Source: Ginglymostoma cirratum
Lineage: Eukaryota
Direction of reading: 5' to 3'
Assembly (NCBI GenBank): GCA_024137785.1
Contig: JAHRHZ010000088.1
Location: 9,382,064 to 9,446,063 of the forward strand
Length of the DNA stretch: 64,000 bases
Positions 1-64,000 of the stretch are shown one piece after another; positions within the stretch are counted from its first letter, which is position 1; each line of letters starts with the position of its first letter. The translations under genes and the position numbers were made by a program. A model generated the notes under the pieces. It had not been told where the DNA came from and ran no database searches. It worked only from the letters and a program-made list of their open reading frames with translations.

Positions 1-89
1 TAACCTGGCTGCATCCCTGACCATGGCCCTTTTTTGGATTTTGCAATCATTAATAATGATCATGATTACTATATACGTTGAGGGTAGTG

Positions 90-237
90 TAATCACACCA
101 GCCTTAAATGGGCAGACACTTCTTTTAAATCAACCTGTTCAGAGATATTATTGCACTCCTCTGAAGCAGGTGGGACTTGAACCCAAGCCTCCTGGCTCAG
201 AGATAGTGATACTACCACTGTGGCCACGACAGCCCTC
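90..237 (-). mobile_element. tRNA-derived SINE, 5' head fragment
   Basis: The reverse complement reads GTGGCCACAGTGGTAG (A-box-like) ... GGGTTCAAGTCCC (B-box), followed by non-tRNA sequence. Confidence 0.6.
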
Positions 238-2034
238 TTTAACGGGGCAGACATATCAAGATGTGCTGGTATGCATCCACCTACCCCATAGCTTTCATTG
301 TCTTTGTTGAATTGGCACAGCATCCTAGCATTAACTAATTCCCTGTGAACCTTCGAATCCAAGGTGCAATTACTTAGTCGTTCCACTCATCCATTTTGGA
401 TACCAGAATAACAGCCAAATCTTTTGAATACTGGATCAGTTGAGATGCTTCATTAGAAGAACAGCTGAATATCTTAATATTGAGCTTGTCAAACAGTAGT
501 AGTTGGACAGAAAATGTTGTAAAGACAGAGATGGAAGTTGTAATGGCGTTTTTGGTAGCATCATCTATCAAGAGTGTAATTGCTTTGATAACAAGGCTGG
601 CGAGTCTCATTTGTAGATTGAATCCCCCATCCCAATCCAGATTAGATGAGTAACACAATATATATGTTGCTGTATCTAATGAGCTGTAATTAAGTTCATT
701 GCCTTAACTTTGTTTTTTAATCACTGAAGTTATTGTGCAGTCTGAGGTTCAACAAAACCTCCGTTTGGCACATATTCTGTTTATAGTGAAGATAAGCATT
801 GGGTGAATTTCTAATTAAATTTATGAAGAATTATGAATTACATTCTTTCAGTTTTTTTTTATTGATGCTTTATTTAAAACAGCGAGTATTGGAAGGGATT
901 GACACTTATTGATTGAATGACTGTCAATACGATACTGGCCATTGTGGTACTGCATGACGTTAGTGCTGTAGTCACAAAGTAACCTTAGTAGCAATATGTC
1001 GCAGGGTAACTACTACTTCCACTCTGACAAAACATAATAACAACTAGTATGGGAAATTTCAGTAAAAGTTACACTTTGAGCTGAGGTAGAACAGTTTTGT
1101 TGAAGTAATAAGGTGAGTTTACTGTGTAGTCTTCCTGTGCCATCCCCAATTTGGATGTTTGACACGAATAGTGAATATATTCCATTCTGTTTTCTGGAAG
1201 AACCCATAACTGCACAAAGAAATGTACCACTTGACACTATTACAGAGAACTAGGTTAGTGAAGGTTTTTAGCCTTTGAGGACAGAGATCCAAATTAACCA
1301 AATGACATTTCTGATCATCTTCCTTATTTTAATTTTTATTCATCTTACTCATCGATTTATTCCAGAGTAATTCCTCTGCCATCAAAATTATATCAACATG
1401 AGCATTTAAAGTATTTAACGAGAAGACTGAAATAAAGGGAATTCTGATTGATAATTTTTCTGTTTTTTAAAGCACTGATGAGATTTACTTCTAACCCAAA
1501 GATTTACTTGCTCTTGTATGAACTGCAATTCTTTGCATGAGGGCAAAAATTGGTATCCTTCTCTCTTATAATTCCCAAGAATTGTTAGCAAGAGGGTCAA
1601 TGGCAAGGACAGTGGGTACAGAATCTGTGGCAGTGTCAGTGGGTAATTAACTTGGGATCTGATATCTTTTTAAGTAGAATTCTGTTCCAAGTAGAAAATG
1701 TTTTGGGTCGGAACATTATGGAGCCTTTAAGGACACGTCTGATTTTTGGAAGAATATGTTTCTGTATAGGTATCTGCCTAGACTATTCATAGTCCTGTGG
1801 AACTCTTCTACCTCTGGGTATTGTAAATGACTGCTAAACCTGCCCTGACATGGCAGGTTTAGTAGTTAGTTGCAGAGTTGCACATAATAACTGAGTTCTC
1901 AGCTATTCTCAGTGCCTTGGTTATTGATTGTGCGGTTTTCATTAATATTATATATTATTTTAAAATTGTGTCTTAGCTTCTCTCCAAATGATTCCTTTTT
2001 CTCTCTGCTTCTTGCAAAAGTAGTTATTCAGTGC

Positions 2035-2108
2035 CTGTTCTGCACGCAAAACAAAACTTTTCACTGTACCTAGGTACATGTGACAACAATAAATCAAATA
2101 AATAAATC
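2035..2108 (+). mobile_element. 3' tail fragment of a LINE (Rex/L2-like), same tail as 6876-7180
   Basis: CTTTTCACTGTACCTAGGTACATGTGACAACAATAAATCAAATAAATAAATC resembles 7126-7178. Confidence 0.5.
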
Positions 2109-3169
2109 GGTATATGGGTTCCATGATCACAGCAGCCTTACGTATGCTATTTTATTCAAATGGATATGTTTATGTGTGAACCTGAAATGATGAATGTGTC
2201 AGGCCATCTATTCATAAGCAATGCAACAAGTCTTTTGCATTCACCCAGCTTCTAAGGTAGTGTTATCCTGTAATTGAGGTGAGAAAAATGGCAAGGGAAG
2301 GGGGAAACGAACTGTAAGCGCTGCCATTTTAGGACATTTGTTCTTGTTCTGATCTACCCGATGGGCCACGTGTTTAGGAGTTGGTTTTGGAGATGAACAA
2401 TACTGAAAAGTGGCGTTACTGGCCAACATGCCTGATGCCTGGCTCCACATCACCTCCCATTTTTGTGGAGGTGGGATTGGAACCAACAGCGCTATCCACC
2501 CACATACAGTGGGTATCCAATTAGATTCATTAAATAAGTTTAATTAGAGAAGCCAATGCATGATGTTCCAGTCAGCCTCCAAGTCCCTGTCCAAAGCAGG
2601 CTGATTTTGCAGATGGGAGACTGGAATCTTCATAGATTGCGATCCCTAGCTGGGTATATGAGCAGCTATAGTCTGACCTAAAGAGAGGCTCCCCTTTCCC
2701 CAGAGCCCCTTTTGCCCTGACTGCTAAATCACACTTTTCAATTAAAGATCTGAAGAGGCTGGAGACATAGAGCCTTCATGTTGAAGTGCCCTCTCTGCAA
2801 ATTTACCTCCTATTATTTACCTACTACTCCTCTCACACTGAAAGGCCTCAGAAGCAGGCTTCAAAAGCCCTTAATCGGATGGAGAGGCTTTCTCTGGACC
2901 AACTTCAGGGTCCCCTCAACCAGAAAATTGAAAATTTGACTGTTTCTCAGGAGGTAGATTCTGGATCCAGCCACAGCCGCAGCTTCTCTTTCTTTTTTGT
3001 CAGAGGGAAGTCAACCTTTTTGTCTCTCTTTTCTTTCTCTTGTTATTGGTAGTACTCTTCAATCGGCAGTTTAATCCTGAAAGTATATTTCAGCGGATAT
3101 TCCCTAGCAATAGGAAATCACCTCCTGTGTCTACCCTGTCAAGCCTCTTCAGAAACTTGTTCTGTGTCC

Positions 3170-4597
3170 AGGAGAGCTTTTTGATCCAGAAAGTAGAAAA
3201 CCTTACAAGGGAGTGGCAGTGCTGGACTCAATTTTAAGAAACAAAGTGAATGAAGTGGTAGAACTGTCAGTGGAAGAGCATTTTTGTGATAGTGACCAAA
3301 ACTCAGTAAGTTTTAAAGCAGTTATGGAAAAGGACAAAATTGGGCTGGAAGTAAAAGTTCTAAATTGGTCGACTTAATTCTGATAAGACAAGATCTGGCT
3401 AAAGTGGACTGTGAGCAGTTTCTTAGAGAAATTTACATCAGAGCAATGGGAGACATTTAAACAGGAAATAGTGAGAATGCAGGGCCAACATCTTTCAGTA
3501 CAGGCGAAGGAGGCAGCAAACAAGTCTGGGAACACTGAATGTTGAGGAATATGCAGAACTGGATAAGGAATAAAAGGGAAGCTTATGGCAGTTATCAAGA
3601 GCTAAAAACAGTTGAAGCCCTAGGGAAGTATAGTAAATGCAGAGAGCTATTTAAAAAAGGGGATATGAAAAGCACTGGCTAGTAAAATAAAGGATAAACC
3701 AAATATGTTTTCTAGGTATATTAAAGGCAAAAGGCTTTTTAGAGACCAAACCTAAGTGGGACCTGAAGACAGATGAGATTTTTAATGATTTGTTTGTAAT
3801 CACTATTGTGAAGAACATAGTAGAGTACAGAAGTCAGTGAGTGTGATTGTGCTTGTGATAAATGTGAACAAATTAGGATTGAGAAGGAAGAAGTATTAGC
3901 AGGATTAAAACCGGATAGATCCCAAGCCCAAATGATGTATCCTAGGCAGCTATGAGAGACAAAGGTAGAGATTATAGGGGCCTTGTCTTTAATTTTCAAA
4001 TAGTCTGTGGACGCAGGAGAGGAGAATTGCCAGGGGATTGGAAGAAGCTAATGTACCATTATTCAAGAAGGATGGTGGGGATAAACCAGGGAACAACAGG
4101 CCAGTGAATATAATGCCTGTGATAGGGAAACGTTTGGAAAAAATTCTGAGGGGCAGAGTTTATCTCCACTCGGAGTCACAAGGATTCGTCAAGGATTGTC
4201 TGCATGTCTTGGTCAGTGTGAGATCAGGTCTAACAAATTTGATTGACTTTTTTGTGGCAGTGACTAGATGTATAGTTGAGGATAGTGCAGCTGATGTTAT
4301 CTATATAAACTTCAGAAAGGCTTATGACAAAGTGCCTCATGACAAACAGGTCAGGAATTACCCTTGGAATCTAGGGCAATTTGGCAAGTTAGATTCAAAA
4401 CTGGCTGAGCAGCAAGAGGGCTAGGGCGCTGTTTGAAGGTTGTTTTTGTGAATGGAAGCCTGTGTCCAATGGCATATGACAGAGTTTGGTACTGGGTCCC
4501 TTGCAGTTTGTAGTGTACATTAATGATTTAGACACGCATATAGTGGTCATACCAGTAAATTTGCAGATGACGGAAAAATTGGTGGTGTGGTAAATAG
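3170..4597 (+). mobile_element. CR1 LINE ORF2 fragment (endonuclease end to RT), degenerate
   Basis: ORF 4038-4424 reads ANVPLFKKDGGDKPGNNRPV...QGFVK...LTNLIDFF...DVIYINFRKAYDKVPH; FADD motif at ~4560; many stops and frameshifts. Confidence 0.9.
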
Positions 4598-4715
4598 AAC
4601 TGAGATGAGGAATAACTTCTTCACCCAGCGAGTGGTGAGCCTGTAGAATTCATTACCATAGAAAGTGGTTGAGGCCACAACATTGCTTTATCAAGAAGGA
4701 TGTAGATACAACTCT

Positions 4716-5188
4716 GAGATAACAAGGTGTAGAGCTGGATGAACACAGCAGGCCAAGCAGCATCAGAGGAGCAGGAAGGCTGACGTTTNNNNNNNNNNNN
4801 NNNNNNNNNNNNNNNNNNNNNNNNNNNNNNNNNNNNNNNNNNNNNNNNNNNNNNNNNNNNNNNNNNNNNNNNNNNNNNNNNNNNNNNNNNNNNNNNNNNN
4901 NNNNNNNNNNNNNNNNNNNNNNNNNNNNNNNNNNNNNNNNNNNNNNNNNNNNNNNNNNNNNNNNNNNNNNNNNNNNNNNNNNNNNNNNNNNNNNNNNNNN
5001 NNNNNNNNNNNNNNNNNNNNNNNNNNNNNNNNNNNNNNNNNNNNNNNNNNNNNNNNNNNNNNNNNNNNNNNNNNNNNNNNNNNNNNNNNNNNNNNNNNNN
5101 NNNNNNNNNNNNNNNNNNNNNNNNNNNNNNNNNNNNNNNNNNNNNNNNNNNNNNNNNNNNNNNNNNNNNNNNNNNNNNNNNNNNNNNN
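4716..5188 (-). mobile_element. Penelope-type hammerhead-bearing short element running into the gap; 13-bp TSD TAGATACAACTCT (4703-4715 / 5189-5201)
   Basis: Same sequence family as 20235-20341, 24645-24786 and 33661-34211; identical 13-mer on both sides. Confidence 0.75.
4789..5188. other. Assembly gap (400 N)
   Basis: Run of N. Confidence 1.
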
Positions 5189-5348
5189 TAGATACAACTC
5201 TAGTGGCTAAATGGATCATGGGATATGGGGGAATGTCAGGATTAGAGTATTGAGCTCAATGATCAGCCATGATCATAATGAATGGTGAACAGGCTCAAGG
5301 GATCAAATGGCCCAATCCTGATCCTATCCTCTATATTTCTGTGTTTCT

Positions 5349-6421
5349 ATGGGAAAAGGAATGTTTTAGAAAACAAAGATAGTTGAAGTGTTGTTGCACT
5401 TTGTGAAGCCGGTTACCGACACTTACTATAAGTGCTGTTTTACAGGAGGTGTAAAATCCTGTAATTGAGATTTAGACAGTGTTAAGTAGCTCATTGGTCA
5501 GCGGAGTGGTGATCAGTTGCCAATGACAAGCACTTCCTGCCTAGCAACACCTGTGTGATTGGCTCCAAGGTGAACAACTCGTGAGAATGAGCAATATAGC
5601 CAGAACCCTTCAGACCTCTGGGGGACAGAATTTAGTGTTCTTCTCTCTGCAGTTATTAAAAAAACTAAAGCCTGAAGAAAGCCACTGTACGTTAGAGACT
5701 TGATAGTTTATGAACCAGTTGCTCTGCCTCCTACAAAGAACTATGAAACACCCAGGGGAGAAACAGACTGATGAACAACAAGTCCTGACAAACAAACAGA
5801 GCATTTCAGTGAACCCTGTGGGCAGGGGCCATTGAACTACCTTCCCAGGTTTACCCTCCATTCATGACACCAATGTTTCATTTGTCTGTCTGTATTTGTT
5901 TGTAGAGGAATTTTATAAAGGGTTCAGAGTTTTAACTATTTCTACTGGCTGGGCAGTCTTAGTCTAAAAGAAAGGACCAGAATCTTCAGGAGAGATGTTA
6001 GGAAGCACTTGAATGCACAATGGGTGGTAGACCAGTTGTTAATTTTAAGTCTGAGGTTGGTAAATTTTTGATAGCAAAGGTTCTGAGGTATATGGGCCAA
6101 AGGGAGGCATATAGAGTTAGGCCACAGTTCAGCCACGATCTCATTGAATGGCAGAACTGACTTGAGGGGCTGAATGTTAACTAGTAGAGTCATATATTGA
6201 CAGTTCACAGTTGTTTATCAAGAACAAGTGTCTATTTATTCATAATAAATAGTAATTCTTGTTAACTACAGAAACCTGGTCGGTGACTTGTGTTAACTTA
6301 AGTCTACAAAGGCAGCTAAATTGGAAAATGTTGCATATTTTGATAAAATCTTTAATTTTTGTGACAACTCTGGGAATAATGGGGTTTAATTTCTAGCGTG
6401 CCACCCCAGTGAGGTATGACA
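5349..6421 (+). mobile_element. 5' LTR of a Gmr1-like Gypsy element (5' edge lost; CR1 3' end inserted at ~5945-6190)
   Basis: Ends ...GTATGACA and is followed by a degenerate tRNA-Pro-like PBS (TAGGAGGCTTAATCTGGATT vs TGGGGGCTCGTCCGGGATT). The start ATGGGAAAAGGA...GTTGAAG...ACTTACTATAAGTGCTG aligns with 12904-12990. Confidence 0.7.
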
Positions 6422-6777
6422 ATCTTAGGAGGCTTAATCTGGATTTATTTTGAAACACAGGCAACAAGGATTTGTGTGTTGACTTATAAGTAACACAGAT
6501 GAAGGAAAATGCCAAATTCTATACTGCATTTAAGACATGACACTAGAAATGTCAAAGGATTTCCTGCAGGTGGCAGAGTTGTCCCCAGCAGTCTGAAGGG
6601 AACTTAGAAAATCCAAGGTGATTGAATTGCTGGGTAAACTGGAGGGAGCATTGCCTAGCAGAGCAAAGAAGGCAAATATGACTGCAGTACATGCATGGTA
6701 CTAATGTTTAGAGGAAATACAAGTGAGACCAAATACTCTAGGCATTGAAACCTCGGAATCAGGTGATATTCAAATCA

Positions 6778-6863
6778 CTTTGAAACATCAAAACGTCAGC
6801 TTTCTTGCTCCTCTGATGCTGCCTGGCCTGCTGTGTTCCTCCAACTCCATACTGTGTTATCCC
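6778..6863 (+). mobile_element. Truncated Penelope-type element with 12-bp TSD ATATTCAAATCA (6766-6777 / 6864-6875)
   Basis: AAACGTCAGCTTTCTTGCTCCTCTGATGCTGCCTGGCCTGCTGTGTTCCTCC matches 24688-24740. Confidence 0.75.
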
Positions 6864-6875
6864 ATATTCAAATCA

Positions 6876-7180
6876 GAGACTCCACCAACCCCTGGTTATA
6901 TTGTCCTCCACCCTCTTCCATCGGGCAGAAGATATAAAAGTTTGTATACATGAATAAACAGATTCAAGCACAGCTTCTTCCCTTTTGAATGGACCTCTTT
7001 AATGTTAATGTTAATGTTGATCTCTGTCTGCACCTTCTTGGCATCTGTAACATAATATCCTGCACTCTTCTGTTACCCTGTTGCATCTATATAGTATGAT
7101 CTGCCTATAGAGCACACAAGATAACACTTTTTGTTGTACCTCAGTACACATAACAGTAATAAATCAAATAAAATCAAATG
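6876..7180 (+). mobile_element. 3' end of a Rex/L2-like LINE inserted in gag
   Basis: HPLPSGRRYKSL..*INRFKHSFFP C-terminal motif, then a tail ending AATAAATCAAATAAAATCAAAT. Confidence 0.65.
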
Positions 7181-8344
7181 TTTAGTTATGGTTAAAACAC
7201 CTTGAGCATGAGGAGAAAATGAGATGCAACTAGTGATAGCAGAAAAAAGCAGGCAAAAAAAGACAAGGAAATAGAAATGGAAAAAGTAGACATGAGAAAA
7301 CTATAATTAGAATTGCATGAAAGAGAGAGAAGGTGAAAGGGTATAAGCTTTAAATGATGCATTTGAAATAGGAGATGTTAAATACTGAAGCAGGGAGAAT
7401 CTGAACCATAATATGAAGTCCTGTAAAGAAACGTTGAGGTTTTCGCAGGCCTTACCAATATTTGAGGAAAAGGATGTGGAGCCATCTTTCACATCATATG
7501 AAAAAATGTCGAGACAATTGAATTGGGCAGAAGTCTGGCCCTGTTCTTGCACAATATGTTGATAGGTAAAGCACAGAAAATTTATGCTTAACTGCCGCAG
7601 GAAGTTTCTTGGGAATGTGGAATATAAAGAAAAGCATATTGGCTGCGTGTGAATTAATGTCTGAGTCATAAAGATAAAGATTCTTGAATCTAAGAAAACA
7701 GCCTGAGCAAACCTATCTTGAATTTGAAAGCGTTAAGCAAAATAATGCTTACATGTGGATGTGAGCTTGAGAAGCTAAAATCATGTAAGATTATTCTCTT
7801 AGAGGAATTTAAAAACATGCTATCTTCTGTAATAACAAACCATGGTGAAGACCAAAGGATTGCAACTGCTAAATAAGCAGCAAAAATAACTCCCAATTAT
7901 GTTATCCATAAAGCTGAATCTTCTTCTCATTACTCTCATAAATTCAAAAGGGATAGAAAATGGGGGAGTTTAGGGAAGGCACATAGCCAGGGTAAAGAAT
8001 GGATAGCTGGGAATGCCCCAAGGTTTTCTCAGATCAGAAGGGGAAGTGCTGAGGTTGGGGTGAAAATTAGAAGCTCAGGTGTTTCCATTTTAACAAGCGA
8101 CATATTTGTTGAGAATATTAGAAATTGTGAGGGAAACCCCGAGGAGTTATTGGAGCTTGTAAGGATGAGGGAAGGAAGGGTCAATGAATCAGATTGTACC
8201 TTTAATTACAGCTATTACGCGGGAGCTGTGAGCGCTGAAGAAATACATAGGGTAGATGGTTTTTTTCTAAAGGAAAGATAATCCCCTTTTCCTCTATTTA
8301 AGTTTATTGAGATAAACTCTATTTAAGAATGAGGATAATTCAAA

Positions 8345-9230
8345 ACAAGTGTTTGGCATATCTTTGTTAATTGAGGCTCAGAAAGCAGATCCAGAGTTAA
8401 GTAAATTGCACAGACAGCTGACACTGCAGCTGAGGTTGAAGGAGTTCAGGAGTGCTATTATAATAAACATGGAATTCCAATGGGGAAGTGGAATCATCCT
8501 CTTAGAGCTGCAGGCAAAAAATGGATGGTTGTTTACCAGGTTGTGCTACTGACATATTGCAAGTATGGCAGAACATATAGGACAATGGAAAACGTAGGCA
8601 TTGATAAACAGGAATTTTAAATGGCCAAGACTTCATAAAGATGTAGTGCAATTCTGTACAATGTGTCATAGATGTCCTAGGGTTGGAAAACATCAAAATG
8701 TATTCAAACCAGCACCTTTGATACCCAAAACAGTTTTTGAAGAACCATTTAGTTGCATGTTAGTCAATTGTGTGGGACTATTACTGAAAACAAAAGCAAG
8801 GCATAATTATTTTCGTGCAATTATGGATATGACAACTTAAGCCCCAGAAGCGATTCCTTTAAGAATAATTACAGTTAAGGTGGTAATAGAAAAGTTAACT
8901 CACTTTTTTACTGGTTTTGGATTATCAATTGAAATACAGTGTATTCAAGGTCCTAACTTTATAAAGTTTTCCAGGAAATCATTAGCAGTTTAGGTGTAAA
9001 ACAATTGAAGTTACTACAATCTACAAGCACAGGGACTTTGAAGAGATACTATCAGACTCTCAAAACCATGACTAAAGCATAATGTCACGAATGCCCACAG
9101 GATTGTGACAAAGGATTAGATCTAATTGCTACCAGAAACTACCCAAATGAATCTATTGGCGTCAGTCCATTTGAATTGATTTATGGTGATTAAGGAGATG
9201 TTCTAGAAATAAAAAGCCAAATCCTTAATG
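8345..9230 (+). mobile_element. Gypsy integrase relic (upstream of RT)
   Basis: ORF 8601-8840 reads WPRLHKDVVQFCTMCHRC...KPAPLIP..FEEPFSCMLVNCVG (HHCC finger plus start of the catalytic core), followed by PEAIPLRIIT, QGPNF and QGTLKRYYQTLKTM. Confidence 0.9.
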
Positions 9231-9234
9231 TTGG

Positions 9235-11310
9235 TTTAAACATATGGTGGGGGATAGGAACCTAAACAGCAAGACAGTAGAGAGCAAACCAAGGACAAAA
9301 ACAAAAGTCAGAATTGAAATATGAAGAATGTGATAGAAATCAAACGACAATGCTATATACTTTGAACAGGATTGAAAATGTTAAGAAGGCTTAAGGCATC
9401 ATGTCTTAATGTGTGAAGCATTCACAATGAAGTGGATGAATTGTTAAGCAAATAGGTATAAACAAATATCCAGGGATATTCAGTTTCTCGGAAGGACAAA
9501 CAAAGAGGAAAAGGAGACGAGGTAGTATTGCTGGTTAAAGAGAAAATTAACATAATAGTGAGGAAATATATTAGCTCTACTGAAGTAGAATCTATGTGGA
9601 CAGAACTCATAAAAACCAAGGAACTGAAAACAATGGCAGGAGTTGCATATAGGCCCCCCAAACTGTGATAATGTTGGGGAAGACATTAATCATGAAATTA
9701 GAGCTGCAAGCAGTTAAGGTACAGCTGTAATTGTGAATAACATTTATCTTCTCATGGGCTGGGCAAACCAAGTCAGTAACAATATCAAAAAGCAGGAATT
9801 TCTGAAGTGTGTACAATCTTGTTTTCTGGCTCAATATGTTGAGGAACCAACTAGAAGACAGGCCATCCTGGACTGGGAATTTTGTGATGAGACAAGAATA
9901 ATTGGCTATCTAGCTGTATGAGGTCCCCTGGGGAAGAGAGACCATAATATGATAGCACTCTTCATTCAGATGGAAAGTGACATACTTAATTCTGAGACTA
10001 GGGTCCTGAAGCTAAATAGTGGAAGCTACGATGGTGTGTGGCTCAAGTTGCCTATGATATATTGGGAAATGTTACTTAAAGGGATAATGGTGGGTAGGCA
10101 ATAGTAAACAGTTGAAGAGTGCATGGGGAAACTGGAACAATTGTTCGTTCCTGTCTGGCACAAAAATTCAACGGGAAGGGAGGTCCAGCCATGGTTAACA
10201 ATGAAAATTAAGATAGTGTTGGATCCAAGGAAGGGGCATATAAATTGTCCAAAACAAACAGCAGATCTCAGGGTTGGGAGCAGTTTAGATTTAGATTTCA
10301 GTAAAGGAGGATAAAGGGATTAATTAAGTGAGGAAAAATAGAGTACTGAGGTAAACTTGTAGGGAATATACAAACTGATCATAAAAACTTCCATAGGTAT
10401 GTGCAGAGAACAAGATCATTGAAGACATATATAGGTCCTTGACAATCAGAAACAGGGTAGGGCTTAATGGGAAACAAAGAAATGGCAGATCAATTAATTC
10501 ATATTTTGGTTCTGTCTTTACAAAAGAAGAACATTCCAAAAATGTTGGGAGACAGAGGGGTCTAGTGAGAAAGAGGAAATGAAGGAAATCCATATTAGTA
10601 GGGAAATGGTGTTGGGAAAATTGATGGGATTAATGGCCAACATCAGTCTAGACCCCAGAGTATTTGGGGACGTGGTCCAAGAAATAGGGAATAGCGGTCA
10701 TTTTTTCAAGATTTTATAGACTCTGGAACAGTTCCTGTCAATTGAAGGGTACCTAATGTAATACTGCTGTTTGAAAAAGGAGGTAGACAGATAATTATAG
10801 ACTGGTTAGCCTGACGTCTGTAATAGGGAAAATGCCTGAGTTCATTTAAAAAGATTTAATAGCAAAGGATTTGGAAAATGATGACAGGATTGGACAGAGC
10901 CAGCATTGGGTTACGAAAAAGACATCATGGTGGACAATTCTTTTGGAATTTTTTAAGGATGTAACTAGCAGAGTTGATCAGGAGGAACTAGTGGATGTGG
11001 TTTACTTGGACATTCAGAAGGCGTGTGATAAGGTCCCAATTAAGAGATTAGCAAGTATCAAAGTGTGTGTGATTAGGGGCAATGTACTGACATGGATAGA
11101 GAATGGCTGCAAACAGGAAACAGGAAAAACTGGATCAATTTCCGAGTGGCAGTCAGTGATCAGTGGGATATCAGTGGAATTGGTGCTTGGACCCCTAGTT
11201 ATTCATGATGTAAATGATTTAGATGAGGGAACTAAATTTAATATCTCCAAGTTTTCAGACTACGCAAAGCTGGATGAGGGAGAGTGGGTTCTGAGGAGGA
11301 TGCAGGGATG
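9235..11310 (+). mobile_element. CR1 LINE (endonuclease to RT) inserted between the Gypsy integrase and RT
   Basis: FLAQYVEEPTRRQAILD (endonuclease); ORF 10871-11347 has VDVVYLDIQKACDKVP...NDLDEG...KFSDYAKL. Confidence 0.9.
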
Positions 11311-11334
11311 CTTTTGTGTGGCTTCAGGAAGGCA

Positions 11335-12700
11335 ATGGCCAAGGTGATATTATTGCTAGACTGTTAACCCAGAAACCCTGGGTTGTCTATGGTAATGGGA
11401 AGATTTTGCAAGACTGCTTAGATGATAATCTTGAGAGACATATATCTGGAATTATTGCATCTACTAGGCATGATGTGGACATAAGGAGAGTCCAATGAAA
11501 CAGCATCCTTATTTGTGATCCCAGTAGAACAAGCATGAGTGGAAACAGAAATGCAGTACGTGGAAATCAATTTGCTTGAGCCTCACCAAAGTTTATCGGT
11601 AATGTTAGTTCCTTAACAGGCTGGATCAACCAGATTCATATAGGCCATATAAAAGGAAATGAAGTCACAAGACAGATTTGTACTCCATTCCATGGTGGTA
11701 TTGATAGGTTTGCCAGTGCCTCTTCCTTTATGAGATTGATATATTGAAAGGGTACTGGGAAGTGCCATTAACATTAATGAGTAAAGAAATGTCCACTTCT
11801 GTTACACAAAATGGATTATACCAATGTTCAATAGTGCCATTTAGGTTAAAGAACTCCCCAAGTGTAATCCAGAGACTTATTAATCAAGTCATAGCTGAGA
11901 TCCAAATGTACAGGTTATTTTGATGATGTTGTGATATACAGTAACATATGGAAAGAGCATGTGGGACTTGTCTAAGTAATTACGGTTGGCTGGCTTACTC
12001 ATAAATTTAGCCAAAAGTGAATTTGCAAAAGCAAGAGTAACTTATCTAGGATGCATTGTAGAACAATGACGTGTGTTGCCAAAAAAAGTGAATGTGAAGG
12101 CTCTAATAGAATTCCCTGTTCCTAGAACTAACTGAGACATTGAGAGGATTATACTGTATGGGTTTTATTTGAACTTTTTGCATAATTTCAGCACAGTAGC
12201 CGTAACTTTAACAAATTTGTTAAAGAAACAAACAGAAGTGGTATGATCTGCAGTATGCCAGGCAGCCTTTGAGAAACTGAAGGAAATCCTAAGAAGTGAA
12301 GCAGTATTGATCACCCCTGCCTTTTTCCAGACCTTACCAAACAGCGATTGATGCTAGTGACTTGGGGATATGTGGACTCTTGGTGCAGGATAATGAGTCT
12401 GGAATACAAAAGTCAGTAGAGTACTCCCCTAAGAATCTAAAGCAGTATCAGAAGAAGTACTCTGCTGTAGAAAAAGAGACATCAGGAATGCTATTGGCTC
12501 TTCAACATTTTGAAGTTTATGTCCAAAATGATAACTAGCAAACATTAATTTACAATAATCATAACATACTGGCATTTGCTGAAAATTTTAAAATGCAAAA
12601 TGCAAGACTATTCGGACAGAGTATCTTGTTTCAACCATTTAATGTAAAAATTATTGGAAAAGGTAATGTAATTACAGATGCATTATGCTGAGTGTAAAAC
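11335..12700 (+). mobile_element. Gypsy RT and RNase H relic
   Basis: LKGYWEVPL (~11746), VPFRLKNSP (~11835), YFDDVVIYSNIWKEH (~11916), AIDASDLG (~12344), KYSAVEKE (~12455), QHFEVYV, GKGNVITDAL (~12656). Confidence 0.9.
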
Positions 12701-12866
12701 GTTGGAATACATTAAAGGTTTAAGAAATGCTAAGATGGTATAAGGACTTATAAGGTTGAAAGAAGGATGAATGAATGTAAAGCTTGTGTGCTTGTTTTTA
12801 TATATTATGTATTTTATAAAGAAGTACCTTTTTGAAAGGGTATTTCATTGTATAAGAGTGGAGACC

Positions 12867-13000
12867 TGTAAAGACTGTAGGTTTTCTTTGAGCGTGGACT
12901 GAAATGGGAAAAGGACTGATTTTAAAAAACGACTGTTGAAGGACTTTGGCATTTTAAAAATGCCAGCTACCAAAACTTACTGAAAGTGCTGGTTATCTTG
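12867..13000 (+). mobile_element. 3' LTR start of the Gmr1-like element, truncated
   Basis: Purine tract AAGAGTGGAGA (12854-12864), then TGT; similar to 5349-5436. Confidence 0.65.
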
Positions 13001-13019
13001 TTCTTTATTCAAACAGTGG

Positions 13020-15320
13020 CAATTGCATATGCATAGATCCTTGAAGGCAACAGGACAAGTGGCTAGGGTGGTTAAGAATGCATATGGGATACTTGCCTAT
13101 ATTAGTCGAGGCATTGAATACAAGAGTAGGGAGTTTATGTATGATTTTGGTTCGGTTGCTGTGCAACTCTGCTGACCACAGTATAGGAAAGATATGATTT
13201 GCATTGGGGAGGATGCAGGAGCGATTCACCAGGATGTTGCCTGGGCTGGACTGTTTCAGCTATGGGGAGAGACTGCATTGGCTAGGGTTGCTTTCCTTGC
13301 AGTAGAGATGTCAGGGGTGGGGAACCTCACTGAGATCTACAAAATCTAGGGCCATAGATAGGATCAATAGGAATAAATGTTTCCCCTTATTGAGAGGTAA
13401 ACTAGCAGGCAGCATAGATTTAAAGTAAGGGGCAGGCATCTGTCATTGGGAAAATATTAAAATCTATTATAAAGAATGTAATTGCAGAGCATTTAGAAAA
13501 ATATAATAACATCAAGCAGACTCGGCATGGCTTCCTGAAGGAAAAGTCATGTCTGACAAATTTATTAGTTCTTTGAGGAGGTAACAAACAGGGTAAACTA
13601 AAGATGTAATATGTTTGGATATCCAGAAGGCATTTGATAAGTTACCATACATTAGACTATCTAATAAGATAAGAGTCCCTGATATTGGAGGTAATATAGT
13701 AGTGGGGATAGAGGATCGGCTAACTACTAGGAGACAGAGAGTTGAGGTAATGGGGTCACTTTCAGAATGGTGATCTGTAACTAGTGGAGTGCCACAAGGA
13801 TCAGTGCTGAGACCACAGTTATTTACAATATATGATAGTGTCTCGGATAACAAATGGATGTATAATTGAAGTTTGTGCATGACACAAAATTAGTTGGGAA
13901 GGCAAGTGATGAAGATGACATAGAGTCTATAGAGGGATAAGGACAGGTTAAGTGAGTGGGCAAAAACTTTGCAGATGGAATTTAAGGTGGAAACATGTGG
14001 GATTATGCACTTTGGCCCAAAGAAAAGAAGAGCTGAATATTATTTAAATGGGGAGAAGGCACTGGGGGTCCTTGTGTATAAATCACACAAAATTTCGCAT
14101 CCAAGTTCAGCAGGTAACAGGGAAAGCAAATGGGCTGTTGGCCATTATTTTAAAGGGAATGGACCATAAAAGCAGGGAAGTCTTGCTGAAACTATACAAG
14201 GTGCCAGTCAGACTATAAGTGGCTTCCTTATTTAAGGAAAGATGTACTGGCATTGGAGGCAGTCCAGAGTAGCTTCATTAAGTTGATTCAGGAAACGGAA
14301 AGATTTTCTTATGAAAAAACTTTGAGAAGGTTGAGTTTTTACACAGTGGAGTTTAGAAGAATGAGAGGAGACCTTATTAAAAGATAGAAGATTCTTAGGG
14401 CTTGACAGGATAGATGTGGAAGGTTCTACGCTTTGTAGGAGAGTCTAGGACCAGAAGGCATAATCTCAGAGTAAGGAATCACCCATTTAAGACAGAGATG
14501 AATTAGCATCCCTACAGTGTGGAAACAGGCTCTTCGGCCCAACAAGTCCTCACCGAACCTCAGAGTATCCCAACCACACCCGTCCCCTTGTAACCCACCT
14601 AATCTACACAACCCTGAACTCTACGGGCAATTTAGCATGGCCAATCCACCTAACCTGCACATCTTTGGATTGTGGGAGGAAACCGGAGCACCCGGAGGAA
14701 ACCCACGCAGACACAGGGAGAATGTGCAAACACCACACAGACAGTCACCCGAGGCTGGAATTGAACCTGGGTCCCTGGCGCTGTGAGGCAGCAATGCTAA
14801 CCACTGAGCCACCGTGCCGAGGATTTTTTTTTCTCTGAGGGTAGTCAATCTATGGAATTCTTTACAGCAATGGAAGCTGAGGCTAGTTCGGTAAGTATAT
14901 TCAAGACTGAAAAGACAGATTTTTAATCAGCATGGGAATCAAGGGTTTATTGGGGATAAGGCAGCAAGACAGTTAAAAATTATCAGATCAGCCGTGATCT
15001 CTTTGAATGGCAGAGCAGATTCAATAGCCTAAATGGCCTATTTCTGTTTCCACATCTTTTAATTTAGAGGGGTTTTAAGGAGAATTTTTTTCACCCAGTG
15101 TGTGGTAGGTTTCTGGAAATCGCTACTTGAAAGGATGGTAGAGGTGAGAACCATTATAATGTTTAAGAAATATTTTGAAAACCTTGTGATTCTATTGGCA
15201 TTTCAATTGTTTATGGGCTAAAAACTGGGAAATGGGATTAGAATAGATAATGCGTGATGACTGGCATGGACACCATGGCCAAGGGGACTCGTTACATTCT
15301 GTATTACTCTGTTACTCTAT
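13020..15320 (+). mobile_element. Nested CR1 3' regions (outer ~13020-13436 plus 15060-15320; inner ~13440-15058)
   Basis: RT C-terminal motifs (QKAFDKLPY, SGVPQGSVLRP, WQMEFKVETC) and two separate CR1 3' tails; the outer element resumes in register after the inner one. Confidence 0.85.
14504..14818 (-). mobile_element. HE1-type tRNA-derived V-SINE, near full length
   Basis: The reverse complement begins GGCACGGTGGCTCAGTGGTTAGC (A box) ... GGTTCAATTCC (B box), with V-domain TGTGTGGTGTTTGCACATTCTCCC and a CR1-like tail. Confidence 0.9.
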
Positions 15321-15569
15321 GAATTTCTTCTTAGATTATTGTGGATTTTCTTAGTTGCTGGGATGGAAGTTGTCACAGCTGTCAAATGTGAACAGAATTG
15401 ACAGAGCATATTGTTGGATATGAGATGTAAGCTCTTAGTAAATTCTGTTGGCAAGTTTTTGGGACTAAAGATCAGCTAGCTGTGCATAAATATTATAATA
15501 TAATGTGACATTGTGTTGATATAGCTTGGCAGAGTATGCACGCCACTGAGTGGCCTCTTCACTCATGTT

Positions 15570-17490
15570 TGGATGAGATCAACTTTCATTCTTCTGAATT
15601 CCAGAGAGTAGAGGGCCAACTTATTTAGCCTGTCTTCATATGGCAGTGCTCCCATCTCAATCCAGTGAACCTTTACTGTACTGCTTTTAGGACAAGTATA
15701 TCCTTCCTTAGATATAGAGACCTAATTTTTGCACAGTGCACCAGGTGAACTCTCACCAAAATTCTGCACAATTGTATCAAGTTGTCCTTACTCCTACGCT
15801 CTAGTCTCTTTGCAATAAACACCAACATGTCATTTGCGTTCCTGATTCCTTATGTACCCACATGATAATGTTCTGTGCTCCTTATACGAGTACACCCAAG
15901 TCTCTCTGAACATCAGCATTTACAAAGATTCAAGCCTTTTTAAAAAAGCCTTTCTTTTCCCATTCTTAACAACAAGCTAAATATTTTCTACTTACTCAGA
16001 TTATGTTTGTTGCGCTGCCACTTAACCTGTCTGTATCTCTTTGTGGTGGCTTTGTGTCCTCCTCATAGCTTATATTCATACCTAGCTTTGTGTTATCAGC
16101 AAACCTAGGTGCATTACTCTCTGTCTCTTTGTCCACGTTATTAACTCACATTGTAAAAACCTGAGGCTCCAGCATTGAATCTTCCAGCACATCACTTATC
16201 ACATGTGTCAACGTGAAATTTCCTCTACTCTAACTGATTCTTGTCCATCAGCCAGCCTCCTGTTCATGCAAATATATTGCCTGTGTAGCTTGTGAATTAT
16301 TCTTTTATCCTTATCAAATGCCTTTTGAAATCCAAACAGTACCTTTTATCTCTGATACCATATCCATCTGTTTTCTGTAATCAATTAATTGGATCCTCAC
16401 AAAACTCCAATAAAATTGTCAAACACATTGCACCTTCATAAAAACGTTGACTTCGTCTCAGTGTTCTGTGATTTTCTAAGTGTATTGTTAAGAATTCTTT
16501 ATAAATATATTCCAGTACTTTCCCAACAACTGATGTCAGGTTAACTGGCCCGTACGGTTTACTCCCTTCTATCTTTCTTGAGTATTGGTGTTCCATTTGT
16601 TAACACTCTCAATCTGCTCAAGCCATTCTAGAATCGGAGGATTTTGGATTGCCATAGCCAGTGCATTATTACTTCAGCTGTCTTTTTCAGAACACTAGGA
16701 AGTAGACCCTCACATCCTGGAAACTTGTCGAATTTTGGTGCATGATATTTCTCAAATACTTTTTCTCCATTGATATTAATTATTTTAAGTTCCTCAATCT
16801 CATTAGCCATTGGTTACCCTCCATTTTTGATATGTAACTTGTGTCTTCTGCTGTGATGAAAATATTTGGTCAATGTCTCAGCTATTTCATCATTCCCCAC
16901 AATAAATTCTCCTGCCATTGCTTCTAATGAACTAATATTTACTTTAGCCACAGCCTTTTTTGCATTAAATTGTTGATTCGTAATTTTTTTTCATTTTTAT
17001 TGATTTTTTGATCAATTTGCTGGTTTCTAAATACTCCTAATTGTCATGCTTATTAGCATTCTTTGCAGAATTGTATGTCACATCCATTCTTGAATGCAAG
17101 GACTAAAACTGTTTACCAGGTGCAGCCTCACCAACAGTTGTAAACTCTTATCTTCTAGCAATAAAGGCCAAAGCTTCATTTGTCGTCTTAATTACTTGCT
17201 TTCACCTGCATGCGATGTTTTGTGTTTCATGCCTAACAACTCTCAGATCCCTCTGTGCTACACATTTTTGCAGTCTATCTCCATTGAAATAAAAATGTGT
17301 CTTTTGATTCTTTCTACAGAAGTGCATGATGTCATTCTTTCTAACATTAAGCTCCATCTGCCAAGTTTCTGCCCACTCACCTAATCTATCCCTAGACTCT
17401 TGCAGATTCCTTATGTTTTTATGACAACAGGCTCTCCCACTTATTTTTGTACCATCAGCAAATTTGTATGTCTCTGTCCCCCTTTCAAGT
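15570..17490 (-). mobile_element. Degenerate CR1 ORF2 fragments
   Basis: ORFs 16381-16596 (YGPVNLTSVVGKVLE...CLTILLEF) and 16628-16810 (DKFPGCEGLLPSVLK). Confidence 0.8.
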
Positions 17491-17494
17491 CAAC

Positions 17495-18190
17495 ATGGCA
17501 GTGTCAACATGGATCCATGAAAAGGAAGTCAGGAGTTTTTTGAAGATATTGCTAGCACGGCAGATAAGGAGAAATCAGCGACTGAGTATATTTGGATTTT
17601 CAGAAGGCTTTTGATAAGGTCTGCACAGCAGCTTAGTAAACAAAAGCAGAATCATGGGATTTGGACTAGTATTCTGCAATGGATCAAGGTTTGGTTAATA
17701 AATTTGGTTAATAAAGTTATTCTCACCTTGGCAGGCTGTGGACATTGCGAATGATCCTTGTGGTATCCCAACCTATGTCAATGATTTGGATGTGGGGGCC
17801 AGTTGTAGTATTTCCAGGTTTATGGATGACACAAAGCTAGGTTGGAGGAGGAAATGTGAGGATGGTACAAAAGGCTTCAAGGGGATTTATACAGGCTGTG
17901 AGTGGGTAGGAACATGATAAATGGAAAATAACACAAGTGTGAGGTTATCCACTTTTGGTAGAAGGAACAGAAAAGCAGTTTATTTCTTAAATAGTGAGAA
18001 ATCGGAAAGTGTTTATGTCCAAAGGTACTTGGGTGTCCATGGACACAAGTCACTCAAATCTAATGTGCAGGTGCTGCAGGTAATTGGGAAGGCATAAGGT
18101 ATGTCGACATTTATTGAAAGAGGATTTGAGTACAGCAGTAAAGAAGTCTTCCTCCAATTGTTTAAAACCTTGATGAGACCGCATCTAGAG
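17495..18190 (+). mobile_element. CR1 RT fragment
   Basis: YLDFQKAFDKV (~17588), NDLDVG, FMDDTKLG. Confidence 0.8.
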
Positions 18191-18550
18191 TCAGAGAGTT
18201 ATACAGCACAGAAACAGACCCGGTGGCCTAACTAACCCATGCTGAACATAATCCCAAACTAAACTAGTCCCACCTGCCTGCTCCTGGCTCACATCCCTCC
18301 AAACCTTTCTTATTCATGTATCCACCCAAATGTCTTTTAAACATTGTAATTGCACCTGCATGTTCAACATTCTCAGGAAGTTCATTCCACATGCAAACCA
18401 CCCTCTGTGTAAAAAATTTACCCTCTGTGTAAAACATTTACCTCCTTTTTTTTAAATCTCTCTCCTCTCATTTTAAAAATGTGCCCCCTTGATGTGAAAT
18501 TACCCATTTTAGGGAAAAGACAACTATCATCAACTGTATCTATACTTCTA
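18190..18550 (-). mobile_element. CR1 3' end
   Basis: Reverse-complement tail similar to 46850-47108 and 43668-44090. Confidence 0.75.
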
Positions 18551-18589
18551 TATAAATGCAGTTTAGTTCCTCAGAGTTACTACATACTC

Positions 18590-19400
18590 TGACTCTCCTC
18601 ATTCCTTTCTAATTGATGTGCTCTCCTCACATTCAGAACCTACCCATCAATCCTTCCATTTACACTGGTGCTTAGAATTCCTCCACATGTCTTCTGTATC
18701 AGTATAAAGTTTTCCTTAATACAATGAGCAAATCTCCCTACTAAGATATTGGTCCCTTTCCAGTCTAGGTTAGACCGATCCTTTTCGAGCAGAAGACATA
18801 CCAATTGGTCAAAAACCTGAATCCTTGAACAATACACCAGCTCTTCAGCCATTGATTTACCTCCTTTAACCTTTTGTTCCTTCCCTCGTTTGAGATTGGC
18901 ATTGGAAGTAAACCAGAAATTACTACTTCTAAAGTTTTATTGTTTAATCTTCTACCTAGCCTCTTAAATTTACTCTGTACTGCTTTAATCTTTTCACCAA
19001 AAATATCATTCCTACCAATGTGGACAATAATTTCTGGCTTCTCAATCTCACCTTTTAACAGTATGCTAGAAATGTTTAGAAACATCCTTAATCCTAGCAC
19101 CAGAAAAGCAACAAACCATCCTAAATTTATGTTCACTGCCACAGAATCTCCTGTCGATGACCTGACAGGAGCGTCCCCTGTAACAAGCCGCTGCCTGACA
19201 TAAGAATCGTTCCAACTGACCGGCCCTTCCATTTTCCTCAGATACTATCCCCTTCAACTGTTCCAAAAACTGAATATCCTTTTAAAAGAGGAATAGCCAC
19301 TGGAGACTTTTGAACTACCTTTTTATCTTTTCTGACAGTCACCCTGACTGATCCTGCTGGGTAATAATTCTTCCAAATCTACTAGCCAGCGCACTCTGTA
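18590..19400 (-). mobile_element. CR1 ORF1 relic with SGNH/GDSL esterase-like domain
   Basis: LVTGDAPVR / DRRFCG..VCCFSGARIKDV / PEIIVHIGRNDI / VVISGLLP / NQWLKSWC..QGFRFL in ORFs 18765-19266. Confidence 0.85.
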
Positions 19401-20234
19401 CCTTATATATGACCTTAATAACATTAAACCTAAAAAAAAGGATGTTTCAGTAGCACCTTATATATAAAATAAAAAACTGAAGTTTTTAAATAAGAAGTTG
19501 CATTTTCATTCTGGAAAGTCCTGCACGTGGTCAGCTCCAGAGAATTTTTTTTTCAAAGAAACCTTTGCAATGTTTAATAAAATGCCCTCGATAATACATA
19601 CAGATTTTTTTTCAATTTCTGATTTAAGAATTGGGGAAAAAAACCTCTGCCATTCACTGTAGACCCTTAAAAAAAGTTCAAAAAAAGACCATTTGAAAAA
19701 AAAAGATTTTTTTTGTTTAGTTTTTTTTTGAATGTTAATAAAACAAATTGGAAAAGAATCTTATTTTAGTAAACTAAAATTACTATGATAACAAAAAACT
19801 GCAATAAATCTTTAACTAAGCCTGCAATCTAAAAACAGCTGCAAGTTCCACACTGCTCCTTCTGTGCAGACTCAATATCTTGCACACCATTGCCTGCTGT
19901 ATGAGAGTTATGAATCATAATAACTAAAGCATTGTGTGTAAGGAGAGATATATTTGCCATTTATGATGTGCAATGAAGGTTCACCAGACTGATTCCTGAA
20001 TGGCAGGATTGTCTTATGATGAGAGATTGAAGAGACTGGGACTGTATTCTCTGGCAGTGAAGAATCGGAGGTAATTTCATTGAAACTTACAAAACTGGAT
20101 CAAACTCAGGAATAAGAAAGGTGCAGTCAATGTGATGGTGTTATGATGTAGGCCTCCCAATAGACAGTGGCAGATGGAGGAACAAATATGTAGGCAGATC
20201 ATGGAAAGATGCAAAAACAGCAGAATTATTGTAG

Positions 20235-20341
20235 ACAACAAGGTGCAGAGCTGGATGAACACAGCAGGCCAAGCAGCAACAGAGGAGCAGGAAAGCCGAC
20301 GCCTCGGGCCTAGACCCTTCCCCAGAAATTATTCCCCAAAG
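20235..20341 (-). mobile_element. Penelope-type element with mutated hammerhead core; 9-bp TSD TTATTGTAG (20226-20234 / 20342-20350)
   Basis: The reverse complement reads CTGGGAAGGGTCTAGGCCCGAGGCGTC, compared with intact CTGAAGAAGGGT....ACCCGAAACGTC. Confidence 0.75.
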
Positions 20342-22390
20342 TTATTGTAGTTGGTGATTTTAACTTCCCCAATTTTGAGTGGGACACCCTTAGTGCTAGG
20401 AGGTGAGATGGGGCATAATTTGTTCAGTGCTTCCAGTAGGGTTTCTTGAAACAAATTGTACGTAGTCTAACTAGGGAAGCAGCCGTACTAGACCTTGTAC
20501 TAGGGAATGAGCCTGGCCAGCTGATTGAAGTTTCAATGGGGGAATGTTTTTGAAATAGCAATCATATTCCATAGGTTTTAAGATAGTTATAGATAAGGAT
20601 AAGACCGTTCCTCAGATGAAAGTTCTAAATTAGGGAAAGGCTAATTACAACAGTATAAGGCAGGAACTGGAGAAATTGGATTTGGGCTAGCTGTTTGACA
20701 GTAAATCCACATCTGATATGTGGGAGTCTTTGAAAGGCCAGTTGATCAGAGTTCAGTACCAGGACGTTCATGTGAGGATGAAGGATAATGAGGGCAAGGT
20801 TTGGGAAGGCTGGATGACAAGAAATATTGAAAGTTGAGTCAAAAAGAAATAGGAAGCATATGTAAAGTTTAGACAACTCAAATCAGACGAGGCCCTTGAA
20901 GAATATACAGAAAGCAGGAAAGAACTTATGCAATGAATTAAGAGGGCTAAAAGGGCCCATGAAATGTCTTTGGCAAATAGAATCTCAAGGCAGATAATAC
21001 ATATATTAGGTGTAAGAGGGTAGCTAGGGAATGGGTTGGTCCACTCAAGGACAGAGGAGGGAATTTATGCATGGAGCCAGAGGAATTGAGTGAAGTTCAT
21101 CATGAGTAATTTGCGTCAGCATTCACCAAAGAGAAGGAACGGCTGTTGGTAAAAATTAGGGAGGGGTATTTTGATAATCTAGGTCATGTTGGTATTAAGA
21201 AAGAGGTGGTGTTGGGTGTCTTGAAAAATAATAAGGTGGATAGGTCCCCATGTCCCGATGGGATCTATCCCAGGACTGAAAGAAGCAAGAGGGGAGATTG
21301 CTGGGGCCTTCACAGAGATCTTTGCATCCTCTTTAGCAACAGGTGACATTCCAGCAGACTGGAGAATAGCCAATGTTGATGCTTTGTATAAGAAGGGATA
21401 ACCCTGGAAATTATAGGCAGGTGAGCCTTACGTCATTGGTAGGGAAATTATTGGAGAAGATTCTTAGGGACAGGATTTAATCACATATGGAGAAGGATGG
21501 ACTTAGTAGGGATAGCCAGCTTTGTGCAGGGGAGCTCTTGTCTAGCAAATTTGATGAAGATTATTGATGAGGGTAGGGCAGTGGATGTTGCCTACATGGA
21601 TTATACTAAAGCAGTTGACAAGGTCACTCATAATAGGCTCTTCCAGAAGATTAAGTTATATGGGATCGACAGTGAGTGGTAAATTGGATGCAAAATTGTC
21701 TTGGTCATGGAAAGCAGAGCGCAGTTACAGAGGGGATTGTTTCTGACTGAAGGTCTGTGATCATTGGTGTTCACAAGGATCAATGTTGGGACACCAGTTG
21801 TTCGTAATGTGGATAAATGATTTAGATGAACATGTAGTAGTCTGATTAGTAAGTTTGTAGCCAACATGAAAATTGGTGAAGTTGTGTTAGTGATGAAGGC
21901 TGTCATACAGCAGGATGTAGATCAGTGGAAAGTTGGCTGGAGAAATGGCAGATAGAATTTAATCTGGACGAAGTGTGAGCATTTTGGGAGGCCAATTCAA
22001 GAGCAAAGTATAGAGTAAATGGCAGGATCATTAGGAGCATTGATTTACAGAAGGATTTTGGGGTGTAAGTGGCAACACAAGTGGAAAAGGTGGCAAAGAA
22101 GGCATTTGGCATGCTTGTGGTATACCTCTTTTGCACCCTCTCCAAAGCCTCCACAACATTTTTATAGTGTGGCAACCAGAACTGCACACAATACTCCAAA
22201 CGTGGCCTAACTAAAGTTTTATACAGCTGCAACATGACTTGCCAACTTTATACTCAATGCCCTGATTGAAGGAGGGAAGCATGTGTTGCGACTTACACCC
22301 CAAAATCCTTCTGTAAATCAATGCTCCTAATGATCCTGACATTTACTGTATACTTTCCTCTTGAAGTGTATGAGGTATAAGGAGAGGTTG

Positions 22391-22712
22391 GGGCGGCACG
22401 GTGGCACAGTGGTTAACACTGCTGCCTCACAGCACCGGGGACCTGGGTTTGATTCCACCCTTGGGTGACTGTCTGTGTGGAGTTTGCACACTCTCCCCAT
22501 GTCTGCGTGGGTTTCCTCCGGATGCTCCGGTTTCCTCCCACAGTCCAAAGATGTGCAGGTTAGGTTGTTTGGCCGTACTAAATTGCCCGTAGTGTTCAGG
22601 GAGGTGTAGATTAGGTGTGTCATAGGGGGATGGGTCTGGGTGGGATGCTCTGAGATTCGGTGTGAACTTGTTGGGCCGAAGGGCCTGTTTCCACACTGTA
22701 GGGATTCTATGA
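22391..22712 (+). mobile_element. HE1-type V-SINE, full length
   Basis: GGGCGGCACGGTGGCACAGTGGTT...GGGTTTGATTCC...V-domain...GGGCCGAAGGGCCTGTTTCCACACTGTAGGGATTCTATGA. Confidence 0.92.
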
Positions 22713-24644
22713 AAAGCATGGACTGTTATCTCCACAGCTTTGGAGACTGAGAGGCAATCTGATAGAAGCATATAAAATTATAAGAGACATTGATAGGATT
22801 GATAGTTTGAGTCTTTTCCCCCCTGTGGGGAAATGTGAAATAGATGGTGGCGTAGGTTTAAGGTGAGAGGGGAAAAGTTTAAAGGAGATGTCTGGGGCAA
22901 GTGTTTTACACAGAGGTTGGTAGGTGCCTGGAACACACTGCCAGGGGATGTGGTAGAAGCAGATATGATAGCAACGTTCAAGAGGCATTTAGACAGACAC
23001 ATAAACAGCAGGGAATAGAGACATATAGACAATGTGCAGGCAGATGGAATTAGTTTAAAATGGCATCATGGTCAGTGCAGACATGGTGGGCCGAAGGGTC
23101 TGTTCCTGTTCTATACTGATCAATGCTACATGTTCCATGTTCTGTACTAGACTGGGTGCATGCATAAAAGGATATTTTTTCTGACTCTGATGTCTAGAAC
23201 CAGGGGACAATCTCAGAAAAAGATGCAAGCCTATTAGGACTGTGCGGACATGAAATTTGTTCACTCAGTCGATTGTGAACCTTTTGAATTCTGTAATCTA
23301 GAGGGCTGTGGAAACTCAGCCATTCAGTATATTTGAGACCGTGATTGATGGATTGCTAATGATATAAACAGATATGGGCAAAAGTCTTTCTTTTTGCCTT
23401 AAAGCGATAAACACTGCTCCCAGTATTGTGTTGCAACAAGTTAGCAATATGGTCTTGGCCAGGGCTCCCCACTGACATTTTAGCTGTGGGAAGTCTAACA
23501 TCAGTCCAGAGTTGCAGAGGATATACCAAAAGAACTGAGGGAGTTGACCTCACATAATCAAAAATATTTGGTGATTTACAGAAGGATTTTGGGTGTAAGT
23601 GGCATACAAAATATTATTTACAATTTTGAATGTAAAACTTGCAAAACTTATGAGCTGAAATTCTTTTTTGTTAAAATTCCCTAAGACATTTTATGCCTGA
23701 GTTATCAATTTTGACTGAACATCACCCAAAGTTTGCAGTTGTGGTTCAAAGAGACAAACCTTCTCATAGAGTCATAGAACATGTAATACAGCATGGAAAC
23801 AGGCCCTTTGGCCCAAACTGGTCCATGCTGATCATGGTGCCCACTCAGCTAGTTCCAATTGCCCGCATTTGGTCTGTACCCCTGTAAATCTTTCCCATCC
23901 ATGTACATATCCAAATGTTTTTCAAATGTTGGTATTATACCTGCCTCAACCATTTTCTGTAGCAGCCCATTTCATATACGCACTACTCTCTGTGTGAAGG
24001 TGTTGCCCCTCAGGTCCTTCTAAAATCTATCCCCTCTCACCTTAAACCTATGCCCTCTAGTTTTCAGTTTCCCTATCCCTGTGAAAAAGACTATATGCAT
24101 TCATCTTGTGCATGCCCCTCATGATTTTATGTACCTCAATAAGGTAACCCCTCATTCTTCTGCATTCCAAAGAATAAAGTCCTATCCTGGCAAACCTCTC
24201 CCCATAACTCAGGCCTACCAGTCCCAGCAACATCCTCATAAATCTTCTTTGCACATTTTCCAGTTTAACTATGTCTTTCCTATAACAGGGTGACCAAAAC
24301 TGTACACAATATTCCAAGTGCGGCCTCACCAATGACTTATATAACTATAATATAATGTCCCAACTCCTATAGTCAATGCATCAACTGATGAAGGCCAGCA
24401 TGCCAAATGCCTTCACCATCCTGTCCACCTGTGACACTGCTTTCAATGAGCTATGTACTTGTACTCCTAGGTCCCTCTATTCGACAACACTCCTCAGGAC
24501 CTTACCATTTACTACATAAGTCTGTCTTGGTTTGACTTTCCAAAGTGCAACACCTCACACTTATCTGTATTGAATTGCATTTTGGCAATCCTCAGCCCAC
24601 TTCCCCATCTGATCAAGATCCCTCTGTAATTTTTGATAATCTTC

Positions 24645-24786
24645 GGGAATTTTCAGGAAAGATTTTCTGAAGAAGGGTCCCAACCCGAAACGTCAGCTTT
24701 CCTGCTGCTCTGATGCTGCCTGGCCTGCTGTGTTCCTCCAGCTGCACACTGTGTTATCTCTGACTCCAGCATCGGCAGTTCTTCTC
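24645..24786 (+). mobile_element. Penelope-type short element carrying an intact hammerhead core
   Basis: Same family as the other copies; inserted into a minus-strand CR1. Confidence 0.8.
24654..24704 (+). ncRNA. Minimal type I hammerhead ribozyme motif (predicted cleavage after GUC at 24694)
   Basis: CUGAAGA (24667-73), A, stem II GGGU/ACCC with CCCA loop, GAAA (24687-90), palindromic ACGU, C. CAGGAAAG (24654-61) is complementary to CUUUCCUG (24697-704). Confidence 0.65.
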
Positions 24787-25124
24787 CCTGGATCTAACTC
24801 TCATAACTAGCCTGTCATGCGGGACCTTGTCAAAGGCCTTACTAAAGTAGCTCCGTTTTCTTTTTTGTCGCTTTGACCATGCCCCACAAAATTGAATACC
24901 TTTAACATGGAACACTTCTAACACCAAGTAAAAGAGGAATATCTGTTATTGGCAGGTACAAATTGATATGGGTGCAATGTCCCGTTGACTTTGATTTTCT
25001 TTCAGACTTACTACCTCCTCGTTAATTATGTTTTATGAGAGAGAATTTCCAAGCAAGTTATTCCTTTGTCCATCTACAAATCTCTTATCAAGCTTGCTAA
25101 AATTCCTATTACTGTCATTTAAAA

Positions 25125-26360
25125 AAAATTCTCCTGTGGGATATTGGCATCAGTGGTTGGCGAGCACATATTGCCTGTCCCATCCCTTGCGACTCTTGAG
25201 AAGGTGGTAGTGAGCTGCCATCTTGAACCACTGCAGTCCCTGTGGCGTAGGTTGAATCGCAATCCCCTTAGGGAGGGTATTCCAGGAATTTGACCCATCA
25301 ACAGTGAAGAAATGACAATATATTTCCAAGTCAGGATGATGAGTGTCTTTGAGGGGAATTTGCGGCTGGTGGTGTTCCCATGTATCTGCTGCCATTGTCC
25401 TTCTAGATGGAAGTGGTTATGGGTTCGGAATATTCTGTCTTCTTTTGAAGTGTTGTTGGAGCTGCATTTATCCAGGCAAGTAGGGAGTATTCCATCATAC
25501 TTCCTGCTTGTGCCTTGTAGATGGTGGACAGTCTTTGGGGAGTCAGTAGGTGAGTTACTCGCCACAGTATCCTAACCTCTGACCTGCTCTCATAGTTAAT
25601 ATTTGTATGGCTATTTGAGTTTCTGGTCAATGGTAAGCCCCAGGATGTTAGTAATGGAGGATTCAGTGATGATAGCGCTATTGAATGTCAAAGGCAATTG
25701 TTAAATTGTCTCTTTTTTGAGATGGTCACTGCCTGGCATTTGTATGGCACAAATGTTACTTGCCACTTCTCAGCCCAAGCCTGGATTTTGTCTAGGTCTT
25801 ATTGCCTTTGACCATAGATAGCTTCAGTATCTGAGGAGTTGTGAATGGTGCTGAACATTATGCAATCATTGGTAAACATCCCCACTTCTGACATTATGAT
25901 GGAGGGAAGGTCGTTGAAGCAACTAAAGATGGTTGGATCTAAGATACTACCCTGAGGAACACCTGAAGCTGAGATGACTGAACTGCATCAACCACAACCA
26001 TCTTCCTGTGTGCCGGGTGTGACTTCAACCAAAACTGGTTGAAGAGTTTGCCCCGATTCTCATTGACTCCATAGTTTCTAGGGCTCCTTGATGTCACACT
26101 CGGTCAAATGTGGCCTTGATGTCAAGGGTGTCACTCTCACCTCGCCTTTGGAATTCAGCTCATTTTACTATGTTTGAACCAAGCTTGTGATGAAGTTAGG
26201 AGCTGAGTGGCCCAGGCAGATCCCAAATTGGGCATCAGTGAGCAGGCTGGTGCTAAACTAGTACCGCTTGCTAGCACTTTTGATGACTCATTCTATCACT
26301 TTACTGATGATTGACAGCAGACTGATGGGGCGGTAATTGGCTGGCTTGGATTTGTTGTTT
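25125..26360 (-). mobile_element. CR1-clade LINE, second family (same as 36000-37360 and 61300-62975)
   Basis: HLLTPQRLSTIYKAQAGSMMEYSLLAWINAAPTTL; 3' tail AGCTCACTACCACCTTCTCAAG...GGCAATATGTGCT. Confidence 0.85.
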
Positions 26361-27647
26361 AAATATCAGTTAAAGAGTGCTGCTTATTGTACAGGATTAA
26401 GGCCACACTGAAACTGAGATCCTTTACTCTTCCCTTTCTCCTCCTCCACGTATTTAACTCTGACTCTCTGAAGTTGTCTGAACCACTTGAACAAAACCAC
26501 TTTTGTATCATGAGTATATTGCATTTTAACATGAAAAGTTAGAGAGCAATATATTTTCTAAGGACTCTGCATCTCAGTTTGACATCTTTTTGATTTTATG
26601 TATTTTTAAATCAAATTGTGTATCCACATTCACTGGACTGTGCATTGTGAGATGATGGTGCCAAAGTGTTTTCTTGGACACCTTTATTCACTTCAGTTGA
26701 AATACACAGTGTGTTTCAGATAATTTGTAGAAACAAAGGTTCGTATCATTTCGGGAAATTGTCACTGCCATACTTGAGAAGTTAAACTCAGGTTCTTTTC
26801 TGAGTCGGTTCTATGGTAATGTTGGTGAGACTACTCAGACACGGTTCTTATTCCTTGATGGTGCCATGCTTGCTTCTGCTATGTGGGTGCTTTTTAATCT
26901 TTAAGTAATTTTCTTCCTAAAGTAATTTCCTTAAGAGGTGGGGATTTCCAGTCAAATCATCAAGGTGAAAATGTATTAAGCTTCAAAATGCATTAATTCC
27001 ATTTATACTTTGGTTCTGAGGAACTCTGGATATAACAAGCAGAAGTGCTGTTGCTTCCAGGAATTATTTTAGAGGATCTCCATTTTGATCTAATGTTTCT
27101 CTGATTTTCTGACTATGGGCAGAATCCTGTTGAGGCAGACAGTGTCTCGCCAGTTGCATTGAGAGTTGGTGACAAATCCGTGCTGCCTTTTTATTGGGAA
27201 GGGGTGCTGAATCTAATGCTAATCAGGCATTGCAGAGTCTGCCAATGGGCCTTCATCTGGAAATAAGATCCCACAAGTGAAGGTTTTGGCCAGTGAGAGC
27301 TGCCAACCAGTTGAAGGAAGCCACAGCTACTGAAGAAGAGCACCCAGGATTGCAAAGGAGTGAGGAGTAAGGGGTGCGTTCTGGGGTTAGGTGTCACATG
27401 GAGATGTGGAGACAGTGTTTGGCTGCCAGTAGACACCCTCCTCCCCTGGGAGTTACTCCCTTGATCAGGTATAGACTGTCTTTGATCAAACCAATCCCAA
27501 CTCCTGAAGGTGACAAGGTACCTGCATAGCTTGATCTGTTGGTCATGCTGCCTGCAGCTGGGTTAATCCCAGAGGTGGTGGGCAGAGACTTTCAGTTGGC
27601 TGCGAGGGACTTAACTAATAATGGGGCAGGAAGGTGGACCATAACTT

Positions 27648-27990
27648 CATAGAATACCTACAGTGCAGCACGAGGCCATTCGGCCCATTAAGTCTGCACT
27701 CACCCTCCGAAGACCAACCGACCCAAACTGACCCTCTCCCCTTAGCCCCGCATTTCCTGTGACTAATCCACCTAGCCTACACATCCCTGGACATTATGAG
27801 CAATTTCCCATGGCCAATCCACCTAACCTGCACAATGTTGGACTGTGGGACAAAACCGGAGCATCTGGAGGAAACTGACACAGAAACAGGGAGAATGTGC
27901 AGACTCCACACAGACAGTTGACCAAGCCTGGGGTCGAACTTGGGTCACTTGGTGCAGTGAGGCAGCAGTGCTAGCCACTAAGGCACCTTG
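27648..27990 (-). mobile_element. HE1-type V-SINE, more diverged copy
   Basis: B box AGTTCGACCCC and V-domain TGTGTGGAGTCTGCACATTCTCC on the minus strand. Confidence 0.85.
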
Positions 27991-29409
27991 CCACTCATGG
28001 GTCTTCATTCCTCAGATCTCATTCCAGCGGAGGCATGAAGACAATGGTACTGTTCGGGCATGACACAAGCCTCGGCTAATTAAGTGCCCTTTCTGCGTCC
28101 AAGCTCGGCATCTTCAGGAGCTGAAGTTTCAATCCAATGAGTCTATGGAAGAAGTGAAGCAGTTATGAAAACATGTTCATATCCTTACTTGGAATAAGCG
28201 GGAGACTAGAATTTAACAGATTCAAAATAAACTTCATGTGCAATTGATTTGATCATTTTAGGAAACCGTTTTAGGCCCACAATTTGGGACATATGCTATT
28301 TTTTTCCAAAAGAAACCTAATGTTTGTTGATTAAAAACATTGTACGGTAGTTTGTCACTAAAATTAACATTAGTTCAACAGAAGATATGTGGAGGTATGC
28401 AATTAAATCACTGAATTGCCCTGTTTAAACATGTAGCATTTTCTACTTAAAGCAAGAGGTCACACAGAAATCATTATAATTCAGATTTACTTTTTCATAA
28501 TTTATTGGCTGGATTTTATCAAATGTGATTTATTGAGAAGTCATTACTAATACGTGTGAACTAAATCAGAAAAGTTGCATTTTTGCTTTTTCTCTATGCA
28601 CTAAAATTCTCAAATTTACCAATTAAAATTAGCTTATTCCTCATAGGTTATTATTACTCTTATAACTGCTGTGTGTGGTGGTCTGTGAAAACAAAACGCT
28701 AGCTGACTACCATTTGTGTCATTTTAATTATGTGAATAGCTCAAACCTGTAATCAAATCGGGGCATCAAGTAACAGAAACAATTCTGTATCTTTGAACAA
28801 GCTACTATAAATAGTTAACATAAATGTCTTTATGCTCTACAGTGTTTAACTGCCCCATGTATATCATTTAATTTACACCAGTAGCACCTAATCTACCCCC
28901 ATCTTCTTGGCAACTCCTTGTTTATCATAAAAATCCCCATTGCCGTAGTATAAGTCAAACATTAGATACATTTTTACAGCCCCAACGAAGAAGGAATTTT
29001 CATCAGTTCCAAATTTAATTTAGTGATTCACTAACATGTTAAGTTAGATATAGATGTCTACTGTATGGTACCTAATTGATCAAATAACTTTTTTAAATGC
29101 CTGGTGCTGTTTTATGACACCCAAATTACAGAATAGTGTGATGCGGGTTTTAATCTATTATTTCTTCACTCAACATGTTTCCAATGTTAACAAGCTGCTG
29201 GGAGAGTTAAGCAGCACAGTTGATGTTGCTAAGAAGGGTACACATTCACTGTCAATTGGTGTGTATATCCAGTGCATTTGCAGAACTTTGCAAGCAGGTT
29301 TCCTGATTGACCCTCTTTGAATGAAGGATCTTCCAAGAATGGAACAGGATGGTACATTGACCTACCTGATTTTGGTGTAGGCCATCAAAGGAGGCGACTG
29401 AAAGTGTGG

Positions 29410-32400
29410 CCTATAAGATAAGACCGTTCGGCCACCAAGCCTGCTCTGCCATTCGATCATGGCTGATACGTTTCTCAACCCCATTCCCCTGCCTTCTCTC
29501 TGTAACCTTTAATCCATGTGCTAATGGTGAACCTATCTATCTCTGTCTTAAATACACTTGGCCTCTGCAGCCTTCTGTGGCAATGACTTCCACAGATTCA
29601 CAACCCTATGGGTGAAGAAATTCTTCCTCCTCACATCAGGTCTAAAGGGTTGTCTCTTCACTCTGAGGCTGTGCCCTTGGGTCCTGGTCTGTCTTAGTGG
29701 AAACATCTTCCTTCTAAGCTCCATTAAGTACAGACCCAGATTCTTCAACTGCGCCTCATATGACAAGCCTTTCATCCCTAGGATCATTCCAATAAAGTTA
29801 CTCTTGACCCTCTTCAAGGTCAACACATCTTTCATTAGATTGGGGCCCAAAACTAACTACAATATTCCAGATGAACTCTGACCCGAGCCTTGTACAGTCT
29901 CAGCAGTACACGTCTGCTGTTGTATTCTAGCCTTCTTGAAATTAATGCTAATGTTACATTTGCCTTTCTAACTGCCAACTGTACTTGCATGTTAACCATG
30001 GGAGAATCCTGAACTAGGACTCCCACGTTCCTTTGAGATTCAGATTTACAAAGCCTTTCCCCATTTCAAAAATAGTATAGGGTTCTATTCTTCCTACCAA
30101 CGTGCATAACCTCACACTTTCCCATATTGTATTCATCTACCACTTCATTGCCCACTCTTCTAGCCTGTCCAAGTCCTTCTGCAGCCTCCCTGTCTTCTCA
30201 ACACTACCCAACCCTCCACTTATCTTTGTGTCATCTGCGAACTTAGCAACAATGCCCTCAGTGTGTCCTCATCATTAATGTATAATGTGACTAGTTGTGG
30301 TCCCAACATGGACTCCTGTGAACTCCACTAGTGACCATCCTAAAAAAGACCCAATTATCTACCAGTTAGCCAATCCTCTATCTATGCCAGTATCTTGTCC
30401 CAAACACCATGGCTGTTATTTTGTTTAGCAGCCTCCTGTCTGGCACCTTTTCAAAAGAAGTCCAAATAGATGACACCCACTAGCTCTACTTTGCTTAGCT
30501 TGCTCATTACCCCCACAAAGCATTCTAACAGATTTGTCAGGCATGACATCTCCTCGATAAAGCCATGTTGACTCAGACCTGTTTTACCATGCACTTCCAA
30601 GTACTCCGCAAGCTTATTCTTAATAATGGACTGAAAATCTTGTTTGTCATTTTCCACTCCTCTGGGATCCTCCCTCACTCCAGTGATTTCTGTAATATCA
30701 CCACCAATGCCTGCCCAATCTCACTAGTTATCTCCTTCAGATCCCTGAGGTGTACTCCATGTGGTCCAAGTGATTTATCCACCTCGAGACTTTTCAGCTT
30801 CCCCAACACCTTCTCCTAAGCGATGGTCACCATGCTCAGCTCCGCTCTCTGACTCTCTTGAAGTTCTGATCTGCTACTGGTGTTTTCCACTATAAAAACT
30901 TATTCAACTAACTATTCAATTCCTCTGCCATTTTTTTTGTTCCATGTTATTACTTCTGCAGCCTCAATTTCCAGCAATCCAATGTTCACTCTTGCCTCTC
31001 TCTTTAGATATCTTAAATAAAACTCTTGCACTCTTCTTGAGTATTACTAGCTAGCTTACCCTCATATTTCATCTTCTCCCTCCTTACTGCTTTTTTTTTC
31101 GTTATTCTCTGCTGGTTTATAAAGGCTTCCCAATCTTCAGGCTTCACACTAATCTTCACCATATTGTATGCCTCTGTTTTGCTTTTATGCTGTCCCTGAC
31201 TTCCCTTGTCAGCCAAGGTTGCGTTGTCCTCCCCTTAGTATGTTTCTTCTGCCTTGGGGTGAATTTCTATTGTACTTCGTGAATTATCCCAGAAACTGGT
31301 ACCATTCCAATCAGTTCTGGCCAGCTCCTCCCTCATGTCTTTGTAGTTGACTTTTTGTTATGTAATACAATTACATCCAATTCAAGCTTCTCTCTCTCAA
31401 ACTGCAGGGTGAAATCTGTCATATTATGGTCACTGGCTCTCGGGGTGCCTTCACCTTAAGCTCATCAAGTCTGCCTCATTACACATCAACAAATCAGAAT
31501 CACCACATCCCTAGTGGGCTCTACCACCAGCTGCTCCAAACAAAACCGTCTTGTAGACATTCCACAAATTCATTTTCTAGGCTACCAACCTGATTTTCCC
31601 AGTTCCCCTGCATAGTGAGATTCTCCACAGTTGTTGTAATAGTGTCTTTCTTGCATGCTTCTTCTGCTTCACATCCTGACTACCGCTAGGAGGCCTACAT
31701 AACTCACATCAGGGTCTTTCTTCATTTGCAGTTCCTCAACTCTACCCATACAGATTCTATGCTTTCCAACCCTAAATCATTTCTTGCCAGTGATTTAACT
31801 TCATTTCTTACTAACAAGGCAATCCCGCTCCCTCTGCCCATCTGCGTGTCCTTTCGATAGGACGTGTCCATGGATATTTAGTTCCCAGCCCTGAACCCTT
31901 TGCAGCTACATCTCTGTGATACCCGCAACATGGTACCCAGCAATTTCAATGCAACAAGCTCCATTTATCTTGTTTCATATACTGCATACATATAAATACC
32001 ACACCCTCAGTCTTCCATTGACCAACCCCTTTCTCATAGTTTCCCTCTTTCTGCTGCGCCTGAAGTTAAATTCCTAACCCTTTCCATGCTCTCTGTCATA
32101 TTACATGTTCAGGAAACTTTAATAACTTCTCCTGAGCCTTCCAACCTTTAACTAGTTTAAAGTCCTTGTAACCTTGATTTACCTCAAATTGCACCATCAG
32201 TTCATCTATCTTATTCTGAATCCTTCATGCATTAAGATACAAAGCCTTTAAGTTTATTCTATTATCAAGTCTCCTTACACGTTTTTATGGTTCCTTCATA
32301 CAATATGACATTCTCATATTCTATCCCTTCCTTTTATTTTGTAGAAGCAATCAACCCCATCACTAATCAGTTATCCTACTTTCGCCTTTATCTTTGATTT

Positions 32401-33660
32401 CATTAGTTTCCACGCAATTGAATCCACTCCCCACCCCCAACAATTTAGTTTAAAACTCTATCTGCAACCCTAGTTGTGCAATTCACCAGGACTCTGGTCC
32501 CAGCATTATTCAGCTGAAACCCGTCTTATCAGAACAGCTCCCTCCTTCCCCAGCACTGGTGGCAGCATCCCATGCATTCAAACACATTTCTCCCACACCA
32601 GTCTTTCAGCCAGGTGTTTATCTCTTTAATCTTGTTGACTCTGTGCATATTAGCTTGTGGCTGAGGTAGTAATCTGGAAATTATTGCCTGTTTTTGGTTT
32701 TGCTTTTAAATTTAGCTCTTAGCTACTCACATTCCCCCAGCAGAGCATCTTTCCTCTTTCTGCCTATATTGTTTGTGGACCGCAACAACTGGAGCTTTTC
32801 TCTCCCGGTCCAAGTTCTTCTGCAGCCCAGAGGAGATATCCTGAACCCAGGCACCAGGCAGGCAACACAACCTTCAGGACTCTCAATCCTGGCCATAGAG
32901 AACAGTGTCTATTCCCCTGACAATACTATCCCCGATTACAACTGCGTTTCTTTTTGCTTGCCCTCTTGAATGGCTCCTTGTACCACAGAGCTATGGTGAG
33001 TTTGCTTATCCTCATTATAGCCCCTCCCTCTCATCCACACAGGGAGCAAGAATCTCAAACCTGTTAGGAAAGCTGCAGGACTGAGGCTCCTTCTGCACGA
33101 CCTCCTGGATCCCTCCATCTGACTCGCTCATTGTCACACCCTCCTGTCCCTGGCCACTCACCAAATCTGAGGTAGTTAATGTAAAGCGTGTAATAAAAAC
33201 AGAAGTTGCTGGAAAAGCTCAGCAGGTCTGGCAGCATCTGTGAAGGATAAATCAGAGTTAACATTTCAGGTCCGGTGACTCTTCCTCAGAGAGGCATTTT
33301 TTTTCCTTCGCAGACGCTGCCAGACCTGCTGAGACCCAAGGGCACACCCTCAGAGTGAAGAGACAACCCTTTAGACCTGATGTGAGGAGGAAGAATTTCT
33401 TCACCCATAGGGTTGTGAATCTGTGGAAGTCATTGCCACAGAAGGCTGCTGAGCTTTTCCAGCAACTTCTGTTCTTGTTCCTGATTTACAGCATCCGCGA
33501 TTCTTTTGGTTTTTATTTAACATAAAGGGTGTGACTGCCTCCTGAAACACAGCATCCAGGAGACTTTTCCACCTCTCTGATGTTTCGCAGTGTTCGAAAC
33601 TCAGGCTCCAGCTCATCATCTCTGAGCCAAATTTCCTCAAGCAACCAACACTTGCTACGG
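29410..33660 (-). mobile_element. Near full-length degenerate CR1 (ORF1 esterase, ORF2 endonuclease and RT, 3' tail)
   Basis: ORF1 GDSIVRGID..CCLPGA.VQDI at ~32820-32935; ORF2 SQHGFIEEMSCLTNLLECF (30451-30678); RKNFFTHRVVNLWKSLP near the 3' end. Confidence 0.9.
33192..33522. mobile_element. Palindromic Penelope-type element (second subfamily) with a degenerate hammerhead on the minus strand and a 117-bp templated insert
   Basis: Inverted arms ACAGAAGTTGCTGGAAAAGCTCAGCAG / CTGCTGAGCTTTTCCAGCAACTTCTGT; minus strand CTGAGGAAGAGTCACCGGACCTGAAATGTTA; imperfect TSD TAAAGCGTGT / TAAAGGGTGT. Confidence 0.8.
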
Positions 33661-34211
33661 AGATAAAAGGTACTGCAGATGCTGGAGAATCCGAGATAAC
33701 AAGCATGGGGCTGGATGAACACAGCAGGTCAAGCAGCATCATAGGAGCAGGAAAACTTGACGTTTCNNNNNNNNNNNNNNNNNNNNNNNNNNNNNNNNNN
33801 NNNNNNNNNNNNNNNNNNNNNNNNNNNNNNNNNNNNNNNNNNNNNNNNNNNNNNNNNNNNNNNNNNNNNNNNNNNNNNNNNNNNNNNNNNNNNNNNNNNN
33901 NNNNNNNNNNNNNNNNNNNNNNNNNNNNNNNNNNNNNNNNNNNNNNNNNNNNNNNNNNNNNNNNNNNNNNNNNNNNNNNNNNNNNNNNNNNNNNNNNNNN
34001 NNNNNNNNNNNNNNNNNNNNNNNNNNNNNNNNNNNNNNNNNNNNNNNNNNNNNNNNNNNNNNNNNNNNNNNNNNNNNNNNNNNNNNNNNNNNNNNNNNNN
34101 NNNNNNNNNNNNNNNNNNNNNNNNNNNNNNNNNNNNNNNNNNNNNNNNNNNNNNNNNNNNNNNNNNATGATGCTGCTTGACCTGCTGTGTTCATCCAGCC
34201 CCATGCTTGTT
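33661..34211. mobile_element. Palindromic Penelope-type element spanning the gap; 14-bp TSD AACACTTGCTACGG (33647-33660 / 34212-34225)
   Basis: 33697-33742 and 34167-34212 are inverted copies of each other on either side of the N run. Confidence 0.8.
33767..34166. other. Assembly gap (400 N)
   Basis: Run of N. Confidence 1.
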
Positions 34212-35999
34212 AACACTTGCTACGGGTTGCCCTGATGTTGTGTGGCTTTGAACAACTGTGAGAAGTTATTATGTGCCTGGACTCTCGCTTTAGAAATGAC
34301 CTTTATCAGAAATCAGACAATTTAACTGGAAAAGATCTATTTTCAAGCAATGAATTGGCTGACAGGGATGTGATAGTATCAGCTGTATAAAAATGGCCTG
34401 GTAAGACTCGCAATTATATCTAACTATTACAAAGAAAATCCTGCTGTTAATATTTGCCAACAAGATTAAGCTTTCTGCTATAAGAAATTTTCATTGGACC
34501 AATGCTCCAGAAGCAAGTTAGAAATGTTCATGTGAGAAAGATGTGTTACAATACTTCACGAACATTAGATTAAAATGTATATTTTAAAGTTATCTACTTT
34601 TGGGGATATGGTATGTAACAATTGTGTTACTGGATTAGTAATTCAGTAGGCTTGGCTACTGAGAATGTAAGTTTAAATCTAGGGAAAGTGCTTTAAGAAT
34701 TAGAATTCAGTTTTAAAAATAAATCTGGATGTGAAAGACTGACTTGACTACTGTCTACCAAATTGACCCTGAACTGAGCTTTGAACACTGAACACTGTGA
34801 CACATCAGGGAGCAGAAGAGTTACTTGGATATTACGTTTCAGGAGGCAGTTACACCCTTTTGATTAACCCCCTTAAATTCAGGCTCTTGCAAGAAATTAC
34901 CACAGTCCTACCAGACCACAGAGTTCATTAGCGAGAGACAAATGGCAATGGTTTAACCTGACGGTCACCATGCCTCAGATGAGAGGAGATGTTGAGAAGG
35001 CAGGATTTTTGTGGTAACCTCAACGGGTGTGGAGATTGAACCCACAGTGTTGGTGTTGCTCTGTGTCACCAACCAGCCATCCAGTCAACTGGGTGAATCC
35101 AAATGGTTCACTGGGTCATTTGCGCAGAGTCAGGAGAAATCCCAGTTTTGCAAACCCAGCATTAAAAATGGCTGCTTGTACTTCCCATTTTTGGTCCAGG
35201 ACAGGGTTCAGAGTTAGGATGGGCAACCACGAATTGTGGAGGAGGTTGCTGGTATTTGAGGTGGGCAAGGGGACACCAGCACTTTGCAGAAAGTTTAAAG
35301 GTTAAAACATAAAATATCTTTCCTGCTCTCACCCCCTCACTCTCAATATATCATCTATTCCAACTCATGCCATCTTATGCCCTATACTTACTCTCCAGCC
35401 CGCAATCCCTCCAAGCCAATCTATGCTCCTTTTCCCTACCCCCTATGGCCCCACCTGGGCCAATTTATACTCACCTGCTGCTCTATGTCCATTTACCCAT
35501 TTTGCATGGCCCCTCATGCTATCTATATTCCCATTCAACCCCCTGGCTGTTTATATACCCTATACAGCCACGCCCACTACCCTTTTCCTTTCCCTATCCA
35601 AGACAACTAATGCCCACCTTGGGCATACCTCAGGAGGCATGCAAACAGAAAATAAACATATGTGTCTATTGATACTATCACTATTAAAAAAGACACTTGC
35701 ATTGATACAAAAATGAATCAATACATTGAAATTCTTCCAAATTCTTCAAGCAAACCAACATTTCTTAAGTGCTTAATCCCTGATATAAACAAACATTTTC
35801 ATTCTATACACAGTTGGAAATGCCCATCGAAATGCTGACTTGATATACCTTTTGTGAAAATTGTAGTCCAAGAAATCAGTCATGCAGGACAAATTCTAAA
35901 ATGATTTTTGTCAACGGGAACTCTAAAGTACTGAGCACTTTTTTTTTACTCTATGCATTTGTTTGGACGGTTCCTTGACAGTTTTGGCAGTTCCTATAC

Positions 36000-37360
36000 A
36001 GCTTTTTTTCTGCAATCATCACCGTAATCATCAAAAAACTGATGGAAGGAGTTGTTGACAGTGCTATCAAGTCGTGTTTGCTCAACAATAACCTGCTCAC
36101 TGATGCCCAATTGGGGTTCTATTGGGGCCACTCAGCTCCTGACCTCATTACAGCCTTGGTCCAAACATGAGCAAAAGAGTTGAATTCCTGAGGTAAAGTA
36201 AGAGTGAATGGCATTGACAACAAAGCAGCACTTGATTGAGTGTGGCATCAAGGAGCAATAGCAGAATTGGAATCGGTGGAAATCACTCCACAGGTTGGAG
36301 TCATTCCTAGCACAAAGTAAGATTGTTGTGGTTGCTGGAGGTCGATCATCTCAGTCTCAGGACATCTCTGTAGGAGTTCCTCAGGGGAGTGTCCTAGTCC
36401 CAACCATTTTCAGCTGCTTCAGCATTGACCCTCCCTCCATCATAAGGTCACAAGTGGGGATGTTCACTGATGATTTGCACAATATTCAGCACCATTCATG
36501 ACTCCTCACATACTGAAGCAGTCCATGCCCAAATGCAGCAAGAGAGGACTACACCAGGCTTGAGCTAATAAGTGGCAAGTAACTTTTGCGTCACACAAGT
36601 GCCACACAGTCTCCAACAAGAAAGAATCTAACCGTTATCCCTTGATAGTCAATAATTTTTTTTTTCTTTATTCATTCACGGGATTTGGGCTTCGCAGGCT
36701 AGGCGGTGGGTCAGGCAATGGCCTAGTGGTATTATCGCTGGACTGCTAATCCAGAGACCTATCGAACATTCTGGGGATCTAGGTTCGAACCCTGCCATGG
36801 CAGATGGTGGAATTTGAATTCAGTAAATAATCTGGAATTGAGAATCTAATGATGACAGTGAATCCGTTGCCGATTGTCGGGAAAAACTCATCTGGTTCAC
36901 TAATGTCCTTTAGGGAAGGAAACTGCCATCCTTACCTGGTCTGGCCTACATGTGACTCCAGACCTATAGCAAGGTGGTTGACTCTTAACTGCCCTCTGGG
37001 CAATTAGGGATGGGCAATAAATGCTGCATAGTCAGTGAAGCCCAAAACCCATGAATGAATAAAGAAAAATAAATTACCATCATTGAATCCCCACTATCAA
37101 TATCTTGGGGTTACCATTGACAAGAAATTGACCTGGGCCAGCCATGTAAATACTGTGGCTACAAGAGCAGGTCAAAGGCTGGGAATTCTGCTGCAAGGAT
37201 CTCATCTTGATGTAATTCCTCATCTATATCACACAGCCATGAATGTAATGGAATATTCACCACTTTCCTGGATGAGTGTAGCTCCAACAACACTGCAAAA
37301 GTCTGATACTACCCAGGAGACTCCATTTGATTGGCACCCAATACACCATCTTCAATATTC
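36000..37360 (+). mobile_element. CR1-clade LINE RT fragment, interrupted by a SINE
   Basis: GVPQGSVLVPTIFSCFSID...GMFTDD (36295-36501); LGVTIDKKLTWASHVNTV...MEYSPLSW (37083 onward). Confidence 0.88.
36705..37072 (+). mobile_element. tRNA-derived SINE sharing its 3' tail with the host LINE family
   Basis: A box TGGCCTAGTGG, B box GGTTCGAACCC; tail GGGCAATTAGGGATGGGCAATAAATGCTG matches the LINE tail at 62910-62940. Confidence 0.85.
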
Positions 37361-37599
37361 AGCCGAACTTGGGTTTCGTGACTTCTTCCGGCATTTTCAC
37401 CAGGGTGGATCCGCTGTCTATCATGGTGAAAATCTTGGATTTAATTATCCTTTTGAAGTTGCCTTGTAAGCTATTCAGTTATTTCAAGTGACTAAAAAGA
37501 AGATTCAAATGATTCTGAAACCAACAGTGCGACCACCCTCACAGGGATTAGAGATGAGCAATAAATGGTAGACCTTGCAGAATATTCAAAATCAGGGAA

Positions 37600-37960
37600 T
37601 TACTTTACTGAGAGAAAAACACAGATAAAATATTTTACCTACCATCAAACATCTCAATATGTTTTACAGCCAATAAAATACTTTTTGTATTATCAAAATC
37701 ATTACAATATAGGATATATGGGAGTTGATATGCACTGCAAATTTCCATTAATAGCAATATGATAATGACCAGATAATCTGGTCTTCTGTGATGTTGATTG
37801 AGGGATAATTCTTACAAGGGACTCCTCCCCTGCTCTTAATCATTTACATCACCCAGGAAGTCAGATGGGGTCTCAGTTTAGTGTCTCACTAAGATAGTCG
37901 ATCTGATAGTGTGGCACTCCCTCAGCATTCCCCTCAGGAGCCTGCCTTGATTTTTGAGGG
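37600..37960 (-). mobile_element. Degenerate Deu-domain SINE (SacSINE1/AmnSINE1-like)
   Basis: Reverse-complement similarity to 58980-59375 (AAGAGCAGGGGAG..., TATCCCTCAATCAACATCAC). Confidence 0.6.
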
Positions 37961-39322
37961 GCTTCATATAAGAATCTTGTAATGTGAGACTGTAAAGCTA
38001 TTGTGTGTTATCTCTTGCAGTAATAGTATTGGTAGTATGAGGGAGCCTGATCACAGCCACACTAGCTCATTTTCTCATCTAACATCCACACTTGTATAGT
38101 TTCCCATTGAATCATGAACAGAAACATTGACTAGAGTTTTTTAAAGAAGTTCTCTTGTCCTTTCTCCATTGACCTCATTGACCCAAGTACCATATTTATT
38201 GTATTCAGGAGGGAGATTGTCATTGTTTGCCCAGATGGAATCTTCCCAGGCCTGCTGAAGCAGCTTTGCCAGTAGGACCGGAAGGAATAGTAGGGTTTTA
38301 GAATGGCCTGGTTTCAGATCAGTGGCCTGTGAGTTCCCAAGTCTGGCTGATCTTGGCAGATGCAGTGTAAAAGTGGCGAGGCACTCTGCCTTGACAGATA
38401 ACCACATTGCACATTTAAATAGACAGTTTGGGGATGTCACTATCATTTTCCCAGTTGTAATAGGACCTCAACTGAGGCCAAAGCGTGACAGGCACTTGGA
38501 GGTGATTTCCTGTGGCCCAGCACGGGTTGGGAGCCACAAGCTTTCCCTTCCATAGTGACCTTGTAGTTGTGGCCCCCTGCTTAAATTTTATAGATGGGAA
38601 TGCCTCCAGGGAATATCTCAAGATGCCCCCCTCCTACAGCAGCAGTGCTGACTTCAGGAAGGTGAGGCCTCTGTCCCTTCAAGTTTACAGGCCCTTTGAA
38701 AGGACCTAAAAAGGCCTACTCTCTCAGGAACAGGGCGACTATCCTTAGTTAGATTATAGGCACCGAAGCAGCCAGTTAGGATACTGTCTGCTCAAAGGTC
38801 ATGTCCTGCCGACAAGTGCAAGGTTGGGACTCAGAAATAGTCCACACCCGCATTAATTTGAAAAGAACTTATGATTCAGTCATCATGAGTGATTTGCAGA
38901 TAATGTAGTTTTTTTTTAATATTTCAGGGGTCTTAGTTGTATATTGAATAGGATTCATCTTAGCCAGGGCTGGGGGAGGGGGTACAGGTTAGATGAAGTA
39001 AAGAGACTTTTGTTAATTCTGCTCACTTCTATTTTTATCTTTGTGCTTGGTGGAATTTGAGGTTGAGGTTTTATACCTTGAAGCAAAGCATTTGATAGAT
39101 ATTGTAGAAATCTCCAGAAATGTGTGCATTTGATTTTTGTCAACGGCTTGCAGATTTTTATGTTAAAGTGAGTGGTCAACCCAGTTGTGAAATATGCAGC
39201 AAAAATAAACTTTAACTGATAAATTAGACAGTTTCAAAAGTATTTAACTTAAAATCTTTGTATCAGTTTTCTTTCCATCAGCTTTATTAATTCATTGATC
39301 TAGATTATTTTTTCTCTTGCAG

Positions 39323-39349
39323 GCACAGTACGGAAACTACCAGCAATAG
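39323..39349 (+). CDS. SS18L1: Terminal coding exon of SS18L1 (CREST, nBAF subunit): AQYGNYQQ*
   Basis: Strong acceptor TTATTTTTTCTCTTGCAG, then GCA CAG TAC GGA AAC TAC CAG CAA TAG, matching the SS18/SS18L1 C-terminus (GQYGNYQQ*). The paralog was chosen because SS18L1 lies directly upstream of MTG2 on the same strand in human. Too short for the ORF track. Confidence 0.85.
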   Translation, partial: AQYGNYQQ

Positions 39350-42300
39350 GAAACAGCTGATTGCCATCTCTGAATCAGTCATGTATGCACAACATCCTTC
39401 ATTGATTTTTACAGACTAAAATGAAGCATGGACTGTCATATTTCATTTTTAAGAGGTAGCTCAAAGCAGCTTCTGGATGTTGTAGAAATTTTCATTCTTT
39501 TCATGGTGAATAGTAACATTGCACTACCAATGACAAGCCAATGCGTATTAGTTTTAGACTTGGTGCTGTGAATATTGTACGTTTTAAACTGTTGCACTGT
39601 TGTACAATTGCATCTGTTTGTTAATAGGATTGCAACCTAATACTAGTGCACTTCCACCGTGGAAACACAAGATGGTTGGTTTTATAAGTTTGTAGGTGCT
39701 CTCTAAAGCAGTGAATTGTCCTGTGGATTTAAGCACCTGTGTGTTTATACTAAACTTTGCACTATTTTTTTTTCTTCCACATTAAATGCAGCAACCAAGT
39801 ATTGGAAAAAGATCACTAAAAAATTCACTTGTGTTTTCAGTAAGGTCTAATAGGAATGCAACATGTAAAGTTGCACATTGAGGAAGTACATTGTCACCTT
39901 GATCCTAAAGCATAGATAAATTATATTCAAATGAGGAATTAATTGTCAGAGGTAGTTGCTGTGGTGCATTTGATTTCTATAAGGGAGGCAGTCAATTCTA
40001 TGTCAATTCTTATTGCTTGTTCACAGATTGATGTCCATAATTCCTCACCATTTTTCTGAACAAATGAAATGCTGCATATGAATGACTATCACTTGAATCA
40101 GGTGAAAGTGGTATAGAGGTCAATACTTTGAGAGTTATATGGCTTGATAATAATGGGGTCATCCAAAGGAAAGTATAAAGTGTTGACTAGTGGTACACTT
40201 TCACAGTTTTTTTTATTGTGCTCTTAATGAGAGTGATGTGTATGTGAAATAATATTAATAATAGAAAAGCAATTCTTTTGTTCTAATTTGGTGTCCGCAA
40301 AATGTTGCCTCAAAAATGATTTTTAAAAATACGACCAGAAACAGTTGTGTCTAATAACTTTGTATTTATGAGTGCAATTGCTGCATAACTGAGTATTGAA
40401 AATATTATATATCAATATGAACAGATAATATCAGTGAACCCATAGTGAATTCTATGTTTAAGCTCTAAAATTAGTTCTCATGCTAACAGCCATTTTTCAG
40501 GAATTTTTCAGTAGATAGGGAATCAATTTTGATATATTTTATGTTTTTGTGGTTTACCTTTGGTAGCAACTTGTCTTCATTCAGCACCTGTTCAGACTTA
40601 GTACAGGTCTAGGGATGGCAGTATTTTGAGATTAGAAACAAAGCCTTGCTGCAGATGGCATGGTGGCCAAATGGTTATAACACTGACTGTCTTCCATCAG
40701 AAGACCACCACCTTGAGTTCCAAGTTGAATGCTGTCTGTATGAGTTCTATCACTTGCTTGTTGGGCTTTAGGCAAAGTGGGCTGCAGCTATTAATCAGCC
40801 CACACTAATTTGAGCAAAGGACTACTTGTGCTTATAACAGAGAAGTGTTGGCAACAATTAGAAAGAAAACAGTAAACTGGACCATACTATCTACCAACAA
40901 TAGGGTTCAGGAAACCTCGTGTGTGATGGAGGGGTGGGGATATATTGGAGACATTTGGAGTACAGTTCCAGAAGTATTACAATAAATGTGTTACATTTAC
41001 ATTCATTATTGATTATCAATTTAACCAGAAAAGTGTGTTCTTTGTTCTAAAAACTATTCGAGAAAATGATTCTAAAACACACAGTCCAAAGTCAACCATT
41101 TTGTGTAAATATTAAAAACATTCCAGAGTGCACCAGCTTGTCCACTGTGGGAATGTAAGGACACGTAATTTATTGAGCACTGATGATTACACCGTTTGCT
41201 GTAAGATTTGTATTTGTGTACAATCACATGAACATTTTGCATTTCATTTGCCAATTTTTTTTTGGTCTTGCTGTTAAACAGCCAAATAGCTGAAATACAG
41301 ATTGTACTGTGACAATCATCTGCTTGTTTTCAAGAAACAAAAAACTTGAGATTTTAGTATATTGAATTTTTTTTATGAAACTTGTTGTAATGTTATATGT
41401 TAAGTCTTTAACTTCTCATCATTATCTAAAAACACTAAATGTTGAGTAAATGTGTGTGCATCTCTATTAATGGAGGCAACTGCTGTTTGAATTTAGTGAC
41501 CAAAAGAAGTTGAAGTTGTTGTAAGTACAAGTGAGTTGAATTGTCTTGCCTGTACTGGACATTGTATGTTGCTACTTAAAGTTGTTACATTCTAATTTTA
41601 AGAGGAATCTAATAAATCATTGAGTTAAATATATTTTTAATGTGCAGTTCACATCCAAATATCCTTCAAGTAGGATTGTTTGTATTATCCTTTGCAAAAC
41701 AAGACTAATAATGTCTCAAAATTATGAAGTGATGATTGGTTAGCTTTCTATAAGGAGGGGAGGCTTGAAAAAGTCTGCAGGTAACAAGGAGTTGGAGTGG
41801 ATAATCATTAGTTTTAATGGTAGTTTTATTTTATGCCAGTTGATGTTCTGAATGCATGCTTTGGTTCAAGGATAACTATTTCATGTGTAGCAGACTAGAT
41901 ATTCCACGCTACAGCAGTAAACTTTCAGAATATTTACCCAATGCTCCAAAAAGAACTAATTCTGAAATATCAGGAATTGATATGTTCTTAACTGACTTGA
42001 GCTGAGAAATCCATTTGGTTTTGTTGAGTGATGTCCATGGTTCCAAGATGACACATTCTGAAATTGAATTCTACCACTTGAGCAATTTGACCAGCACCAC
42101 AAAAAGTATCTCTCCACAAAACTTCTGCTGGTTTGTCATTTTAAAAATCTGACTGCTTCATTAATGTTCTTCATTCAAGGGAAGCTGCAACCCCGACCTG
42201 TGACAGTTCCACATGATTGACTCACAAAACCTCAGACCAATTGGGTTGAGCAATAAATGCTGCTTTTCCAAAGTTACCCTCTTCCAGAGACTAAATAAAA

Positions 42301-43170
42301 GCATAATTAACAGGGTCAAGCATTCTAAACAGTGGATACTTGTTTAATCTCCACCTAAATGTGAAAAAAAAATCAACATTTTATGACATGGGGAAAGTTA
42401 CAATTATTTTCTTAAACAAATGATGCCTTGAGAAATCTAATGGTCTCTGTTTTGTTTGGTTGAATAGCAGGTTGCAATATGCCTTGGTTGGTTATTCACT
42501 TGCATTGCGCAATAGATCTCTGTTATCACTCATTTCCTGACAGAAAGTATTTGAAAACTTCAGTTTATTGTCTATTTTCAAACTATAATTGCACACAATC
42601 TTGTGGCACGGTGAGTTCATTCTGATTGATTCTAAGTAGAATCTATGGCTGCCGTGTTCTTCTCTCTAATAAAAATTCACCTCCACAACTCGTTGTTTAC
42701 AATTCAGATTATTAAACCCCAGAATCATTGTTATTGCTCCTCTTTCTTCATTTTAAAGACATAGTACTGTATACTGCACACACGTTTCATATATGGCCTT
42801 GCCTATGATCTGTACAAAGTTGGAGTTCCTTGTTTTAACATATATATGTGTGCACCTCAGTACTTGATTAGCCTTGAATATGAAAGTGAACAAAAAAAAG
42901 TTGGCTAAATAATCTCTGCTGTATAAGGTTACTCTTCACTTTTAATTTGGCGTAGAAGAGGTCTGTGTATTTATATAGCATGTGTGCAAGCTGCCTTCCA
43001 TAAAGAAATTATGGCTACCACGATAAAAACAAATACTATACCTTAACAGTATAAAGTTGTTGTAAAATGTCAATGTATAAAATACTGTCACACCTTGATC
43101 ATGCCAAAAACATTTGTTTGTAGTAATGTAGATTTGAGTTTGCAATAAAATTATTTAGAAAATTTATATT
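39350..43170 (+). other. SS18L1: SS18L1 3' UTR (~3.8 kb, AU-rich, repeat-poor)
   Basis: Follows the stop codon; few TE remnants; AATAAA at 41611 and 43144, the latter followed by U/GU-rich sequence. Confidence 0.6.
43144..43149 (+). terminator. Candidate distal polyadenylation signal
   Basis: AATAAA with TGTA motifs upstream and a GTTGGGTTTGGGGTT downstream element; TE density rises again after it. Confidence 0.5.
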
Positions 43171-43667
43171 TGTATATTCAGTTGGGTTTGGGGTTATCAC
43201 TGATCTACATTTGAACTGCACAGACTGTTTTTTTAATTAGCTTTTGGAAAGCCATGGTCTTAGGTTTTTGGCATCTAGACTATAGAAGAATTACTGCCAG
43301 CTTGAGTGATTGATAAATTAGAGGCGTGTCAACAACAAATGCCATTATTAACATGCAAATTGGCCAGCAAGTTTGGGAATTGGGCGATACATTTTGAGGT
43401 AAGAACCTTAAAAGGTTGTGGTGGATTTTTCTAAATTAATTCATGGGAAGTGAACATCTGGTCAACATTTGTTGCTCATTTCTAATTACCCTTGAGAGGC
43501 TGGTGGCGAGCATCCTTGACCGGATGCACTCCATCTGCTATAAGCACACCCAGGCCATTCCACTGTTTTCCACAAAGGAATGACATCTTCCCCTCACCAT
43601 TGCTGTTATTTTTAAGAACTTACTGAATTGGTATGCTCACTTGACTGAACTAATAAAAACAATTATA

Positions 43668-44090
43668 GAGTTACACGGCACAGAAACAGACCCTTCGGTC
43701 CAACTCCTCCATGCTGACCAGGTATCCTAAACTGAACCACTTCCGTTTGCCTGATTTTGGTCATATCCCTCTAAACTCTTCCAATTTATGTACCTGTCCA
43801 AATGTCTTTTAAATATTATAATTGTACCTGCCTCTACCCCTTCCTTTGGCAGCTCTTTCCATACATGCACCACCGTCTGTTTAAAGAAGTTGATCCTCAA
43901 GTCCCTTTTAAATCTTTCCCCTCTTACTTAGACCTATGCTAGTTTTAGATTCTAGTTTTGGCATCCGCTATCCTTGGAAGAAGATTTTGGCTATTTACCT
44001 TATCTGTGCTCCTCATGGTTTTATAACCCTCTATAAGGCCCCCCTTCAGCCTCTGACACCCCATGGAAAAAATGTCCCAGCCTCCCATTA
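43668..44090 (-). mobile_element. CR1 3' end
   Basis: Reverse complement of the CR1 tail seen at 46850-47108. Confidence 0.8.
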
Positions 44091-44289
44091 TTGAGAGTAT
44101 CTTTAATTCAACACCTATTTTCATATTTTAAACCATTTAAATTTTTCCAAATTCACCTTGAATAATAAATAAGATAATAATAAACATAAATAAGGTAATA
44201 AATTCACCTTGACATTTAGTACCCTCAATGTAAAGAACGTCTTACCTTGCCTTTTTGTCTTTTTTCATATCTGTTAGTGAAATATTCCC

Positions 44290-44435
44290 TTCAAGTTCTG
44301 AGGAACGGACACTGGAACTGAAACACCAACATTGCTTTCTCTCCACAGATGCTGCCAGACCTGCTAAGTTTTTCCAGCAATTTCTGTATTTGTTTCAGAT
44401 GTTCTGTATCATAATTTTTTTTTCTTTACTTATTT
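44290..44435 (+). mobile_element. Penelope-type element with degenerate hammerhead
   Basis: CTGAGGAACGGACACTGGAACTGAAAC ... CTCTCCACAGATGCTGCCAGACCTGCTAAGTTTTTCCAGC. Confidence 0.7.
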
Positions 44436-44961
44436 AAATTTCTTTCGTTCTTCCTGATTTGATCTAATTCACCCCTTCTCTGTTGTTTCTCAAGTTCTCT
44501 TTCTACGCTTAACTCTTATTTTAAGGAATACATTGTTAGTCCAATCATTCAGTCAGGTCCATAAGCCCTGTTGTCCTCATCATGCTGGTATGAGCTCACA
44601 GAAACATTTCCAAACTGAAGGGAGCAGAGAGAGGTCTAACTGGCCATACTATGAGGTAACCCACTGCAGCAAGAACCCATTGTTTTGAAACTCCCATTTA
44701 TGTCAGTGTTTTTTCCTAAATGTATGACCGTCTAATGAATTGCTAACTGCTTTATTTAAAATGAATACTGCATTTTACTTTAATTTGGAATTTTGTGAAA
44801 TTGCGCAGTAGACCTCTGTTTCAGGGTTCTCCAATGTAGGTGAGTGAAAGGGTAGCTCTCATAACTGGAGCAACTGCTCACATCCTTGTCGATGTGACCA
44901 GCAGTTACCACGTTTCTCTGATGCACTGTGCCTGTAACGATCAGAAGCACTGCCTGTTAAT

Positions 44962-45347
44962 GTGGGGCGTGGTCAGAAGGCACCACATCCCCTTCTCTGG
45001 GGTGTGACCATTATTATTACCCTCTCTTCCCCCCACCCAACCCTTGGGTGTGGCCACCAAGACGCCCTGTACATATCCCTGTGATCACGGCTGTTAATCT
45101 CCTGGGCTCTGGGAGTGTGGCCATTATTATCCCATGCTGTTTCATTGGAGGCGAGGTCACCAGACACCACACCTCTCTCCATGGATGGGGCATGGCCAAT
45201 ATCTTCCCCCTTCCCCCTGTCCTTGTGGATGTGGTCATCCGACGCCTCCTCCCCCTGGGGGAAGCAGTTATCACTATCCCTGTCCCATGCCCTTTGGTGC
45301 TGTGGCCATCAAGACATCCTACCCCTACCCCTATCCCTGTGGTCATG
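44962..45347 (+). repeat. Degenerate ~30-45-bp GC/GT-box repeat array, distal half
   Basis: Recurrent GGGGCGTGGTCA / GGTGTGACCA / GGTGTGGCCA / TGTGGTCA units, each followed by a C-rich spacer. Confidence 0.65.
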
Positions 45348-47108
45348 ACAAATGCATTAAGAGCAAGAGGGTAACTAGAGAGAGATTAGGACCTCTTAAA
45401 GATCAAGGAAGTGTTCAACCCCAGGAGATGGGAGAGATACTAAAGGAATATTTACTGTGGAGAAAGAAATTGAGTCTAGAGAATGCAGAGAAATAAACTC
45501 TGATATTTTAAAAACAGTTCACATTACAGAAGAGGAAGTTCGGGAGATCTTAGAGATTATAAAGGTGGATAAATCTCTGGGACCTGATCTACTGTATCCC
45601 AGAACATGTGGTAAGTAAGGGAGGAAATTGCGAGACCCCTTGCATAAATATTTGCATCATCTATAACTACGAGTGAGGTGTCTGATGACTGGAGGGTAGC
45701 TAATGTTGTACCTTTGTTTAAGAAAGGTGTAAAATCAAATCGGGAAACTGTAGACCTGTGAGTCTGACTTCAGTTGTGGGTAAATTGTTGGAGGTGATTA
45801 TAAAAGATGGGATTTATAGACATTTAGAGAGGCACAAATTGATTGGGGATAGTCAGCATAGTTTTGTGCGAGGCAGATTGTACCTCACAAACTTGACAGA
45901 GGTTTTTTGAGGAAATTCCCAAGAAAATCGATGATGGCAGAGCAGTAGATGTTGTTTATTTGGATTTCAATAAAGCCTTTGACAAGGTTCTGCAAGGTAG
46001 ACTAGTTAGTAAAGTTAGGTCACATGGCACTCAGGGTGAGCTTGCCAGTTGGATACATAATTGGCTTAACGGCAGGAGACAGAGAGTAATAGTGGAGGGT
46101 TGCCTGTTGGACTGGAGGCATGTGACCAGCAGTGTTCCACTGGGATGGATCTGGGTCCTTTATTGTTTGTCATTTCTATAAATGATTTGGATGAGAATAT
46201 AGAAGGCATGGTTAGTAATTTTGCGGACGACACCAAAATTGGTAACATTGTAGACAGTGAAGAAGGTTTTCTGAGATTACAAAGGGATCTTGATCAAATG
46301 AGTCAATGGACTGAGAAATGGCAGATGGCCTTCAATATAGATAAATGTGAGGTATTACATTTGGGTACAAAAAACAAATGTAGGGCTTATACAATTAATG
46401 GTAGGGCCTTGAGTAGTGTTATGGAACAGAGGGAACTCGGGGTGCAGGTACATAATACTTTGAAGTTTGTGTCACATATCAACAAGGTAGTTAAAAAGGT
46501 GTTTGGCACGCTTTCCTTCATTGCTCAGTCCTTTTGAGTGTAGGAGTTGGGAAATGATGTTGAAGTTGTACAGGACATTGGCGAGGCATCTTCTGGATAC
46601 TGTGTCCAGTTCTGGTCGCCCAGTTATAGGAAGGATATTTATCAAGCGAGAGTGGGTTCAGAAGAGATTTACCAAGATGTTGCCAGGAATGGGAGGTTTG
46701 AGTTATAATGAAATGCTGGATAGGCTGGGACTTTTTCACTGGAGTGCAGGATGTTTAGGAGTGACCTGATAGAAGTTTATGTATACCTCTCATTATTTTA
46801 TAGAGTTAATAGTAATGTTTTTTCCCTAGGATGGTGCTTTCAAGACCAGGGGCCACATTTTTAAGGTGAGAGGAGACAAAATTAAAAAAGACGTGGGGCA
46901 AATGTTTTTGCACAGAAGGTGGTTCCTGAGGAAGTGATGGATGCGGGTACGATTACGACATTTAAAAGACATTTGAATAAGTATATAAATAGGAAGGGTT
47001 TGGAGGGATAATGGGCCAAGTGCAGGCAGGTGGAGCTAGTTTAGTTTAGAATTATGGTTGGTATGCACTGGTGGGACCAAGGGATCTGTTTCCACGCTGT
47101 ATCACTCT
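45348..47108 (+). mobile_element. Relatively well-preserved 5'-truncated CR1 ORF2 plus 3' tail, directly upstream of the MTG2 promoter
   Basis: DFNKAFDKVLQGRL, LGPLLFVISINDLDENIEGMVSNFADDTKIG, WQMAFNIDKCEVLHLG; tail GGGATCTGTTTCCACGCTGTATCACTCT. Confidence 0.93.
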
Positions 47109-47305
47109 GCGGCGGCCTTTCTGGGCTCCGGGGGTGTGGCTATGGCCCCCCAGGGGGTGTGGCAATCAGACATCCCTCCTCTAACCCTGTGGACACGTTT
47201 CGCCCTGGGGGCGTGACCATGGTCGTCTCCGCCACGCCCCCACGCCGCGCGCTTGGGGGTGTGACCACAGCAGTCACGCCCACTTCGTTTGTGTGCCCGC
47301 GGGAG
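47109..47305 (+). promoter_or_regulatory. MTG2: MTG2 CpG-rich promoter and probable first exon (donor GAG|GTGAGT at 47305/47306)
   Basis: The most CpG-dense patch in the window; Sp/KLF boxes GGGGTGTGGC x2, GGGGCGTGAC, GCCACGCCCC, TCACGCCCAC; consensus donor site. Exact TSS unknown. Confidence 0.7.
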
Positions 47306-47564
47306 GTGAGTATTTTGGGGGCCGGAGAGTGAGCTGGGTTTGGTTTATGAGTTGTGTTCCTTTCCCATCCGGGCCTGGGCGCCTTCTTTCAGCCGCAAGT
47401 AGAAAGGCCTGCTCTCTGCTGATGATATCCACTTTAGAGCAACAGGCCGCATGTGAATCCCCGGACTCACGTTATGAGCACACCCGGCTGTAGGCCTCAT
47501 TGCGGCTCTGGTGGGGGTAGATGTGACAAAGGGGCCATCACTGCACTGATTATCAAAATACTCA

Positions 47565-47695
47565 GTTGATTCTGAAGAATTATATTGGACTCGAAATGTT
47601 AACATACTCCACAGAGGCTGCCAGACCCGCTGGGTTTTCCCGGCATTTTTTGTTTTTATTTCAGCTCTACAGCAACCACTGTATTTTACTTGATT
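47565..47695 (+). mobile_element. Penelope-type element with degenerate hammerhead (MTG2 intron 1)
   Basis: CTGAAGAATTATATTGGACTCGAAATGTTAAC...CTCCACAGAGGCTGCCAGACCCGCTG. Confidence 0.7.
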
Positions 47696-48456
47696 CTTAG
47701 TCAGAAATATCCAAGCTTTACACAGGTTTAAAATAATTCTGGAATATGTTTTTAATCCTGAAACGTTTATTTCAGAAGTTTTTTTTGTTTTATTAAGAAG
47801 AATAAGATTCTATCTTTTAATCTACAGAAGTATGAAGGAGGAAAGACCTGTACTTAAATAGTTCCCTGTTAAAGCAATTGACACAGTCATCCGAATGGCT
47901 ATTTGTAATTGTAAGAAATTGAAATTGGGCAGAAAAAGACTAGATTTCGTGTATTGACCTTTAGTTAATCATTTGGTGGATAAGAGGCCTTTACAGAAGC
48001 AAACGTGTTTTGGATGATCAAGTAATGTCAGCTGGTGAATCTACTTGTCACTCAACAGGCTTGTTGAAAACACTTTAAAACTTTGAACTTAAAAAGCTGT
48101 TGTTGAAAGTGATGAAGTTAATCGTTTGCTACACAAAACAGTTGAAATGGCAAACAGCACTTAGCCCACCAAGTTCACCTTTTTTTTTCAATAAACTGTG
48201 GCTCACTGGATTTTTAAACACCTGCTTTCACATATCACAATATTTAGCACTGGAATGAGGTGAACATAGCCCAGGTGATCAGATGTCTGCCAGAGGTTAC
48301 CTACAGGTTGATGTCTGGAATTCTTACAGTGGCAAGTCTTGCAAAATGATTGCCTCTGTTAAATGCACGGTATATTCAAATCTTACAAAATCACCACTGG
48401 CTGTTTTGTCATCTTCAGCCCTGCAAATTTCTCAGATTTCTGCACTGCTCCAATTT

Positions 48457-48770
48457 ATAGAATCTTACAGTACATCAGAGGTCATTCGGCCCATCGAGTC
48501 TGTACTGCCAAAGATGTACTAATAATACATTAGTCCCACTTTCCTACACTCGGCCCATAGCCTCGAATGTTATGAGACTTCAAGTGTTCATCCAAGTACT
48601 TTTTAAAGGTTATGAGGTTTTCTGCCTCAACTATCCTCCCAGTACTTTCCAGAACCCCACCACCTTTGAGTGAAAATATTTTCCTCAAATCCTCTCTGAA
48701 TTTTCTGTCTTTCACTTAAAATTACGCCTCCTTGTTCTTAACCCTTCAACTGAGGGGAATTCTGGCCTTG
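48457..48770 (-). mobile_element. CR1 3' end
   Basis: ORF 48530-48715 reads KFREDLRKIFS...FKKYLDEHL...GYGPSVGKWD. Confidence 0.8.
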
Positions 48771-49128
48771 TACATCTCTAATATCCTTTGTTCCATCATT
48801 GGCAATCTTGCATATAACAGCCTTAATCCAAAGCTGTTGAATTGTTCTCTGAACCTTTGCACATCTTTAAGATATCCCTTAAAACTTGTTGATCAAGCTT
48901 TTACTTATTTGTCTAATGTCTACTTTTGTGCCTTGAATTTTGTTTGAAAATACTTATGAAGTACTTAGTGACTCGTAACATATTAGAAGTACAATATAAA
49001 TAAAATTGTTGTTGATTTGTTATTTTTAAATTTATGTTTGTCACCCTGTCTGTCCTTATGACAAACCCTGTCACTCAGAAAGTTGGTTCCACTGCAGACT
49101 CCCATAGAAGGTGTTTGGTTATGTCGAC

Positions 49129-49257
49129 ATGTGGCATGTAATCTGTTGGTATATTTTCAAGCCAACAACACCGGTACGAAGATTCTCCATAAGTTGTTTG
49201 AAATATGCCAAAGCTCGAGGCCTCAGGAAGAAGAAAGAGCTTTCTGAAAAGAAACTG
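49129..49257 (+). CDS. MTG2: MTG2 coding exon 1 (mitochondrial presequence): MWHVICWYIFKPTTPVRRFSISCLKYAKARGLRKKKELSEKKL
   Basis: Ends in the conserved LSEKKL with phase-0 donor GTAATA; basic N-terminus with an R-x-F-x-x-S processing motif; in-frame genomic stop at 49105. The start codon is less certain than the 3' end. Confidence 0.8.
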
Positions 49258-50249
49258 GTAATATTAATCAGACTTCTTTCTTAAAATCTTCAGATGTCTT
49301 TGTAACTTTGAAAGACATGCATTTATAAGATAGGAAAAGGAATTGTATTAGCTGTATAATGGCTAAGAATGTTCATTGATTCTGTAGCCAGCAGCAGCTG
49401 AATGATGGTAGCTATTTATTACAATTAAACCTGTTCACAGATTCAATGTGAAGATTTGTGCTGGAATTTGTGGTTGTCAGAGAAACCAGCAGCGTGATAT
49501 TCTCTTCAATGGACATTGGATCTGTGTCTCTTTAACTAATCAAATTGAACAATACTTACTGAAACACGCAGAGTCTAAACAGGTAAATTTAGGTTAGTTA
49601 ATGTTGAATAATGTGCATACAACAAAGTAAAGGTAGGAAAAAGTAGTGGATTAAACAAAATCTGAACAAATAAGACTTCACACTTAACTTTCAGTGCCAA
49701 AGAAGTTGCTTGGTGGATTTATGATGCTGTTCAATTTGATTGGAAAAGCACAAAGTCTTCTTTTTCTAGTATGCTTATTAGATTCTAGTGGCTAAGTTCT
49801 ACAACTGCATGCCCTTTCATGTGTTTGAAAATCAAGTCTCTCAGAGAAGTACCAGTGTAGCTTGGCTTCAAACATGAACAGGGCAACCCTGAAAGCAATT
49901 TCCTGATTTTTAGCAATTTAATTGTGCGCTATAAAAGCTGGAAATTGCTCTCTTATTTACTCTTTAATCACAGTGAGTGCTATAACCGCACCATTTTTAT
50001 TACCACAAAACCCAGGGCATTGTTTATAGTGCTCTCTATGATCAAAATCATGAATTACCAATAAATGTGGGTGTCCACAGTCCCATAAATGTATGTACAT
50101 AAAGTTCTCTTATAAAAAGGAAGGCTATTTTTGATATCTTTTAAGGGAATTTATACATATGGTTAGTTTACTTCCTTTTAAGGAGGAGCTTTTTTCTAAA
50201 ATACTGGGATTATAACATAATTTATAGCCATAAATTTTTTATCATTTAG

Positions 50250-50397
50250 ACCCGTTACTTTGTGGATCATCGGAAAGTCACTGCATATGGAGGGAGAGGT
50301 GGTGATGGAATATGCACCTTCCACAGTGAGCCCCGCAAAGAGTTTGGAGGACCTGATGGTGGAAACGGAGGGGATGGAGGACATGTCATTTTAAAAG
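50250..50397 (+). CDS. MTG2: MTG2 coding exon 2 (Obg glycine-rich fold)
   Basis: TRYFVDHRKVTAYGGRGGDGICTFHSEPRKEFGGPDGGNGGDGGHVILK; TAG acceptor, GTAAAA donor; 148 nt. Confidence 0.97.
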
Positions 50398-52114
50398 GTA
50401 AAATGTTTCTTTTGATTGGTGAGTGGTGCTTACATTCCAGGAGATGCCTGTATTTATTTGTTATCATCATTTGGCTGTTTGACTATGAAGGGCATTGTAA
50501 TCAACTCTGAACCCGATGTGTGCAAAACTTCTAAAATTTACTAATTCTACACAGTGCAGGATCGAATCTGGTTATAAGGCTCAGTTATTCACTGGACATA
50601 CTCCCAAGCTGTTCAGAAACACCTGAGTGATGACGTGTCTTTTAAGAAAAGACTAGAGCCTGTACTGCTGATGCTGATTGGGGCCTGGGGCCTCACCTGC
50701 TCCTTCTACGAACTATGTTTTAATTTTTATTGCTGCTTTTGTGTATTTTAATAATTCTTTTAAAATTTATACTTTTAACCTACGGTAAAGGAATAAGGTT
50801 ATAAATTTTTTTAAAAGCTTTATGATTGAACACTGAGGGTTATTATTAATTTTGATTAATCCATTTTAAGTTATTTGCTTTCTTAACCAAATAACCATTG
50901 TGTCTCAATTTTCATTATGCCATCCACTTTATAATATTTTGCATGAAACCTGCAGTCTAGGTATACAGAAGAATGCAATTATGTAGCAGAATATAATAAA
51001 GCCATATAGGAAAGATTGGTACGATGTTACTCACATTCTAAAGAAAATAAAATGAATGTCTATAATACCTTGAATGACCTCTAAATGTTCCAAAGCACTT
51101 CAGAGCTAATGAAATATTTTACAGTGTAGCCATTGTGGTACTGTAAAGAAATGTGGTTATCAATTTGTACACAGCAAGGTTTCAGAAACAGTATTGAGAT
51201 TAATAGCTAGGTATGTTTAACGTTTTTAGCAGGGTTAAGTCACATATGCTTATTATGATGCATCATAGTAGCAGAAATGTCTTGTAGTAAGCTATGGGAG
51301 AGGCCAAATTGACTCTGTTTGCTGATTTGAGACTGCAATACATGACATAGATATGGGTACAGCATAGTGTTCTTTGGAGCTTGAGATTCTTGAGTGACCA
51401 GCTATGAAGATCTCTTTTGTCTGATGTTTGGTGAAGGATAAATATTGTTGGGGATACCGGGAGAGCACCTTTTGATCCTTCTTATATCATGCCATTGATC
51501 CATATGTGCACCTTGAGGGCAGACAGGACTTCTGTTTCATAAAGGTTGGTATAATTCTAAACACAACATTATCATAGATTGGTCAAAATCCTGTCGAATT
51601 AGACATTAAAGAATTTCCTATTTGCATTTCTAGATTCAAAATTGGAAATAATCAAGAACAAATGAGATGATTAAAGTGCATTATAAACATTGTAACCTTG
51701 TATTTAGTTTGTTTTTAATGCTATCTCAAGCTAGTTTTGGGCAATACAAAAAATAATCCTAAACAGCTTTCCAGAATAAAATGGTGATGTGAAGAAATGG
51801 TGTTGTTCTGTTTCACTAGTGGAACAATAATGGTTGTCACAGCGACGAAGCTTCACACTGTGTCTTCTTTATAGTGTTGCTTTGTTTGCATAGCTCAAAA
51901 GACAGCACGATACTCTTCTTTTGAGGTTTGCATCCCACCATGCAAAACATGTCATTGTTTTATTCTTATTGCTGTAGAACGTTATTGATGGTGACAGCGT
52001 GACAGCTCTACCTAAAGAAAAAACTTGTGTTTTCCTGACTTGCTAAAGAATTTAATCTCGGCCTAAGATTTTTTTCTTGTTTGGTAACTTTTAAAATTTT
52101 AATTAATTTTTCAG

Positions 52115-52230
52115 TTGCTCGACAAATAAAATCACTGTCAACCATTCTATCCCTTTATCGTGGCAATGATGGAGAATCTGGAGGAAGTAAAAACTGCTAT
52201 GGAAAAAAGGCAGCTCACACTTATATATTG
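52115..52230 (+). CDS. MTG2: MTG2 coding exon 3
   Basis: (V)ARQIKSLSTILSLYRGNDGESGGSKNCYGKKAAHTYIL; CAG acceptor, GTGGGT donor; 116 nt, phases fit both neighbours. Confidence 0.95.
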
Positions 52231-52307
52231 GTGGGTAGCTAAAAGTTCTCAATATTTAGAATTTTTGAGGTTTTATTGGCTAAATTAAATTGTTGTAATG
52301 GTCTCAG

Positions 52308-52526
52308 GTGCCACTTGGTACTGTGGTCAAAGAAGATGGGAAGATTGTGGCTGATCTCTCATCTCATGGAGAAGAATATGTTGTTGCCTATGGGGGACTT
52401 GGTGGCAAGGGCAATCGTTTCTTTCTGTCAAATGAAAATCGGGCACCAATGACCGCAACCCCTGGGGAGCTTGGTCAGGAACGGGTCTTGCAGCTGGAGG
52501 TCAGGACCATGGCTCATGCTGGGATG
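52308..52526 (+). CDS. MTG2: MTG2 coding exon 4
   Basis: VPLGTVVKEDGKIVADL...GGLGGKGNRFFLSNENRAP...LEVRTMAHAGM; CAG / GTATGT; 219 nt. Confidence 0.97.
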
Positions 52527-54368
52527 GTATGTAAAGATGCAAGCTATTCTTTGCCAATTTTTAACAATGCAGCACAATGCTGTGACTGGAAGTATATTGG
52601 TTAACCATGGAAAGCTATACTTTGTGCAACTTTGTTTCACATCTGAAGCATGGCTGTTTGACCTGTGTCTGATTTCTCATTCAAAGTATTCATCATGTGG
52701 GCAAAAGTTCAGATGTACTTTATCGTGACTAATGAAATGAAACTGTGTCTACCCTGCATTATCTTATTGAAAGCATTCTTTTTAATGATGCCTGAAAGTC
52801 CTATGACTTCCATTCAACATGATTTGCCAATGAATCAATGCATTTGCACTTGATACTAATAACTTGAATAATGTCAGTACTGAGTGTTTTAATTGGAAAG
52901 GCATTTTTGTTGGGAAGTTACTGACAAATGTAACTTAAAAAATTACCTGTTTCACATTTTCCTTCAGCATCATCTCCAGTACCTGAGAGAACAGGATGAC
53001 TCCTACCCTGAGTCCTTAATTAACTGTTAGAAATTGACCAAGAGCAGCCAATAGCTTATCCCTTCCGAATTCCCCCTACTGCTCATCTTTTTCTTTTGCA
53101 TCAAGCTGTTTATATATTGGTTGACAAATGTCATACCTTTTAAACAAACCATTAATATTTTTAATCATTGTTATCTCTGTGCTGCACTAGATAAGCAGAT
53201 TCAAAGTGGAAACCAGTAAGAGATTGGCTGAGTGATGAGTAATTTATAATGACTTAGCTCATCACCTACTTCATGGTGGAATAAATTAATGCAAAAATTT
53301 GCATTTATATAGCACTATTCGAGACTTCCTAAACCACTTTAAAGTCAATTGTGTGCAAGCACAGTTGCTGATATGAAGAAACGTGGGAGTCGATTTAAAT
53401 TTCCACAAATGCAATGAGATAAAAGACAAGATAATCAGGTTTTCATTTTAAAGTGATATTAATTGCAATAAACTGCTTAACAGAATTGTGTCTATTCTTG
53501 ATGGATCTGTTTGAAATTATAAGCATCACTTATCACCATCAAGAGATATTTGCACCACTGAGGCCAGCAGAGTATAGCCATAGTCTTGTCAGATGGTGTG
53601 GTTGCCATAGCACCAACACCAATGAGAAGGGAGCTATCTGATTCTCTATGGTAGTTTTCATTGAATGACAGCTCAAAAAGCCAATCCTACAAAACCAGCA
53701 GCTGAAGTGACAAGCAGTGATACTAGGCTTTTGGCTTCTTTTCTTAGTTTGCGACATGAGGACAGTTGGAGTGAAACAGCAAGACAGACAAAAGGGTCTT
53801 GCTTTTCTTTTAACCATAACAAGGCTGTCAGAAACCCTAGACTGAATCATTAATGTACAGTATATGGCATGTAATTTGTTAATTTGATATTTATGCAGAA
53901 TCTTGGGAAATAGTTAAACCTGCTACACAAACGGTAACCTGACTATTCATGTCTTTAATTCAAAATTGCCAGCTTGTTGGTTTGTAATTATCCCCATCAC
54001 ATTAGATTGCTTAGTTCTCTCATACGGAATGTAGGAGCAATCAGTATGGGAGTGTGTCTGAAATCAGTCAGGGAACAGCCTTAGGCTGACTGGGAAGAGT
54101 CTTAGTAACTAAGTTTGGCTTTTGATGAGCGAAGTAAGAAGATTGAAGTGGAACAGGTTTTACCAAGATTACTTTGTTTTGACCACATTGCCGTAGCAAA
54201 GACTTTTTTACAGGATTTATTTTCAATATTTATTGAAACCATTGGCTGCTGTTATCTTTTGAATTGCTTTGTTTAAAACTTTTTATTTTAAAAAATTGAT
54301 TAAATGCATTTATTTTGGTCCAGCATCACTTGACAAGAAAATTTAACCTTATTTTCTATTGTGGTAAG

Positions 54369-54507
54369 GTTGGTTTTCCCAATGCTGGAAAATCCTCTCT
54401 TCTGCGAGCAATCTCAAATGCCCGGCCAGCAGTAGCAGATTACCCATTTACTACATTAAACCCTCATGTTGGTGTGGTACACTATCAAGACTTTGAGCAG
54501 ATTGCAG
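54369..54507 (+). CDS. MTG2: MTG2 coding exon 5 (G1 and G2 motifs)
   Basis: [35 protein letters not shown]; AAG acceptor, GTAAAT donor; 139 nt. Confidence 0.97.
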
Positions 54508-54929
54508 GTAAATCATGCTGTTACAAGCGCATTTTTACATTGCTTGTTTTCTGTTTGAAATTGACATAAAATTGAGTTGCTACCTTGAAAGTTTAATAGT
54601 GCCTTTTCCTCCTCTTAAGAAATAAGTCTGATAGTTGTCTATATTTTTGGGGAGAAGTGCTTCTAACCCAGGATTTGTATTTTGGATTCCATTATCTTTT
54701 CACCTATATCTGCTCTGCTGCTGCCTTCTTGAATGCTGGACTTTTTGGCGGGGTATGTTTGTGCAGTTACCAGTTGCTGTTTTGTAACTTGCTTACAAGA
54801 CAGTGTTTTGCATGTGAGCCTTCACGAGCAAGTTAGAACAAAAAAGTTATAGCTTTGATCAGTTTCAAACATCATTTCAACCTTTTGATGAAGGTGGGAC
54901 CCTCTATTCACTTTTTCTGTTCACCCCAA

Positions 54930-55160
54930 TAATAAAAGCAAAATACCGTGCATGCTGGACATCTGAAACAAACACCGAGAAATCTGAAGAAATTCAGCAT
55001 GTCTGGAAATGTTTGTGTGGAGAGAGACAGAGTTAATGTTTCGAGTCTGATTTGACTCCTCAGTTCTGAAGAAGTTATTATCAGACTCATTGTCAATTCT
55101 GTTTTTCTCTCCACAGATTTTGCCAGATCTGCAGAGTTTCTCCAGCAGGTTTTGTGTTAT
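54930..55160. mobile_element. Palindromic Penelope-type element with two back-to-back degenerate hammerheads (last MTG2 intron)
   Basis: Minus strand CTGAGGAGTCAAATCAGACTCGAAACATTA; plus strand CTGAAGAAGTTATTATCAGACTC; inverted arms. Confidence 0.75.
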
Positions 55161-55818
55161 AACTACCACCTTGATCTTAAAAAGAGTGCTACAGTTTGGT
55201 TTCCTTTCCAACAACAGAACTAAAATCAACCCAATGAAAATACTGATGATCTGTGTATCAGGCATAGAGGACATGGTTTACTTCTCAGCTGCTCCACAAT
55301 GTTGAATAACTAACCAGTCATTAAGGGTCCGTTTCTGTGCGGTATGACTCTATAAATGCCTTAACTGTTCAGGTTTTACCAAAAGGCATTTTTCAAGACT
55401 ATAATCAGACAAAATAGAATTGACTCTAAGCGAAAGAAAGAGGAAGAGATTAGAAGAAACAAGGTGACCAAAACATACAATCAAAAAGTAGGTTTTTAAG
55501 CACTGTAGTGGGATGCAACAAGAGAGAGGTTTAGGGCTGAGATGGCTGAAGGAACGACTGCTAGTAGTGGGCTGAAGAAAGTAGACAATTTGGAAGAGTT
55601 TTACAGTTTAAAAAAAAAAGGTAATCTTTCAGGGCTGGTGTATTTTTTTTAACAGTTTGAACAAAACATGTCTCCAACAAAGGTTTTATTGCTTTAAAAT
55701 CCATTATGTCTATGCCTATATCGGTTGTATTTTAAAATAAGGGACAAGATTTCTTATACATCTTTTTTACATCACAAACTAACTGTAATTGCTGTAATTG
55801 TGCATTTCTTTTCTGCAG

Positions 55819-56216
55819 TTGCAGATATCCCAGGAATCATCAGAGGGGCTCACAGAAACAAGGGCCTAGGAATTGCTTTCCTGAGACACATTGAACGTTG
55901 CCGCTTTCTACTGTTTGTGCTCGATCTTTCAAAGCCAGAACCTTGGCAGCAGCTGGAAGATTTGAAGCATGAACTCGAGCAATATGATAGAGGATTATCA
56001 GAGAGACCATTTTGTATCATTGGGAACAAAATAGACCTTCCAGAGTCCAAAACCAACCTTGTGCTGTTTCGAGAAAAATTAAGGCAGCATGTAATAATTC
56101 CAGTATCGGCACTAACTGGTGCAAATGTTGAAGAACTTATATTGCATCTCAGGGAACTTTATGATGGATACCTGGAGGATGCCCGAATTAAAGGCTGCAT
56201 GCCAGTCAAGTGGTAA
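55819..56216 (+). CDS. MTG2: MTG2 last coding exon (G3 DIPG, G4 NKID, G5 SAL); spliced CDS 1149 nt = 382 aa
   Basis: (V)ADIPGIIRGAHRNKGLGIAFLRHIERCRFLLFVLD...GNKIDLP...PVSALTGAN...PVKW*; six exons join in frame. Confidence 0.97.
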
Positions 56217-56244
56217 AATTATACTTGGGGAAATATAGCTTCAA

Positions 56245-56258
56245 AATAAATTATTAAA
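56245..56258 (+). terminator. Candidate proximal MTG2 poly(A) signals AATAAA and ATTAAA
   Basis: About 30 nt after the stop, followed by GU/U-rich TTGTGTGATTTCTTTTGTT. Confidence 0.45.
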
Positions 56259-57210
56259 CTTGTCAAAAAGTTAAATTGTGTGATTTCTTTTGTTCTGAAC
56301 AGAAAGCGTTGTAGACTTTACGTTCCTTTACTACATTATATCTCTTCAGAACTGCATATTATCATCAGTGCTTTGTTGCAATGGAAATAAGGTTTCTACT
56401 GATGTCTATCTAGCATCCGCAATTCACAAAGAAAATAATCCTGATTTATTCACATACAGAAAGGATTGTTTTTTAAAAAACAAACTGGATAATTTATAGC
56501 ATGACATTCAGAAGTGAAGCATGATTGGAAAGAACAGGTGAATTTGTCCATTGGTTCGCAAAGCTCTCCACCATTGTTGAGATGGGTGTTGCGGGGGTGG
56601 AGTGGTGTTTTCCTTATCTCATGCTTCTGTTTGTTTGAGATAGAGATTAATCGCTTTGATTAGATAAAATCTGAAATTTTGCCACATAATGTAACCACCA
56701 GGAGGGTAAAAGGTGAACTAGATGGACTTGGGCTTTTTTTGCATCTAGCAATTCTTGTATTTCTATGTGTCTTACAGGTTTTGTAAATTATTTTTGGTTC
56801 ATTGTACATCTGGTTTTTAATACTCTTAGCATGTCTTTTAAAACAGCATTGCAGACAATGAATTGGTTTTAAGTGCAGTCATTGTAATGTAGGAAGGTAA
56901 GGCAGTCATCTTCAGCACAGAAATTTCTCACAAATTGTAATGAGATAAAAGACATTTAATCTGTTTATTTCATTCACTGATATTTAAGAAAATATTGTTT
57001 CATTTTAGCCACTCTCTCGGATAACTTTTAGGCAATGTAGAAAAGTATGAAGATACTTATTCAAATTTCCAACACTGAGTTAGTTTGTTTTTGGTTAAAG
57101 TGGAATGTCAGTTCTTAGGGTGCTTTTTTTTTATTTGCAAAGGTAAGTTGTGATCTGTCAGAGACCAACAGTGATGGAGTGAGTTTGAGGCAGGGAATAT
57201 CTACTATACA

Positions 57211-57400
57211 CTAAAAACAAAAAACTGAATACTGGAGATCTGAAATAAAGAGTGCTGGAGAAACTCGTCTGGCAGTATCTGCAGAGCGAGAAACCGAGTT
57301 AATGTTTTGAGTCCTATATGATTTTATGACTTCGCAACATATTGGATTCAAAATTTTACCTGTATTTCTCTCTGCACAGACTGTGCTGGATCTAAGTTTC
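57211..57400. mobile_element. Decayed palindromic Penelope-type element
   Basis: AGTGCTGGAGAAACTC...GGCAGTATCTGCAGAGCGAGAAACCGAGTTAATGTTTTGAGTC, with an inverted arm TTTCTCTCTGCACAGAC. Confidence 0.65.
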
Positions 57401-58699
57401 TCCATGATGACCTTATTTAATACAGTGTACGTTTGCTGGCTGGAGCTCAACTTTTCAGAGATTGGTCTGTGCACTTACACATGAAGCTCTTCACCTTGAA
57501 ACTTGTATTGACTTGAGTTAGATGTGTTTTTATTGTTTTATCATTTATTCCAACATTTAATTGTAAATGCCCGATACGTCTGAGGATTCCTTGAGATGGT
57601 TTTAAAGTTTATTTAGGCAAGGCACTGGAATCATACCTGATTTGTGTCACGTTCAAGTGGTGTGTAAACTCCTGCTCCAACAAGTCTCACTTCACTTCTC
57701 ATGTGACCTACTGGGGCCTGACTCAGATTTTGCGCTGAATATTTAGCATTGCAGTGATTTGTAAAGAGTTGAAAGTATCCTTAAAATAGTTTGGAAAACA
57801 GATAATGTTTTAAGGTTTTATTATCAGTTTGGACAGCTTGTGTAAATTGTACAATTTGGCATGTTGCAAACATAAAAGAAGTGAATGAACTTAAGCAAAC
57901 CATGATGAAGAATTTGATCAAAAGCATTAATAAGCTGTTTAAATTGAAAGTTTACTGGAATCAGAATGTTGCAGTACTGAGGGAAGCTGCTTTTTTGGAT
58001 GTGCGAAAAGGTAATTAATCCAATATCCCCATCGTTTCCATATGATCACCTGCAAATGTTTCCTTCTGAAGAATATTGAACTCCCTGCTGAAAGTTTATA
58101 TCAAATCAGCCTCAATTACTCTTTCAGCCAGTACATTCCAAATTCTAACTTTGTCCTTTTTTGTTTCAAAAAAAGCCCCTCATTTTGTTCTGCCAATTAC
58201 CTTAACTGTGTGTACCCTGGTTCCTGACCAAGCTTGTCAGTGGGAAGAATCTATTTATTTGCAAAATCTGTCATTTAGGATATCACTTAGCTGTCTTGGT
58301 TGTCAAGAGAACAATCTCAGCCTCGCTGGTCACATCATGTAACTGAATTCCCTCAGCTCTCATGTAATTATGGTAAATGTCTCATTCCCTCACATTCTCT
58401 TTAAAGTGTGATGCCAGAATTGAACACAGTGCTCGAGCTAAGAAGGTATAACCTCTGATTTATGAAGGTGCATCATAATTACCTTTTGGCTTTCTACCTC
58501 TATATAAAGCCAAGGATCCCAAATGCATGTTTTAACATGGCCTTTGTCAAATTACCCTGCCATCTTCAAAGGTGAACCCTTTGAACCCTCTGGGCTCTTC
58601 CTGCACCCGCTGTAAAATTATAAACACTTAATTTCTGTTGCCTAACCACATTCTTCCTTTTCTACTTCACACTTCTCACCATTATGCTTTATTCCGTGG

Positions 58700-58832
58700 C
58701 TCTAAAGAAGGGTTACTGAACACAAAACGTTATCTCCTGCTTTCTCTGCACAGATGCTGCTAGACCTGCTGAGTTTTCCCAGCAATTTCAGTTTTTATAT
58801 CTGATTTTCAGCATCTGCAGTTCTTTTATTCA
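58700..58832 (+). mobile_element. Penelope-type element with degenerate hammerhead, inside an old minus-strand CR1 remnant (~57960-58900)
   Basis: CTAAAGAAGGGTTACTGAACACAAAACGTTA...CAGATGCTGCTAGACCTGCTGAGTTTTCCCAGC. Confidence 0.7.
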
Positions 58833-58979
58833 AAAAATGTTTTACTTGTCCACTTTGCCCAGCTTGGCTTTCATCTCAGAATCAGTCCTTCCCACTTTTT
58901 ATCATTTTTCCAAGTCTTGGATCAAGTGTGCACTAAAAGTGTAAATTGTAATCCCAACACCAGGAACAGTGTTGTAATC

Positions 58980-59375
58980 TCCCCTATGGCTCAGTTGGTA
59001 GCACTGTCATGCATTAAGTCTTCTCCCAGAGACTTGAGCACAAGAATCTGGTTTGACTTGCAGCTGAAGGAGTGCTGCACTGTTGGGGGATGCTATCTTT
59101 TAGATGAAATGTTAAACAGATGAGTGTGCACGTTTAGGTGGTGTAAAATATTCCATGGTATTATTTTGAAGAAAAGCAAGGGAGCTCGATGTGTTCTCCT
59201 GGCCAATATTTCTCCCCCAGTCAACCATTAGAAACTGTTTCAGAGCATTTTGCTGTTAGTAAAAGCTTGCTGTTTGTAAATGGTTACTATTTTTAGTATA
59301 ACTTCTAAAATACTTTATTGGCTTCTAGTATATTGGGATATCCTTGGGTCATGAGGGCGCCTATATAAACACAGA
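58980..59375 (+). mobile_element. Deu-domain SINE (SacSINE1/AmnSINE1-like)
   Basis: tRNA-like head TGGCTCAGTTGGTAGC; Deu-like core TTCCATGGTATTATTTTGAAGAAAAGCAAGGG...CCTGGCCAATATTT; L2-type tail GGCGCCTATATAAA. Confidence 0.7.
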
Positions 59376-61299
59376 TATTCTTCTTACCTCATTCTGTCTG
59401 ACTTAATGTATATCTCTATCTAATGCCACCGACCTTTTATAATTCAATGGATTTCAATTTTGAAATGCCAAGGCCCATCATTGTAAGAGCACAACCAAGT
59501 TTGGAGAACGTGCATAAAGCAGTCAAAATAAATGTATAAGCACTAGTTGAAGCTAAGAGTGTAAGAGACTTTTAGAAATATAATCAGTAATATCAAATGT
59601 AACAGGAAACATTGGTACCTTCTCCAAAAATGTAGAGCCTTGTGGAATAAACATTTCATAAAAATATGAAAGCATCATGAAGATATAAAGGGATTTAAAT
59701 AAAACATGACATGCGTGTATGTAAGATTTAACATGCCATATGTAATACCGCATTGTTACGACTTAATGGGATCCGTTTGTAACAAAAAACTCATAAATGT
59801 TTATTAGCTTGTATCGATCTTATAACATGGTTTGACGTTGCGTTCGTTTTGCCATGTTTACAGTTACTATAGTGGCACATGTATCAACAGTCAAAAGTAA
59901 GGGGTGGGTTAATGTCCCTTGAGTTCCCCCCACCTCCCCCGAGCTAGGCAAATATTACCTCCTTGGGCTAGAAGAATAGGGCGTGACGCTGGGGAGATGT
60001 TCAATGAGAAGATCCGAGATGAGGGTAACTCACCATGCTCACTGACAGGTCAGATGACAGTATTATTGATGCAAACAAAGGGAAGCAGATGCTGCCTTTA
60101 CCCCGGGTGGCAGGGATCAAGCTATGCTTGGCCGTGACAGAAGAACTTGGAAGCTGTGCCCAGCCGTGCCATTCCAACAATAACCAGGTAAAGGAATCGA
60201 ATTTTTTTTAAAAAAAACTGGCTTATACGGTCTTCTTATTCACAATTGGATTTTACTGTCTCCTAATACCTGCTCACAAATTCAGACCTAAAGACTAATT
60301 TAGTTTCTGGATTTGTTCACATTGGTGCATCACCGGAGGTTACAGCACGCAATGCAGAGATGAAATCATTCAATCGAGACAGCTTGAAATCAGCAAAATC
60401 TCTTCGCCCTGGTATAATTATAGATCTTGTGAATGAATATATATTTTTTCATATTTTAACTATTCAGTTTGTTGATTTTCGAAATGGACTTTAATTTTTT
60501 TGCTTCGAATTGTTCTATTTTTACTTAGAAGTGAGACTATTATGAAAAAAATAAGTAGCAATTTTTTTAAAATTCCAGAAGGGGGAAGAGTAGGGCTTCT
60601 TTCTTTTGTCACAATGACATATTTTAGTGAGACAACCAGGAGAGTAATTGATTTATTGTAGCAAACAATTTATCATTTAGATATCAACATGTTCCTTGCC
60701 TCTGGGACTTTTCATGCAAAATTACAATATTCAGCAAATTATGTTAAATGTGATACGTGTAAAGATTCAGTGAATTTGTTTTGAGGCATTGCAAACTTGT
60801 CTCGGCGTAACTTTGGCTTTTGCAGTGGGAATGCTGGTAAAGCTATCGGCATTTGCCGCTTACTCCACCAAAACTGACAGCTACTTTGGGAATCCAGCAG
60901 TGTGCAGATTGACATGGTAACCCAGGCATTGTTGTCAGTAATGTTGCGCGTTTCCACAGCGAGGTTTCCCACCATAAATACCATGCTTGATACCATCCAT
61001 GAGCAGTGAATGAATTGGTATGAAGTTCAATTTTTTGTCAATCACACTGTAAAACGCTTGAAAATGTGACTCTTAAGTATTATGAAGCTGGGTTATAGCA
61101 GGCGTACTGTTATGCTCTTGGTAGATTATTTCTTTTTATTTTTAATTTTGAAATCTAAAACTCCGGGATTGACGAAATGAATGAAGTCACAAGATTCGTT
61201 GTTTAAAACAAAAGAATTTTATGACACAAAAATCAAAGAAAGTGAATACTATTTACGCACTCTATTTTAAACAGTCAGTTATAGTAAAGATAACTAAGA

Positions 61300-62975
61300 A
61301 AAAGGATACTGAATGCAGAATCTTCCCAGCCCCTGAACAACATGGCAACTCCACCAGAGGTCCTATAGCTTCACACATGCCAGTCTTCAGCCAATTCAAT
61401 TCACTCCAAATGGTGTCAAGAAAAAGTTGGATACTACAAATGCTTTCAGCTCTGACAACATGGTAGCAATAGTACTGAACACAAGTGCTCCAGAATTTGC
61501 CACTGCCCTAGCCAAGATCTTCCAGAACAGCTACAACATTTACCCGACCATGTGAAAAATTGCCCACATATATCCTGTATGCAAAAAGCAGGCCAAATCC
61601 AACCCAACCAATTACCACCCCATCAGTCTACTCTCGATCATCAATAAAGTGATGAAAGGTGTCATCAACAGTGTTATCAAGCAGCACCTGCTCAGTGACA
61701 CCCAGTTAGAGTTCTGCCAAGATCACTATGCTCCTGACCTCATTCTGGCCTTGGGTCAAACATGGACAAAACAGCTGAATTCCAGAGGTGAGGTGAAAGT
61801 GACTGCGCTTGACATCTATTTGTCCATATGTGGTATCAAAGAGCCCTGAACAAAACTAGAATGAATGGGAATCAGGAGAAATTTGTTAGAGTCATACCTG
61901 GAATATTGGAAGATGGTCATGGTTTTTGAAGGTCAATCATCTCAACTCCAGGACGTCTCTGCAGAGGTTTCTCAAAGGACTGCCTGAGACCCAATCATTT
62001 TCAGTTGTTTCATTAATGCCCTTCTCCCCATCATGAGGTCAGAAGTGGGGATGTTCACTGAAGATGGCACAATGTTCAACACCATTTATCTTTAATGGAA
62101 TGTCCTCCAGAGAGCAAAGCATGGAGCTGTCACCAACTGAGGGCATTCCAAAACACTTTGACACTGAAATCCTCAGATACTGAGCCAGGCTATATCCAAA
62201 TGCAACAAACCCTGGACAATATCCAGGTTTGGGCTGACAAGTGGCAAGTAATTTTTGTGCCACACAATGACCAATTCCAATAAGTGATGACATTACTATC
62301 TCTAAATATCTCACAATCAACAGGTTTACCACTGACTGGAAACTTAGCTGGATTGGCTGTGTAAATAGTATAGTTTTAAGAGTAGGTCAGAGGCTAAGAA
62401 TCTTGCAGGAAATAACTCACCTCCTGATTTTCCAAAGCCTGTCCGTCAGTTACAAGGCATCATTCAGGAGTGTAATTGAATACTCCTCAGTTGCCTGGAT
62501 GAGTGCAGCCCCAACAACACTCAAGAGGCTTGACACCATCCAGGGCAAAGCAGCCTGATTGATTGCCATCACATCCACAAACATTCTCCCGCTCTACCAT
62601 TGATGCACAGTAGCAGCAGTGTGTACTATCTAAAGATGCACAACACAAATTCATCAAGGTTGTTTTATGTAGCACCTTCCAAACCCCATGACTGCTACCA
62701 TCTTGAAGGAGAACAGCAGCAGATACATAGTAGCACCATAACGTGCAAAATCCCCTCCAAGCCATTCACCATCCTGACTTGGAAATATATCGCCGTTCCA
62801 GCGCTGTTGCTGGGTGAAATTCCTGGATTTCCCTTCCACGTGGCAAAGTAGATGTATTTACCATTGTGGTTGCAGCAGTTCAAGAAAGGAACTCACTACC
62901 ACCTTCTCAAGGGCAACTAGGAATAGGCAATAAAGGCTGGCCCAATCAACAACACTCACATCTCATTAAAACAAA
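61300..62975 (+). mobile_element. CR1-clade LINE (second family), RT to 3' tail
   Basis: KSNPTNYHPISLLSIINKVMKGVIN, ALDI, GMFTED; tail CACCTTCTCAAGGGCAACTAGGAATAGGCAATAAA. Confidence 0.88.
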
Positions 62976-63139
62976 CCTTGCTTCCAATGGAACTGAGTTG
63001 GCTGAAGTCATCATCCAATTATAGTATAGGCAAGGATTCTCAAATGAAAAGAAAACAGCTCATTGGTTTGTTTTTTTCATGCTTTTCCTGTTGTGCAATA
63101 AAAGTTAATGTTACAAACTCTTGGCAATCTTCACAATAT

Positions 63140-64000
63140 TCAAGGCTCCCACAACGAAACATCACAATGCATGTTTTTATGTGAGTATGTGCACCAGGCA
63201 AAGAACAACACACCTCCAGACAGAGGTCTAATATTGTGCAGTGCTAAGAAATGATGGCTTCTCGAGCCTCGTTCTTGTTGCTGCAGCTGATATGAGTCAA
63301 CCAGACATGTGATGATATAAAGTGATAATGTATTTCTAAACATGACATTCTATATACAATGAAGTGCCAACGGTGCCACTTCTATGCCCTTATTCTTTTT
63401 CCTTTCCCTCCCGTTATATCCAGGTGCAGCGCTGGGGTCAGCAGCCAGGGTAAGGGCAAACTGCACTTTGTTGCAGCCTGTCGCTCTTGGAACTTTGGAC
63501 AGATGACCTAGGTTTGGACACTTGTGGCTAGAGGGCCCAGACATGCTTACAATGACCTGGTCACAAGCAGGTTCACCCTCCTCCGAGTTGATGGTCGCGG
63601 GCAGCTTGAAGATGGTGGGGCCAGGCACCTCTGGAGTGTCCCAAAACAAGTATTTTTGGGAGTGCTGTATGGGGTTCCTTCTCTGGCTGACTGTCTGTTA
63701 GCACCATCTTGTCTCCTGGTGAGGAAGAGGCCCCTGGATTGAAGTGAAAGTCCCTCTTCCTCCTGTCACCTTGCTGCTGATGCTGAGAACCAATGGTTAC
63801 ATTGATGGAGTGCGCGTCCGCATTTGTCTTTGGCAGTCACTGAGTGTTCTACTCGACCTGGCTGTCTCCATGGTGACCACCGACTTGTCAATGGAGAAAG
63901 CCAGATGCAGCGTGCCAGAATCAGCACGGTACACAGGACTCCACTAGTCTTCCATCTTCCTGGGTGTCTCTGACAAACCTGGCTGCTGCTCCTGTGTCTG
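63140..64000 (-). mobile_element. Possible decayed DNA-transposon accessory ORF (PIF/Harbinger-like), tentative
   Basis: GC-richer, coding-like relic with stops and a basic C-terminal patch (GRERKKNK). Family assignment is impression only; no diagnostic motif is visible. Confidence 0.25.

Follow-up and report, generated by a model that had tools for sequence, protein, structure and literature searches.

Dispersed minimal hammerhead elements in a shark genome as probable solo pseudo-LTR insertions of a Penelope-like lineage

Eleven short, related loci are scattered through the 64,000-nucleotide stretch of DNA analysed here (the window), from the orectolobiform shark Ginglymostoma cirratum, and they raise the question of what kind of mobile element produced them and by what route. 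The initial annotation had described them as a hammerhead-bearing, often palindromic and retrozyme-like family, probably descended from Penelope pseudo-LTRs (pLTRs). We consider it probable that they are short solo pLTR insertions of a shark lineage of endonuclease-containing (EN+) Penelope-like elements (PLEs), now mostly undergoing neutral decay.

The copies and their hammerhead motif

All 11 loci were found where the initial annotation had placed them and are homologous by blastn, with E values down to 2.6e-25 within subfamily A and weaker matches between subfamilies (33661 against 58700, E=2e-7; 24645 against 58700, E=9e-6). The proposed division into two subfamilies is also real, as judged by distance from the leave-one-out majority: this is 7-14% in subfamily A (4716, 6778, 20235, 24645 and 33661) and 15-28% in subfamily B (33192, 44290, 47565, 54930, 57211 and 58700). 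In total the family comprises 15 arms at 11 loci, or 2.5% of the sequenced bases in the window, and the sequences flanking the elements are not homologous to one another. A profile of the arms found no additional copy in the window; its 16 strong matches are its own training pieces, which match by construction, and the next match had E=0.87, against a best E of 1.3 in the reversed-window control. Both 400-N gaps of the window (4789-5188 and 33767-34166) fall inside elements, 4716 and 33661 respectively, a coincidence with a chance of about 6e-4; the 400 N need not reflect the true length or content of these two elements. The features are as follows, TSD denoting a target-site duplication.

4703..4715 (+): left 13-bp TSD of 4716, the right copy (5189-5201) lying directly past the gap; the host is the 3' part of a CR1/L2-type LINE, and a paralogous host copy has space for a single TSD copy
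4716..4788 (-): subfamily A arm with untailed 3' end; hammerhead 5' half within gap 4789-5188
6766..6875 (+): subfamily A copy (6778-6863) with 12-bp TSDs (6766-6777, 6864-6875); starts 5' at the GAAA box (~6790), lacks the CUGA half, untailed
20226..20350 (-): untailed subfamily A copy (20235-20341) that interrupts a LINE endonuclease frame and has 9-bp TSDs; A>G-hypermutated, core A6, A14 and A15.1 among the changes; C3 at 20325
24645..24784 (+): subfamily A, tailed, and the only copy whose minimal hammerhead is complete (C3 at 24667, G12 at 24687, predicted cut after 24694); its 5' end retains a short piece of fold-back, and the copy, which has no TSD, lies at a ~230-bp deletion of the host LINE
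33182..33532 (.): subfamily B palindrome; 10-bp TSD with one mismatch (33182-33191, 33523-33532)
33192-33296 (-): its left arm, untailed, with both core boxes
33296-33333 and 33454-33522 (+): its right arm, tailed and 5'-truncated
33334..33453 (+): later 120-bp insertion in the right arm, 98.3% identical to LINE DNA at 29564-29683 on the opposite strand; 8 bp of arm sequence duplicated, right junction with microhomology
33647..34225 (.): subfamily A palindrome; 14-bp TSDs (33647-33660, 34212-34225); tailed arm 33661-33766 (-), gap 33767-34166, untailed arm 34167-34211 (+); arms identical at 46/46 positions
44292..44432 (+): subfamily B single arm with intact core boxes; U16.1 and stem II disrupted; tail called from the alignment alone
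47570..47688 (+): single arm of subfamily B with intact core boxes and a disrupted stem II; tail called from the alignment alone; possible 8-10-bp TSD that overlaps the 5' end
49129..56213 (+): host gene MTG2; coding blocks near 49129, 50250, 52108, 52308, 54330-54506 and 55815-56213
54930..55160 (.): subfamily B palindrome lying in the final intron of MTG2; its (-) arm, 54930-55065, is tailed and its (+) arm, 55062-55160, untailed, with the CUGA boxes 2 nt apart
57211..57404 (.): old subfamily B palindrome centred in stem II; neither arm has CUGA; left tail by alignment only
58698..58832 (+): tailed single arm of subfamily B with mutations at core G5 and G12

The core boxes CUGANGA and GAAA are both intact in 5 of the 13 arms examined, and only in 24645 are they accompanied by U16.1, the palindromic CG and a stem II of 4 bp that includes G10.1-C11.1. 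The CUGA half is missing from 6778 and from both 57211 arms, falls within the N gaps in 4716 and 33661, and lies upstream of the start of two more arm pieces. The 24645 motif fits the published consensus of PLE minimal hammerheads: CUGANGA, one bulged base, G10.1-C11.1, GAAA, palindromic CG and UH (PMC4209133). An Rfam scan of the window returned no hammerhead; at the 33192 palindrome a MIR8670 match of 38 bits, below the gathering score of 150, was rejected as reflecting a mere hairpin. Covariation in stems I and II was not supported across nine copies (54% paired against a shuffled mean of 58%, 0 compensatory pairs), in a test of low power that used an automatic alignment with some rows out of register. 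Core columns of subfamily B are only marginally more conserved than the remainder (71/82 against 713/922, p=0.052) and no more so than a conserved ATG block (151/172). To call the family hammerhead-bearing is therefore an overstatement, with a single complete motif, and a very large ribozyme family in the functional sense is not supported, given one intact locus among 11, CpG decay within the motif and the lack of covariation.

The elements share with the minimal hammerheads of PLE pLTRs the core layout, the bulge after A9, G10.1-C11.1, the palindromic 15.2-16.2, the absence of helix III and mostly single motifs (PMC4209133). Dispersed minimal hammerheads from PLEs are already a known kind, reported in thousands in coelacanth and Xenopus. 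In Schistosoma, hammerhead pairs have been reported on opposite strands, 100-700 bp apart (PMC4209133). With 11 loci in 63 kb, the density of the shark elements greatly exceeds that of the ~4,000 descriptor hits in coelacanth and ~9,000 in Xenopus, which count intact motifs only (PMC4209133); shark terms do not occur in the searchable portion of that paper's supplement.

Duplications, ends and inverted arms

Four perfect direct repeats, of 13, 12, 9 and 14 bp, adjoin element ends as had been claimed. Among 1500 random pseudo-elements, perfect repeats of at least 9 bp occurred in 0.4% and of at least 10 bp in none. A fifth TSD, the 10-bp repeat with one mismatch around 33192, has a null frequency of 2.7%. 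The remaining 6 of the 11 loci have no convincing TSD: there are weak candidates at 47565 (8 bp, null 1.4%) and at 58700 (7 bp, null 6%), and those at 24645, 44290, 54930 and 57211 are at chance level. TSD length therefore varies (9, 12, 13 and 14 bp perfect, 10 bp near-perfect).

Measured from the conserved ATG block, the 3' ends fall at +28, at +43 to +48 in six arms and at +74 to +86 in eight, which leaves the interval from 49 to 73 empty (p=0.006 against a uniform distribution). Perfect or near-perfect TSDs set six of these ends, on the short or the long side (seven TSD-defined ends overall), and the others were placed by eye. The two classes lie ~30-35 nt apart, which matches the PLE 'tail'; the tail is individually significant in five of the eight arms called tailed, with p of 0.06-0.14 for 44290, 47565 and 57211. 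At the other side, where boundaries were also placed by eye, 8 of the 12 visible 5' ends fall no more than ~6 nt upstream of C3, and no end extends further. None of the 12 coincides with the cleavage site, the nearest being ~7 nt downstream of it.

Palindromes are present at 33192, 33661, 54930 and 57211, and the three that are free of gaps (33192, 54930 and 57211) fold far better than shuffles (z of -8.1, -6.3 and -5.3), whereas five single-arm copies do not (z from -0.7 to +2.2). The description 'often palindromic' thus holds for these 4 of the 11 loci; 24645 retains only a remnant of a palindrome centre, and 4716 is hidden by its gap. All four two-armed loci are head-to-head with one tailed arm (chance ~0.06), one of the four tails being called by alignment only. 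Whale-shark gene models P0122-P0124 read through additional head-to-head copies, and P0123 (subfamily A) and P0124 (subfamily B) have the same three residues at the palindrome centre. Loci 24645 and 54930 fit that centre with small deletions, the DNA being deduced from the peptide. The centres of 33192 and 57211 differ, which implies that palindromes also arise copy by copy.

One copy carries a further signature. In 20235, A>G changes are found at 5 of 10 A sites and no change at 61 other sites (p=1.9e-5); the remaining five A arms have 0-1 A>G each. This pattern, seen in a single copy, suggests an ADAR-like mark of a double-stranded RNA template. Among the papers listed by our literature search, none was on ADAR-edited PLE copies.

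Origin of the insertions

The elements combine the hallmarks of EN+ PLEs: a minimal type I hammerhead, an optional 30-40-bp 3' tail, an inverted 5'-truncated copy and a variable TSD. EN+ PLEs are known for inverted 5'-truncated copies, for a 30-40-bp tail that is often at a single end and for trouble in short-read assembly (PMC8557442). For other PLE insertions, TSDs of 8-10 bp and a 31-bp tail are described, together with solo pLTRs and inversion junctions that are palindromic (PMC3846280). In Poseidon_Ac, reverse transcription initiates internally at two sites, both strands are cleaved and extended, and insertion proceeds from uncleaved RNA (PMC11167929). The shark elements resemble these in tail, head-to-head inversion, one-ended tail, 8-14-bp TSDs, gaps and uncleaved template; they differ in that every visible copy is ORF-less and halts near one point upstream of the ribozyme. 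The Penelope pLTR origin proposed in the initial annotation is accordingly supported by the PLE-type minimal hammerhead, the tail, the inverted arms and the variable 9-14-bp TSDs, and insertion through an RNA intermediate by these hallmarks together with the hypermutated copy.

We suggest the following route. A PLE protein made elsewhere in the genome would bind an RNA whose copied part begins ~5 nt upstream of the minimal hammerhead, and its GIY-YIG endonuclease would cut the target with the 9-14-nt stagger that the TSDs display. Reverse transcriptase (RT) would start inside the RNA at either of two sites ~30-35 nt apart, yielding untailed (~125 nt) or tailed (~160 nt) arms; here the two end classes are observed and the cause is borrowed from the Anolis PLE. 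To judge from the sequences, RT appears to pass the uncleaved hammerhead and to halt at, or shortly before, a fixed point just upstream. Either both target strands would then prime or the cDNA would fold back, giving a head-to-head palindrome that usually has one tailed arm. Insertion would be independent of self-cleavage. At least one template, that of 20235, appears to have been double-stranded and A-to-I edited, a pattern that we see and an enzyme that we infer, and such a template suggests that transcripts of palindromic copies, or of sense/antisense pairs, re-enter the genome as new insertions.

No PLE RT or GIY-YIG sequence was found in the window, where two gaps hide sequence, so that the initial annotation's proposed adjacency to Penelope RT/GIY-YIG ORFs is not seen there. 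The Pfam scan covered the 249 of 452 stop-to-stop frames of at least 50 aa that reach 62 aa, none of which matched GIY-YIG; apart from MTG2, its matches were LINE- and Gypsy-type fragments (RT, RNase H, integrase and GDSL/OSK). The claim that the elements carry no ORF agrees with this, there being no PLE ORF among those 249 frames. Proteins that matched the sense frame of the arms (5, then 10 matches) included none with RT or GIY-YIG. The conserved ATG block as the start of a PLE ORF was unsupported: apart from two repetitive proteins that are unrelated, the profile gave nothing but read-through models, either exonised or spurious. Since no PLE ORF was found, the parent PLE is known by inference only.

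A refinement of this explanation, and not one exclusive of it, is that the elements form an independent, non-autonomous, SINE-like PLE family, in which short or palindromic masters would carry a promoter of their own and multiply in trans as hairpin RNAs; this is the initial annotation's reading minus its retrozyme step. Both element ends are stereotyped, the centres of P0123 and P0124 are alike and are fitted by 24645 and 54930 with small deletions, and the hypermutated copy implies a double-stranded template; moreover, D. virilis Penelope has an internal promoter (PMC2377424) and non-autonomous pLTR-forming PLEs are known in Chlamydomonas (PMC8557442). However, the centres of 33192 and 57211 differ, and an ordinary PLE mRNA with RT starting on the 5' pLTR would yield identical short products (PMC11167929). 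We regard this refinement as a serious possibility that stops short of being probable. The ORF-less PLE derivatives of the Chlamys type, such as MRC1, are similar in lacking coding capacity, but form head-to-tail pLTR arrays in green algae, unlike the shark elements (PMC8557442).

Random 5' truncation of long autonomous PLE insertions is unlikely. PLEs are strongly 5'-truncated in the literature, and the gaps in 4716 and 33661, exactly 400 N each, hide contents that might hold ORFs; yet truncation predicts a spread of lengths, and 8 of the 12 visible 5' ends are grouped a few nucleotides before the hammerhead, with none further out.

Quite improbable, in our view, is that these are monomers of non-LTR retrozymes spread via self-cleaved circular RNAs. 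The shark elements are like non-LTR retrozymes in being non-coding, with a type I hammerhead, long TSDs and PLE pLTR ancestry (PMC7229834; bioRxiv 10.64898/2026.07.22.740005), and the preprint reports that its single chondrichthyan genome has tandem retrozymes, with a mean consensus of 363 bp, and that monomers are dispersed in Xenopus. They are unlike them in having a minimal rather than a canonical ribozyme, of the PLE type, and inverted rather than direct arms, which would pair mutually instead of forming a dimeric ribozyme. No tandem unit exists in the window, which has three unrelated short arrays only; circular permutation is absent; and the edited, core-dead RNA of 20235 was inserted all the same. 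With no tandem copy and none that starts at the cleavage site, the elements fall outside the definition of a retrozyme, and the label 'retrozyme-like' is not supported.

A cut-and-paste MITE with long TIRs and an incidental hammerhead likeness would account for short, non-coding palindromes and for a subfamily B core so little distinguished from the rest, but it is largely refuted by TSDs of 9, 10, 12, 13 and 14 bp, as fixed-length duplication is not supported, and by full TSDs on the single-arm copies 6778 and 20235, unequal ends with a tail on one and an A>G cluster indicative of an RNA stage, and we give it almost no credence.

A shark repeat family and its possible uses

Whale-shark papers report that Penelope-like elements have expanded in that species. 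Four exact 19-23-nt family strings occurred in no paper of the literature collection searched, and we found no account of this shark family in the literature searched; Dfam, Repbase and the whale-shark repeat library (PMC8455134) may already name it. A pattern scan of prokaryotic genomes for stray shark DNA gave 29 loci, all at chance level (best E 3.7).

Tentatively, and with more doubt than belief, we propose that sharks have a very abundant SINE-like Penelope partner, a 125-160-nt unit bounded by a point slightly 5' of the hammerhead and by the internal RT start sites. It would be propagated partly as hairpin RNA from palindromic masters, with no need of ribozyme cleavage, and would leave ADAR-edited germline copies and donate splice acceptors to host genes; its abundance would be of the order of 10^5 loci if one window is typical. 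Young palindromic copies break short-read shark assemblies (both gaps here lie inside elements) and create alternative exons, as in Chiloscyllium GLE1 models. If the pattern in 20235 is general, a genomic ADAR-like A>G cluster would record germline double-stranded RNA editing of a retroelement template. The PLE cycle is described in the literature as largely undefined, and a huge, sharp-ended family would permit in vivo tests of two internal RT starts, of twin priming against fold-back and of dispensable cleavage. Should the proposed partnership be true, the family would offer a natural way to read PLE initiation, strand priming and ADAR restriction.

Eleven related loci and their setting

The 11 loci that the initial annotation grouped as a family do exist and are related to one another by blastn within the window. 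They hold 15 arms in 16 pieces, since something inserted later divides one arm in two, and together take up 1588 of the 63,200 sequenced bases (2.5%). A profile of the arms retrieved no additional copy in the window (next E=0.87; best reversed-control E=1.3). The five loci of subfamily A (4716, 6778, 20235, 24645 and 33661) differ by 7-14% from their leave-one-out majority and the six of subfamily B (33192, 44290, 47565, 54930, 57211 and 58700) by 15-28%; subfamily A is the younger.

The sequenced DNA is that of a shark. Element 54930 lies in the last intron of MTG2, whose last exon (frame 55836-56213) is 94% identical in Stegostoma tigrinum, 88% in Cetorhinus and 75% in Callorhinchus. The remainder of the window contains many broken LINE and Gypsy pieces.

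Other features of the window
49129-56213, + strand: coding blocks of the MTG2 gene
8598-8837, 11708-11920 and 12311-12535: decayed Gypsy-type integrase, RT and RNase H fragments
18768-19244, - strand: GDSL/OSK esterase-like fragment, typical of CR1/L2 ORF1
14504-14819 and 22394-22709, also 27764-27949: SINE-like repeat family of 316 nt that has no relation to the hammerhead elements (inverted pair, 88% identity)
21993-22079 and 22282-22368: 87-nt inverted repeat (94%, 202 nt apart) within a piece of LINE, which may reflect local duplication or inversion by twin priming

Both assembly gaps in the window, of exactly 400 N each (4789-5188 and 33767-34166), fall inside elements (chance about 6e-4), and short-read assemblies of shark genomes probably underrepresent the family. 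The gap-bearing elements are young subfamily A copies.

Insertion sites, element ends and a probable Penelope-like origin

The four perfect direct repeats claimed at the outset were borne out as target-site duplications (TSDs) of 13, 12, 9 and 14 bp, all in subfamily A and far beyond the null, in which 0.4% of 1500 random pseudo-elements had a repeat of at least 9 bp. With a single TSD copy the host LINE endonuclease frame is restored at 20235, and a paralogue of the host sequence at 4716 accommodates just one. An imperfect 10-bp TSD, mismatched at one position (null 2.7%), flanks 33192; 24645 lacks a TSD, and candidates at the remaining five loci are weak at best. At 24645 (24645-24784) the host LINE, gauged against two paralogues, carries a deletion of ~230 bp at the insertion, which may have removed a left arm. 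The palindrome-centre remnant alone is left there. One arm of the 33192 palindrome contains a 120-bp internal LINE piece (33334-33453), 98% identical to 29564-29683 on the opposite strand, 3.65 kb away, other paralogues being about 75%; with its 8-bp duplication and junction microhomology, it resembles an insertion made when a break at the hairpin was repaired from a local template.

Relative to a conserved ATG block, 3' ends lie at +28, at +43 to +48 (6 arms) and at +74 to +86 (8 arms), with an empty interval of 26 nt between classes (p=0.006); seven of the 15 ends are fixed by TSDs and the rest were placed by eye. The longer arms carry a tail, an extra 30-35 nt common to both subfamilies, which is individually significant in 5/8, those of 44290, 47565 and 57211 being based on multiple alignment alone. 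At the other end, eight of the 12 visible arms begin within ~6 nt upstream of core position C3 and four inside or downstream of the hammerhead motif. None begins at the cleavage site, a coincidence that the initial annotation had proposed to check, and the upstream flanks have no mutual homology. The description "often palindromic" holds for 4/11 loci, which are head-to-head with 3' ends outward on both arms; all four have a single tailed arm (chance about 0.06).

Published hallmarks of Penelope-like elements (PLEs) include an inverted 5'-truncated copy, a 30-40-bp tail that is often one-ended and trouble in short-read assembly (Craig et al. 2021, PMC8557442), along with TSDs of 8-10 bp, a 31-bp tail, palindromic head-to-head junctions and solo pseudo-LTRs (pLTRs; Arkhipova et al. 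2013, PMC3846280). The TSDs, two 3' end classes and head-to-head arms of the shark copies, whose 5' ends cluster upstream of an uncleaved ribozyme, fit these hallmarks, and we are fairly confident that the inserts are solo-pLTR and inverted-pLTR copies of a shark Penelope-like lineage. The adjoining Penelope RT/GIY-YIG reading frame that such an origin had suggested did not appear, however: no GIY-YIG match was found in the window's 249 stop-to-stop frames of at least 62 aa, and no RT protein was among those retrieved with a peptide profile built on the arms. PLEs are described as expanded in the whale shark (10.1101/443036; PMC8455134); supplement 21 of the latter holds no Penelope figure. 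Our literature searches turned up no description of the shark family, which a repeat database or the repeat library of the whale shark may already name.

The label "retrozyme-like" is not supported. By definition, retrozymes consist of tandem hammerhead units that are processed into circles (PMC7229834; bioRxiv 10.64898/2026.07.22.740005), and they have been tied to pLTRs and found in the sole chondrichthyan surveyed (bioRxiv 10.64898/2026.07.22.740005), whereas the 11 loci lack this defining arrangement, with no tandem array of the element in the window. The initial annotation is partly confirmed in its observation and partly supported in its interpretation.

In Anolis, a PLE protein cleaves and extends both strands, RT initiates at two internal sites bounding the tail, and the template is uncleaved RNA (Frangieh et al. 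2024, PMC11167929); Penelope has an internal promoter (Schostak et al. 2008, PMC2377424). For the shark copies, we suggest that a PLE RT-endonuclease, in trans or in cis, would cut the target, and that reverse transcription would begin at either of two internal sites and run back to ~5 nt before the core, a point that would be either a strong stop or the 5' terminus of the RNA. Palindromes could arise from priming on both target strands or from cDNA fold-back. That the short copies are independent masters, as opposed to by-products of an autonomous mRNA, is a tentative reading based on one window.

Decay and possible editing of the ribozyme

A complete minimal hammerhead is present in one of the 11 loci, 24645: CUGANGA, one bulged base, a stem II closed by G10.1-C11.1, GAAA, a palindromic CG and UH, without helix III, in agreement with the consensus that Cervera & de la Pena (PMC4209133) give for the minimal hammerheads of PLEs. 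"Hammerhead-bearing" overstates the case for the family as a whole: both core boxes are kept in just 5/13 arms examined (in the others the CUGA half is absent in three or gap-hidden in two, and the boxes are mutated in three), and an Rfam scan of the window returned no hammerhead. Among 12 readable arms, the CG at 15.2-16.2 is CG in six, TG/CA in five and other in one. Change of CG to TG/CA is the usual methyl-CpG decay in dead genomic copies. Stem covariation failed to emerge over nine copies, a weak test, with pairing below shuffled controls and zero compensatory pairs. Subfamily B core columns are marginally more conserved than the remaining columns (p=0.052) but no more so than the downstream ATG block. 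Most of the elements are ribozyme fossils and do not amount to a demonstrated ribozyme family. Rough extrapolation from one window would give on the order of 10^5 loci per 3-Gb genome, ~1 in 11 with an intact motif.

On the hammerhead strand of copy 20235 (20235-20341), A>G is seen at 5/10 A sites and A>T at one, with no change at 61 other sites (Fisher p=1.9e-5; about 3e-4 corrected for 15 arms; columns with at least two comparator loci), while each of the other A arms, five in number, shows at most one A>G. Its CUGA box has two further A>G changes, with only 24645 and subfamily B as comparators there. The changes strike core A6, A14 and A15.1, and most changed A's are preceded 5' by A or U. 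ADAR acting on double-stranded RNA characteristically leaves A>G changes in the RNA sense; APOBEC would give G>A. The cluster in this single copy suggests ADAR-like editing and speaks for insertion by way of RNA, from a paired template that had not been cleaved. Equally possible is that 20235 descended from a master edited beforehand.

Copies in other sharks

Three whale-shark gene models (P0122-P0124) run through further head-to-head copies. Two of them have the same three central residues despite belonging to different subfamilies, which, with the DNA inferred from peptide, hints at a stereotyped palindrome junction; 24645 and 54930 are compatible with the model centre, given small deletions, and 33192 and 57211 are not. 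A 20-residue cassette, present in isoforms X1 and X2 of Chiloscyllium plagiosum GLE1 and missing from X3, starts exactly at the subfamily B ATG. Directly 5' of this ATG, subfamily B (44330-44349, 58735-58754) has a pyrimidine tract and CAG. Another tract ending in AG lies where the tail begins, and the annotated GLE1 isoforms (P0125/P0133) take the first as exon start. This arrangement might have been left by an intron in the 5'-UTR of a PLE. A Heterodontus model contains the same peptide as the cassette. With copies in whale-shark, Chiloscyllium and Heterodontus models, the family therefore covers at least these galeomorph sharks, and in annotated models it can be exonised.

Follow-up and report, generated by a model that had tools for sequence, protein, structure and literature searches.

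A minimal hammerhead motif at the start of a very abundant repeat in shark SS18L1: a likely Penelope-like remnant predicted to be inactive

Introduction

HH9 and HH10, the ultraconserved intronic hammerheads of amniotes, are canonical, single-copy and conserved ribozymes that are active as monomers. Like them, the motif described here, from the nurse shark Ginglymostoma cirratum, lies in the sense strand of what is most likely an intron; unlike them, it is minimal and is one of very many copies of a repeat.

Minimal hammerheads have been known since 2014 from the pseudo-LTRs of metazoan Penelope-like elements (PLEs), where they occur mostly as single dispersed copies, as does the shark motif, for which, however, no linked open reading frame was found (Cervera and De la Pena, PMC4209133). 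Their published helix I range begins at 2 bp, and single motifs gave no cleavage while dimers gave low cleavage (PMC4209133), a distinction between monomer and dimer with which a review agrees (PMC6765202). PLEs themselves are described as carrying inverted copies at their 5' ends and an optional tail (PMC8557442), the latter 30-40 nt in length (PMC8557442; PMC11167929), and 5' truncation to a single terminal repeat is their usual outcome (PMC8557442; 10.64898/2026.07.22.740005). The introns of the whale shark have been reported to be rich in such elements (10.1101/443036).

Three described systems come closest to the shark locus. The motif of the Neptune element of Acropora digitifera shares with it CUGANGA, an extra base before stem II, the G10.1-C11.1 pair, GAAA-CG-UC without a loop III, and AGC past the cut, but has a helix I of 3 bp where the shark copy has 2 bp with a wobble, and a different loop II (PMC4209133). 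In the Poseidon element PAc of Anolis carolinensis, as in the shark repeat, the hammerhead lies about 110-120 nt upstream of the 3' end and two 3' end positions define the tail; however, the tandem element PAc is complete and has its protein, whereas the shark copy is a solo remnant known from sequence only (Frangieh et al. 2024, PMC11167929). The PAc motif cleaved only with the element's protein, no RNA-seq ends were found at its cut site, and uncut RNA is its template (PMC11167929). Finally, non-LTR retrozymes resemble the shark copy in being non-coding, in carrying a type I hammerhead, in their relation to pLTRs and in occurring in a cartilaginous fish, but they are tandem arrays with at least two hammerheads and the shark copy is a monomer (Li et al. 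2026, 10.64898/2026.07.22.740005). In the same source, eight of nine frog dimer elements showed no cleavage.

Here we have analysed a 64-kb stretch of shark DNA (the window, to which all positions refer). We consider it very likely that the motif is a hammerhead with which a very high-copy shark repeat of 120 nt begins. This repeat is probably what is left of a Penelope-like retroelement, a solo pseudo-LTR and its tail, and we predict that this lone intronic copy is inactive.

Results

The minimal hammerhead core occupies positions 24667..24694 of the + strand. Read directly, it consists of CUGAAGA from C3 to A9 (24667-24673), an extra A between A9 and stem II (24674), a 4-bp stem II of GGGU/ACCC with the loop CCCA (24675-24678/24683-24686), GAAA (24687-24690), C15.2-G16.2 (24691-24692), U16.1 (24693) and C17 (24694), and these letters place the predicted cut at 24694/24695. 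The first-pass annotation had claimed that every conserved core nucleotide is present and this is confirmed, as C3-U4-G5-A6-N7-G8-A9, G12-A13-A14-A15.1 and U16.1-H17 are all found, together with G10.1-C11.1 (G24675-C24686), and the whole fits the consensus of Fig. S3 in PMC4209133. It was equally right that stem III is reduced to the palindrome ACGU (24690-24693), there being no loop III. The two means of detection it had proposed gave different answers. Rfam models returned no hammerhead in the window, neither at the gathering score nor with E up to 10, which is unsurprising for a motif that would lack a helix III. A motif descriptor (core, stem II of at least 4 bp, palindromic pair and UH), modelled on Cervera 2014 and composed post hoc when the motif had already been seen, matched at this one site in the window, compared with five matches in 300 dinucleotide shuffles.

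The motif forms the 5' end of a 120-nt repeat remnant (24664..24783, + strand), which was delimited by comparing copies within the window and by aligning four of 24 sequencing runs to 24300-25200 at 80% likeness. Among the matches listed for the four runs, loose ends cluster in front of 24663/24664 and after 24758-24760 and 24783; the 5' ends of family copies fall at 24663/24664 and not at the cut site, and the two 3' end positions are followed by about nine further shared bases. Between the latter lies an optional 3' tail (24760..24783, + strand), which is present in the SS18L1 copy and in the copy at 33766 and is missing from those at 6791, 20336 and 4788. Depth was very high in all four related runs: over 24672-24764 it came to 4-11 million, compared with roughly 9 in the unique flank for the two DNA-type runs (X1 and X10); the other two, presumed to be RNA, consist of contigs, which do not show RNA ends or strand. 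The repeat is very abundant, and this depth is read as abundance alone, not as copy number. Relatives occur throughout the window by BLAST and by profile search, the latter giving 16 matches to a profile built from 10 of the same 16. No tandem array of the repeat was found at the SS18L1 site, and the descriptor recognises one motif only in the window.

Inverted arrangements are a recurrent feature of this family. Head-to-head inverted copies lie at 55063/55067 and around the gap at 33767-34166, and opposite-strand joints at 24664 are found in related runs, among the joints listed. The window has two gaps of 400 N, at 4789-5188 and 33767-34166, both inside insertions of this repeat family and both framed by target duplications of 13-14 nt; the second, a head-to-head pair, carries the tail at just one of its ends, and an intact core on the sense strand may be concealed in it. 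A second repeat subfamily, at 33289(-), 44297, 47572, 55063(-), 55067, 57320(-), 57340 and 58702, is set apart by its helix I and by the greater length of its stem II, every copy being decayed and two pairs standing head-to-head.

The Penelope-like label follows from the head-to-head inversions, the optional 3' tail and the near-identical coral Neptune hammerhead, and the claim of a Penelope-type minimal type I hammerhead with a palindromic helix III is supported. As in PLEs, the repeat is 5'-truncated and inverted copies adjoin its 5' end. No linked RT/GIY-YIG ORF was found in the window, either by motif search or by comparing 148 ORFs with Pfam, and membership in the Penelope group thus rests on non-coding features. 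Solo PLE remnants normally have no such ORF. In the SS18L1 copy, stem II and the far 3' end are about 109-118 nt apart, and this parallels the reverse-transcription start sites of PAc, a parallel that is no proof (PMC11167929).

Searching further afield, we found the motif pattern at nine loci (L001-L009) in metagenome contigs and at none in viral contigs. At these loci the hammerhead is nearly identical to the shark motif, begins just upstream of the core and is either solo or head-to-head (two of the nine), and no reverse transcriptase was seen by eye among their ORFs of at least 100 aa. Their likeness to the published Acropora motif suggests that they may be coral host DNA. The portions of Table S1 and Fig. 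S3 of PMC4209133 considered here hold no shark entries, and a literature search, in which most matches were judged by title, gave no title devoted to shark minimal hammerheads; the motif class has nevertheless been known since 2014, and the shark copy is a further example of it.

Eight window copies have a readable hammerhead region, of which four keep all core letters and one, the SS18L1 copy, keeps both core and stem II. One intact copy among several decayed ones would need no selection and fits neutral decay, against which stands the survival of both core CpGs. Covariation was assessed in a set of 14 related sequences (six window copies and eight of the nine metagenome loci; L009, whose motif does not differ from that of L006, was omitted). 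In these, 86.4% of cells were paired, compared with 14-42% in slid controls and only marginally above shuffles. Two-sided change was seen in two of nine pairs of these related sequences. Of 500 shuffles, 14-38 equalled the real set in three measures, and 378-474 did so in two.

Helix I is short where it meets the core. The proximal helix has only 2 bp (24665..24696, + strand), U24666-A24695 and a U24665-G24696 wobble, with a U/C mismatch at the third position, compared with 3 bp in seven of the nine metagenome look-alikes. The first-pass annotation had proposed that an 8-bp flanking complement, offset from the core, could serve as stem I. The complement itself (24654-24661/24697-24704) is exact and is indeed separated from the core by unpaired bases; its standing as a native stem I is not supported, since its 5' half lies beyond the family boundary at 24664, other copies are without it, and the predicted folds stack it on an inactive structure, in which the core pairs with bases across the cut site. 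More broadly, 24654-24663 is the reverse complement of 24695-24704 in nine of ten bases, and this, with the opposite-strand joints at 24664, marks 24645..24663 (+ strand) as junction filler that lies outside the repeat and is the source of the 8-bp arm. Pure chance was set aside as the origin of the arm: random 21-mers gave one as good in 14 of 5000 cases near the cut site and in 62 of 5000 within 40 nt, and a templated junction is more likely. We read the arm as a short fold-back or inversion junction, probably formed at insertion and specific to this locus. The inverted arm (24654-24663) starts exactly at the first base past the predicted cut site. Related runs have one joint at 24664/24696 among many other positions, and enrichment at the cut site is not shown.

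The repeat sits in a broken LINE. To its left is a decayed CR1-like LINE reverse-transcriptase fragment (24133..24644, - strand), recognised by its translation and by 69% identity to the LINE copy at 46262-46776, which matches RVT_1; the CR1-like LINE resumes at 24782..24850 (- strand), with a LINE loose end before 24794 in the runs. Some 215-240 nt of LINE are missing at the repeat site, a target duplication was looked for at the insertion and none was seen, and no contig bridging the motif site was found in the four runs examined. Other retroelements in the window include a 121-nt LINE piece present at 33333-33453 and 29563-29683 with 98% identity, the former of which breaks an inverted repeat copy, suggesting a local duplication or an assembly artefact, and LTR retrotransposon fragments at 8598-12535 with Pfam matches to an integrase zinc finger, RT and RNase H.

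The host gene was placed by the coding part of its last exon (39322..39357, + strand), which agrees in 12 of 12 residues with three cartilaginous-fish SS18L1 records and, in another frame, in eight of nine with coelacanth. Public records read this exon in two frames: in the three from cartilaginous fish it follows a shark cassette exon, whereas in coelacanth it gives the usual QYGNYQQ end. The exon being on the + strand, the motif is on the SS18L1 sense strand, and the orientation originally assigned to it is borne out. No credible match to other SS18L1 exons was found in the window with a 426-residue shark SS18L1 as the query, and 148 stop-free frames of at least 62 residues in 1-39300 gave only retroelement domains and weak matches against Pfam. 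MTG2 follows downstream at 49-56 kb, its best single-domain match being 95% to a Stegostoma tigrinum record. The motif is thus most likely in the last SS18L1 intron, which would exceed 39 kb, with the upstream exon outside the window.

In folding, stem II forms with a probability of 0.85-1.0 in the 51-mer. The core is mispaired across the cut site with a probability of 0.99 in the 51-mer, 0.8 in 191 nt and 0.08 in 401 nt, and hammerhead-compatible folds make up at most 5e-5 of the ensemble, compared with 1e-4 to 3e-8 for control look-alikes. We rejected folding as proof of inactivity, as control look-alike loci score equally low and tertiary energy is not part of the model.

Discussion

We propose that reverse transcription of the parent RNA would have started at the tail, passed through the hammerhead in its uncut state and stopped some 3 nt upstream of its core, and that a short fold-back at that 5' end could have produced the 8-10 nt inverted arm. 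Family 5' ends at 24663/24664, rather than at the cut site, fit uncut RNA as the template, in agreement with what is described for PAc (PMC11167929). Within the parent element, cleavage would require a dimer formed through the ACGU palindrome, probably with the element's protein assisting. A monomer such as the SS18L1 copy would be unable to close helix III, and with a helix I of 2 bp next to its core this copy should be inactive. Given that published monomers are inactive, that dimers are poor and that PAc needs its protein, cleavage of the SS18L1 pre-mRNA by this lone copy appears unlikely and the copy is most likely silent.

The alternative that survives best concerns the nature of the element. 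The repeat could be non-autonomous, SINE-like or retrozyme-like, with the hammerhead as its starting point and Penelope proteins as the means of its mobility, and so be no truncation product of an autonomous element. We think this unlikely, although it would account for the sharp shared 5' boundary, upstream of which the sequence is mostly unrelated among related copies (agreement 0.35-0.46), and for the full-length window copies, all of which begin within a few bases of the core; retrozymes, moreover, derive from pLTRs (10.64898/2026.07.22.740005). However, the site has no tandem array, a minority of related copies run on upstream with a shared pyrimidine-rich stretch, and truncation to one terminal repeat is usual for PLEs (PMC8557442; 10.64898/2026.07.22.740005). 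Such a reading would alter the label of the repeat and not the inactivity of the SS18L1 copy.

Less probable still is slow cleavage of the SS18L1 pre-mRNA by this copy within a dimer, its partner being in the same intron or in trans and the 8-bp arm acting as an extension of helix I. Core and stem II are intact and on the sense strand, 2 bp, a 3-nt bulge and 8 bp would make a possible helix I, the family from which a partner could come is very abundant, and PLE hammerheads are reported as dimer cleavers (PMC4209133; PMC6765202). Against this, the arm stacks on the inactive fold, and the energy of the active swapped dimer exceeds that of two monomers by about 13 kcal/mol, compared with 12-20 kcal/mol for controls, so that the SS18L1 copy is no better poised than ordinary motifs of the family type. 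Dimer cleavage was poor in PMC4209133 and absent from most of the frog dimer elements (10.64898/2026.07.22.740005), and among the readable sense-strand copies of the window no partner has both core and stem II intact. One may be concealed on the sense strand 9 kb downstream, in the gap at 33767-34166, and this leaves a small chance of activity.

A bolder version of this idea, which we regard as very improbable, is that the inversion junction gave the copy a 10-bp helix I that the family lacks, that the start of the arm at the cut site could record cleavage of the parent in vivo, and that the copy now cleaves the last SS18L1 intron as a dimer with a hidden sense partner, influencing splicing to the last exon; more broadly, many intronic copies could then form genome-wide conditional RNA cut sites in sharks. 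A chance likeness to the hammerhead, for which the Rfam silence and the weak covariation over 14 sequences might speak, is in practice refuted by the five descriptor matches in 300 shuffles, by the recurrence of the motif with a compensatory stem II pair in distant metagenome look-alikes and in the published alignment (PMC4209133), and by core letters that are conserved across the family around variable stems.

On its most likely explanation, as a silent Penelope-like remnant, the locus carries little weight, being one more shark example of the motif class of 2014. If it were true that the copy cleaves the SS18L1 pre-mRNA, it would be a case in which the insertion junction has activated a transposon ribozyme, with a chromatin-remodeller gene as the target. 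At the level of the family one small point is added, namely that copies end just upstream of the core rather than at the site of the cut. This agrees with in vitro work in which uncut RNA was the template for insertion.
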